A stretch of DNA of 52,682 nucleotides, the filler included, from Circinaria calcarea (lineage: Eukaryota): the NCBI GenBank assembly GCA_051942165.1. It is 2 parts of 2 records of this genome, joined end to end, with 100 filler letters (N's around TTAATTAATTAA, not from the genome) between each part and the next. Parts side by side here need not be neighbours in the genome. Positions count along the whole stretch, not along the records: positions 1 to 26,319 come from JAVECS010000080.1; 1 more part is not named here. The stretch is one strand, 5' to 3'. The notes under the pieces are model-generated. The model did no database searches. It worked only from the letters and a program-made list of their open reading frames with translations, and was not told where the DNA came from. Position numbers and translations under genes: made by a program. Below, piece after piece: positions 1 to 52,682 of the stretch. Positions within the stretch are counted from its first letter, which is position 1; every line of letters starts with the position of its first letter.

Positions 1-1269
1 CAAAGCCCCGCTGTACACACACTTCATCGAGTCCGTCGCCGGCGCACCTACCATTCGCGCCTTTGGTTGGCAGTCGCAATATCAGGAACGCAATTACAAG
101 TTTATCGATCAATCACAACGGCCAGCCTATCTACAGTATTGCATTCAGAGTTTGCTCGGTTTCGTGCTAGATATACTTATCACAGTCATTGCGGCTGTAT
201 TGGTAGCTATTGTGGTGACGTGGAAGGATAAGTTCAGCACCGGTAACGTTGGTGTCTCGCTAGTGATGGTCATGACATTCAGCTCTGTCCTCATGAGGAT
301 GATTAAGGCGTGGACGATGATGGAGTCCAGCATTGGCGCCGTAGCGCGCGTTAAGCGATTCGTCGCCGACACGGATTCGGAAGAGAAAAGCAGCTGCAAG
401 GTCGAGGTGGCGCAGGAATGGCCTACACAAGGCAACGTCGAGTTCAAAAACCTGGTCGCTGCTCACTCTCCCGGTGCGGAGCCGGTGATCAAGGGTATTT
501 CATTCTCCATTAGGCCATCCGAGCATGTCGCCCTGTGCGGACGCTCCGGTTGCGGTAAGACTGTGAGTATAAAACCCTTCTACTCATTCATTAAAAATTG
601 GAGAGCTAACATGATACACAGTCTACCATACTGGCACTACTTCAGATGATTGAGACGCGAGGAGGCCAGATCACCGTTGACGGTGTCGATGTTTCCACCA
701 TGCCGTGCACTGATGTTCGTTCCCACCTCAATGTGGTGCCTCAGGATCCACTCCTTATGCCCGGAACGATCCGTTTCAACATTGACCCTTTCGGAAAGGT
801 CTCGGACGAAGACATTATTCGGGCCCTAGAGCGCGTCCGGCTCTGGGCAATCATATCAGCGCAGGGCGGCTTAAGCAAAGAGATGGACACGGCTATGTGG
901 TCAGCGGGCCAGAATCAGCTGTTGTGTCTTGCACGAGCCATGGTCAGAAACAGCAAAGTACTAATACTTGACGAGGCCACTAGCAGGTAAGCTATAGAAA
1001 GCCATAGGCGTAAGTTGCAGAAACGCAGGGATTAACGTATGAATAGTGTCGATAGCGAGACAGAAGCAATCATGCAGAATATTATCGACACGACCTTTAA
1101 AAACTGCACTGTTTTTGCGGTTATGCACCGTCTCACATATATTACTCGGTATGACAAGGTTGCGTTACTCGACAACGGCCACTTAATAGAATTCGATACG
1201 CCGGAGACGTTACTGAGCCAAGAGTCAAGGTTTGCTAGATTATATCAAACAAGTGCTATGCAGCCGTAA
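1..1269 (+). CDS. ABCC/MRP-type ABC transporter, 3' portion (end of TMD2 plus NBD2); 5' end lies outside the window
   Basis: Introns 563-621 and 987-1046 (GT..AG) join Walker A GRSGCGKT|STILALL, the Q-loop VVPQDP, signature WSAGQNQLL, Walker B ILDEATS|SVD and H-loop VMHR; WPTQGNVEF linker typical of ABCC; stop at 1269. Confidence 0.93.
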
Positions 1270-1750
1270 AGACTTTATGGCTGACAATACTCCTTTCTTT
1301 GATATTCAACATATACTAAGTAGGGTTTATTTTCAGGATAAGAAACGACATTCAATTTATTTTGAAAGCGTTACAAAAAGGAGCCACCCTATTTTTTCAA
1401 CGTTCCTTTCAGGTGACGACATCCAACTTGGTTTAAAGCTTCGGGGATATCCCCTTTCAGGGTCCCACCCGCCATCAAAAGGGTATGCTGGCAACTTCTG
1501 CTCATAATCGACCATATCGTTATAAATATCATTCTTATATCCATCGCTCATAAAGAAAAATCCAGAGTCATTCTTTCTCTTTTTTCTTTTCTCCTCACCA
1601 TTGTTATTTCCTTCTGCACGTTCCCCGAGCCAGCATCTGAATCGATAATGCTTGACGTTTTGCGATTCTTTGACGGAGATTCACTTCGGGGGTCGGGCGA
1701 TGTATAATGATGACTTCCTTCGTTGTGGGGCAGTGGGGAATCGGGGTTTA

Positions 1751-1799
1751 GGCTAGCAATATCGTGTGAACGTGGCTAGCAATATCGTGTGAACGTGGC
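1751..1799. repeat. 23-bp direct tandem duplication (ggctagcaatatcgtgtgaacgt x2)
   Basis: Identical units at 1751-1773 and 1774-1796, followed by ggc. Confidence 0.9.
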
Positions 1800-2920
1800 G
1801 AATCACTTTTAGATGTGGCAGCCTGAATAGTGTCTGGGCAACTAGAATGGTAGAGATATTAATAAAGCTTCCGTGGTGAGCATCGATTTAGACTTCCTCA
1901 ACGTACCGGAACAACGGAGATGGTAGGGTGGCTGCTAATGTCGACGGCTGGGAGAAGAACTTGCCACAAGCCGAGCTGACGGGGGTCTGCTGGTCGCCGA
2001 AAATGTTAAAAGTCTGTGTCAGATCGATCTTGCTATCGGCAAAGCGTGCGAGAGAGCCAATGCGTTGATGTTTTTCTGGTATTGCCCCATGACCGTGGGA
2101 TGACGAGATGCGCCTTCACAAAGTCGTCGAGGAGATGATCATGGCATCAACAACTGTGCCGGGAGGACAGGAGCTGTTTTCAAGCAGCCTAAATAACTCC
2201 AAGGTACTATAGCAATGACCGCCATGCCACTATAACAGAGGGCATATCCTCGGGGAACTCGAGAGTCTCGGAAATGGTTGGTGCTGGGGGCGGCAAGGGG
2301 GACCAGGTATTATCGTCGGACTCAGCTTTCAGGCGGCTGTTGAGGGAACTGGTGTGTAGAGCCTGCATTAGAGCATTATTGTTAGTACTGTGGTTAGACA
2401 CGCGGTGGAGATGGATCGAGCATACCTTATAGTCAGGATCGGTGACGGAGGACGAAGATCATGATCAAAGTTGCGGATGTTGCTTCCCAGCCTCCCAGAA
2501 TTCCGAGCTGGGATACCTTGGCAGGATCTAGTGTCAATAACTTGATTAGTTTGTGTTCAACATTCAAGACGAGCTAATGCCGATTGTCAAAAGACTGTCA
2601 GTTGAAGGAGAACATAGTACATATGGAAATGTTTTTTCTGGAACTCTCGTATGGTCATGGTTATCTACCACCACAGGACTAAGTCCATCCTGGCTGGCAA
2701 GCTAAGAAATGCAAGCTTCAGCTACGGGAGCTGCCTGGAAGTCCTTGGTCGTCGCGGTGACTCCCCGGAGTGTCAGAAATTGTGGTTCAAGATGGTCGAG
2801 TCGTGGAGACGATGATCCTAGTGAAAGGCTCGACTTACTGGATGTCCGACGGCAAGAGTTCGAGATTGGTGGCGGTACAATTCTGGTTCTGGGCACTGCC
2901 CTGTCATTTTGATTTATCAT
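1760..2920 (-). pseudogene. possible decayed gene of unknown family
   Basis: Minus-strand frames give protein-like stretches (e.g. STLELFRLLENSS... and LFRYVEEV*IDAHHGSFINISTILVAQTLFRLPHLKVI) broken by isolated stops; no family recognised. Confidence 0.25.
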
Positions 2921-3032
2921 TTTGATTTACGAGGCAGTTTGAACTTTGGATTGCCATTCTACGTATGCACGTATATAACATACCACATCGCCTTCTAGTC
3001 TGAGTGTCTAAAACGACTCCTATGTCATCTAC

Positions 3033-4565
3033 CTAAGCTAATGCTGCTTGCATCGCATACACCTGAAGCGCCGCTTTCGGCAAGGCAGCGTTCGAAGAAC
3101 CGTCTTCAATTTCTAGCATCTCAGCGGCCCAACCGCAAATCGCCACAACTGCCGTGTCAACCTCCTGCTCCGTGTTATGTGCATGAAAGACCATCCGGAT
3201 GCGGCTGGAACCTTTCGGCACGACTGGGTAAGAAATGTTATATGCATTCATGCCCGCCATGGACATGTGGAAAAACAAATACTGCTCATGGCGTGGACGC
3301 GTGCGGATCGGCACGATGTGACTATAACATTGGCGTTGCTCCCAATCTTCAGCGAGAGGGCATGAAAGCAAGCCAGCATCCACGGCCTCCTCCCATACAG
3401 GATCATTGGTCAGTTTGTGGAAGAAATATTTAATAATGGTCTGAATGCGGTCTTGAGCCTGGTGACGGAGGAAGTGACTGTCAGCGTTGGAGAATAAATG
3501 TAGAGTATGATTTCAATTTACCTTCTTTGTCTCACCACTAGCTAACATAGCGTAGCCAACGCGGATCGATGCTACCATTAACGTGGACGGAGCTCCGGAA
3601 TAGGTGAGACAGCGTGATTGGTGCATAATGGCATGTCGAATCGTCTTGTTGCAGAGGATCACGCCTAGGATTCGCATCAGTAGCAATCGTTTTATAAAGA
3701 TGAGTATGGGACAACATAATGTACCTCCAGTAGATCCTAATGCCTTACTACACACGTGAACGCGAATGGCGATCTCTTTCTCCAGCCCCAACATCTGAAC
3801 TAAGCCGGCTCCGTTCGGGCCTAGAACTCCGCTACTGTGGGCCTCGTCCATGAGGAACTGGGCGTTACCGAGTGGGAAGAGTTCTTTAGTAACGTTGACG
3901 CATTCCTTGAGTGGGCATATGTCGCCGTCCATGCTATAGATGGACTCGACGCAAATTAGAATGGATTGAGTCCCAGAGCGGAATGCAGGATACCTGTCTT
4001 TCAAGGAAGTCAGAACGTCTCGCAAGGAGACAGGGTCGTTGTGGCGAAATGAGAGCTTATGTGCCGCTGTGCTAACTTTCATTCCGACATGTGTGCTCGC
4101 ATGCATATACTCATCATAGACAATGGCATCGCCTGGGAGTAACACGGCCTCAATGACGCCAGCGCAGGCGAAGAAGCCCGAGTGAGCAATCCAGGCTGTC
4201 TCAGCGTTATGGAATTTCGCTATATCCCGCTCCACCTCCAGAAGATAGTCATAATTCCCGAACTGCGCCCGTGAGCCCGAAGCGCTGAGCAAGTATTCTC
4301 CTTGACGCTCTAGTTCTTCCTTGACGCCTTCACGGATCCGGCCAGAACGGCTGAGACTGAGGAAGTCGCTAGACGTCAAGTCGATAACAGAATCATCCCA
4401 TCGAGGTTTAGCTGTCATGAGGCCAAATTCAACCCGGTATCTATCCAAGGCTTGCTCGATGTTGCGGTCGAAGGCTGGTGCATGCTTCATCGCCGAAGCT
4501 TGAAGTTTATGCTCCTCGAGCCAATTCTTGAGCATTCGCTCGGCGTACGTGTTGGAATTAGACAT
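3033..4565 (-). CDS. PLP-dependent alpha-oxoamine synthase (AONS/BioF-like, aminotransferase class I/II), ~469 aa
   Basis: Exons 4565-3725, 3664-3522, 3458-3033 (1410 nt). Motifs SSDFLSL, SGSR, DEYMHAS, FRHND, ESIYSMDGD, DEAHSSG, PLP lysine in HVCSKALG, C-terminal YPVVPKGSSRIR. Confidence 0.92.
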
Positions 4566-4981
4566 GGCTCAGAAAAAAAAAGGTCAATAAGTGGATAATT
4601 CTTCTTGAAAAAGATGGAGGAGTGCTATAAAGACGAATATACGAAATAAGAAATTAGAAAGAGCTTGTTACATTGGAATATCACTTCGTACGTTTTCCGG
4701 CTTTCCAAATACTTTAGGACTGACTCGGCCATCAACTTACAAATCGATGATGATTATCATGTGGGAGGTAAAATAACCTCCCCATATTATCCGACCTTTA
4801 GCGTAAGTTTTATGCATATAATCTTTCCTCCTCATGTCCACCGATATTATTAATAGGGATAAACTTGCCTTAGGATTCAGACGTGTTACTAGATGCATCT
4901 AACCCGTTTCAGGTTAGCTCTCAAAACTTTAGCTTATTGAACGATCTCTTGATTACACGTCTGAGGCAAGGATAAACATCC

Positions 4982-5004
4982 TCCTCGGAATCCATATCCG
5001 AGGA
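4982..5004. promoter_or_regulatory. inverted repeat TCCTCGGA-N7-TCCGAGGA (CGG-N9-CCG), candidate Zn2Cys6 factor site in the AOS/PKS divergent promoter
   Basis: Perfect 8-bp arms seen; two further CCGGATAC copies near 5030 and 5049. Function inferred only. Confidence 0.3.
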
Positions 5005-5283
5005 AGTGAGGCGATAAGCTTCGGATCGACCGGATACGCTCTTGTTAACCGGATACTACCTGCTGACTTAGTCCATTCGACCAGCTACTATGATCCTGCA
5101 CGGTACTAATTAGCGTTTTCACACCTCGGAAGATGGATGATCTAAAACTACCTCCAATGAAAAGAACGGCAGCCTACCTTGTGATAGGATTCGCCCTCCC
5201 CACCTCCACTTGAATCTCGATTATTAATTCCATCTTCTCATCACACCGCCTATCTGACACGGGCCTTACTTTTTAGGCCCCCA

Positions 5284-5328
5284 GCATTAACCACCCAACC
5301 GCATTAACCACCCAACCGCATCAACCAC
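5284..5328. repeat. 17-bp tandem repeat gcattaaccacccaacc x~2.6
   Basis: Units start at 5284, 5301 and 5318 (partial). Confidence 0.85.
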
Positions 5329-5525
5329 ATAATTAAAGGTACCACACAGAATTCTCGCCATGAGAAAGTTTCTCCGGCGGCCCACTAGTTCTTGCGCACG
5401 TACCACGATTTACAGTGGAGCCTCCAGCTCACACATACCGAACCGTGCGCGGTACAAGGGTTTCGGGCGTATCGTCGATCTGCTTAATAACTCCGCATCT
5501 TGTATCTCGTTAAGCGCCAATATGG

Positions 5526-6005
5526 AGTACAGACAGCTCGGGCTAGAATCCTTCATTGATGCACGTATAATACCTTAACAGATTGGGTCGACCCGTGGCA
5601 TGAGGTTTATAGCTTTCAATTGGCGCGGAGGTGTGATCCAGCTATTTAGAAGTTTTTCGATTAACTCTAGGGTCGACCCGATCTGTCAAGGTACTGTAAG
5701 GCCAGAGCCTACGGTTCGCGGTAATCATCTGTCCCACTTTTTTTATCACCCGCGTGTTAAGGAACTATACTAAATAAGGATAAGTATAAGGGTTTTACTT
5801 GATTTCTCAGCACCGTCTAAATACTTTCCCCGAGTCTTGCCACAACACCGCATGGAGAAAAAAATATTAATCTCGTGAAAAGAACTATCGGCTGTATTAT
5901 AAGTATATTTCTGTATTAAATATACTATTTCCTATCAAGAATAAAAGCGGCATTATATAGGGACCACAAATGCCACGAAGGATTCTAGCCCGAGCTATCT
6001 ATACT
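5526..6005 (+). mobile_element. MITE-like non-autonomous element, copy A (with ~190-bp internal insertion)
   Basis: Terminal inverted repeats 5526-5554 and 5977-6005 match at 27/29 (core ctcgggctagaatccttc); AT-rich non-coding interior homologous to the reverse complement of 15796-16104. Confidence 0.7.
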
Positions 6006-6206
6006 TTGTACATGGTGGGAATTACCGCCGGCGTCAGCACTGGATAAGCGTCAGCGTGAAATATATTTAGTATATTTAAATGCCTTCGATTTTTCGATAG
6101 ACGAACAGGAATTATTTAGCTTTAATTCCCTCCTCTATAAGCTTTTTAATAGATATATCTTCAACACTTTCTTGATCTAAACTTGAAACTATCTAAGTAT
6201 AGCAGG

Positions 6207-9200
6207 ATGAATGGTACAGATAGCATAGGTTATAGCGTGGGATGTGCTAGCAATAGACCCTCGGCAGAGGGGGTGTCTGCCAGTGCCAACTTCAATTATG
6301 GCCATACACTCAAAGCATCTACCAAGGCGACGAACGGCAAGGCCTTCACACCTATCGCTATCTGTGGGATGGCTTGTCGCCTTCCTGGGAATATCTCTTC
6401 CCCAAATGACCTGTGGAAGTTCCTTGGCGAAGGAGGAGATGCCCGCAGCGAAGTACCTCCAACCCGGTGGAGTGCTCCAGCTTACTATTCAGCCGTGAAG
6501 AAGCCGGGCACATCGAGAACAAAGCACGGCTACTTTCTTGATGAAAGCGTTGACCTGGGTGCCTTGGATACGGCGGCTTTCCCTATGCCACGCACTGAGC
6601 TTGAACGTTTGGACCCCCAGCAGCGACTATTACTCGAAGTTTCACATGAGTGTCTTGACGATTCCGGTGAGGTTGATTGGAAGGGAAGCGGTATTGGCGT
6701 TTACGTTGGGTGCTTTGGACAGGATTGGTATGATGTGCTTAATCGAGAGAATTTGAAATCCAACGCCTACCAGATTATGGGTTCGCACGATTTTATGGTC
6801 TCAGAACGCATCTCTCATGAGCTGGACTTGCGTGGTCCTTGGTACAGCTCCCTCCAATTGAACCTACGTACTACTCTCCGCTGACTCCTTGTTCACAGCT
6901 TGACCATACGCACCGCCTGCTCTTCCTCAATGATTGGTCTAAACGAGGCGTGCATGGCCATTGCAAAGGGAGATTGCAAAGCAGCAATCGTAGGCGGTAC
7001 TAGCCTTTTCTTATCGCCAAGCACTCTCATAAGTCTGTCTGACCACGGTGTTTTCAGCCCAGAGGGATCCTCCAACACATTCTCTTCCAAGGCCAATGGT
7101 TTTGCACGAGGTGAAGCCATCGTGGCTGTCTATGTTAAGAGCTTAGACGAAGCACTCCGCGACGGCAATCCAATCCGAGCTGTCATATCAGGAATAGCTA
7201 CTAACTTTGACGGCAAGACTCCAAACATGTCCATGCCGAGTGCGCCAGCCCAAGAAGCAGCGATCAGGCGGGCGTACGAGGTTGCGGGCATCAACATCTC
7301 AGAAGTCTGGAAGACCGGATTGTTTGAGTGTCACGGCACTGGTACTGCTGCCGGGGATCCAATCGAGACCCGCGCTATTGCTGCTGTTTTTGGGGACCAC
7401 GGTATACACCTCTCGTCGATTAAACCGAATATGGGCCATTCAGAAGGAGCGGCCGGGATAAGTGCTGTTTTGAAAGCAGTTCTCGCATTGGAACATCGCA
7501 CAATTCCGCCAAGCATCAAAGCGTGGCCACTCAATCCTAAGATTCCTTTCGAAGGCGCCAAACTCGCACTGGCAACGGAATGTATTCCTTGGCCAGCTGG
7601 ACGTCACGAGCGTGTTAGCGTCAATTCATTTGGAATTGGAGGTGCCAATGCCCATACCATCATAGACTCAGCTAGCAGCTACGGTATCTCTCTCACCCCG
7701 GGCCATGATGATGCACATGAAGTAGCATCAGACTTTCCGAGCTTGTTCGTATATTCTGCATACTCGAGCAAGTCTTTGGAACGCATGTCACACAACATCG
7801 AAAGATTCCTTGACGCAACCTCTGAGTCGTTTAACGACGTTGCGCATACCCTTGCCCGCCGGAGGCAGCATCTGCTACACCGATCTTTCGTTGTTTCTGC
7901 CAAAGAGAAGCCCGGGGAAGCTCCACCAGCCCTGACTCAAGAGGTCGGTCTTTCCCATACCGTGGTGATGGTTTTCACAGGCCAAGGCGCGCAATGGCCC
8001 CAGATGGGCAGGGACCTGATCCGCTCCAACCGTGTATTTTCCAAGGTCATTGAGGCCATAGATATGGAGCTCCAGCGTCTTGGAGCCAAATGGACTATCC
8101 AGGAAGAACTCCGCAAGACATCCAGATCAACCAGAGTAAATGAGGCCGAGTTCTCTCAGCCCTTGTGCACAGCGATCCAGATCGGGCTCGTTGAGGCGTT
8201 CGCTTCCGTTGGTATCAAGCCAGCTGCTGTCGTGGGTCACTCCAGTGGTGAGTTTGCGGCTGCCTATGCTGCCGGTGCTCTCACATTGAGCGAAGCTATC
8301 GCTGTTGCATACCATAGAGGGGTTATCTCCAAGACACAGACGAGGCGCGGAGCAATGGCTGCTGTGGGTTTAAGCTGGGCCGAAGCAGATAATTATCTGC
8401 TTCCTGGTGTTGTGGTCGCGTGTGACAACTCTCACAACAGCATAACTTTGTCTGGTGACGCGGATCAGCTCGAGTGTGTCGTGGCTAACATCAAAAAGGC
8501 GCGCCCGGAGATTCCCACAACTACTTTGAAAGTGGAGCGAGCTTATCATTCGCATCATATGGTGGAACTTGGTGAGGCATATCGCCGGGCCATGATTGCC
8601 TCAGGCGTCGTGGGCGCCCGGCATTCCATCCCGTTCTTTTCCAGCGTGACCGGAAAACATCTGTTAAATAAGACTAAGCAAGCACAGCTTGGTCCGAAAT
8701 ACTGGCAGGAGAATTTAGAATCCCCGGTACGCTTTAAGTCAGCCGTTGTCGAAATCCTGAAACAAAGCGACATTCCAAGCCCGGTCTTTCTGGAAGTCGG
8801 ACCCCATGCAGCTCTCGCGGATCCTATCAGACAGATCCTGATCAATGAGTTGCGCAAGGCGCCTCATGTACCGACTCTCACAAGGCGGAAGAATGGTACC
8901 GAGAGTCTTCTAACGGCGATTGGGAAGCTTTGGACTCTTCATATTGATGTGGACTTCGCAGCTCTTATGCCGGAAGGACGGACATTATCTGGTCTTCCTT
9001 GCTATCCTTGGGATCATCAGAAAAGTCACTGGTATGAGCCAAGAGTGTCTCGAGAATGGAGACTAGGTGGACATCCTTACCACGATCTGCTGGGGAGAAA
9101 GCTGCCTGAAAGCACAGATTTGGAACCCATCTGGAGAAATCTTATCCACCTCCAAAATGTGCCCTGGATTTTGGACCACTGTATCGATGGCGATATTGTC

Positions 9201-12200
9201 TTCCCGTTTGCAGCATATGTGGCCATAGCTGCTGAGGCAGTTCGGCAGGTCAGTGAGGCTCAGGAGACTGTCGATATGCGGAATGTGGTCGTCAGCAATG
9301 CACTACCAATCAGTGAAGAGTCACCAACAGAACTCGTGACCAGCTTCCGGCGCAACCGCCTGACCGACTCTTTAGAGAGCGATTGGTGGGATTTCACCAT
9401 ATCATCCCATAATGGTCATATCTGGACAAGACATTGTACAGGTCAAGTGCGCCCGGGCTCTGATAGTTTATCGATTGGAGCTTCTTCACCTTCGGCCCCA
9501 AGTACCTCTACGCTCCCGAGGAAGGTGGATAGCCGGAGTTGGTACGAGGCAGTCCACCGAAAGCGGCTCAGCTACGGTCCTCATTTCACGTGTTTGGAAG
9601 ACATAACCTCATCGGCAGTCACACCGAGTAAGGCTTCGGCTAAGTTGCGCAACAATTGGCATGGCGATGAGGCCAACTATTATCTACACCCTGTTGTTGT
9701 CGATGCCTTCTTCCAGCTCCTGAGTCTTGCAGCGCATAATGGTCTTGGCCATGCATATCGTCGGCAAGTTCCGACTAGTATTGATCACCTGACCATTTCC
9801 CGGTGCCAGTCAGAAGAACTCCAGCTATACTTGGAAGGTGGGGTAAATCATGACGGCGGAGCTTCTGGACAGGGACAATGTACAGCTGGCTCAAGGATCG
9901 TCTCGCAATTCTCGGGGGTTCGAATGGCTCTTTTTGAGGGTGCCGAATCTACAGCGAAGAATGATTTCCCACTGACAGCTCGAGCTGAATGGGTGTCACA
10001 CGTCGGTTTCAGGGATATCAGCACACTCTTCCAGCCTGTTGATGCCAACGTTAGTGGCATCAAGATCTTGGAAGATCTCACTCATTCGGCCATCCGGTTC
10101 TCGCAGCAAGTGTTATTCCTCAGTGCTAAACCAGAATCTCCTCATCTGCAGAAATATGGAGCTTGGTTAAAGGAGCAACGGGTTACTTCTTCCGAACGCA
10201 TGCATCATGACAGTACCGAGCTGGCCGAGTCGATTCAATCAATCACCCAAAGCCTCGAATCCACTCCTCTCTCATATGCAGCCAAAGCCATTGCGGGCGT
10301 CTGTTCCAATGTCGACTCGATCCTATCTGGTAAGCGAGACGCTTACGACGTCTTAGCCACCGACGGCGTTCTTGAGAAGCTCCTCGAATTCATGTCCGAG
10401 TATGACGGGTCCAAGTTCTTCCGCGACCTTGGGCATTTCAAGCCCAACCTACGTGTTCTTGAGCTCGGTGCTGGCTCTGGTGCGGCGACGACCAAGATTT
10501 TACAATGCCTGCGACATGACAAGGGCCAGAACCTCTTTTCGAGGTACGTGCTCGCCGATGCGTCGACAGGTCTTATTAATGTAGCAAAAGATCGGTTCAA
10601 GGGTTTCACGAATCTGGAGTTTACTTGCCTCAACATTGAAAGAGACCTGGTCGACCAAGATTTTGGCGACGAGGAATTCGATCTCGTCATTTCAGCTGGA
10701 TTCTTGCACACGACGATCAACGTGGCGAGGAGTCTGTCCAATATTAGGAAACTCTTAAGCCCGAACGGAAGATTGCTCGTACAGGAGCCAGCACCAGGAC
10801 AAATCTGGACCAAATTTATTCTCGGCACATTGCCTTCTTGGTGGTCTGGTCATGATGACAGTCGTCCAGATGAACCGTTTATGAGTCGAGAAAGGTGGAC
10901 AGAAAAGCTCGACTCAGCTGGGTTCAGCCGACCTAATTTCGTTGAAAACCTCGGTCAAAATACAGTTATCGTTGCACAACCAGAGTATCAACAATTCCTA
11001 TCCAGAAAAGTAACCTTACTATGCGAACAAAAATCTACCGAGACAGAGAACGTCTGTCATGAGCTCCAAGCGCGAGGATATGACATTAACCGTTGTACAC
11101 TAAACGAAAGCCCCATCATCGGACAGGATATCATCGCACTCATCGACCTAGATAAGCCATTTCTATGGGATGTCACAGCAGCGCGCCTCAAATCCTTCCA
11201 AAACTTCGTCAAAAACCTACAGGGGTCTGGCGTTCTATGGGTCACGCGGCTATGTCAGGCTGGTGTCAAAGACCCCAGGTACGCGCCCATTATTGGGCTT
11301 TCTCGCACAATGAGGTCGGAGCTCGCAGCCAGCTTCGCCACATGCGAGACAGACGAGCTGACCTCGACGGCAAGCGTCAATGCTCTGGCCAAGGTATTTT
11401 GTAATTTTCAGGATCGGAGACACGATGGAGTTCTCGGCCCGGAATTTGAGTACTCAATTTCGAACGGGGCCGTTTTAGTTAATCGATTCTTCCCCTTCGA
11501 GTTGGCAACTGAGATACAAGATATGGAGTCAACCCAACTTCCAGAAGCATCACTGGCAATTGGCAAGAAGGGTCAACTGGGCACCCTGCAATGGTCTGCT
11601 CGAAAACCTACAATCCCGCAAGGAGACGAGATCGAAGTCGAAGTGCATGTGATAGGTCTCAACTTTAGGGTCAGTACTCCGAATATTACCATAGGTGTAA
11701 TACTAACTAACCTCACTTCAGGATATCTTGGTCGCCATGGGGATTCTAACGCTCCCCGAAACACATTTCGGCTACGAAGCAGCGGGCGTTGTCCGAAAAA
11801 TTGGACCGAAAGCGACCAAGTTCTGCGTGGGTGACCGGGTTGTGATCATGGGGCACAACACCTTCGCGACCACTGTGACGCAATCGGAATTGCTTTGCGA
11901 AAGACTTCCATACTCTATTGATCTTCTTGACGGCGCCGGCTCTCCTCTTTGCTTCACAACGGCGATTTATGGACTTGCGGACATCGGGCGGCTTGAAGAG
12001 GGACAGGTGAGTGACTACCTCTTATGCAACATCCATCAGTATAGACGAAAAGAAATATTCTAACCATCAAACGTCTGGCAGTCCGTGCTCATCCATAGCG
12101 CCGCTGGTGGTGTCGGCATAGCTGCCATTCAGGTTGCCAAGATGCTCAAGGCGAACATCTATGTGACTGTAGGTAGTCCCGAGAAAAAAAAGTACTTGAT

Positions 12201-13940
12201 CGACACCTTCGGAATACCAAACGACAATATTTTCGACTCGCGTAGCGCCGCCTTCGCAGCTGATGTGATGCGCGAAACTGGAGGTAAGGGGGTTGATGTG
12301 GCTCTCAACTCGCTCTCCGGTGAGTTGCTGCATCAAACGTGGAGTTGCATCGCCAAATGGGGTACGATGGTTGAGATTGGCAAGCGAGATTTGTTGGGAT
12401 CTGCCAAGTTGGATATGAAACTATTTGCCGACAACCGCAATTATTGTTGTATTGATATGGACCAAATGACCAGAGAGAAGCCCAAGGCCATTGACAGGTG
12501 AGACTCTTTGTCTATTGTTCGGCGTTCCATTATGATTTTCTGACTATCAGCAGATTGCTGCGAAGGATGATGGAGTATTTCCGCCATGGCTATTTGCAAC
12601 CCATCCCGCTGGCTCAAGTGTCGCCTGCATTTGAAATGCCAGAATCATTCAGACTCATGCAGCAGAGCAAGCATATTGGGAAGATGGTCGTGGAGCTACG
12701 GAACAGCCAAGGAAAGCTTCTGATCAGTGACATACAAGCGTCACAGAAGCGTCCGGTTACGCTCGATGATTCTGCAGCATACCTCTTGGTTGGGGGACTG
12801 GGGGGCCTCGGGCGTTCAATTGCACGCTACATGGTTCAGCAAGGTGCTCGGAATCTCATCTTCCTATCTCGAAGCGCTGATAAGAATGATCAGCGGTACC
12901 GAGATTTCATCAAGGAGATTGAGGGCATGGGAAGTACTGTCCAGTGTGTCCGGGGAAGCGTGGCACAGCAAGCGGACGTCGAGCGAGCTATAGATGAGGC
13001 GCTAGCCCCGGTAAGGGGCATCCTCAATATGACAATAGCGCTGGCTGACGAAGCCTTCTTGCGAATGACGATCGAGGATTGGAACACATCGGTCGAGCCC
13101 AAGGTCAAAGGCACCTGGAACATTCTAGAGATCATCAAGTCGCGTGGGCTTGACCTTGACTTCCTCGTCCTCATCAGCTCCTTATCGGGCATTGTTGGTC
13201 AGACAGGCCAAGCCAACTACTCCAGTGCAAACACTTTTCTTGACGCATTCTCGCAGTACAGTACAATCCAAGGATTGCCATGCACAACCATCACGTTCGG
13301 TGTCATGGAGGGTATCGGCGTCATGAGCAACAACGTTGAGCTCTTGAAGAAGTTGCAAGGCTCAGGTTGGCGCTTGAACAATGAATCAGAACTAATTGAA
13401 GCCGTAGATTCGGCGATACAGCTCCAGACCACCAAGCGGGCTATCAACATGAAGCAGGCACTCGCCTCGAGTTCCATTAACGCGGTCGACAAGACCAGGT
13501 TCATTTTTGGGCTATGTCCAACCGTGCCGCTCAGCAGCCCCGACAGCTATACAAACCTACGGGCCGATGTCCGCATGGCGGTATATCACAATTCCAAACG
13601 GCAGAGTAACAAGTCGGCTGTGTCAGAGGACGCTTTGCGCACGCTTCTAAGCACAGCAAAGAAAGATGCATCAATCCTTGAGTCCAGCGAGAGCGTGTCA
13701 CTTCTCGCCATGGATATTGGGAAGAAGCTTTGCAGCTTGCTGCTACTACCCGACAATAACCTGAGCCCTACAATGAAGACAGGCGAGATGGGGCTGGATT
13801 CCATGGTGGCGGTCGAGATGGGTGCTTGGTGGAAGCTTACTTTTGGTCTCGAGATGAGTATGTTGGAGATGGTGAGCATGGGGACTTTGGAAGCATTGGG
13901 GAAGCGGGCAGCAGAGGACCTCATCCGCCTTTACACTTGA
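6207..13940 (+). CDS. highly reducing iterative type I polyketide synthase (KS-AT-DH-cMT-ER-KR-ACP), ~2497 aa, no TE/R domain
   Basis: Introns 6842-6898, 11670-11721, 12007-12081, 12498-12553 (or 12550). KS TACSSS/HGTGT/GHSEG; AT GHSSG and AYHSHHM; DH HCIDGDIVFP; cMT LELGAGSG and FLHTT; ER GLNFR|D and LIHSAAGGVG; KR GGLGGLG and YSSAN; ACP GLDSMVAVE; stop shortly after the ACP. Confidence 0.96.
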
Positions 13941-13963
13941 CCAACCAATTAGTGGGGCTGTTC

Positions 13964-14270
13964 CTATAACACGATTAAATTTACTTCCACTTTGTTCTGA
14001 GAAGAGATTTCCAGCCTGTTTTAACAAGAGATTTCCAATCTCTTCTAACAAGAAGCCATAGCGAAGTTCAAATTCTGAATGTTTATTTATTCATATAACA
14101 TGGTTGAATGAATTAATTACTTATTAATTTCCAATCTGTTCTAATAAGAAGCCATAGCGAGGATCAAATTCTAAATCTCTGGTTTGCTTGTATAACACGG
14201 TTGAATTGATTATCTATTGATTTCCAATCTGTTCTAAAAAGCCATAGCAAAGATCAAGTTCTGAATCTTT
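13964..14270. repeat. degenerate ~93-96-bp tandem repeat (~3 copies plus a partial) that includes the last codons of the methyltransferase gene
   Basis: Unit atttccaatct..ttctaa..aagccatagc..a..tcaa.ttct.aat..tataacacggttgaat starts at 14031, 14127 and 14220; the third copy overlaps the MT stop and C-terminal codons. Confidence 0.85.
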
Positions 14271-15379
14271 GTCTCAGGTCGGAGTCCATCATTCCAGCCG
14301 ACGTGGCCGAAGCCGACGGAGCTTAGTACCTTTTCCCAGGATTGCGGGCTCTGCAGGGCGTGTTGTCGCCCGTCTTCAAACGCCCACCACCCCGAAATCA
14401 ACCCAAAGGCGACATCGGCCCAAAGCATTTGCGCCGTCAGCTCATGGAATATCGTGAAACCATCCGGTCGTAGCATCTTGCGGATGATTGCCAATGAAAC
14501 GGACAGATCGCGAGTCGCATGAAGAACATTTGACCCGAGGACGATATGTTGGGTGTTTTGCAGCGTCGCATCCGGTTCCTTTTCGATATCCACGACCTTG
14601 TATTCCACAAAGGGGTATTCTTCAAGCTTCTTTTGCGCTGCCGAGACGAAGACAGAGCTGATATCGCTCATGGTATATACCACCGGTATGCCGAGACGAG
14701 CCAGTACTGGGACTATCTTGAAGGTCGTGCCTCCGGTACCTGCCCCGACTTCTAGTACTCGGAGGGGCCCGGCATCTTTTGGCCATGTGCTGCCAATCTT
14801 CTCAATGAAAGCCGCTAGCTGTTGGAGGATTGTGCTGAATAAGGGGGACTTGGCATAGAAATTTGTCATGAGCGTGCGACCTTCGTCGGAGCCGAACAGC
14901 AATTGCAATGGATCCGCCTTGCCAGATAGGCATTTGGCAAAAGATCCGCCTGTTCTTTGCATAAGCCCGAGTTCCCACTCTTGTGCAGGCCTGTCGTCAA
15001 GGAGGTTTTCCAGAATGTCCTCAATTTCGCTGCTAGGACAAGCGACGGATGTGCGAGTGATTTCCTCGCCGTTGGTCTCGATCAAGCCAGCCTTTTTCTC
15101 CAAAGCTTTATACATGTAGTCAATGAGCTTTTCGTGTCTTGGAAGATGTCTAATGCGCTCGAGCTTTGTACCAGGTGCTGCAGATCGAATCGGACACCCG
15201 AGTTCTTCAAAGGCATTGCAAAAGACTGCGATCGCTAGCTCGTCCGATCTCGGGATAAACTCCGAACAGTAGGTGTCTATCTTGTTCTTCACGATGAAAT
15301 CGTCAGTAGCTTCCCGCATGCTGCGGAATGCATCCAAGACAGTAGCCGAGCTGAGCGAGCCGTCCTTATTCGAAAGCAT
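14234..15379 (-). CDS. free-standing SAM-dependent C-methyltransferase resembling an NR-PKS CMeT domain, ~381 aa from the first in-frame ATG (open frame extends to 15460)
   Basis: Intronless ORF with LRVLEVGAGTGGTT, YTMSDIS, VDIEKEP, HIVLGSNVLHAT and GWWAFEDGRQHAL, plus the N-terminal helical subdomain (LDAF..TDDFI..AFEELGC..HLPRHEKL) typical of CMeT domains of citrinin/azaphilone-type NR-PKSs. Start codon uncertain. Confidence 0.8.
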   Translation of the reverse strand: MLSNKDGSLSSATVLDAFRSMREATDDFIVKNKIDTYCSEFIPRSDELAIAVFCNAFEELGCPIRSAAPGTKLERIRHLPRHEKLIDYMYKALEKKAGLIETNGEEITRTSVACPSSEIEDILENLLDDRPAQEWELGLMQRTGGSFAKCLSGKADPLQLLFGSDEGRTLMTNFYAKSPLFSTILQQLAAFIEKIGSTWPKDAGPLRVLEVGAGTGGTTFKIVPVLARLGIPVVYTMSDISSVFVSAAQKKLEEYPFVEYKVVDIEKEPDATLQNTQHIVLGSNVLHATRDLSVSLAIIRKMLRPDGFTIFHELTAQMLWADVAFGLISGWWAFEDGRQHALQSPQSWEKVLSSVGFGHVGWNDGLRPETKIQNLIFAMAF

Positions 15380-15795
15380 TTTGAAGTCGATATTCGGAGC
15401 TGCGACGCCGTTTGCTATAACTCTGTTGTTGCTGCTGTGGTGGGATATACTGTTAACCAATTATGTATTTTTCTTTGGCTCTTCTTGTTCGTCTTCGACT
15501 GCTGTAACGAGAATATAAGGTCTTAGGACTGAGTTTAGAAGATTTTACCATAGTCTCTTTATCAAAATTGACTAAATTTTTAATGGATCGTACAGGTATT
15601 CAGGGTGACTGCTGACGCGAGCACGGTAATAGAGAAGAGACTCGACTGGACAGTGCCCCCTCACCGGACGATAGTCCCAGAACAGGACGGAAGGCGGCTG
15701 ATCCTTAGAAATTCACCAATGGCTTTCCACTGATAACATGCTGGCGGGGAGTCGGGAATGGCTTTGCGAATGCCGCCACGTCAACCTCGTTAGTG

Positions 15796-16104
15796 CATAC
15801 AGAGTACAGATGACACGGCTGGAATCCTTCGTGGCATTCATAGCCCTTGTACAGCGCCGCTTTATTATTAATAAAATATAATATATTTAACAACAGAAAT
15901 GAAATTTTAGTACAGCTAATAATTATTGCTCAAGCGTATTATTTTTAAGAAACTATTATTATTTTCTTTATGCGGTGTTGTGGCAAAGACTCGGGAAAAG
16001 TATTAAAACGCTATTGAGAAATTAGGTAGATTCCCTTGCCTTTAACCCTGTATAATATGTGCATTAATGAAGGATTCTAGCCCATGTTGTCTGTATTTTG
16101 TATG
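15796..16104 (-). mobile_element. MITE-like non-autonomous element, copy B (inverted relative to copy A)
   Basis: Imperfect TIRs 15796-15830 and 16069-16104; reverse complement shares blocks such as cccgagtc(t)ttgccacaacaccgcat and aatgccacgaaggatt with 5820-6005. Confidence 0.7.
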
Positions 16105-16734
16105 TTGTCAGAACGGATGCTTATGCTAAGCACGGCGTAATATAGCGATCAACGCCCATTATCCCCTAGTTAGACTGTGCCGCAGGCTTGTAAGGTAGCT
16201 CTGATCAGTCTGACCGGAGGGACTTCAATATAGTGGTGGTAGTTACAAGGCAGGATAGTGGAGTAGTCATAATGGTGTTGACGGCATTAGCCTTGACGTG
16301 TGATATAAAGGCAGAGCCTGCATGAACTTGGCGCTAGCGGGTGAGAGCGGAAAGCTCGGCGCGCTAGAAAGATCTTCTCCCCAGTATTACCCCATTAATA
16401 TGCAGCTACAGAGGGGTGATAATGAAAACGCGCATTGCGCTTTACAGCGTATAAGCGGGGGGTATATATCACCATAATTAAGTTCAAATTTTAATAGCGC
16501 TTGCCTCTTGATGGCCTGGTGGTACCCCGTCCTATTTTTTCTGACTCTCCCCTTAGGCCTAATCCGTGACATAAATAATAAGATAAAAGTAACGGTTTGG
16601 GAGCTCCGGGTGATTCGACCTTCTTATAAAGACTGTTGCTAGGAACGGAGAGTATGAAATTTTACCTCGGTTTTTATACGTTCGCCCCTACCTCTAGGAC
16701 CCCGGCATATTCTGAGACTGATAAAAATCTTAAG

Positions 16735-17665
16735 ATGACTTCGTCAAGTACTGCTAAGCTGTTTCGCGTCGATGGACTGGTGGCCTTAATAACAGGCGGT
16801 GGCACTGGTGGGTCTTGAACTGTCAATGTCGATTTGTAAGTACCTACTAATACGATTAGGCATTGGACTTATGATGACAAAGGCCCTTGCTCGCAATGGG
16901 GCCAGTAAAGTTTACATCAGTGGCAGGCGAAAAGAGGTCTTGGAAGAAGCTACGAAGCAATCGCTACATGATAACATCATTCCTCTTGTCGCCGATGTAA
17001 GCTCGAAGGAAGACATCGAAGCACTTGCAAAGCACATACGAAATGATGTCGGCCACCTGAATCTTCTCATTGCCAATGCTGGAATTTGGGGTCCTGGACC
17101 CGGGCAACCTCTTGGCACAACGCTGCAAGAGGTTCAAGCGGAAGCAATGAAGACGACAATGGACGAGTGGGATAAGTGTTTCCGAACCAATGTTCATGGC
17201 TGCTATTACTCTATCATGGCCGTCCTCGATCTCCTCGACGAAGGCAACATAAGGAAGAATTATTGCAATGGCGAGGTGAAAAGCCAGGTCATCGTCACCG
17301 GCAGCGTAGGCGGTTATTCCCGGATTGTCGGCGGGCGCAACGCCTATCGCGCCAGCAAAGCTGCAGTAACGCACCTTGCCAAGTGCCTCTCCACAGGCTT
17401 TCAAGAGTTTGGCATCCGAGTGAACACGCTCGCACCAGGCCTTTTCTCATCCGATCTGGCAGCACCCCTGATTAAGAGATATAACGAGTCTGCCGGCGAG
17501 GACGGTAAGCTGGACAGGAAGCGTGTGCCGGAGGAGCGAATTGGCGCGGAGGAAGACATCATCGGAACGTTGCTATATCTTGCTTCGAGAGCTGGGGCTT
17601 ACAATAATGGTAATGTTTGCGTCCTAGACGGGGGCCTTGTCAGCGTTATGCCGGCGTCTTACTAG
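16735..17665 (+). CDS. short-chain dehydrogenase/reductase (classical SDR), ~292 aa
   Basis: Intron 16808-16859 restores TGGGTGIG; LIANAG, catalytic YRASK, IRVNTLAPG, VLDGG. Confidence 0.93.
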
Positions 17666-18817
17666 ATCCAACACCTCATTTGGAAGTGTTACGGGTCAGT
17701 ATTATAGATTTAAGAGAGCTTGATTTAGACCTATTGGGTACGTCCCTCGGGCTGTTTAGGGACACATCGTACGATTCTGAGAATTTGCGAGAATGTTGAT
17801 CGCTATTCAGCTCAACGCCAAACCAGATCCTAAGTTCCGATTGTGATGCTTGCAAAATCTACTTTAATAAAAACACTGAATAGCTCTCATGCAAGTTGGA
17901 AGCTCTTCCGTGCCGTTATGAATGAATCTATATTTGTTCTGAGCCCCTTGAGTCTTGACATTCTCTAAGAGTTACTAGCAAATATCAGCATACGCGCTAT
18001 CAATCGATTTCCGTACAAACGGCACAAGGTTACACTCAAACCTCTATGGTGTAGGTCTTGTGCATGTAACGTTACTCTTTCGCCCCACCTCCTCAAAGAA
18101 CACATATAAAAACTCTCGCCATACCCTTAAGAACCGGAATGTTCCTGCATTTGCAATGCGCGCAGCGCATACAACTTCCATTTTTCAGTCCGAGGTGGCT
18201 GTAACACCGGCGGCTGCATCCCAATCCTTCGTACTATGGTAATACGTAGATCTATGCAGTCAGCACACCGCTTGTTAGTTGCTGTGTCGGGCCTCGGATC
18301 TCCATGTCATTACCTATTGTAGCATGTCCGTGCATAGAGTTTGAATCTACTCGAATCAGCAAAGAGGTGCATAATGTATGCTTTCTCACCATTTAGGAGT
18401 GAGCACTATGGCGGCACGCCATACCCTGTGCTACCAAGGCTGGGGACGGAGGGACTAGGAGCCGCTTACTCCCGGGGCTCCCAGGGCTTGGCAGCAGGAG
18501 CAACAGGGTATGTTCCCAGTGCTCCCACTGGGGATCAGTGGGAGCCACGGGAGCAACACTACTATATAGACAGGCTATTCCTGCTCTTTAGAATAGCATG
18601 CTTATAGCCATACACGGAACAAAAATAGACCAATATTACGTTCCTAGTAATCGTGCACACCGGAGTGACTCTATCCCTTATACGAGTCTAGCAATATCCT
18701 AGCACTCTTACACCCATAGAGGCTCTTCTTCCCTCCATCCTTGCCATTCTCTTCTTTCTCTTGCCTCTTGTCTCTCTCTTACCTCCTCGTCTATCGACTC
18801 TTACTTGGCTAGATGCA

Positions 18818-20756
18818 ATGGATTTATCCGGGTTATCCTCATTCCCGGATGTGGAGCTGCTTCCCACTTTTCTCGACCGAGTCGCATCCGAGGATCCATC
18901 AAAAGTTTGGATCTCCTGCCCGAAAGATGTTAACGACATGTCCAAGGGCTTCCGAGACTACACGGCTCGCGAACTGGCGAATTACGTGAACAATGCAGCA
19001 TGGTATGCTAGCATTTTCTATGGCTTCTTACCGACACCGTTCCTTTCTAATATGCTAGGTTCCTTGACGAGCACCTGGGCAAGGTTCGAGAAGGCAAGCT
19101 GCCGGTGGTTGCATATATTGGACCATCCGATATACGTTACCTCCTTCTACCAATTGCCTTGGCCAAGTGTGGCTACGAGGTCAGTTGTCCTGTACGCATT
19201 TGAAAGCCGCTGCAAAACAGCTAAACCCGCCACAGTCACTTCCTCTTTCTGATCTTGTCTCGGCCCAGGTGCGCGTATATCTCACCGAGGAGGCAGGATG
19301 TGATATCTTAGTTTGCGCTCAAGGGTTCGGGGGCGACGAGGTCTTGTCTCGAAAGACGATGCGACGCGTCATTTTCCCGGAGCTAGATGAACTGGCTGAG
19401 CCGCCAAATGCAAAGCATTACCGGTATGAAAAAATCCCCGAAGAAGGTCTTAACGACCCGTTCTTCATATTGCACACATCTGGCTCGTCAAGTGCAAAAG
19501 GCTTCCCGACGGTCAGGTTCGGAGATCCTAGAATGAGACTAGATTCTAACACTTTGTATAGATGGTGCGCTATCCTCAAGGCGCGGCTGCACTCAATGGC
19601 CTCCTCCGGCATATTCCTGATTATGACGGTCTACCCAACTTGTATAGTGTCACGAGCCGATCATCTAGAACCTATACTGGGTTTCGTATTACTCATGCTG
19701 GAGGATTCTTTTTCGCTATCCGCCAGATTTACCAAGGCGTAACCATTGTCGTCGGGGGGGATGATCAAGCTTCGATAAAGTCTATCGAGGCAGCAATCGA
19801 TCACGGGCGTATTGACAGTGCCGCCTTAGTGCCAAATAGTCTGAAAGAAATCAGTGGATCCCCCAGAATGCTCGAGAAGCTATCGAAGCTGAAATGGGTT
19901 ATATCTTCAGGAGGTAAGCTGATATCCGAGCTCTTAAGAGTTACTCAAATTCTCTCTCCACTTACTAATTATCATTCCAGCGATGCTGCCCAAGCAAGTT
20001 GGCGATATAATTTCAAAGAAGGTCCACCTTATCAGTATCTATGGTTCGACAGAGGCCATCAGCACCACGCACAACATACTCCCCACTGAAGACTGGGAGT
20101 ATATCCACTCCAATCCAAACATTGGTAACCTCCAATTTGAGGAAAGCGGGGACAACCTTTTCGAAGCCGTATACATCAAACACCCCGACCCGGCCCTCCG
20201 CCTTCATCAAGGTGTATTCTGGTGCCTTCCCCATCTAGATAGATGGTCAATGGGCGATCTCTTCTCCCCGCACCCTACCAGGAAGAACACCTGGAAATAT
20301 GTCAGCCGAGCCGACGAACTCATCATCATGGCCAACGGTTACAAGCTCCTCCCAACGTTCTTTGAAGAAGAAATCCTCGGAAAAGACCCCCGCATCAAGA
20401 GCGCCAGTATCTACGGAACCGCCAAAGAGCATCTGGCCGTCATCGTCGATCTTGTCAACCCTCCACCGCCTTCTTACTTTGAGAACAAAGATAAGGTGAT
20501 GAAAAGCACAACAACATCATCAACAACGACAGATGCTCCTGATCCCGATCCCATCGTTGACGAAATCTGGCCCGTAATCCAAACTGTTAACGACCCGTTA
20601 ACGAAGTTCTCCACTAAGACCAGTCAGATCCTCAAGCGTGCCGTTATTATGGCGGATCCGAAACGGCCACCTCCGAGGACAGGAAAGGGTGGGGTACAGA
20701 AAAAGTTGACTGAGAAACTGTATCAGGAGGAACTGGATTGGGCCTTTAGAACTTGA
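18818..20756 (+). CDS. free-standing adenylate-forming (ANL) enzyme of the fungal NRPS-like/carboxylic-acid-reductase A-domain type, ~569 aa, no T or R domain
   Basis: Introns 19003-19058, 19180-19235, 19512-19561, 19914-19980 (1710 nt CDS). VAYIGPSDIRY, A3-like HTSGSS, YGSTE, GDLFSPHP, SRADELI, NGYK, A10-like RTGKGGV; stop about 18 codons later. Confidence 0.9.
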
Positions 20757-22949
20757 ATGCGGGAGTTGCGGCCCATACCATAGGGAAAGGGAAAAGGCAA
20801 GGGAATGGGCAGGGAGAGGCACTATCATGGTTTCATTTGTACCTCTTTAATATGATCCGTCTAAACATAAATGCCCCCCTAGTAAGTTCGTTGGGGCTGT
20901 ACTGAAAACGCCACCGAGCTCTTTTCTTTCGTTCTCAACAACGAACCAAGTGTAATGCCGAGTGCGCTGTAGTTACAAGGGAGCACTGATCACAACAGAT
21001 GGGTAGAAGATGCAAGGTTAGGTGGTGTCAAGTTGATGGATAAAGCCTGGCCTGCCCTCGACTCGGGCCAGGTCAACTGCTTTCTTATAGCCATGTGCTA
21101 CGTGCTCTGAGATCTGTTGAGCTGAACCCTATCTCTCTGGGGTCTGTGACTCATGGCTTGTTGACCTTGTAGCGTTGCTAAGTTCTTCATGATCCTCGGT
21201 CAGGCCCCCTAAACCGTGGCACGCGGGGGACCAAAAAATGGCAACCCCGCATTACCACCAGCCATAATAGTTACTGACCCTTCCAACGCTATTCGTTAAA
21301 GGATCCTTACACTATAAGAATCCTTTACGAATAATGATCTTACGAATAAGGGTCGGTAAACTGGGTGATAATGTGCCTCGATGGTTCGCATAGCGTATGA
21401 ATTAATGCTAAAGAATTCTGGTGTACTGGTCGGCAAGGGTATTAATTGTTAGCGCAATCTCTCCGGAATTCCTATAATAAGCCCAATTTACGTTTTAATT
21501 TAAATAAATAGCTAGAATATATATCAGAGAATAGATTTCATATCAGAAGTATTATTTTCCTTAATTTTTCACGTATATTGTGGATTATACAGGGGAGATT
21601 AAACAATGTGCCAGCGGTAGAGGCCCTTTTAGCTCTCTGAGCATTGCAAGGTCGAAGCACAAATAGTAAGCTATGGTGCGTGGCAACGCTAAATATACCA
21701 CGCGGTCAAGGAGATGATTGTACATACTACCCATCTGTTATGTATGGCAACCTTAAAGATGGCGGCCACACAATCGAGCTACCCGCGTCAAGCTAGGCGA
21801 ATGGCCCCTTGACAGGCGAGGCATTTGATTGGATGGGAGCACTGTTGTTACGCGCCTACTTAACATCCTCCACCAACCAACCAAGATACCGAAACCTCCC
21901 AACATTCCCCAGGTCCCGCGGATGAACATTGCCGCTTCGGCCGGCGTGAATTGCAGTGGAGTCGATCTATTCAGGTTGGAAACCAACACTGAGTCCAGCC
22001 TCCAGTGCCTCAACTACAGACGGCTTATCGCAGCTGCTCCAGCACCGGCACCATACATGCATCATGGCTTAAAGAGTTTGAGCGCAAAAGCAAAGACATG
22101 ACAATATATTACTACAACACGAGTGTGGTTCAACCGGTTTCCCGGGACATTATCGTCCAAGTGTCCAGGTTGTTGCTAAGAAAGGGTCCAAAGCAATGGC
22201 CTTAGTGTGGCGGTCCCTTCTATGCTTTATTTCAGCCCTTTCGGTTTCAGAGCCTCGCACTCAGGAGTAGGGTTAATCGGTTTGCAAGAAAGACTATGCT
22301 TTTTACCATACTAACTCATTAGGTTCGATCTTAAGATCACCTGCGTTACGGTTTTACAGGCCCTTAGTAGTGCCCAAGCAGTATGAGTTGGTAATCGCTG
22401 TTTCAGGGTTGCTGTGGAAGCTCGCCATCTAACTTACCGTTTCAGATGGAAAATTCGCTGACCCGATGGACAGTGTGCAAATCGCCATAACCACTGAAAT
22501 ACAGCTTTTATTGTGAGGTTGCTGACCCGGGTGGGCGCAGACAAGCGTAATGTGATCGACTTCTGGTATTTCTTGTGCCACTTCCTTCGTGAGGCTCTCC
22601 ATCGAATAGTATAGACATCTGGTGTTGGTGAAAACGTTGCGTACAGCGTACAGCATATGCAAAAATGATTGGCCTTAATGTGATATATAGATGCTTCGTC
22701 CCCATTATAGACTAAAGAGAGTACACGTCTTGAGCTCAGTTAAACTCTGTACCCTGTTTCTTACCGCTACGCAAAACCCCGTTGAGTCCTTTTCTCTTCA
22801 TATTTGCTTTCACTTGAAGACCAGTTAAGTCTTTGATCTAACTTGGCAGGCCAATTTCCTGTATAGAAGCTTGATTCTCAGTCACCACTAGGACGTATCT
22901 CTTGTTCGGTGTTGGTTATATCATATAGTACAAGATTCTATAACCAGCT

Positions 22950-23904
22950 ATGCACCTTATGCGGTTTGCCTTACCTTTGGTCGTCGGCTTGAGTGGGGTG
23001 TTATCGTACCAGGATACCTACCAACATCAGCTGTAAGCTTCCTAAAGGTTCCATATAAACTGACAGTGACCCATGCCATAGTCGAGATCTAGAAGAGCGC
23101 AGTGTTAATAGCTATCTTGACGCCCGATATGCCTACGACTCCCGCGTAGACCCTCGAGATTACGGCAGGGTTGACACGAGAGAAGCAGATCCCGAACCTC
23201 TCGCAGATTATGACTAGCTTATCCACCTCATAGCCCGAGGCCTCTTACCCCCTCGTGCTGCGCCCAAATCGCCTTCCAAACCTGCTCCTAAATCGCCCTC
23301 CAAACCCGCCCCCAAATCACCAGCCTCGCCCAAAGCACCTTCTTCTGGCAGTCACAAACTCGACGGCAGCCCTGCTGTACAAAAGGCAGTTCAAAGCTGC
23401 TCCCGTGGTCGCAGCTCTCATAAACGCGCTGATGACTTTCATTACGACATGGAAAAAATGGGCGCCACAGGGTGGCATGATAACAAAATGCTCACGACGA
23501 AAGGGCTCTGCGGGTGCTTCGTTGCCGCCATAGTCGCCCCCACTGGTGCCATGGCAGCCCATATCCCGCATGGCAAAATGGTGCAGCAAAATGGACAAAG
23601 GGTACAGACAGTGACCGCGGATCAGCAAGCGACCCTGCAAATGCGCGAGCTGATGACTTACTATAACACACACAAGGCCTTGGTACCGCATGCCAAGGCG
23701 GTTCTGGTACAGATGAATGGTGCGTCAAACAGCGCCACGGCTATTATCAAGAATGCTTTAGAGGGGGCGGGCCTATCGGTAACCCCATATGTCTATGCTA
23801 ACGTCGAGTATGGGAAAGGGGTATTTACAATTGATGGGTCAAATACCCAGGACAGGTATTACCCGACCATGCGGCTTGATGTGCATGATGTGCCTCTTCG
23901 TTAG
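22950..23904 (+). pseudogene. secreted pre-pro-protein with putative CNF1/CheD-like cysteine deamidase domain; one in-frame TAG at 23215-23217 (~301 aa if read through)
   Basis: Signal-peptide-like MHLMRFALPLVVGLSGVLS; canonical intron 23033-23081 (gtaagc..ctgac..catag); pro-region LEER/LDAR/READPEP/LIAR; (APKSPSKP) repeats; KR site (HKR|ADD); C-terminal domain with TTKGLCGCFVAAIVAPTGAMAAHIP. The whole model is one frame apart from the single stop. Confidence 0.7.
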
Positions 23905-24337
23905 GTAGGGGCTTCGGTGTCTGCGTTCCGTTTGCCATATCTGTCTTTGTGCTTGGAGATGGGATCTTGGAACTTGCTCTGTGTTTTCCTGCTTTTTGTT
24001 GCTTCCAATACGTTAAGTCGGACCGCGAGTTTGTATAATAGCAAGTTTTGTTATTTGGCCATAGAAATTGAATTACCGCAGCTCTAGCGAATTGTTTTCA
24101 ATCTCCATGACAAAGAACTCTCTAGACGAATCGCCCCTGACAAGACTTGGCTTTCTTATGGTCAGCTGTGAATCTGCTGGTTCCTCAGCCTTTCCCTCTA
24201 TACAATTCGGTACCTGTATAACGTAGCAACCTTCCACTAGTTTTACGTCTCCAAGTTGCCAGCACGACGCATTCAAGTGTATTATTCGTGGTTGTATATG
24301 GTGAGCAAAAACAATTCTGCCGAGAAGGTATGTGAAT

Positions 24338-25322
24338 TCAATCTTGAAGCATGGCAGCAATCTCATTGTACCCCTTCTGCATAGCAAGTTGCAACGCCGT
24401 CTGTCCCTTCGAAGATTTAATCTCCCGATCCGCCCCTTTCCGCAGCAACAGCTCCACCATATCGCTTTTCCCGGATTTCGCGGCATGGTGCAACGCATTC
24501 TCCATTCCGAGAATGGAAATAAGTGAGCCACAACGATCGCCGGTATAATTTTGCATCGCAAACGCATCCACGGGGGCTCCTTGATCCAGCAGGAACTCGG
24601 CCACTTCTAAGCGGCCGGGTTCTCCTCTGGCGTGTGCGATGGCGGCATTTGCAATAACGTCTGTGGACTTGACGTTCGCACCGTTGCTGATTAGCAGACG
24701 GATTACGGCGAGAGGGGCGCGCTGGGCGGCGCTTTCCATGGGGATCCTGCCCATGGCGCAGGTAGCGTTAGGGTCAGCACCGTGTGACAGATACCATTTG
24801 ATAAGCTCTTCGTTGCTCACTACTAACCTGGGTCTTGTTAGGATGAGTGCGATTGGCTGAATGCGGAAGCGATGGACCGCGTACTCACCTGAGCGTAGGA
24901 CCGACAGTCAAGTCAAAAGGTTGGTTGATATTCCAGCCGTGATCAAGGAGTATTTGGAGAGTGGATGTACTTCCGGTCTTGACAGCACGATCTGCTGCTA
25001 CTTCGGTTGCCATTGGATCGATTGGGATACGCTGGTCTAGTAGATAGGAGACTACCGAGTCATGTCCGTTCCTTACAGCGGGTTCAACGGCGGACTGGAA
25101 GTAATCCAGGGCCTCTTCCGCGATTAGACCTCCGTTGGCTGGTTCCCGCCAAGAGGAGAGGATGTGTTGGGCCTCGAAGACGTTGCCAGCGGCGGCCACA
25201 TTATCTAACTTGATTGACGCGGCTAAGAGGAGTCGGTTCGGGTTTGGGAATCGTGAATATCCAACTGGAGGCAGCTGTGGTCGGTCGACATCTGGCTCTA
25301 TAAATCCACATGTATTCATCAT
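24338..25322 (-). CDS. ankyrin-repeat protein, ~307 aa
   Basis: Intron 24828-24888 (gtgagt..cag); ankyrin motifs LLDHGWNIN, YLSHGADPN, LISNGANV, LLDQGAPVD, ALHHAAKSG..LLRKGAD, GQTALQLA. Confidence 0.9.
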
Positions 25323-25863
25323 TGATTGATGTAAATATATAAGCAGTGGATTATGAGTAACCACAAGGAAAGGTAAATAGAAAAAGACTGGACATGATGT
25401 ATCTAAGAAAGGTAACTAGAGGAAACTCGGAAAAGGCCTGCGAACCGTAAGGCGAATCTGTGGCCAAAATCCTTGAAGGGGCAGGTCAATGTTCCAATGA
25501 TTGGAGGTTAGAGGAAGGGAGAGGAAGGATGAATAACTATCCGCTGATGACAGAAGGGGGCTGGAGCTGTAATCACCAAAACACTCCAGTACGTTACTTG
25601 AATCTTACAGGGTTCGTGCGTACTGAATCTCTCGGATCAAAAACTAAAAGCCGCAAGCGCGGGCGGCCGGCCATGCAGTACAATTGCAACGACGTCGATG
25701 TCCCCGTCTCCTGGATTCACCATAACAGCTTAGAAGACTGCCGCGCTCCTGCGCTCCTGCGCTCTCTTACGTATCAGTCTATATATTAATTTACCTTCTC
25801 TTCTGCCACCCCGGCTTGCTGGACTCCTGGGTACACCCCCATAGCCTCATAGCACTTCATAAG

Positions 25864-26319
25864 ATGGCAAAACAAGTCAGTCGTTCCGCAAGTCACTGTC
25901 GTTCGTTCAGTGTGGGTAACAAATTCTAACAGCTGTCTCCGCCATTCTCTGCCGCCACCGGCCCTGTTAGATCAAGGCCAGTATCACAGGCGATAAGCTC
26001 GATATCTACATTGCCGACCGCATACCATGATCAACACCACAATCTAGTACGCCTTGGCAGCGATCCCGTAGCTTTCATAGTTCTGGATCTAGACGTCTCG
26101 AGACTCAACCAAATACACCGTTACTTGTGGCTTGCGGGAAGACCAACAAGCGCTCGATCTTTGCACCGACAAAAGATAATGGAACGCCAAATCATAATCA
26201 CCGAACAGGCCGACTTGCATTTGACATGGCATGAGTCGCGGATTTTCCTGAAGCCTCTCCCGGACTATATCTTCGACGAGCAATTGTGGAAAAAGACTAT
26301 TTGCAACAATGCTGTATTG
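25864..26319 (+). CDS. DUF6601-like fungal protein, 5' part truncated by the assembly gap
   Basis: ATG 25864, intron 25876-25932 in frame with LDVSRLNQIHRYLWLAGRP..RSLHRQ..ITEQADLHLTW..RIFLKPLPDY, a motif string I recognise from this family; runs into Ns. Confidence 0.75.
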
Positions 26320-26419
26320 NNNNNNNNNNNNNNNNNNNNNNNNNNNNNNNNNNNNNNNNNNNNTTAATTAATTAANNNNNNNNNNNNNNNNNNNNNNNNN
26401 NNNNNNNNNNNNNNNNNNN
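26320..26419. other. artificial assembly/contig-joining spacer
   Basis: Exactly 44 N + TTAATTAATTAA (26364-26375; stops in all six frames) + 44 N = 100 nt. Confidence 0.95.
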
Positions 26420-27085
26420 TCCTGTGAATTACCCCGATTGCGCCAAATGGGACTGTTCCTGTAGATCAAGTCCATCTGCCATTTCTACTCGCCGACTGCT
26501 TGGGCTTGAAGCGCCACGCCCTGCTTGGATGATATCGTTGGGCGCGAATACACCTCCTCATAGGATCCTGCCTTCAAATTGCAATTGCCAATTCCAATTC
26601 CCAGGCCTGCATCATCTCCCCAGGCGTTGTTGCTGCACGTCTTACGCTGCTATCTAAATCAATAATCCCGTTGCACTTTTTCCCACCCACCCTTCGCAAT
26701 TTATTATTATCTCGTCTTCAATTTTTCCTTTTCCTATACCTTACTAGGCGCATACCTGCATATCCTGAAGCAAGACTTAGCCGCTATTCTACAAGCCGCA
26801 GGACGGAGCTGCACTGCTGCAGGTCCTGCGCTTTCGCTGCCAATTTCGGGTCTCGGGGCACTGTAGGCTTGGGGGGCAGCGTTGTCAACGTCTTCGGGGA
26901 ACTTATTGACGCACAACATCCGGGTACGTGTTCATCCAAGATCCATGAAACGTTTGAAGTCATTCTTCTAAGAGCAACCGTCCTGCGCGTCCCCCCTGAT
27001 GCAATGCGATTAGATATTTTGGGCATACTCATCCAGCGGATACAAGAGCTAATCGAGCTTAGAGATTGACCGCGAGGCCTTCGCC

Positions 27086-30000
27086 ATGTCCACCGGACAG
27101 CTGGCAAGGCAACGCTCTTCATCTTCCGGGCAGAGACCTGTTTTCAGGTCCACGACTCCTGCGAGCCATCACGGTACGGCCAATGCCGACTTTACCTTCG
27201 AACCCTGTGCTGCTACTGCCTCCATCTTCCTCTTTGCCCAGGGCAACTCGGTACTATGCCTCCATCATGACACATTGGCACTTGAACGTCGGTTCGAAAA
27301 ACACAAGGACAATGTCGTCTTGGTATCGGTGGATAACGTTAGCGAGCGGGGGTCTGGTCGTTTGGTGGTTAGCTACGATGCGGGACAAAATGCTATTGTG
27401 TGGGATCTGTTTACGGGGGATGAGATTGCTAGGTTTGCGTCATACGAGCAGATCAAAGTCGCTGCGTGGATGAAGAATGGCAATGTTGCCTTTGGTATAA
27501 TGCGATTCGAAGGGCATGATTGGAGGCTATTGCTGAATACCCACAGGAAATACCCAAGGCAATGTTATTCTATTCGAACCCTCTACTTCGGAGCACATCT
27601 CTGCGCGGACAATCTTCGATCCGATTACAGCATTGGCGCCTGCGTCCGACTGTCAAACTTATGCCATTGGGTTGGTCAAGTCGCTTGCGGAGCTCAAAAT
27701 TGCTATGCTGACAAAAGAGCAGATATATGAATGGCTCGATACTGGTTGTAGCTCTTCAGCCCTCTTTCACCATCCTGCATACCCTATCGACCTCTCGGGC
27801 GCCGTCTCCTATTGTAGGTTTGGCATGGCATGCATCCTCGACCAAGCAAAAGTCGGACATGCTTGCCACACAGAGTTTGGATGGCGATCTAAGGGTCTGG
27901 AGCATTGCAAAGCCCCCCACAGCAGATACTCCCAAGGTCATACGTATCCTGAAGCGAGGCGACAACGCAGAAGCAGGATTGAATTGGATTGCATGGTCAA
28001 AGAATGGTAGGATATTGCAATATTCTGAAGGGTCCGTTCATTCTCAGATTAGGTTAGTTGTTTATGAAGTTATTGCTGATGCTAGCCTTTAGAGAAACCT
28101 TGTCTTGGGATGTGAGAACGAAACATATCTCTTATGAACCAATACCCACAATTGAAGGAATTAAAGCTTTGGCAAATTACGGCCCAACCGCGACCTTATT
28201 TACTGTTGGGCCAGATTTTACCGTCCAGCAATATGATCTGAATCCTCCCAGTCTCGTAAGAACAGCTCGACATAATCCCATTTCGACCTCTGGTCTGTAT
28301 ACAACTTCATCCCAGAGCACCTCAAAGGCCAATACCCCTAAGATGAACTCCTACAGTATACCTGGGGCAGCGCCGCCGATGCCCATGCAGCAGAGTCACG
28401 ATCCCAGACCAGGACCTGCCTCACTATCCACCATCCAGAGAGCTGCAAACGAGATGCAGGCGGTTGAACACGCCCGTAATCTGCGCGCTCAAGTTGGTAG
28501 CCCCGACTCCACTCGCAGCAGGACCGAGTCAGTCAGCTCAGCCTCTTCCGCCGGTGCTGACCGATATCAAAGAAAACCGCCGTCCGTCTCCTCATACGCA
28601 GCTAGTGGTACCACATTCTCGACCTTCTCACCCTCAATGGTTGCACGAGATAGTGTTGGTTCTCCGTTTTTTCCTCGGACCGTTTCCGTTGCATCTTCCG
28701 GAAGGCGCTCGAAAAGCTCACGCCTCCGTCAAGAGGTCATCTATAGCCCTGAAGGGGCCTTTGTAGATCTCTTTCCACACACACGAGCACGATTGAGCAG
28801 TCTTCCATACACGCAACCACAAGCCCTCGATCTGGCGAAGTCGTCCACCGATGACCTTCGAAGGCAGATGCTCCAAGTTGTTTTCGGTTGGGATGGTGAC
28901 ATCGAACCCATGATACGTGATGAAATAAGCCATCACGTACCAGGCTCAATGAACGCTGTTTTACTTTCCAAATGGCTGGGAGAAGTTGACGTTGATATGA
29001 TGGCAGCCGCGATTGCTGGAGGCTCCTCAGGATCGTCGGACTGGATGATGCTGGCGCTAAGTCAAATGAATGGCCAAGGTTCTACAAACAAACTAGGCCA
29101 AGCATTTGTTCAAAGACTTCTACAACAAGGTGATATACACACATCAGCTACGATTCTTGTGGGCATGGGCGACCGAGAAGATGCGGTGGAGGTCTACGTT
29201 TCTCGCAACTACTATATGGAGGCCATACTTCTCACCTGTCTGCTTTTCCCGGCTGACTGGCAGCGTCAAGCTCACCTTGTCAGACGGTGGGGAGAATATG
29301 TAGTGGAGAACTCCCAGCAGCATCTTGCCATCAGATGTTTTTCATGCACAGGTGTTGACTCTTCGGTGCCTTGGGCCTCTCCTACACAGTCGCCGTTTAC
29401 TGGCAATCAGGCACCTCAACCCCTGCCGCAAATAATTAGCCCACCAACCTCACCGCCTCCAACAAATACAAACTTGAGGATGACAGCAAAGAATTCGAGC
29501 TTGAAACTAATCACCTCTTTTGACCAGGCACAATACAAATTTCCAGGGCTGAAGACTGATGATCATACTCCAACAAACGCTCCAGGGATAACTCCCATCG
29601 CCGAGTCAGCTCTCTCTCCTGGAGGGACTCCAAGCACTTATCTTCGTCCACAACTGCAGTCTCGGACTCGAAATAATCTTACAGTGCGAACAGCAACTCC
29701 TGGAGGTTATACTAGGAACCGTCTGCCCTCGATCGGCGAGACCCCTGTGGATTCTATTCCGCCCCCTTTTGGGGCAATTAGACCAAGTGCGCTTCCAACG
29801 CCTAATGATTCTGGTTCAGACAAAGGAAGAGACCAGCGATCCAGCATACAGATGCAGGAAGCTACAGTTCCAGACAGGATTGTGGAAGATCCTCCATTGA
29901 CTTTAAGCTCGGCAAGGTATGACCCAGGAAGTGCGACTCCACAAATGACGCCTCAGACCGCTTTACCCAGTACTGCTGTTAAGCTGCCGTTGCCCGGCTT

Positions 30001-32326
30001 GGGCGAGGACAAATTTGCAGCGTTGAAGGACAAGGCGCGTACGCGTAATGGCTCAAGAGACAGAAAGCCAGACGGCTTACATATCCATATGCCGTCACTT
30101 AGCCAGCTAAATTTGAATGCCTACGCGGCACCTTCCAGCGATTCCTCGCGCGGCGACCATCGAAGATCAAATACCCTGTCTTCTTTGCATTCAAATGGGA
30201 GCATTGGTAGCCGCTTCGACAACAGAAATGATTACAGAAGCCCTCCCGTGACCGGTCAGAGCTGGACTTCGTCTACTAAAAGTCCCAGCATCAGCGGACG
30301 AAGTATGGACCAGTACATTAGCAGCCTCGAAGAAGCCAACTTCTACTCGCAGAAGCAGAAGATAGAGCCTCATAGACGGCATCATACCCGGGACGATGCT
30401 TCCAATGCTACCGATCCTAGTGGACGAATGTCACGAAGTAAGCCGAGGCGCAGAGAGGGGTCTGAGGATCGTGGTCGTGGAGGACCAAAATACATCAGGC
30501 CTGCCAAAAGATCTCCGTCTTCCCCTCGACCAATGTCACCCGTGGATCACCAACAGTACAGAGACGCAAACACTCAAAGCACTGGAACCCAGTTGAACAA
30601 CGATTCATCTCCAGACGAGCTTCGCTCTCAGTCTCGAGGTCAGAGTAGCCGACGGAAAGGTATCTCAGCTCGATCACAGTCCAAGAGGTCCGATTATTCT
30701 CATCGAACAGTTCGACGCCTATCTCCGAATGGTACGCACGACAGCCACCTGGGTAGTGAGGCCAGCTATGATTCGCGGTACGAGTCACGAAGTAGGAAAA
30801 GCAGTCGTACGGCCAGCCCTAATGGTCTGCTCAGTCCTTTCGGTCGCGGGAGAAGCAAGTCAAAAAATAATGGATCATTGGTTCGGTCCCCTTCGTCTCC
30901 TCTTCCCTTTTCACCTCAAGCAAAACTTTACAAAGCAAGCGATGACGAAGAGGATCCTCTGCGGATTGTCGAAGCCAATCGCAACAGACTGAGATCCGCT
31001 CAAAGAAGTACAAGCAGGCGCCCAAGAGAACGGGGTACTTCTGCACGGCGAGAGGTTTCTCCCGATCGCCGAAGAACTCCAATTGAAAGACAATTCTATC
31101 CGACGCCAAGGGCCGACCCATTTTCTCCCCACGACGTATCGACAGACCAGAAGACTTCTGATGGTGAGATTGCCACGTCCGACAGCAACGCGCCATCGGT
31201 GACTCGCACAAAATCTCGCCGCACCCTGAAAAAAGAAATTGCTGCACGGGAACTGGAAGCTCGCCGGGAATCCCTTTCGCAAAGGTCCATGGCTGCTATA
31301 ATCCCGCATCCTTCGAGTATTTCGGCCGGGAGACCGTCATTCGTTGGCCGTGCGCAGACGGATCTCAGTAATAGCCCTACTTCATGGAGTGGCACCCATT
31401 CAGTCCACAGTCAACATGGCGGTCTGAATGAGATTAGCGAGTATGGGCCTAATGAGAGTCGATCTGCCAGCGTTGGGCCTTATGGTTTACCTGCAACTCC
31501 ACGCGCAATGCGCCATCCAAGGTATCAATCCAGGGACACGGATATCCCAGTCTTACCAGAACTACCCGAGACTATGAATCTTTCAAGTGAAAGCTTTGCC
31601 ACCGGTCAGCCTATGCGTGAGCTACCACGTTCAATGTCAGCTCCCATACCTGAGCCGGAAATACTAATGCCAAGCGACATGCCTACCCATCCGGCTTTTC
31701 ATCGTGGCCTACGACCTAGTACAAAGCGCCCAGAGTTTTCACCTTTGGGAGATATTGGCAAACATCAACAAAGACCCTCTTATGATCAACGGAGGCCATC
31801 GTACGAAGCCCAACAAGCTACCAACGGTCATATGATCGCAAGCATTGACCAGACCCTACGAGGGGGGGGATCACTGGATATCATCTCTATTGTCGAAGAA
31901 CCACCTCTGTTGCCAGAACTCCAACATCTGGCTTCGGCTGTTCCTCCTCCACCCCCACCTCCTCCACCGCCACCAGTTTTCCGGCACGAGGATGGTTCTC
32001 ACCACTCGATCAGCAGCGGCAGTGGTGTTGGAGTCATCAACATTGTTATGGATGACATCTCTCGTGACGGCACACCCATGATCGAGGTTGTGAACGGGAT
32101 TCCGGACAAGATTGCCTCTCCTCCTTTGACAGGCCGGTCAACGCCACCTGTTTCGGGTGGCCACCGTCGAGGAAGGAGTATCGATCAATTTGGGAAGGGC
32201 TTCAAGGGTATTGCGGATCGAATGAGGAGTACGAGTCGCGGCCGGAACAACGCAAAGAGTCCAAAGCCGATCCAGGAGTCTGTTATGCCAGCTCCATATG
32301 AGAGTGTGCAGCAGCAGTTCTTCTAG
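27086..32326 (+). CDS. large fungal WD40-repeat protein with central helical (Gemin5-TPR-like) region and long Ser/Arg/Pro-rich disordered C-terminus, ~1691 aa
   Basis: Introns 27495-27546, 27671-27722, 28032-28092 give a 5076-nt CDS; WD motifs AIVWDLFTG, DLRVWS, LSWDVRT; helical block GDIHTSATILVGMGDREDAVEVYV. Probably conserved and not part of a cluster. Confidence 0.88.
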
Positions 32327-32499
32327 TGCTTTAGTGCAACTGGTTTTGCATATCTCTGGGCTGGAGGACTTTCTCGGGGTAGGAATTACGGGATTAGACG
32401 TGTCGCAAGAATCGTTTTTTTGTATTCTACTTTTCATTTTCGGCGTGCCTATGATATCCTTTTCTAGATCGCAAGGGATCGGAGAGTTTCGTACCCAAA

Positions 32500-33260
32500 A
32501 GCAGAGTCCCTTTCAAAAGGATTGTTCTTGGTCTCCGCCATACCAACCTTTATGTAATTCTAAATCAATGAAACCAATACCAGATCATTCACCCCACGCC
32601 TTAGAACCCCCCGGAAACGAGCCGAAAAGCATTTTACAACGCCGGAATACTGACGCGTTAACAAACCTCGAAAGACAGATGCCATATATCTGCTCCCCGT
32701 GGCAGCAAAGGGGTCGAAACGATGATCCACGTAGGCGGGGAAAGCAACCGAAAGTCACAACGAAATGGCCAACCAACAGCACTAATGGCTCCCCATGTAC
32801 ACAGACGGAAGCGGAATAGAAGAACAAGTCGGCTCGGCCGCCACAACAGCCGACGGCAAAAACAGCAGTAAGGCGTACATGGGCCCAGCAACAGAAGCGA
32901 ATGTATATGCCGCACAGCTATACGGAATCCGCATGGCATTAAGAATAGTGACGATCCTCTGCATCAGAACTAAACCAAAAGGAGTGGTAATCTTGACAAA
33001 CAACCAAGCGGCAATCAAAATAGGCCAGTCTATCGTGACAGACAATGGAAGTATTTTAACAAAGCAGGGATTAAGCAGCCGCTCCACTGGATTCCGGCTC
33101 ACACAGGCATCGCAGGCAACGAAATGGCGGACCGACTCGCGAAAGAAGCCGCAAGACACAACGCTCAACGGGCGGAAAAAACCCCGAGGACTTCAACACT
33201 CCGTTCAGCCTGCAGCACCACCCTAAAATAAGCATTGACAAGCAAGTGGGTCCAAAATTG
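32500..33260 (+). mobile_element. decayed non-LTR retrotransposon (Tad1/I-like LINE) fragment, RNase H domain
   Basis: YTDGS, VYAAQLYGI, ILTNNQAAI, then in another frame HWIPAHTGIAGNEMADRLAKEAA (~33085-33153); expected catalytic E and D appear as Q and N; frameshifted. Boundaries approximate. Confidence 0.85.
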
Positions 33261-34276
33261 GCGGGTACGAGGTTGACATTCAGCCTTATTAGTCGGTAGT
33301 TTAAGTACGTCAGTAGCGGGCCGGCTACTCCGTAGCGCCATCTAGTCTTTGGGAATCTACACGTTAGAAGGCGGACAACTGCTATTGGTTTTCTACCTTA
33401 TTTCGTACATCAACCTCGAGAGAACGAGATTAACAGTTTTCTCAATTATGCGGCATTAACTCTCGTTCCCTGATATGAAAGAAGCAGAGCCCTATGACCC
33501 AATGCCGATAACCCTATTATTTGCACAGTGATGATGTTACCATGAGACATGTTATGCTGATGCTGACAAAGTCTTATGGCCGTAACCACAGACTCCGGAC
33601 AAATCGAGTCATTATACACCGCTTCCGCCGGAGCATCTGTCAACTTTCATCCGTGTCACCTGGCACCTCTGCGATTTCAAGTTTTCCGACCCACATCAAT
33701 ATGTGGAGTCTTACCTGTCAGCCGGATTTTCGAGTCACCGTGCTGACAGGACGGTACCAAGGTTGTCTGCCTGAACGGGTACCGACTAAAGAGCACCCGA
33801 AATGGGATCTATCACAGCCCTCGATTGTCGACGCCGCGCAGGCTACAGACGCGTCTTACATCGCCTAAGGAACTGCGCCATGATTCTGCCGCTAAAGGCG
33901 TAGTCCGTCAGTGACCAAGGTGCTTTGCTGACGTCGGCACCATATCGGTTGATAGACCGCCTAAGCTTTCCTCAGGGCCTTTTGACTCATTCCTGTCAGG
34001 ACGCGATTTCAGGGTCGCTTCTATACCTTAGCACGCTACCACGTGGAAGTCTTCGTGTTCAGCGTTCCTTTTGCATGGGCTACATTCAAATCCTAATCAA
34101 TTCGGACACAGGCTTATATCAGCCAGTGATGCTACCTGGTGTCAGCCGTCGGGAGGGCTTATTATGCATTTAAGACAATCCGTCCTGCTCGGAAAGCGGA
34201 GCTCGCTATCCAAACAAACATTCCCCTTCAAAAACTTTTAGAAACCCTCGAGATATCATCCTACTGTGGACGCAAG

Positions 34277-35526
34277 ATGATGCTGGCACTCAGTATCAAA
34301 GCACTAGCGCTTGCAACGCTGACGGCAAGTGCTGCGATCCAAGAGCGAACTTCAAACGTGCAATCCCCAAGAGCAATATACTTCTTATCTACACAGCAGC
34401 CGTCTGCTGAGATATACGCACTGAAGGTACTCTCAAGTGGGCGGGTCACTGCCGGCTCAAAGACACCTCTTGGCCCCGGTGGTCCAGATGTAGACCCAGC
34501 TGCCATATCCCTAATAGCACCACAAGGTGCTGTCCGGATTGTGGACAATGTAAAATCCATTTCCCAGTGAGATCAGCGACCAGAGAGCTAACATTCAGTC
34601 AGCTGCTTTTTGCAGTCAATGCGGCTTCGAACACAGTGTCCTTGTTCGAAATTGACCGTTCCGACCCCACAAAGTTGACAAGAATTGGCCCCCCTGTTAC
34701 CACTCCTCAGTATCCGGTATCAGTAACTGCCTCTTTGAAGAACAAGCTAGTTTGTGTTGCCAATGCGGGTACTCCTACAGGCCTTGGCTGCGCCTCCTTC
34801 TCCCCTGAATCAGGTATCGGAAAGATGGATAATATACGACCATACTTTACACCAGACGGCGCGCCTTCTTCCGGTACATTCAATCTCGTTGGCGGCACAT
34901 TCTTTAGCAGCAATGGAGATGCGGTCTTCACCACCATAATGGGTAACGGAACTACATTCAACGGCTTTCTGTCGGCCTACCCGGTCATCGATGGCGCTGT
35001 GTTGTACGAACAGACCACAAGCTTCCCAGCTGGATTGGCTTTTTTTTATGGAGCTACCACTGTTCCCAATACGTCTGAGATATTCGCAGCCGATATCGGC
35101 ACCGGCGCACTTGTTATCGACGTCAACTCAACGCTGCAAGGTGAAACCAAGTTCATCATCGACCTCCCCGGTCAGATTGCAAGCTGCTGGGCTGAGATTA
35201 GTACCAAGACTGGAACTGGTTACATAACAGATCCTTTCGGCAACAGCACCTACGCGGTTGACGTTCAAAGTGGCACATTCCTTAGCAGACTTAGCACCGT
35301 AGGAGCCGTTGACTTCATTCCAGGCGGAGACTTTTTGTACGTCACTAGCCTCGGAAACGCAGCGAACCCCTTCAATACGAACAATACGACGATCGTCGGA
35401 CCAGCGGTTTTCGTCTTGGATACCCGAGGTAGGAAAGGTAGTCTTAGACATTACCAATCCTTTACGCCGGAAGGAATGAAGGCTTCTGCACAAGGAATGG
35501 CTGTTTTCCCCGCGTCTTCGTCATAA
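34277..35526 (+). CDS. secreted beta-propeller protein, lactonase/3-carboxymuconate cyclase-like, ~398 aa
   Basis: Signal peptide MMLALSIKALALATLTASAA; intron 34550-34602; RAIYFLS, LFAVNAASNTVSLFEI..DPTKLTRIG, YPVSV, VCVANAG, GQIASCW, terminal AQGMAVF. Confidence 0.8.
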
Positions 35527-36393
35527 ATGTGTTGGAGCATACAGTAAAGTATTGCGTATTCGATACTTTCTTCTTTGCTTGGACTTACACACGCTCGCTT
35601 AGTTCTAATCTGGGCGTGCCCTTTTAAACAGTAAAGTGACAAGGAGACGGAGAAGTGCGAGACAAGCGGGATAGGTGTTACATTTTACATATAGCGGCAA
35701 GCTCATAAGCAGCTATAGACTTAAATGGCTATACAGAAAACCTACATCTCCCCCAACGTTGATTTCCTCGCGTGCTGGTCCAAAGTTTCCTTCGATTCCC
35801 CAACAACCATCTCATCCGCGTGCGGAGCATCTTCTCGTGCTTCTGGCCGTCGGTCTCTGGGGGATCTTTATATACACCGTCTGTCGCCTCGAGAATGTGT
35901 GTACCGGAGCGGGATATACAAAGAGACAGGTACGGCTTATGGATGAAAAGCAAGCAACGTAAAAAGCCAATCCGGTGCCGTATTTTCTCCACCAAAATGC
36001 CCTGCTGTGTCGGGAAAACCGCAGAAGCGAGGCAGCGGTTTCACGAGTTTTACCCCCAAAAACCGGGGATGATCTACTCTCGTCGCACAACAATGGGGAT
36101 TCCGGGTGACTTTCCGAATACGGATAGGCACCTCCCTTGTCCTGCATGAAATGCAATGGGCAGGCTGTTGAAAGAGTGGATGGAGTTACATGTACATCTA
36201 ATCGCAGCACCCGGTCCAACCATAAATAGACAAAGGTGATGGACCACACGTACCCCGCCTTAACTCACGCTCCTCAAGTGTATAGAAGGCTGATGACCAT
36301 CTGCTTGGTATACTTGGATTTACTAGAGACACCTGCGGACTTCCCAATATCAAAACCGATAGGGCCTATCTATCATAAGACTTCCTACTCACT

Positions 36394-37025
36394 ATGCCCA
36401 AAGGAAGCTGTCGTACGTCGGCTCAAATTTGCATCACGACAAATGATATTGACCTCACCTACTAGTCTGCGGGAAATGCACCATCCAGCACCGCGGCGAG
36501 CCTCAATTCAAGGTCTAATTCGTCCACCAGCTCTCTACCTCTTTCTACCATAGAGCTGACATTACCCTCTAGTCGCTCTGTCACTGCCAGGATTGCCGCA
36601 AAATTAGCGGTAGCAGCTACAGTACGAGCTTATGGATCGCAGATGGCGACTTCGAAGTGGTCTCCGGCACGCCCAGGGAATACACCAAGCCAACAGATAC
36701 GGGGAACACCATCACCTCGCACTTTTGTGCCGACTGTGGGAGCACGCTTTGGCGGAAGACAACTGGGTATCCGGTTCGAACTGCTGCAATTTCGCATGTC
36801 TGATCATGCTTGGCTGATGATGATGATAGGGAATGACAATCGTGAAGGTGGTCAGCTTCGATAGAGTGGCCTTGTTCATGTGCTGACTCTCTCTCTCAGG
36901 AGGGTACCATTGAGTCTATGGCCGAATCGAGGCCCACGGTAGAGTTTTATGCGGATCAAAGAGTTGGCTGGTGCCTTCCAGTCCCTGAAGCTGCACAATC
37001 AAACAAAGTCTCTCCAGCCCCATAG
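36394..37025 (+). CDS. GFA / Mss4-like (CENP-V) zinc-binding protein, multi-exon, not captured by the ORF track
   Basis: MPKGSC|LCGKC (intron 36413-36465), intron 36513-36572, then SLCHCQDCRKISG and TSHFCADCGSTLW; two further short introns (donors less certain) lead to EGTIES..RPTVEFYADQRVGW; stop 37023-37025. Confidence 0.82.
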
Positions 37026-37287
37026 AAATTTTGATAGAGGAAAAAATCAATTCCCGTCTCATACATGTTTCTTCATTGCCACGTTTTAAACTATACGTTT
37101 CAGCACATACTTTCCACTGATCACAATTGACATTTCAACATACTTTGTGCCCCCTTGAAATCATTCATATCCACTATCATATGCCTAAGGATAAGAAATC
37201 CACAAATCCACAGTCCACTCGTGTTTCACAATCGATTTAGACTCAATAATCACCGCAACTCTCTTCGGCACCATCCCAATATCAGTA

Positions 37288-40200
37288 TCAATCTTCAAGT
37301 ATTTCCCTCACCTTGTCTGCTGCCTGCTCCAGCGCTTGGCAAAACGGCCCTGTCTGCCCCTCTGTGCTCTGAACATAGAACCGACATCCATCCTCCTCGA
37401 CCTCATAATGCACCCATACACTTTTTGGATCCGGCATCAGAAACCCCGCCTCCTGCACCATCAACCCCTCCGACGCGTCCGTCTTGACCATCCTCGGGCT
37501 CGTCACATGCATCATCTCCCACGTCGGATCCGTGAAGAAGGCCGGTATCGGCTCATCTTCGTGCAGCATTTCCCGCAGCGCTTCCAAGTGAGCCGCAAAG
37601 CCCTTCCCTCTGCCGATCCTCATCATCGTGCTGGCGTGCGTGGTTGCAGCCTCGTAAAGTAGCCTCCGCCGCACGGCTACTCGAGTGTGGTCTTCAATGG
37701 CTGCGCTGCAGAAAGCGAACATGGCGGGCAAGACCACCTGCATCCAATCTAAGCGGCCGCTGTCGAAGGGCATCATGTTGAGTGTTTCCCAGCAAGGGTG
37801 TTGTTGGCCAAAGTGTAAGAGAGAGGCAAGTTGAATGATGAGCTGGCAACCGGTTTTGGATGGCAGTTTGTGGGTGCGAAGGAAGGTCATGCCGATGGTG
37901 GAAAGGTAGAAATGCGCGAATTCGGCCCGAGCATGGCTTGCTAGAAAGGTTCGGCGAACGCGACCAATATGGCTTTCAATCTCTTCGGTTGTGGTAAAGG
38001 TATGTTCCTGGACGATGTTTTCGCATCTATCACCCTGCAGCCCAAGCATGCCGGGGCGATCCTTGGCATTCTCATGAAGAGAGCCGTTGAGCTGCGCGTC
38101 GGGCTTATGATCGAGAATGCTCTGAGAGATGTATTGGTTGATCTGCTTGAGCGAGGCCGCATCGAGCATTGAGTGTTCACAAACATACGCCGAGACGCCA
38201 TTCTCGCAGATGACAAACTGCAAGGATTTGTCACTCCAGCGGTTGGAAGGATCGCCTAGTAGGAATTGATTGCATCGATTGGTTGGAGTATCTGGAGCTC
38301 CGTCATCAAGACAGACTATGAAGGCTGCGGCTTCTATCAGGTCAATCAACTCATCGTTCCTTGTGTCGACCGCCTTCACAGTCTTGCGAAGCTCCGCCCA
38401 AGAATCCCGTCCATCCGCGGACAGGGTAGCTACTGAGGGTAGCGTGGCCTGCGAGTTATCTATTATTGCTTCAAAGGCTGCTTTCAATTCGATGTAAGAT
38501 GCGTTTTCGCCTTGACTGATGAGCACCACTTTGAATATATGGCCTCGTCTCAAAGCAATAAGATAATCGTTTCCCGGGTACTGACACATTTCATCCTTAC
38601 CGACACATGCCCTACGGTTAGCATTGAAAAGCCACCGTAACGATTTCATACAAATGGGCTCTTCGTTCAGGTAGTCTTGCTCGGGTTTCCCAGCGTTAAT
38701 TCGCTGCTTAAACTTGTAGGCGGCCACTGATATAACCGCGGCCCGTTCTGCCTGACCGTGTGGGATGTCAGTTAAGAGATGAACACCATAGAATATCCCG
38801 TATGGATAAACGGGATCACGTCTCGAAAGGTATATGCCGTTGACTTGTAGGTCATGTTGCCAGCTATCTATTTGCGGATCCTGTGTCCGTTCCATGAGTC
38901 GCTTCTGCAATTGCCAGCCAGAACCTTTTCGGAAATTTTGTATTGAGTCGGAGGCGTGCTTAAATCCGTCTTCGGGTAGGAAAGCGCTAGCCGAAGTCAA
39001 ATAGAGGTCAAGAGTCTCATCCAGATCAGGAAGAGGAAGCTGAGGAAGCGAAGGAATTGGATCGCCGTTATGTTGACTTTGGCCGAAAAACTGCTTTTGC
39101 TCCAAGGTGGCTGTTTCCTTTTTATATGCTTTGGCGCCCTCATACTGCTCCGATTTGGTTTGAGGGTCGTGGTGAATGAACGTCATTCTGGAAGCGATCT
39201 TTGCACTGAGTGCTACAATGCTAGGTCCATCGAGGATTTCAGAAGCTTGAATAGCTGCATCAAATTCCTGGGCAATCCAGTTCTTCAGCTCGATGGCAGT
39301 TAGAGAATCCAGACCAAAGCTCATTAAAGGTGATTCCCAGCTAATCTTGTCGTAGCTGAGAGCAACAAGAACAGATAGCTTTCTAGCTATTGCTTCAATG
39401 ATAATTTGATGTTTCTCGATGAGACTTTGAGCGCATGCAACGACCTCCTTCTTGCTTCTGACGACGGAATTATTCTGACTGTGCCCGTCACTGGCGTGAG
39501 GAATTTGCAAGTGGACAAAAATTGGACTCCGTGTGGTAGGAGTCGCATTTTCTGCTTTTCCTATTGATGCCCCATCGATTCCTATTACGGCTTGTCGGCG
39601 TTGATCTTTACGAGCCTCGGGAGAGATGGCGTAGTCCAGAAATGCTAGCAGTTCCTCGGATTTGACCGGGATCCATCCTTGTCGAAGCAGATTCTGCAGC
39701 CGAGCCTGACCCTCAGTGTCTTCGTAGGCGGAAGTACCCTCAATCATTCCAAGGTTGAGGGACATGTAATGTGTTTTTGAACTCATTTCGTTATGGGCGA
39801 CGGCATCCTGGAAAGTGTTTCCTGCCGCATAATTCGCTTGTCCCTTGCTGCCAACAGTACCACTGAGGGATGAGAGCATTATGAAAAAATCAAGAGGCGA
39901 GGTCTGAAATGCTCTATTCAAACAGCGCGTGCCATGCATTTTGCTTTGTAGCGGAACCCCAAACACGTCTGCGGTCATACGCTCAAGAACGCGATCCTAT
40001 TTAGTAAAAGTCAGAATCGACAACAGGTGTATGCGAAAATTCAGGCCTCACTTGTAACACCGTGGCCGACTGTATAACCCCTCTGACAGGCGGTAGACCT
40101 ATTGCTTCAAAGCCGGCTACTACCTCCTGGAGCATTAGCATATTTGAGATATCACAAGCTATGCTGTAGAATACAAGACCAGCCGATGTCGATCGAAGGT

Positions 40201-43200
40201 CGTCTTGAAAAGCTTGCTTTTCATCAAGGTCCAAAGTTCTTCGGGACAGAGTTACCAGATATTTTGCACCACGGCTAGCCATTAGATGACAGAGCCTTCG
40301 ACCTAAGTCTCCAAGCCCTCCTGCGATCACATATGTGGAATCCCCATCAAGCTGTGACACAGTGTGATGAGTACTCAGAACATCCACTTGAGTAAACTCA
40401 TCACCTTCAAGAACTACCTTTCCAATAAAATTTTCAGCCCGAGCCGTTTGGAAAGCACTTCTAACATCGGCTACTGAGAAAGTAGTGACATATTGGTCGG
40501 CAACAAGAGTACCTGCTTCAATCATCGACATGACCTTCCGCAGTAGCATTGCTACCTTCTGTGGCTGGCGCCCAGTTAGAGAAGCCAAGTCGAATGATAA
40601 AACAGTTATGTTCTTGTCAGTTGTGGGTATCTTCATCGGGGTGTTAAGATGAGCCTCTGGCTCTCCGACCAGAATGTAGACGCCAAATAATGCTAGAAAA
40701 TGCCGAGACTCAAAGTTCGAGTCGGCTGCAAGGGAATTCAGCACAACGTTTACACCTTTGCCTTGCGTTAACCGAAGGACGCTGTTCTTTAGACCGGGTG
40801 CTGTCTCCGAGAATATACGCATAGACGAGAGCTCGTATCTTTTGACGAGATTTTCTCGTTCTGCAAGACTTGAGACGGTACAAAAAACCTCAGCTCCAAT
40901 AGAGCGCGCAATAGCAAGCGCTGCCTGTCCGATAGCTCCGGCAGCTCGGTGAATTAGAATTGTCTGTCCTTTCTGCAGGTCTGCAAACTCTACCAAGCCG
41001 TAGTATGCAGCCATGAAAGGCAATGGTAGCGCCGCTCCTACTGCCAGAGATACGGAATCCGGCAAACGATGAGCATTTTCACTTCCAATTCGCAGACGGC
41101 TTGAATAAGGCACTCCATCATGACTCCATGCGCAGACCCGATCACCTACCTGGAATTTCACCCTTGCCTCCGAGCCAACCGTTCTCACAGTACCTGCGAA
41201 CTCGCGTATCTTGGTAAACGAGGGTCTTGTTTGACATAGGAAATCGGTGACGTCCCTAGGGCTGACGGCGTGCGCCTCCACGGCTATTTCTATGCATGAC
41301 GGGTCGAGAAATGTCGGCCCTGGTTCCTCGACGACGTAACGCAGACTCTCAATGGATCCTGGTCTAAGCATCTTAAGCTTAACGGGCCGTTCCAGCCGCC
41401 CGTAAGCATGCCTCTCAACCGTCATCTCACCAGCTGTTCTAGACATCCAGCTATTTATTTTCTCATCGGGTATGAGGCGAGGAATAAGTACTTTGCCATC
41501 CCGGTACGTGTATTCCGCCTCAGTTATCTGACCAATTTGCTTGGTAGAGTGAAACGATTTTGAGAGGATATCTGTTATCGCATTTAATAAGTTCTGCGAC
41601 CAGCTATGAATGGCTTCTTGCACATCAAAAGTAATAAACTTTAGATTTTCATTCTCGGCACGTGCGCTGCGAGCCAGGCCTGTGACTAGCCCTTTTTCTG
41701 GATTCATAATAGCAGAAGGTTCTTCTTGAGCACTTAACCAAAAGACACTGGCTTTCCCTCCAGCTAGCTGAGTAATCTGCTTGAATCGGTCCGGACTACA
41801 GTTGATTAGCTGCGGCTTCTGACCATTATCTATTATAATATAGATTATTTGGCTTTTGAGTAGATCCGAACACCATGTTATTAGAGACGTTTTAAAGCCG
41901 TGATCATTTAATGCCAAAGAAAGCTTATGTCCGAGCATCTCCGTTCCGTTTTCAGCGATGATTTCGATCGGGTGAATAGGAGTCTCATACCCCGCAATAA
42001 TAGCTCTGGACACCATCACGGTACCTAGTTGTCTCGTACGGTTATTCTGCTCGAGGGTAAGCTCCACACCGCTAAATGAATAACGTTGTAGGGTATTGTG
42101 CCACTGAATCTGCGAGAGAGGAGAGCTCTCTTCGGCGATCAACATCAGTCGTCCACCTAGCCTAAGAAGCTTGCGGATATTTGTCATGGTATGCTCTAAA
42201 GAATTTGTTTTGCAAAGGTTGGTAGTAGCAAGAACCAAGTCATACGAGTGTTCTACAAACCCCTGTTGAACGGGTTCATGTGTAATGTCCAAAGCTCTGA
42301 AATGTACCACACCAATCCAATCCTGGAGAAGGTCCTTTGCCTGATGGAATGATTCTATCGAAGTGTCGGTGAAGTCATAGCGATTGAAGAACGTGAAAAC
42401 TTCGTCGTTTAATGCCCGCAAAAAAGAAAGCGCAGTGGGTCCTGTTCCTGCTTGCAGTTGTAATAGCTTCATGTTCGAGTACTTGAAGTACATGTGCTTT
42501 AAGTATTCGTGAAGAGTTATAGAGCATGAAGACGTCTTGGTTTTGCGTGGGAAATAATCAACATCCGTGGCCCATATCATTTGGTAAACCATCTTAGATG
42601 CCGCTAGAGCATTTGATTCGCCTGTACGCGGATGTCCGAATCCACGAAGTTCGGCTCTCGAGATCGTAAGCACCGGCTCATGCTTCGTCCGCGGACCTGC
42701 TTCATATGCAAGCAGATCTGCATTTGCGGACCTCGCTCCATTGGGAGCAAGCGTGGTGACTGAGAGCAGTTTCTTCCCTCGAGTATTTGTAATGTCTGCT
42801 GAAACCGTGATCTCACCGACAAATACTGGCATAATAGAACCAGGACCGTAATGCTGGGAGTAAAGTGGAAGGGCAGTGTGCATAAGCGCATCCAATGTAG
42901 TAGGATGAATAACGTGTGGTTGCATATAATTTGAAGGCATGACAGACTGAACATCGGGGATATATATCTGACCAACCGCCTGAAAGTTGCCCAGGCGTAG
43001 CTCATGTATAGCAGCAAAAAGAGGACCATAAACATTGCCATTAGCCCGAAGCTGGTCGTAAATTTTGTTAGACGTCAGTACTTGTGGATATCGTACGGTA
43101 TCCAGAAACTCTTCTTCAGTAGCCATCGCTTTTGGATAAAGGTCGTTCGGATAGCCCTCCATGAGAGATGAGACTAAGTCCACTGTTATCAACCCACGGC

Positions 43201-46200
43201 AATGTTCATACCAGATCTCATCCTGCGAGAAAGCATAAACGCGGAATTTATACCACAAGCCTGTTGCACTCTTTTCCGTTCTAAAGCTAAGCTGGATCTC
43301 GACTCTCCCAGGAGCATCTGGAATGACAAGCGCTTTCGAAAATAGCACATTTTTCAAGATAAATTTCTGGATACCCTGGCCTAGAGGGAGATCATGGGTG
43401 AACTGACGAATCGCCTCAACAGCCATACATATATACCCAGCTCCTGGAAATATAATAAGACCATCAACCACATGTTCCGCTAGCCATGGCGTACTTTCAA
43501 TACCGAGGACATATCGCCACCTGGGTTCCAGGGAAGTGCTGCCAACTATACGTACACCTAACAGATCGTGAGATGGGTGCTGGCGCAGACGGTAGTCTTT
43601 ACTAAGGCGAGACTCGTACCAGTAGGTATTGGAATGATCCCAAGGATATGTAGGTAGATTATGCATGACGGCAGAAAGGCGTTGTGAATGGTTTAGGCAA
43701 TTAGCGATTTTTAGGTTGATTGGATATCCATATTCGAACATTTTCCCGGCAAGTTCTAGCATGCTACGTACAGCACTCCGACCCCTGATTAATGTTGGGA
43801 GGTAACCATACCTAAACGAGCCGAATCGGTGGGCGATGGTCTGCCGTATGGGTCCAGCCAGTACGCTGTGAGGACCAACCTCAATTAGGATATGAATTGG
43901 TTGGGTTATATTCGAGTGTGATCTTGCGAGGTATATACTACAATACTCCTGCAAAGCGTCGTAGAAACGAACCTTCGAGATAAGATTTTCCATCCAATAT
44001 GGTGCTCCAAAGTTGAATGTTTTCTCCACCGCTGTGACTGTCGACATGAATTTAACGTTATCTCGTAATGATTGAGTATCGATAACATCCATTGAGCGAA
44101 GATATTCATTTGCCACCTTTTGCATATGATGGGAGTGGTATGCGGTATCCACTTTGAGTCTCCGGCAAAAGATGTTTCGTTGGCTTAGTATTACCTCAAG
44201 CTCGAGAACAGCCTCTAGATCACCGGAAATAGTGGTACTAGTTGGGCTGTTAATGCAAGCTATAGAAACGATGCCTCTTCGCGTTTGAGTAAGTAAAGGC
44301 GATAGCTGATCTTCCCCGAGGCCGACCGAAAGCATGGCACCTTCCTTCGAAACCATCTGCCTGCAAAGGCTTGATATTGAGCTGCGGTGGTATGACACTT
44401 TGAGGGCCATCGCTTGAGATAATACCCCTGCACTGTATGCTGCAGCAATTTCCCCGCTTGAATGGCCAAGCACCATGTTCGGGTTGATATTAATGCTAGC
44501 AAGTAGATCTATAAGAGCAATCTGAAGAGCAGTGCAGGCAGGTTGGGCGAGTTGACTTTGATTGATCCGGGAATCAGGTTCGTTAACCAAGAGCTCGTTC
44601 ATCAGACTCCAAGTAGCTCCCAGCTCCCGCAGAATTTTGTCTGACCTAATGAGAGAGTCTGCAAATCGTGACTGAGTATAGACCAATTCGCGCCCCATCG
44701 CGAACCACTGAGCGCCTTGGCCGGTGAACACAAATCCGACTTGAATATCAGAGCAGGTCTTATTCACCCTCAGATCTTTATGGTTCAACGATGCCATGAT
44801 TTCTTGATGAGAGCTCGCAACGAAGCTATAGCGCCATTGCATCATTGATCGACGGCTTGAGAGGTTATACGCTAAATCATACAAATAACGCTCACAGTCA
44901 TGCTTCGTAGACGCCCAGCTTTTCAGCCTTTCCATGTAATCATAAAGCGATTTCTCGGATTTCGCTGATACGACAAGTAATTGTGGTGCAAGATTTCGAG
45001 CAGCGCTAGAATCTTGATGTCTATTGTCAGACTCGGTTGTCGTTATTATGCCGTTATTAGACTGGCTGTTATCGCTATTTGCGGCCTTCTGATCGATACC
45101 TCTGGTTATTTCTTGTTTTGGAATAGTTTGGGCTTCTTGGGTTATTAATAACCCCTGGGCGTTGCCAACTCGAAGCTCGCGATTCAGAGTTTGTTTCACA
45201 TAATCATCAATAATCGTGTATGGCTGATTTTTTCCATTTGGTGCAATGGTGGTGCAGGCAGACTCGAGGATAACATGTGCATTTGTGCCACCATAACCAA
45301 AACTATTCACAGAAGCTCGACGTACTCCCAGCTCGGGCCAAGGCTCCAGTTTCAATGGTATCTAGCTGAGGTTAGGTGATATTTAACAGTAGAGAGACTT
45401 TACAAATTACCTTGATTTTCCATTTTCCGAGTTTCAGATCTTTCTTTGGGGTTTGGAAGTCTGCGTTGGGTGGTATATATCCTTTCTCAAGAATAAGGAC
45501 GGTCTTAATCAGCCCGGCCAATCCACTGGAGCTCTCAAGGTGCCCGATATTTGACTTGATAGAACCAACGTAGAGAGAGTTTTGGGAATGATCGTCTTTA
45601 CAAAAAACGTTTCTTATTGCCCTTAACTCAGCGAGATCACCGGCACTAGTACCAGTCCCATGCGCTTCTATATAGCGGGTATTTTGTGGGTCAAGATTAG
45701 CATATCTATAAATAGATTGCTGGAGACTTTCCTGTGCTTCTTGACTAGGCAACGAGATTCCGGAGGTTTTCCCATCCTGATTAACCGCTGAGTTGCGGAT
45801 AATAGCACGTATGCTATCCGTTGCCTTTAGAGCATCATCAAGTCGTTTTAGAATAATCACGACCACACCTTCGCCACGACCGTATCCGGATCCTCTAGCA
45901 TCAAAGGGATAAGATCTTCCGGTATCGTTAAGCATACTATCATCATAATATTAGTCAAAGCCAGGTATTAAAGAAAGGTCTTACAGACTGCAAATTACTC
46001 ATTCCGAACATATGATCAGGATTTAATATAAGGTTGACCCCAGAAACCACGGCCATATCTGACTCTCCAGTGCGTAGGCTTTGACATGCCAGGTGTAAAG
46101 CAACCATGCTGCCGGAACAGCCAGTATCTAGGGTCATAGAAGGACCCCTGAGGTCAAAAATATATGAAATCCGGTTGGAGATGATTGCTTCACCACTTCC

Positions 46201-46653
46201 AGTAGTCTGATATTTAGGTATATCACTAGGGTCTTTGTATATATTACGGTCATAATCCCGCGTAAACATTGCATTGTAGACTGCTGTTTTCGAGCCTCGG
46301 ACTGCTTCTGCTGGGATACCTGCATTCTCGAAAGCTTCATATGTGGTTTCAAGAAGAAGCCGCTGCTGAGGATCCATCGACTGGGCTTCGACAGGTGATA
46401 TACCGAAAAAGGTAGTATCAAAAGCAGCTATATCCTGAGTAATAAAGTGACCTCCACGATGGTTAGTGGTCCCATTATTATCTGGATTTGGATGGTAAAA
46501 TGCAGCTTCATTGAACCTTTGAGCAGGAACCGATGACCAGGTATTCCATCCTTCAAGTAGGAGTTGCCACAACTCCTCCGTATTTGTAACACCTCCTGGT
46601 AAGCGGCAACCAATGCCAATTATGGCGATCGGATTTGGTGTCTGCATTGCCAT
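37288..46653 (-). CDS. HR-PKS with C-terminal carnitine/choline acyltransferase domain (KS-AT-DH-psiMT-ER?-KR-ACP-cAT), ~3069 aa
   Basis: Introns 45937-45988, 45362-45410, 39997-40051 (9210 nt CDS). KS DTGCSGS/HGTGT/GHLES; AT GHSSG and AYHSHHM; DH HVVDGLIIFP; KR GGLGDLG, VLQ|D, YAAGN; ACP GLDSLTAIEL; cAT LPQLPLPDLDETL, NRWSDKSLQF, CEHSMLD. Confidence 0.95.
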
Positions 46654-48016
46654 CAACAGTCTGTTTATGATCGTGCCCCAACAGTAGGTAAGTTATTATC
46701 CAGGGCACGTTAAGGATATTGTGCAAGAAACGGTGTCTGTCGGGAATCTTGAATTCGGTAAGAAAATCTCCCCGGGGAGAGAATGGACAGATTGATAAAG
46801 ATTGCTCCTGCTAAAGAATCGTCTGAGATGCAGCAAAACCCAGATTTCGAACTATCATGAATCACTTAGAAGTAACATAAGCAGCGATGAAGGTTAGGAA
46901 AGAGGCAGAATCAAGGCGCAACCCCGAGGGTGATTTTCAGTGCAAAACAAGGCACATTATGATCATTAGCTTCAGTCTGGGGAACGCCGTGGCTACAAAG
47001 TCGAAAAAGCCTCGGCTACTGGCAGCGGTGTGCAAACGGAGGTGCCATCCTATGCAGCTTTTGTTAGGACCATGTTTCTCGACCGTTCCTTCTGCAATTC
47101 GCGTCGTAATGGCTGACATGTTGATGGTTATCACTCGCTTCGTCTCGAATAGGAAGCAACACCGGGCCACATCTTTCGGCGTCGATCTTACACGGCGATC
47201 AGGATTACAACGCACAGATATGCGGGTCACTGCAATCGAAGGAATAAAATCGGTGTAGCAGAGGAAGTGAAGAGTGGGACGCGAAATGCGGCGTAAGGTA
47301 TCTTAGTTATGGAGTGTGAGTCGACGATCGAGGAGTTTGAGCAGCACCGTCAACAAGCATGCGCATCTGCAACGCATATCGGGGGTCGAGCCCAATGCTC
47401 CAAGGGGTTTGAAGTGGAAATGGAGACGTTGAGCCGAGTATGACGACAATAATATATATTCGATGCCCTTCATAGGTGAGCGAGCAGGAGCTACTAGATG
47501 CTTAGTTTGAAACGCAAGGTAAAGCAGGTTTGCAGAATTTCTCAAAAAAGAGATAATTCAGTTCCCTTACGATAAGGTCTGGTAATACTCCGGAAAACAG
47601 CCGTTCAAAATACGAAACAGTACGGTACTACTCCGTAGCCTTACCATAATCCAATCGGGCCACGAGAACTCCGAGCCTTAAGAGTTCGCGTTCGGCAAAC
47701 AAATGCCGCAGCTGAAGTTGCTTTGCCTCTCATCTAAATAAAATCTCCCCAGTCTCGTTCTTGAATCAGCAAGCGCCCGAATATATTCCTTTCCTATTGG
47801 GTGTTATGGCATACCTGTGACGCCCCAAAAGTTGCTGCCTTATCTATCCCTGCGATGTGATATGCAATGGCACGGTTGAGCACATGCATGTTTTTCGCCG
47901 ACAAAGGGCCGGGATTAAATGGAATGTACAATTATTCTAGACAACGATGATCAAATACCTTGTCCTTTCCAGCCCGCATCATTAACACAAGACTAGACAA
48001 TACCTTGAATCAAAAA

Positions 48017-49925
48017 ATGAGCTATACAGAGAGGTTACCTCAGGCTTCGGCTTCCGCTTTAGGTCCACAATCGGAATCCTGTTATGAAAAGACAAAATCA
48101 GACTTCACCAGCTTCAGCAAGTTGGGGATTGACCAACCTAAGCAGGCCATTACAAAACCAGAAGCGACACAGCCAACCGTTATGCCAATCGAAGCAAATC
48201 TTGAGAGCGATATTAAGAGAGAACACGTTGAGCAAGAGGATGATAGCCAATATCCACATGGCTTCACCTTCGTGCTTTTAACAGCAGGGCTGATGGCAGT
48301 GGTTTTGGTGCTAGCACTAGACAGTTACATAATATGTGAGAGATAAAGTTGGCCTTGCGTGTAATTGCAACGCATTCACTAACCTCCATAGCAACTGCGA
48401 TTCCTCGAGTAACGACCGACTTCAACACTCTCAATCTCGTGGGCTGGTATGGTAGCTCCTACTTCTTGACGCTGATGTCATTCCAGCCGGCTTTCGGCCA
48501 GTCATGTACCCTTTTCCCGGTTAAGATTGTATATCTTCTTTCAATTGTATGCTTCGAGATTGGTTCGATCATCAGCGCTTTAGCCTCTACGTCAGTAGTC
48601 TTTATTATAGGACGACTTGTCTCTGGGGCTGCCGGAGGGGGACTCTGGTGTGGCACTTTGACCCTTATGGGTCATGCTGTGCCTCCACGGAAAAGACATC
48701 TATATGTATCTATTGTGACGAGTATGTATGGGGTAGCTTCAGCCGTTGGGCCTTTGCTTGGTGGGGTGTTCACGGACTCTCCTAAGCTGACATGGCGATT
48801 TTGCTTCTGGCTAAATCTACGTAAGATACTGCCTAACTAACAGACCTGACTCCGAGAACGTTAATCTTGTATAGCGATTAGTTTTGTAGCCTTTTGTATT
48901 ATCATAGTTTTTCTGAAAAAACCGCCTCCAACGCATCTGGCCTTGTCACTGTCGCTCCGACAAAAGATTTCCAGGATAGACATTGCTGGGGCATTTCTTC
49001 TGATTGCTGCCTTTGTCTGTCTACTCCTAGCACTGCAGTGGGGAGGTAATATGTATACTTGGTCTGATTCAAGAGTATGGGGTTGCCTACTTGGTTTTGG
49101 AATATTTATCCTGGCCTTTATAGCTTTGCAAATCCAACTCAAAGACAGGTACATTCATTATCGCGATCGTTATCCCTAGAATTACTAATCCCCTCTACCA
49201 GAGCGACTATCCCTGCTCGCATTGTTTCCCAACGTACCGCCGCCGCCGGTCGTGCCTTCACAGTCTTCATATCCATGGCTATCGGCGTGCATGTTTACTA
49301 TCTTCCCTTTTATTTTCAATCTGTTCTTGGCAACACCGCAGCTGAATCTGGTATCCGCACCCTGCCGTATCTTATGACACTTCTTATCTCTCCAATGATA
49401 AGCGGAGGTCTGATCACACTCGTTGGCTATTACGTCCCATTTATGTGGATTGGTTGTACCCTGATCACAATCGGCTCCGGACTTCTTTACACCTTGAGCA
49501 CCACCAGCAATGCAGGCCACTGGATAGGTTATCAGTTTCTGGCGGCCTTTGGCGCCGGAATATGTCGCCAGATCGCCTTTAGTGCCGTACCACTCGTTCT
49601 TCCCAATGACGATTTGGCCACGGCCAGCGCACTCGTTGCGTTCTGCAACAGCCTTGGTCCTACACTCGCGATTGGTATTGGACAATCAATCTTCACAAGC
49701 GAGTTTGTACGGCAGGTGGCGCAGATGGCGGGCATTGATGCAGCAGCGGTGATTAATCGGGGGGCAGCGAATCTAGGCGCCGTGGTGCCTAGCCCGTTGC
49801 TGGATATGGTGAAAGAGGCATTCAATTACGCGCTCACGAAAGCCTTCACGCTATCTATTGCCAGCGGAGGTGCTGCGTTGTGCTGTAGTCTGTGTATGGA
49901 GTGGATCAGCGTCAAGAACGAATAG
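48017..49925 (+). CDS. MFS drug:H+ antiporter (DHA2, 14-TM, aflT/gliA-like efflux pump), ~581 aa
   Basis: Introns 48336-48391, 48821-48874, 49149-49201; LALDSYII|STAIP, GWYGSSY, FEIGS, GRLVSG, GPLLGGVFTD..WRFCFWLNL, YYLPFYFQ. Confidence 0.92.
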
Positions 49926-50101
49926 AGTTGTTTTCTTAGCGAATGTTCCAAATAAAGCATATTACTATATTGCAGGGTGATTTTTTGAGAATAATTAAAT
50001 ATATAAAATTTTGAATAGACTTTGTTATTTAGTTAATTCGAGAAATAACGCTTTGCCATCGTAAGTGATTACACGCTGAAAATTTTGAAACTAGGTACAT
50101 T

Positions 50102-51335
50102 TTACGCTACTCCAGAACTTCCCCCTTCTTTCACAAAAGTCTCGCCCGAATAAATATCTGTGGTGACCAGAATATGTTTAGTTGTTTCTATATTATTCTG
50201 GGGCCGACGAAATTCTTGCCCCCTGATGCCCATTTTGTGCGTTTTTGACGGCGATGTCAACGGGATGGCGGAGTTGGTCCTTTTCAAACTGTCGGAGCGT
50301 TGGTCTTTATTCCCTTCGGGAGTGGTAGGTATAAATGTCCATCGTCCTGTCCCGATGCGTTCCAGAAGGGGTCGATAGGTGGGTAAGCACGCGGAAATCA
50401 GGTAGATGCCTGCTTCGATTTGGGTCCAGATAATAAGATCGACGGCTGACCACGTGCCATCAACAAAGGAGTTTTTGTGGAAGAAGGTAGTAAAGCGGAC
50501 AATAGAGGTGATGAGGCCCCTAGATATCACGTACAAAGAAATTACTCGATCGTGCACAGCCTAGTTTTAGTACGGGAGGAAAAGGGGTACTCACAAGCTG
50601 CCAACGGCGAAGGTGATGGTCAATCCGATTTTTAGACGTGTAGAGGTGTGGAGTTTCCAGACAACAGGCATAGGCAGGATAAGCATGATAATATCGCTGA
50701 GGATGTTTGGGATGCTGCCCCAGATGAAAAAGGCCTCCTTGTTGATGCAGACGGCCCCGGGAATATTAGGGTCCCAATTCGCGGCATAAGGAATACACGC
50801 GACAAAAGCCGTCACTACGGTCGATAAAGTCAGTGCAATCAAGCATCCAGCCAGGAGGTGGATCGCAAGGCGGATGCGTTTTTTAGAGAAGAGCCGACGG
50901 TAGAACGCTAGGATAGCTAGTTTGGGGATATTGATGCCACCGAAGTAGAGCGTCGAAATTGCCACTAGGTATTTGCCCCACCGAGTTACTTTTTCGGGAG
51001 CTTGGGCTTCTAGATAGGTAGTGTGGTAGCCAACTCCGGCCCTTTTGACGGACCCTACATATATGGATATCAGCATCATACCCGCCCATTAAGAAAAGGT
51101 CAGTTCCCTCCTCACCGATACTAATTCCAGCCATGCATAATTGCAGCAGAAGAGATATCAAAACCACGATGTCGTCCAGCCCCCACTGCCCCTTTATCAG
51201 ATAGCGCACAAAGTACCGCAATGCGACGCAGAAGATTTGAACTGGAATAAAGATGGCAGTGAAGATTATTAGTTTGTCACCCGAGTATTCGGCAGAAGCC
51301 TCGGGACCAACGGTTGAAGATGGAGGTACAGCCAT
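50102..51335 (-). CDS. PTH11-like (fungal rhodopsin-domain) integral membrane protein without CFEM, ~365 aa
   Basis: Introns 51055-51115 and 50520-50594; WGLDD, KLAILAFYRRLF, CIPYAANWD, NILSDIIMLILPMPVVWKL, WTQIEAGIYLISACLPTYRPL. Confidence 0.88.
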
Positions 51336-52314
51336 TAGATGAGACTGTGTCTGTAAGTACCCGCTACGAGTCGGTCGCTTAAGGGGAAAAGCAAAAAGAA
51401 CTCAACGCGAGTGTAGGGGGAAAGCGCCAAGTAGACATGTAGCGAAACGGATGACACAAGGATTTATGAAACCATTGATTCCAAAAAAGGGGGCCAGGAT
51501 GAAATGCAACGCCGCACACACGCGGCAAGCTTGTGGAGGTATAATGTAATGCGGGATAAAAGCATAGCAAATGAACACTGCTGCAAAGGTTATACTCCGA
51601 TAAGTAGGGGGGGCTGTAAATCTCTCCGAACTGTGCCTTGCACATCACAGCACATCGACATCCAATGCACATTATGATTCATGGATACTGCAAGAGTTCT
51701 CTCCAACCAAGGTAGGAAAGTGGTTTCGAATTTCTTACAGTAATTTACCAGGTCGGAGCTGACCCAGGGTCGTAACTAGGTTTTGAAAAGTTAACCCGTA
51801 AGCTTGCCTCCCAGCTACTGAACGCGGAGGACTAATGCATGCCGGCAGCCACTCTCGGAACGGCTCGAAGCGACCGCTGTGCCGCCAAAGCCTGACGTGC
51901 AGTAGCCTTGATGTTGGGCGTATTTCTTCCCCACCTACGGAGTACCTACCTAGGTAGGTAGGTAGCAGTGGGTTTCGCAGCATAGGGTGAATGGTAGATA
52001 AGCCTTGGTGGGAGGCAGCAGCTGCTGCATTGCTGCGAGACAAAATATGCTCAGGTAGGCTGCACTATGTGTGTCACAACAGATACAGACACGGGATATT
52101 AAATGCCGCAGTGCCGTGTCTGCCCGATTCTTAAGCATGAGGTTCGAATTTGGAAGCTGATCTCCACAACCTCGGGTACTCCGTATATCGTCGGGTTATC
52201 CGGTCAGTATCTGAATTGCTGGGTTCGGCGTCTTTCTATGCAAACACCGTGATCACTGAGTGCCTCTATCCTTATTACACCTCATCATTTCCAGCCTCAG
52301 GTCCATCGCCTCTC

Positions 52315-52682
52315 ATGGCTACGAATCCAGCACAGAGTCTCGAGCGTCCGGATTATCGCAAATGGCTGATTCCTGACATAGTTGACCACCTGGCTGTGAC
52401 TAACCCCCATAAGCTCTATGCAGAATATCCCATCTCGACACTGAGCTATGCACAAGGGTACCGCAAAATCACTTATGGCGAATTTGCGAATGCTATCAAT
52501 GGCATGGCCTGGTGGCTGCATCAGACACTTGGCCCTGGGAGAGACTTCGAGGTATTGGCATACATAGGTCCGAATGACTTAAGATACCCTGCCTTAATCC
52601 TGGCGGCTGTCAAAGTGGGCTACTTGGTGCGTGAATTCATCGGCACATTAGTAAACGAAGATACTCATCAACGGTAGCTCTT
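52315..52682 (+). CDS. NRPS-like/adenylate-forming enzyme, 5' part (continues beyond the window)
   Basis: LIPDIVDHLA..YRKITYGEFANAINGMAWWL..LAYIGPNDLRY..AVKVGY, then probable intron 52627-52677; same N-terminal motifs as the gene at 18818. Confidence 0.85.

Follow-up and report, generated by a model that had tools for sequence, protein, structure and literature searches.

A conserved cluster of six genes in Circinaria calcarea (GCA_051942165.1) likely directs the synthesis of a methyl-branched amino-lipid not described before, a reading to which we assign a probability of roughly 55%. The HR-PKS would build a reduced acyl chain, a free methyltransferase (MT) would methylate that chain in trans, an alpha-oxoamine synthase (AOS) would free it by condensing it with an amino acid, an SDR would reduce the released product, a lone A domain would amidate it, and an ABCC pump would export it. 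The likely product is an amino ketone or amino alcohol that carries a methyl branch and either an N-acyl group or a lactam. At the level of predicted proteins, what is new here is a decayed in-cis MT accompanied by an intact free MT, an A enzyme lacking T and R domains, and an AOS in which an Asn has become Cys.

Results

Gene content of the locus

The window (the whole stretch of DNA analyzed, 52,682 nucleotides including filler) begins with one entire contig, C80, at positions 1-26319. A Pfam search found all six genes where the preliminary description had placed them, and together with spliced models it bears out the arrangement reported there: an HR-PKS ending at its ACP, a divergent AOS, an ABCC exporter, an SDR, a free C-methyltransferase, and a free A domain.

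2..1269, + strand: ABCC/MRP-type exporter, 3' part (exons 2-562, 622-986, 1047-1269; Pfam ABC_membrane, ABC_tran)
3033..4565, - strand: AOS, 469 aa (exons 4565-3725, 3664-3522, 3458-3033; PF00155)
5526..6005, no strand: MITE-like insertion (inverted repeat I5, 29-nt terminal inverted repeats)
6207..13940, + strand: HR-PKS, 2497 aa (exons 6207-6841, 6899-11669, 11722-12006, 12082-12497, 12554-13940; Pfam)
14234..15379, - strand: free-standing C-methyltransferase, 381 aa (PF18558 and PF08242)
15798..16095, no strand: second copy of the MITE-like element, inverted and partial, between MT and SDR
16735..17665, + strand: classical SDR, 292 aa (exons 16735-16807, 16860-17665; Pfam)
18818..20756, + strand: stand-alone adenylation (ANL) enzyme, 569 aa (exons 18818-19002, 19059-19179, 19236-19511, 19562-19913, 19981-20756, from the spliced model; PF23562, with PF00501 on homologue P0362; Atlas)

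All six models are open spliced frames without internal stops, every intron being GT..AG, and the HR-PKS model is identical letter for letter to a 2497-aa NCBI protein (P0241). The divergent promoter region between AOS and HR-PKS is occupied by the first MITE-like insertion, a passenger that holds no enzyme gene and has related sequence on 31 further contigs of the genome; the second copy is crossed by joined contigs of the public runs X1, X2, and X7. Since positions 1-26319 are a complete contig, the exporter is partial, its 5' part lying beyond the contig start, and the fragment comprises the end of TMD2 plus NBD2 (the last 382 codons only). Two other contigs were rejected as the source of the missing part: C459 carries an ABCB gene amid housekeeping genes, and C1805 a complete, different gene.

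Conservation, splicing, and spread

Four public runs (X1, X2, X7, and X8) from two other fungal lineages cover all six coding regions, at ~92-97% nucleotide identity in X1 and X7; X7 and X8 were counted as one lineage because of their identical flanking loose ends, and runs sharing only a few sequence words were left aside. RNA-type contigs of X2 and X8 show splicing: ABCC intron 987-1046, both AOS introns, and the SDR intron are spliced in both runs, and the four introns of the A enzyme in one or the other. Contig depths were kept out of any expression ranking, and uncovered intergenic bins were not read as absence. Record 1 of X1 connects the ABC and AOS genes, and record 12 of X7 covers PKS, MT, and SDR; among the contigs listed for these relatives, none bridges the SDR and A genes.

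Further afield, the AOS (ACHAQJ_005925), MT (ACHAQJ_005926), and PKS (ACHAQJ_005929) are near neighbors in Trichoderma viride, equal-size contigs (457461) link AOS, MT, and PKS in Neopestalotiopsis, and another record links MT and PKS in the same way (18051). The grouping thus goes beyond chance, given the four runs from two lineages that cover all six genes and the neighboring T. viride genes. A metagenome scan returned no long locus of this clade; the best match (L009) reached 66%, and L025, on a contig of 1.2 kb, matched 101 residues at 99%.

A decayed in-cis methyltransferase and an intact free one

The HR-PKS has the order KS-AT-DH-MT-ER-KR-ACP and ends at its ACP without a release domain. 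At the sequence level the motifs of its ER, KR, and DH domains seem intact, which favors a saturated chain. Its own MT domain, absent from the preliminary description, looks degenerate: Leu1374 stands for the conserved Tyr and Gly1479 for the Asn. The same decay runs through the clade, whose PKSs keep the Tyr in 0/10, the Asn in 0/10, and the His in 6/10 cases, and we consider the in-cis MT probably inactive. Because H1482, E1508, and the glycine-rich SAM motif are kept, some activity may nevertheless remain. Such decay on its own demands no partner, since 92 of the 110 further PKSs in this family are likewise short of the full residue set, with no free MT known for any of them.

The free MT, by comparison, is intact (Y175, GAGTGG, N284, H287, E313). 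It matches the PksCT CMeT domain (PDB 5mpt) over residues 9-380 with E 9e-130, which agrees with its earlier assignment to the non-reducing-PKS type, and is distant both from 7dmb (E 6e-25), which we take to be CalH, and from PsoF-MT. By these matches it is an excised CMeT domain of the citrinin-PKS type; in PksCT the Tyr, His, and Glu have catalytic roles. Stand-alone homologues measure 378-440 aa, and all four residues (Tyr, Asn, His, Glu) are kept in each of 10 aligned free MTs. Its stand-alone CMeT fold, in which the SAM motif and the residues Tyr, His, and Glu have all been kept, makes it a candidate trans C-methyltransferase. CMeT domains of the PKS type place a methyl group on the alpha carbon of a beta-ketoacyl thioester. 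Since the in-cis MT lacks two conserved residues, the free MT likely methylates in trans, and we think it reasonably likely that it acts on the ACP-bound chain.

That this MT belongs to the cluster, as had been proposed, is upheld by its position near AOS and PKS in T. viride and by the X7 record, and a copy at ~60% identity stays beside AOS/PKS in two deeper clade members. Its linkage across the clade looks patchy, with an MT match on an equal-size contig for only 3 of 9 other clade PKSs when one contig is shown per cluster; under the same display, two of the PKSs that come without a match lie on 44-kb and 118-kb contigs. A label test on the MT tree found no clustering (4 changes; 500/500 shuffles as low).

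The AOS is related to SphA

The top PDB matches of the AOS are the SphA entries 9dos (E 4e-78) and 9pep (E 2e-76); 9DRI is named as SphA. In alignment the two proteins are roughly half identical, and MyrA-type enzymes are >60% identical to SphA (PMC13612406). From this sequence relationship the AOS is SphA-related and not BioF (see also Discussion). It keeps the catalytic Lys (K274) as well as H155, S157, D240, and R416, with C134 standing where SphA has N135, a near-invariant Asn of the PLP network, and S66 replacing the Asn of the SND motif. The PLP-network Asn is replaced by Cys or Val in 11 of 120 AOS matches, every one of them in the clade studied here.

Residue 83 is Ser, for which the residue-83 rule predicts alanine as the amino acid; we give this prediction less weight because SphA, a user of aminomalonate, has Ser there too. 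The amino acid is probably small, with aminomalonate improbable, and alanine is a tentative choice that falls slightly short of an even chance.

The SDR and the lone A enzyme

The SDR keeps its TGxxxGxG and YxxxK motifs and has Spm14 (PDB 9k8q, E 4e-66) as its closest solved relative, the next match lying at 3e-20. No KDSR chain occurs among its 49 PDB matches at E<=1e-12, although 8JAT is a KDSR structure, and on this sequence evidence the enzyme is not KDSR-like. The earlier suggestion that it reduces a 3-keto-amine is weakened by this: the SDR stands, and since it is not of the KDSR type, 3-keto reduction is only an inference, which we favor by a small degree.

The A enzyme is a relative of the A domain found in fungal carboxylic acid reductases of the A-T-R type and has neither a T nor an R domain; its best five full-model matches end at most 4 residues from the A-domain end. 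Motifs A4, A5, A7, A8, and A10 are kept, and the P-loop is altered by a 3-residue insertion and a Thr at the usual Lys. A PDB sequence search with this protein gave 0 matches. We give even odds that it adenylates a carboxylic acid that is then captured by the new amine, which would yield an N-acyl amide or a lactam.

Comparison with known clusters

AOS enzymes such as Fum8, SphA, and CuaB release chains from TE-less HR-PKSs. An SDR and a class II aminotransferase/AOS accompany a reducing PKS that lacks a release domain, which makes the Circinaria locus an HR-PKS/AOS cluster, and its TE-less PKS and SphA-related AOS support the earlier proposal that secondary metabolism is at work here with chain release of the AOS type.

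The closest published set is SAM4 of Fusarium, whose product is unknown and which, in the cluster descriptions of Kim et al. 2020 (PMC7376913), comprises PKS, AT, SDR, ABCC, an A-T-R enzyme, and an ATP-grasp enzyme. As described there, SAM4 resembles the Circinaria cluster in having a PKS/AT pair in divergent orientation and an adenylating enzyme; it also has an SDR (293 aa, against 292 aa here) and an ABC transporter of MRP type, for both of which the likeness is one of size and class only. In those descriptions SAM4 has an NRPS-like protein of ~1020 aa where the Circinaria cluster has the 569-aa lone A domain, and it has an ATP-grasp enzyme (CARS), a 2OG oxygenase, and a bZIP, none of which is found on C80, whose start cuts off the upstream region. 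The single ATP-grasp_4 match of the genome lies on C37, a contig without PKS or AOS; this ATP-grasp and ABC locus, with no PKS, AOS, SDR, or A match, was set aside as a separate cluster. Relative to SAM4, the Circinaria cluster adds the free C-MT and has Cys for Asn in its AOS. Eight supplements of PMC7376913 list no C-MT, only two O-MTs in a SAM3-like cluster. The PKS and the AOS each form their own clade (support 1.0, FastTree), sister to and not nested within the group holding SAM4 or SAM4-like genes (0.991 for PKS, 0.958 for AOS), and the HR-PKS is 47-50% identical to SAM4 members. A pair from Elaphomyces granulatus (PKS 2494 aa, AT 469 aa), given in the same descriptions as SAM4-like with two genes only (PMC7376913), is probably the orthologue of the Circinaria PKS/AOS.

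Sphingofungin (SphA/SphB/SphF) and myriocin (MyrA/MyrB/MyrF) also involve a TE-less HR-PKS released by a SphA-family AOS, and the MT domain of MyrB is likewise inactivated (PMC13612406). They differ in having N135 (SphA numbering) and the SND Asn, both replaced here, a KDSR-like reductase, and P450, dioxygenase, and MFS genes, none of which occurs in the cluster on C80; this one has a free MT and a lone A domain instead. Fumonisin FUM resembles our locus in its HR-PKS, AOS, SDR, acyl-CoA synthetases, and ABC transporter, and differs by a condensation-domain protein and several oxygenases. FUM methylation occurs in cis. Fum8 is <20% identical to MyrA/SphA-type enzymes (PMC13612406). Calbistrin pairs a stand-alone C-methyltransferase (CalH) with an HR-PKS (CalA) (PMC8902786), as proposed here; it has no AOS, and the Circinaria MT, unlike CalH, derives from a non-reducing PKS domain. 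Curvulamine (CuaA/CuaB), compared by description only, shares a PKS and a PLP enzyme condensing with alanine, and differs by an FAD monooxygenase and polyene-derived indolizidines, with no free MT or A domain in the descriptions available.

Literature searches yielded no characterized cluster with the same six genes, so the earlier claim of an undescribed combination stands in that respect; most of the set, however, is the published, uncharacterized SAM4 set. Because SAM4 and fumonisin already hold the other parts, the unusual features come down to the free MT, the absence of T-R domains, and the altered AOS. AOS release and trans methylation both have precedents, which makes this a new combination rather than a new kind of system.

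Discussion

The proposed route assigns one chain to one product. Alternatively, a single PKS could make two chains, as CalA does (PMC8902786), one of them with the trans MT CalH. With the free MT, a methylated chain would become a free acid for activation by the A enzyme, and without it, a second chain would become the AOS amine, the A enzyme linking both chains as a di-polyketide amide that resembles a ceramide. An acid-activating enzyme is present and the contig offers no second acid source, yet C80 has no hydrolase or thioesterase gene to free the acid, which could derive from primary metabolism or an amino acid side chain; we consider this branching unlikely. The same low standing is given to a broader scenario in which HR-PKS methylation was outsourced to an NR-PKS-derived domain that switches between two chains, the Asn-to-Cys AOS aminates one, and the carrier-free A domain joins both into a ceramide-like amide without NRPS, ATP-grasp, or acyltransferase, the cassette moving horizontally among four ascomycete classes, lichen fungi included.

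A curvulamine-like heterocyclic alkaloid, formed through the Asn-to-Cys AOS from a partly unreduced chain, seems no more probable than branching. Cyclization of the reactive amino ketone would give a pyrrole or pyrrolinone, perhaps along with a hydroxylation that depends on O2, and the free MT would methylate a nucleophilic carbon after release. Such a route draws on the restriction of the Asn replacement to one clade, on an SDR that is not a KDSR, and on CuaB, which uses alanine for its condensation and O2 for a hydroxylation (PMC7497351, PMC13113314). Against this, the intact-looking ER, KR, and DH motifs favor a saturated chain, the genes and Pfam domains of the contig include no CuaD-like FAD monooxygenase, and the likeness to CuaB is one of description only.

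Slightly less probable still, the MT, SDR, and A genes could be passengers, remnants of a non-reducing PKS and carboxylic acid reductase cluster that were transferred together with a simple PKS/AOS pair, whose product would then be an unbranched sphinganine analogue. The MT and the A enzyme each descend from a component of a cluster of that kind, free MTs of the family are also found apart from the PKS clade (36 of 66 rows in a different subtree), and high identity may mean recent transfer only. The MT, however, has stayed beside AOS/PKS through the T. viride rearrangement and in the deeper members at ~60% identity, the reading frames are open and the catalytic residues kept, relatives splice the transcripts, and SAM4 in its published descriptions regularly includes an ABCC and an SDR of 293 aa.

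That the AOS is a housekeeping BioF beside the PKS by chance is extremely improbable: databases do give "8-amino-7-oxononanoate synthase" as the name of its homologues and it does match the bioF model, but at 163 and 209 bits against a cut-off of 426, the solved structures put SphA nearest, by 50 orders of magnitude, its homologues adjoin PKSs by locus tag in many fungi, and in the genome's fragmented assembly nothing matches bioD and the bioB model is matched only marginally (E 8e-4).

The locus raises three points of enzymology: trans methylation by a domain cut out of a non-reducing PKS, the forming of an amide by a CAR-type A domain that has no carrier, and the effect on AOS chemistry of losing a near-invariant PLP-network Asn. 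A sphingolipid-like product, if made, would be pharmacologically interesting. Clusters of the SAM4 type are found in other genera as well as in 33 species of Fusarium, their product being unknown, and the Circinaria-type variant is a handy entry to them because it is compact, transcribed in relatives, and present in a culturable host, T. viride. The C. calcarea genome also holds a second PKS/AOS pair, on contig C266, which the PKS tree puts on the sphingofungin/myriocin side.

A conserved six-gene cluster

Window positions 1-26319 derive from a single contig, the remainder of the window coming from other contigs, and Pfam searches identify six cluster genes on it.

Features of the window
Within 1-20756: ABCC transporter, 3' part only
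Within 1-20756, minus strand: alpha-oxoamine synthase (AOS), 469 aa
Within 1-20756: HR-PKS, 2497 aa
Within 1-20756, minus strand: free methyltransferase (MT), 381 aa
Within 1-20756: SDR, 292 aa
Within 1-20756: lone adenylation (A) enzyme, 569 aa
23218-26319, downstream of the cluster: 228-aa frame lacking any Pfam match, ankyrin-repeat gene, and DUF6601 gene truncated at the contig end
37288-46692, minus strand, on another contig: HR-PKS ending in a carnitine acyltransferase domain

The cluster genes yield spliced models without internal stops, with GT..AG introns, and the PKS model matches the NCBI protein P0241, annotated to Circinaria calcarea, residue for residue. Its domain order is KS-AT-DH-MT-ER-KR-ACP, with the usual KS, AT, DH, ER, KR, and ACP motifs in the translation and no release domain, as expected from the preliminary description of an HR-PKS ending at its ACP. 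The AOS-like PLP enzyme, SDR, free C-MT, and free A domain named there were likewise all recovered by Pfam in open spliced models; of the ABCC exporter, the gene is present, but only as its 3' part. The cluster is real, conserved, and uncharacterised, with intact frames, and belongs to the HR-PKS/AOS kind related to SAM4, a Fusarium cluster type.

With a probability of roughly 0.55, the six genes encode one route, in which the PKS would build a reduced chain, the free MT would add methyl branches in trans, the AOS would release the chain as an alpha-amino ketone, the SDR would reduce this ketone, the A enzyme would form an amide or lactam, and the ABCC transporter would export the product.

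Tailoring enzymes

A domains of the type found here activate carboxylic acids. The A enzyme is ~30% identical to the A domains of ~1050-aa proteins, the size of A-T-R enzymes, and its five best matches (36-86%) stop at the same point as it does. Among the 146 matches reaching the domain end, 38 are stand-alone, some of these being gene fragments, and a close homologue is grouped in Atlas with stand-alone ascomycete AMP-binding proteins. The adenylation motifs are retained except for the P-loop, which carries an insertion and a Lys-to-Thr exchange, both also present in the homologous protein P0362. Because the enzyme lacks a carrier or reductase, the activated acid is likely transferred to an amine, to CoA, or to the PKS ACP. 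That one PKS makes two chains, which are then joined as an amide, we consider unlikely. The SDR is of the classical type, with Spm14 as its closest PDB entry (E 4e-66) and no KDSR-type 3-keto reductase among its 49 PDB matches.

The free MT, described earlier as NR-PKS-type, indeed aligns end to end with the CMeT domain of the citrinin PKS (5mpt, E 9e-130), retains Tyr, the SAM motif, Asn, His, and Glu, and is a member of a small stand-alone protein family. In the MT domain of the PKS itself, Leu replaces the Tyr and Gly the Asn. The Tyr, Asn, His, and Glu positions reportedly carry catalytic weight in PksCT, a role that the accessible part of PMC6839510 does not mention. Across the 10-member clade of the cluster PKS, the in-cis MT domains have the Tyr in 0, the Asn in 0, the His in 6, and the Glu in 9 cases, and all 10 aligned free MTs have the four residues. 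The full set occurs in cis in 18 of 110 PKSs of the wider family; with decay so common there, the alignments make early loss of the in-cis activity and later recruitment of the free MT the likelier history. A trans MT able to reprogramme an HR-PKS, the calbistrin enzyme CalH, is described in the accessible part of PMC8902786. A cyclised, possibly oxygenated alkaloid, methylated only after release, seems an improbable product.

Conservation and linkage

Four of 24 listed sequencing runs were compared with 900-20899; X7 and X8 share flanks and hence count as one lineage, giving two lineages of relatives in total. All six coding regions are covered in every run compared, with identities to the window in X1 of ~92% (ABC), 95% (AOS), 96% (PKS), 95% (MT), 96% (SDR), and 97% (A), and in X7 of 92-95% for five genes. 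PKS, MT, and SDR lie on one X7 contig and ABC and AOS on one X1 contig; no bridge between the SDR and A genes was found among the listed contigs of the four runs. The introns of the ABC, AOS, PKS, SDR, and A genes are missing from X2 and X8 contigs, and X2 shows a splice-like joint directly upstream of the MT start, indicating that the relatives transcribe cluster genes.

Homologues lie near each other in T. viride (AOS ACHAQJ_005925, 88%, full model; MT _005926, 84%; PKS _005929, 81%) and on adjoining locus tags in Flavoplaca (AOS Q9198_001029, PKS Q9198_001030). In Neopestalotiopsis, AOS, MT, and PKS are each on a 457,461-base contig, and further PKS and MT homologues are both on an 18,051-base contig. 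Against a one-cluster reading, an MT match on an equally long contig is lacking for 6 of the 9 further PKSs in the clade. Four MTs lie on the same contig as a clade PKS, and all of these fall into one 24-row subtree of the 66-row MT tree (SH-aLRT 91, quick tree); a label test on this MT tree gave no significant clustering. That some cluster genes are passengers appears quite unlikely to us.

The AOS

The closest solved structures to the AOS are those of the sphingofungin AOS, SphA (E 4e-78 and 2e-76; next match 3e-26 in the PDB search), and its score is far below the bioF model cut-off. The genome, a fragmented assembly, gave zero matches to bioD and only a marginal one to the bioB model, with no convincing biotin synthase. 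A housekeeping BioF, the identity that the preliminary description had named as fatal to its reading, is thus ruled out, its probability being close to nil. In the same fragmented assembly, no separate BioF was found; together with the lack of a dethiobiotin synthase match and of a convincing biotin synthase match, this hints at biotin auxotrophy or assembly gaps.

The AOS retains K274, H155, S157, D240, and R416. It has Cys at the position of SphA N135, which belongs to the PLP hydrogen-bond network according to the accessible part of PMC13351049. Over 120 AOS matches, this column holds N in 109, C in 9, and V in 2, and the C- or V-bearing enzymes all fall in one clade (12 of 82 tree rows, support 1.0). 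Ser replaces the Asn of the SphA SND motif. Ser also occupies the equivalent of ALAS position 83, which Kim et al. take as alanine use (PMC7376913, accessible part); since SphA has Ser there too, this residue does not settle the amino-acid substrate. Aminomalonate seems less likely.

The remaining AOS-family matches in the genome resemble ALAS, two SPT subunits, and a second PKS-linked AOS on contig C266 (L006/L007). This second pair lies with an MFS transporter and a membrane protein; its AOS retains the SphA-type Asn residues, and its PKS groups with Hypoxylon SAM1-like PKSs. The HR-PKS at 37288-46692 neighbours an MFS gene, a gene for a membrane protein, and, from 52141, the first part of an NRPS-like A domain. 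A separate candidate cluster on contig C37 (7503-23900, L098-L100) contains a 680-aa ATP-grasp frame and an ABCC transporter, along with an FAD oxidase-like gene, a sulfhydrylase-like PLP enzyme, and one other PLP-enzyme match.

Relation to SAM4

In a PKS tree of 122 rows (FastTree, midpoint root), the cluster PKS falls in its 10-member clade with support 1.0; under this rooting, the clade and four other rows are sister to a 36-row group including Helicocarpus AJ79_09216, Torrubiella VHEMI04162, and Fusarium sarcochroum FSARC_10906. The accessible part of Kim et al. 2020 (PMC7376913) lists the first two as SAM4-like, and FSARC_10906 is five loci away from a SAM4 gene in the portion of its supplement available. 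Fusarium SAM4 genes there comprise a divergent PKS/AT pair (AT being the AOS-family enzyme), together with genes for an NRPS-like protein (~1025 aa), an ATP-grasp protein, an MRP transporter, a bZIP factor, and an SDR (882 bp). The same source names one PKS (2494 aa) and one AT (469 aa) of Elaphomyces granulatus as SAM4-like, without further genes. Since an AOS of E. granulatus shares 93% identity with the cluster AOS, the listed pair is probably orthologous to the PKS/AOS pair of the cluster. Literature since 2020 on SAM4 and sphinganine yielded only PMC7376913, whose accessible part reports no SAM4 product. In the literature searched, in which subscription chemistry journals are thinly covered, no characterised cluster combines an AOS, a free C-MT, and a lone A domain, consistent with the preliminary description, which did not recognise the set, with its NR-PKS-type MT and lone A domain, from any described pathway.

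Spread and local sequence features

The MT shares 96% identity with a protein of Zopfia rhizophila. For the AOS, identity is 93% to that of Elaphomyces versus only 86% to that of Flavoplaca, another lichen fungus, with which T. viride nests in the trees. Given the class assignments of these fungi, this pattern points to possible spread of the cluster by horizontal transfer. Two copies of a MITE-like insertion lie in cluster promoter regions (5526-6005 and 15798-16095), the first with a smaller inverted-repeat element nested at ~5566-5698. The same family occurs on 31 other contigs of the genome, and in the relatives, contigs join across the second copy. Both observations suggest that the cluster is resident in the C. 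calcarea genome.

At the converging 3' ends of PKS and MT (13985-14266), a 50-nt unit occurs three times at a spacing of 90-96 nt, with fewer copies in the relatives. Compared with each of the four runs, 900-20899 carries A/T in place of G/C about twice as often as the reverse (X1: A>G 179 and T>C 219 versus G>A 99 and C>T 84); this A/T excess is lineage-specific drift, which has so far produced no stop codons.

What the first reader, a model, noticed from the sequence alone, without database searches (positions are those of the whole stretch)
22950..23904. Hidden secreted effector/toxin candidate with a CNF1/CheD-like deamidase dyad
Seen (only partly visible in the ORF track): signal peptide, canonical intron, pro-region with LEER/LDAR/READPEP motifs, Pro/Lys/Ser repeat linker, a KR site, then a ~158-aa domain with T-K-G-L-C-G-C-(hydrophobic strand)-G-A-M-A-A-H-I. 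The Cys (23515) and His (23560) are 15 residues apart. Established: E. coli CNF1 uses LSGC Cys866/His881 with the same spacing, and BLF1, CheD and YfiH share this Cys-beta-hairpin-His fold; CNF1, BLF1 and CheD deamidate target glutamines. Inference: a Kex2-matured fungal glutamine-deamidase-like toxin or effector, a class I do not know to be characterised in fungi.
Basis: partly seen in the sequence, partly recalled or inferred. Interest (0 to 1): 0.75.

Follow-up and report, generated by a model that had tools for sequence, protein, structure and literature searches.

The report
Secreted fungal CheD-fold enzyme, broken copy
This fungal gene belongs to a small, unnamed family of apparently secreted proteins whose predicted shape and active-site residues match bacterial amide-cutting enzymes and toxins, but this particular copy is interrupted by an early stop codon and its target is unknown.

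Summary
The gene (ATG 22950, intron 23033-23081, stop 23904) has a signal-like N-terminus, a Kex2-type pro-region, a Pro/Lys/Ser linker, a KR site and a 158-aa domain. Its AlphaFold2 model (pLDDT 84) matches CheD (Z 13.4), NTAN1, YfiH, BLF1 and CNF1; the best unrelated fold scores 4.6. Thr24, Cys30 and His45 are invariant in 10 of 10 aligned rows (27-42% identity), with the Thr-to-Cys spacing of the CheD and NTAN1 triads. No Pfam or NCBIfam family matches. However, an in-frame TAG at 23215-23217 (codon 73) ends translation before the domain, and no consensus splice route avoids it. The copy is most likely a recently inactivated allele; no reads were available to exclude an assembly error. Homologues have open pro-regions. 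A linker Cys co-occurs with the Cys beside the active site (4 of 4 lineages versus 0 of 3; possibly one event), suggesting a disulphide-tethered pro-helix. Protein deamidation and toxin function are inferred; YfiH-type small-molecule substrates are a real rival. Seven literature searches found no fungal secreted member. Verdict: new variant of a known superfamily, broken here.

The parts
22950..23032 (+). Exon 1: start codon, predicted signal peptide (about residues 1-19) and start of the pro-region
   Evidence: translation, hydropathy peak 2.49. Cleavage site inferred; SignalP not run.
23033..23081 (+). 49-nt intron (GTAAGC donor, CTGAC branch point, CATAG acceptor)
   Evidence: Consensus signals match five neighbouring introns read by eye. 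No RNA evidence.
23082..23214 (+). Acidic pro-region with LxxR sites (LEER, LDAR) and an R-EA-DP-EP dipeptide run
   Evidence: coding-like codon score in this frame; same repeat style in other signal-bearing genes of the genome; LxxR/KR motif from PMC8528282 passages. Dipeptidyl-peptidase trimming is recalled.
23215..23217 (+). In-frame premature TAG (codon 73): the break
   Evidence: No consensus splice route around it.
23218..23427 (+). Rest of the pro-region, Pro/Lys/Ser repeat linker (tandem repeat 23258-23318), short helix ending in Cys (23398), and the final KR site
   Evidence: (helix at model residues 12-21; block pLDDT 73)
23428..23904 (+). 158-aa mature domain with CheD/CNF1/YfiH-like fold: Thr24 (23497), Cys28 (23509), catalytic Cys30 (23515), His45 (23560); stop codon ends at 23904

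Best explanation
A recently inactivated copy of an unnamed fungal family of secreted, Kex2-matured cysteine amidohydrolases of the CNF1/YfiH-like superfamily, built on a minimal CheD-sized domain. In intact family members: the signal peptide routes the precursor into the secretory pathway (inferred); Kex2 cuts the acidic pro-region at LxxR and KR sites and frees the domain (sites shown, cleavage inferred); in one branch a short pro-helix stays tied by a disulphide to Cys28 beside the active-site loop until it meets a reducing environment (inferred, weak); Cys30 attacks a Gln or Asn side-chain amide of a protein of another organism, His45 acts as acid/base and Thr24 orients it, releasing ammonia (fold and residues shown by prediction and conservation; chemistry by analogy; substrate and target organism inferred). 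In this genome a single nonsense codon at position 73 stops translation before the domain, so this allele most likely yields no enzyme.
For: Fold: all 8 of 48,161 chains with Z>=5 belong to this superfamily. CheD Z 13.4 (rmsd 2.8, 129 aligned), NTAN1 10.3 (3.1, 127), YfiH 8.9 (3.0, 116), YlmD 8.5 (2.8, 120), BLF1 8.2 (3.9, 129), CNF1 7.2 (3.5, 129); next fold 4.6. Foldseek CheD E 1.1e-5. A second model gives the same ranking. Triad: T24, G26, G29, C30, H45 invariant in 10 of 10 rows. CheD Thr21/Cys27/His44 and NTAN1 Ser69/Cys75/His92 have the same 6-residue Thr/Ser-to-Cys spacing (PMC7022378 passages). G-L-C-G-C parallels the L-S-G-C loop of BLF1/CNF1 (PMC8960835 passages). Architecture: 7 of 9 lineages keep upstream sequence, all ending in KR 28-31 residues before the Cys, with 41-168 open residues upstream. 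The genome uses the same pro-region style elsewhere: 29 pattern matches versus 6 for the reversed control, about ten of them in prepro-like frames. Break: TAG in frame; of 83 in-phase hypothetical introns (38 GT-donor ones printed), none of the 38 has a CTRAY branch point near its acceptor; the first ATG after the stop is out of frame; neighbouring genes that I read show no breaks. Latch: linker Cys present in 4 of 4 lineages with Cys28 and 0 of 3 testable lineages without it. Complex prediction gave weak support: 0.48 versus best of 3 controls 0.01, runs sharing at least 64% of contacts, partner pLDDT at least 52; that mark was reached by 51 of 78 solved and 2 of 108 mismatched pairs, but at 0.60 or under by only 5 of those 78 and by all 4 mismatches that passed (of 180), and peptides are untested.
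Against: No activity, substrate or expression data. The top structural matches, CheD and NTAN1, are housekeeping or signalling enzymes. YfiH hydrolyses UDP-MurNAc-peptides (PMC8844914 passages), so the fold does not fix the substrate. There is no receptor-binding or translocation domain, so entry into a target cell is unexplained. Model coordinates were not returned, so Cys-His distance and residue-level superposition were not measured. None of the homologue gene calls includes a signal peptide, and their taxa are not given. Conservation is partly ascertained, because homologues were found with this sequence. The Cys28 split needs only one change on a weakly supported tree (57/91), so the covariation may be a single event, and in P0007 the upstream Cys lies 37 rather than 7-10 residues before KR. 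The stop rests on one fragmented assembly (5512 contigs).
Confidence: 0.45

Rival explanations
1. Same secreted enzyme family, but the substrate is a small molecule or cell-wall precursor (YfiH/PgeF-like amidase, nucleoside enzyme, or free Gln/Asn amidase) acting outside cells, for antibacterial action or nitrogen scavenging, not a protein-modifying toxin.
For: YfiH and YlmD score Z 8.9 and 8.5, tied with BLF1 and above CNF1. YfiH hydrolyses UDP-MurNAc-monopeptide through Cys107 (PMC8844914 passages). Its homologue FAMIN cleaves adenosine (PMC6978800, search listing only). A secreted single domain with no entry module fits an extracellular substrate.
Against: CheD, a protein Gln deamidase, is clearly the best match (Z 13.4 versus 8.9). 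The third triad residue is Thr as in CheD, not Asp as in YfiH. The domain lacks the extra ~90 residues of YfiH proteins. Low sequence identity among few, scattered homologues fits a conflict protein.
Confidence: 0.25
2. The gene is intact in the organism and the TAG is a sequencing or assembly error, so this locus encodes a working secreted enzyme.
For: Only one lesion; 228 codons downstream stay open, with all conserved residues, splice signals and coding-like codon usage intact. No RIP signature (composite index -0.5 over the gene). The assembly is fragmented.
Against: Neighbouring genes on the same contig read cleanly: a 1649-aa open PKS exon, the adenylation-domain gene and the ankyrin gene. 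A random error that creates exactly one in-frame stop is less likely than loss of a dispensable lineage-specific gene (inference).
Confidence: 0.17
3. The stop is real but conditional: it is recoded in transcripts at one life stage (RNA editing or readthrough), acting as an off switch on a harmful enzyme.
For: Stage-specific editing that corrects UAG premature stops is documented in Sordariomycetes, with editing also in one Pezizomycete (PMC10776026, PMC11156358 passages). The stop is of the UAG type and the rest of the gene shows no decay.
Against: No conserved stop is seen in homologues, whose pro-regions are open. The RNA around the stop folds no better than shuffles (z -0.1 to 0.64) and is as unpaired as other adenosines (0.94-0.99 versus median 0.97). 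Editing was not found in Aspergillus nidulans or Botrytis cinerea, and this genome's class was not determined.
Confidence: 0.05
4. The fold match is real but the family is catalytically irrelevant (a binding protein), or the motif is chance.
For: Sequence identity to solved members is only 9-15%, and no sequence-level hit exists in Pfam, NCBIfam or PDB.
Against: All three triad positions are invariant at 27-42% identity, among 13 invariant columns of 158. The structural matches stand far above background.
Confidence: 0.04

Closest known systems
CheD chemoreceptor glutamine deamidase (Thermotoga maritima, PDB 2F9Z; Pfam PF03975)
   Same: Best structural match (Z 13.4, rmsd 2.8, 129 aligned); same size; Thr-x5-Cys...His triad; aligned ranges start 3 residues apart, which is consistent with Cys30 matching Cys27 (inferred from range ends only).
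   Different: No PF03975 hit; 13% identity; Cys-His gap 15 versus 17; CheD is a cytoplasmic prokaryotic chemotaxis enzyme, this is a eukaryotic prepro-protein.
NTAN1 N-terminal asparagine amidohydrolase (PDB 6A0E)
   Same: Z 10.3; Ser/Cys/His triad with the same first spacing; eukaryotic member of the fold.
   Different: [quoted passage not shown]
BLF1 and CNF1/CNFy deamidase toxins (PDB 6RVU, 1HZG, 6YHN)
   Same: Z 8.2 and 7.2; L-x-G-C nucleophile loop; Cys/His pair; BLF1 shows that this fold can act as a toxin on a eukaryotic protein.
   Different: Smaller (158 versus 210-295 aa catalytic units); no CNF binding or translocation domains; fungal secretory precursor; targets unknown.
HopAF1/AvrXv3 type III effectors (PF28166)
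   Same: Predicted Cys/His deamidase effectors acting in plant cells (PMC8150971 passages); a low-scoring neighbour in the language-model search (0.82, a lead only).
   Different: Bacterial and injected; no HMM match; deamidation by HopAF1 itself was not detected biochemically.
YfiH/PgeF/YlmD
   Same: Z 8.5-8.9; Cys/His amide hydrolysis.
   Different: 240-270 aa, Asp as third triad residue, small-molecule substrates, cytoplasmic.
Kex2-processed pro-domain (K2PP) fungal effectors
   Same: Signal peptide, disordered pro-domain, LxxR and KR sites.
   Different: None of the fungal secretome papers I searched lists this fold; this copy is interrupted.

Membership tests
CNF1/YfiH-like cysteine hydrolase superfamily | Alpha/beta-sandwich core fold | tested here: met
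   all 8 chains with Z>=5 are members; CheD Z 13.4, rmsd 2.8, 129 aligned (predicted model, pLDDT 84)
CNF1/YfiH-like cysteine hydrolase superfamily | Nucleophile Cys in a short loop (L-x-G-C type) with a conserved His on the following beta-hairpin | tested here: met
   Cys30 precedes strand 31-37 and His45 ends strand 40-46; both invariant in 10 of 10 rows; motif from PMC8960835
CNF1/YfiH-like cysteine hydrolase superfamily | Third triad residue (Thr/Ser six before the Cys in CheD and NTAN1) | tested here: met
   Thr24 invariant, in 12 of 12 sequences checked; reference numbering from PMC7022378
CNF1/YfiH-like cysteine hydrolase superfamily | Cys and His superposed on the known active sites in 3D | tested here: inconclusive
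   Tools return ranges, not coordinates; range offsets are consistent with it
CNF1/YfiH-like cysteine hydrolase superfamily | Cys-dependent amide hydrolysis | not testable with these tools
   Needs an assay
CheD (PF03975) | Match to the family HMM above its cut-off | tested here: not met
   No hit for the domain or 8 aligned members; no match in the genome, while 5 of 14 control genomes matched
CheD (PF03975) | Cytoplasmic protein in a chemotaxis gene context | tested here: not met
   Intron-containing fungal prepro-gene beside a PKS cluster and an ankyrin gene
CNF toxins (CNF1/CNFy/DNT) | Large multi-domain AB toxin with binding and translocation parts | tested here: not met
   301-codon gene with a single 158-aa folded domain; no homologue among 7998 longer candidates scored, which is weak evidence
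CNF toxins (CNF1/CNFy/DNT) and BLF1 | Site-specific Gln deamidation of Rho GTPases or eIF4A | not testable with these tools
   No substrate evidence
NTAN1 (PF14736) | Appended C-terminal region conferring N-terminal Asn specificity | tested here: not met
   The domain ends where it aligns to NTAN1 residue 194 of 305; no Pfam hit
YfiH/PgeF | 240-270-aa protein with Cys/His/Asp triad and Pfam match | tested here: not met
   158 aa, no conserved Asp among the near-invariant polar residues, no Pfam hit; triad from PMC8844914
K2PP fungal effectors | N-terminal signal peptide | tested here: inconclusive
   Hydropathy peak 2.49 after a basic residue; SignalP not available; homologue calls lack their N-termini
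K2PP fungal effectors | Disordered pro-domain with KR/RR or LxxR sites before a folded domain | tested here: met
   motif definition from PMC8528282
K2PP fungal effectors | Uninterrupted reading frame giving a secreted mature protein | tested here: not met
   TAG at 23215-23217; met in homologues over 41-168 upstream residues
K2PP fungal effectors | Expression and effect on a host or competitor | not testable with these tools
   Needs transcripts and assays

The most novel reading that the evidence does not exclude
Ascomycete fungi secrete a class of CheD/CNF1-fold protein deamidase toxins as zymogens: after Kex2 cleavage a pro-helix stays disulphide-latched beside the catalytic loop and is released only in a reducing target cytosol, where the enzyme deamidates a protein of a partner, host or competitor. 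This would be a fungal counterpart of BLF1/CNF1 with its own safety catch. In the boldest form (about 0.02) the premature stop here is a further stage-specific switch.
Probability: 0.2. Interest if true: 0.8.

Novelty: new variant of a known kind. Interest (0 to 1): 0.55.

Why it matters
Characterised protein deamidases of this fold that act on other organisms are bacterial (CNF1, BLF1, VopC; HopAF1 predicted). A secreted fungal family with a complete triad would add an enzyme class to the fungal effector and antimicrobial repertoire, with a direct test (ammonia release, +0.98 Da proteomics, Cys-to-Ala control). The language-model search points to larger unnamed, mostly ascomycete clusters (61 and 80 members, scores 0.93 and 0.92), so the class may be wider than the nine lineages found by sequence. 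The value lies in the family: this copy is probably dead, so intact homologues are the ones to study.

Tried and rejected
Sequence-level family assignment: no significant hit in Pfam, NCBIfam or PDB sequences. Two of the 10 phmmer hits (P0009, P0010) lack the motif and were dropped as spurious. Genomic context for homologues: pattern scans found no confirmed relative in metagenome contigs (0 of 24 stretches), prokaryote genomes (0 of 19), viral contigs (0 of 16) or plasmids, so the homologues' gene structure and taxa stay unseen. Longer or fused forms: none among 7998 candidates, weak evidence. Paralogues in the own genome: only this locus; one E 0.36 match (L005) lacks the motif. Sequencing runs: none was listed, so no reads could be laid over the stop. 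Splice bypass of the stop: no consensus route. An automatic donor-site census was too noisy to use (40 candidates, 42% with +5 G); five neighbouring introns were read by eye instead. RIP as the cause: no signature. A special RNA structure at the stop: none. Internal start at the conserved Met near the domain start: an out-of-frame ATG comes first, and the product would have no signal peptide. Earlier findings of this scan: nothing in 5 look-ups. PMC13733733 (passages) concerns an unrelated TIM-barrel deaminase and only mentions a bacterial CheD-like candidate toxin.

Full report
Observation. The window is fungal DNA; bases 1-26319 are one contig of a 31.5-Mb, 5512-contig assembly. The gene starts at ATG 22950. 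Exon 1 (22950-23032) encodes a basic-then-hydrophobic N-terminus (9-residue hydropathy up to 2.49). A 49-nt intron follows (GTAAGC, CTGAC, CATAG), and exon 2 runs to the stop at 23904. The protein collection holds only a 138-aa C-terminal piece of this locus (P0001).

Is the break real? Of 83 in-phase hypothetical introns that would avoid the stop, the 38 with GT donors were inspected. None has a CTRAY branch point near its acceptor, and the only consensus donor is the one already used by intron 1. Five neighbouring introns read by eye all have G at +5 and a branch-like site. The skipped stretch would also remove pro-region motifs that score as coding. The first ATG after the stop is out of frame. 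There is no RIP signature. Neighbouring genes that I read show no breaks: a 1649-aa PKS exon, the adenylation-domain gene and the ankyrin gene. The rest of this gene shows no decay. I put a real, recent nonsense allele at roughly 75%, an assembly error at 15-20% and conditional recoding at about 5%. Recoding of UAG premature stops by stage-specific RNA editing is known in Sordariomycetes (PMC10776026 and PMC11156358, passages), but the RNA here folds no better than shuffles and homologues show no stop.

Family. phmmer over 1.84 billion representatives gave 10 hits at E<=0.001: this locus, seven true homologues (P0002-P0008) and two spurious hits that I dropped. Further searches added P0015 (6 hits among 3281 candidates) and P0016, a near copy of P0003/P0011 (2 of 328). 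That makes nine lineages at 27-42% identity, all unnamed and from metagenome-type sources except this one. In the 10-row alignment, 13 columns are invariant, including Thr24, Gly26, Gly29, Cys30 and His45. Seven lineages retain upstream sequence. All end in KR 28-31 residues before the Cys, most with acidic Arg-Asp-type repeats, and their frames are open for 41-168 residues upstream. None of those calls includes a signal peptide and no taxon is given, so their being fungal and secreted is inferred. The ESM Atlas gives unnamed clusters as nearest neighbours: two mostly eukaryotic, commonest Ascomycota (0.93 and 0.92; 61 and 80 members) and one mostly bacterial (0.92). The nearest named ones, below 0.9 and so leads only, include NTAN1-like, AvrXv3 and CheD clusters. 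Recognition was 2296, just under the tool's 2300 mark. The gene is single-copy here. The pro-region style is shared in the genome: 29 matches versus 6 for the reversed control, about ten in prepro-like frames.

Fold and active site. AlphaFold2 on 10 sequences gave pLDDT 84.4 and pTM 0.82. Against 48,161 PDB representatives, all 8 chains with Z>=5 are CNF1/YfiH-like: CheD 13.4 (rmsd 2.8, 129 aligned), NTAN1 10.3, YfiH 8.9, YlmD 8.5, BLF1 8.2, CNF1 7.2, CNFy 6.0 and 5.6. The next fold scores 4.6. Foldseek ranks CheD first (E 1.1e-5), then NTAN1 and CNF domains. A second model including the linker gives the same picture. CheD uses Thr21/Cys27/His44 and NTAN1 Ser69/Cys75/His92 (PMC7022378, passages), so Thr24/Cys30/His45 is a full triad, not only a dyad. 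BLF1 and CNF1 share an L-S-G-C loop, and in BLF1 the residue two before the Cys contributes a main-chain NH to the oxyanion hole (PMC8960835, passages); Cys28 is at that position. Coordinates were not returned, so distances were not measured.

A possible latch. All 4 lineages with Cys28 have a short helix ending in Cys upstream of the last KR. The 3 testable lineages without Cys28 have no upstream Cys, and 2 have no upstream sequence. The split needs only one change on a weak tree (support 57/91), so this may be a single event. The model places a helix at this spot (block pLDDT 73). Complex prediction of pro-peptide with domain gave weak support: 0.48 versus best control 0.01, contacts agreeing at least 64%, partner pLDDT at least 52. 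That mark was reached by 51 of 78 solved and 2 of 108 mismatched pairs, but scores of 0.60 or under by only 5 of those 78 and by all 4 mismatches that passed (of 180); peptides were untested and my alignment was not used. The latch is a lead, not a finding.

Mechanism. Shown by sequence or prediction: precursor layout, fold, triad, break. By analogy with the superfamily: Cys attack on an amide, His as acid/base, ammonia release. Inferred: secretion, Kex2 cleavage, disulphide latch, a protein Gln/Asn substrate, and action on another organism. I favour a protein substrate because CheD is the clear best match and the third triad residue is Thr, as in CheD. YfiH hydrolyses UDP-MurNAc-peptides with a Cys/His/Asp triad (PMC8844914, passages), and the missing entry module keeps a small-molecule or extracellular substrate a serious rival.

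Comparison and novelty. It is a member of the CNF1/YfiH-like superfamily on every structural feature I could test, and it works most probably like CheD or BLF1. It is not a CheD, CNF, NTAN1 or YfiH family member by HMM or architecture. Seven searches of the held library listed no paper describing a secreted fungal member. The polymorphic-toxin survey lists Tox-CNF only for gamma-proteobacteria (PMC3482391, passages of the first 300,000 characters). Term searches for CNF, CheD, deamidase and YfiH gave no hits in four fungal secretome papers: PMC9816061 main text and two supplements, PMC13525658, PMC13188720 and 10.1101/2024.08.16.608140 main texts. The main PMC9816061 supplement is cut after about 5 of 21 species and one file was unreadable; the other three papers' supplements were not seen. 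Subscription journals are mostly missing, so absence from print is not established. HopAF1 (PMC8150971, passages) is the nearest plant-effector precedent. CNF1 Cys866 was confirmed in PMC9426531 passages; His881 is recalled.

Verdict. Observation partly confirmed; interpretation partly supported. A new variant of a known kind: an unnamed, probably secreted fungal branch of the CheD/CNF1 superfamily with a complete triad, represented here by a probably dead allele. Interest 0.55.

Noticed in passing
window 3033-20756: A secondary-metabolite cluster just upstream: PLP aminotransferase (class I/II), reducing PKS with methyltransferase domain, separate methyltransferase, short-chain dehydrogenase and a stand-alone adenylation-domain gene. 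PKS plus oxoamine-synthase-like enzyme recalls sphinganine-analogue clusters (recalled, not tested).
   Followed up: partly
window 18818-20756 +: Adenylation-domain gene with four consensus introns that ends right after the AMP-binding C-terminal domain, with no carrier or reductase domain seen.
   Followed up: partly
window 24338-25321 -: Intact two-exon ankyrin-repeat gene convergent with the finding, about 430 bases away. No evidence of a functional link.
   Followed up: partly
window 26320-26419: Runs of N join contig C80 to other sequence; everything beyond 26319 is not the true neighbourhood of the finding.
   Followed up: yes
window 37288-46692 -: A second reducing PKS whose last exon appears, by eye, to carry a carnitine-acyltransferase-like domain after the carrier domain (domain name recalled, not scanned).
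   Followed up: no
window 32786-33226 +: RNase H-like fragment, probably a retroelement remnant (read by eye).
   Followed up: no
L012 and L018 (G000 C514, C736): Two near-identical prepro-genes with RDAYPEA repeats followed by a roughly 50-aa basic peptide with seven Cys, resembling a small antimicrobial peptide.
   Followed up: no
L015-L017, L021-L022 (G000 C688, C1028): Kex2-type repeat precursors that would release many Lys/Ser/Gly-rich peptides.
   Followed up: no
BFVD matches to the model of window 23428-23901: Five giant-virus proteins (Mimiviridae and relatives; one annotated CheD) match the fold at E<=3e-4, at 11-13% identity.
   Followed up: no
window 23569-23640: Besides the triad, His48, Thr63, Gln66, Gln67 and Gln71 are invariant or nearly so and may shape substrate binding.
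   Followed up: no
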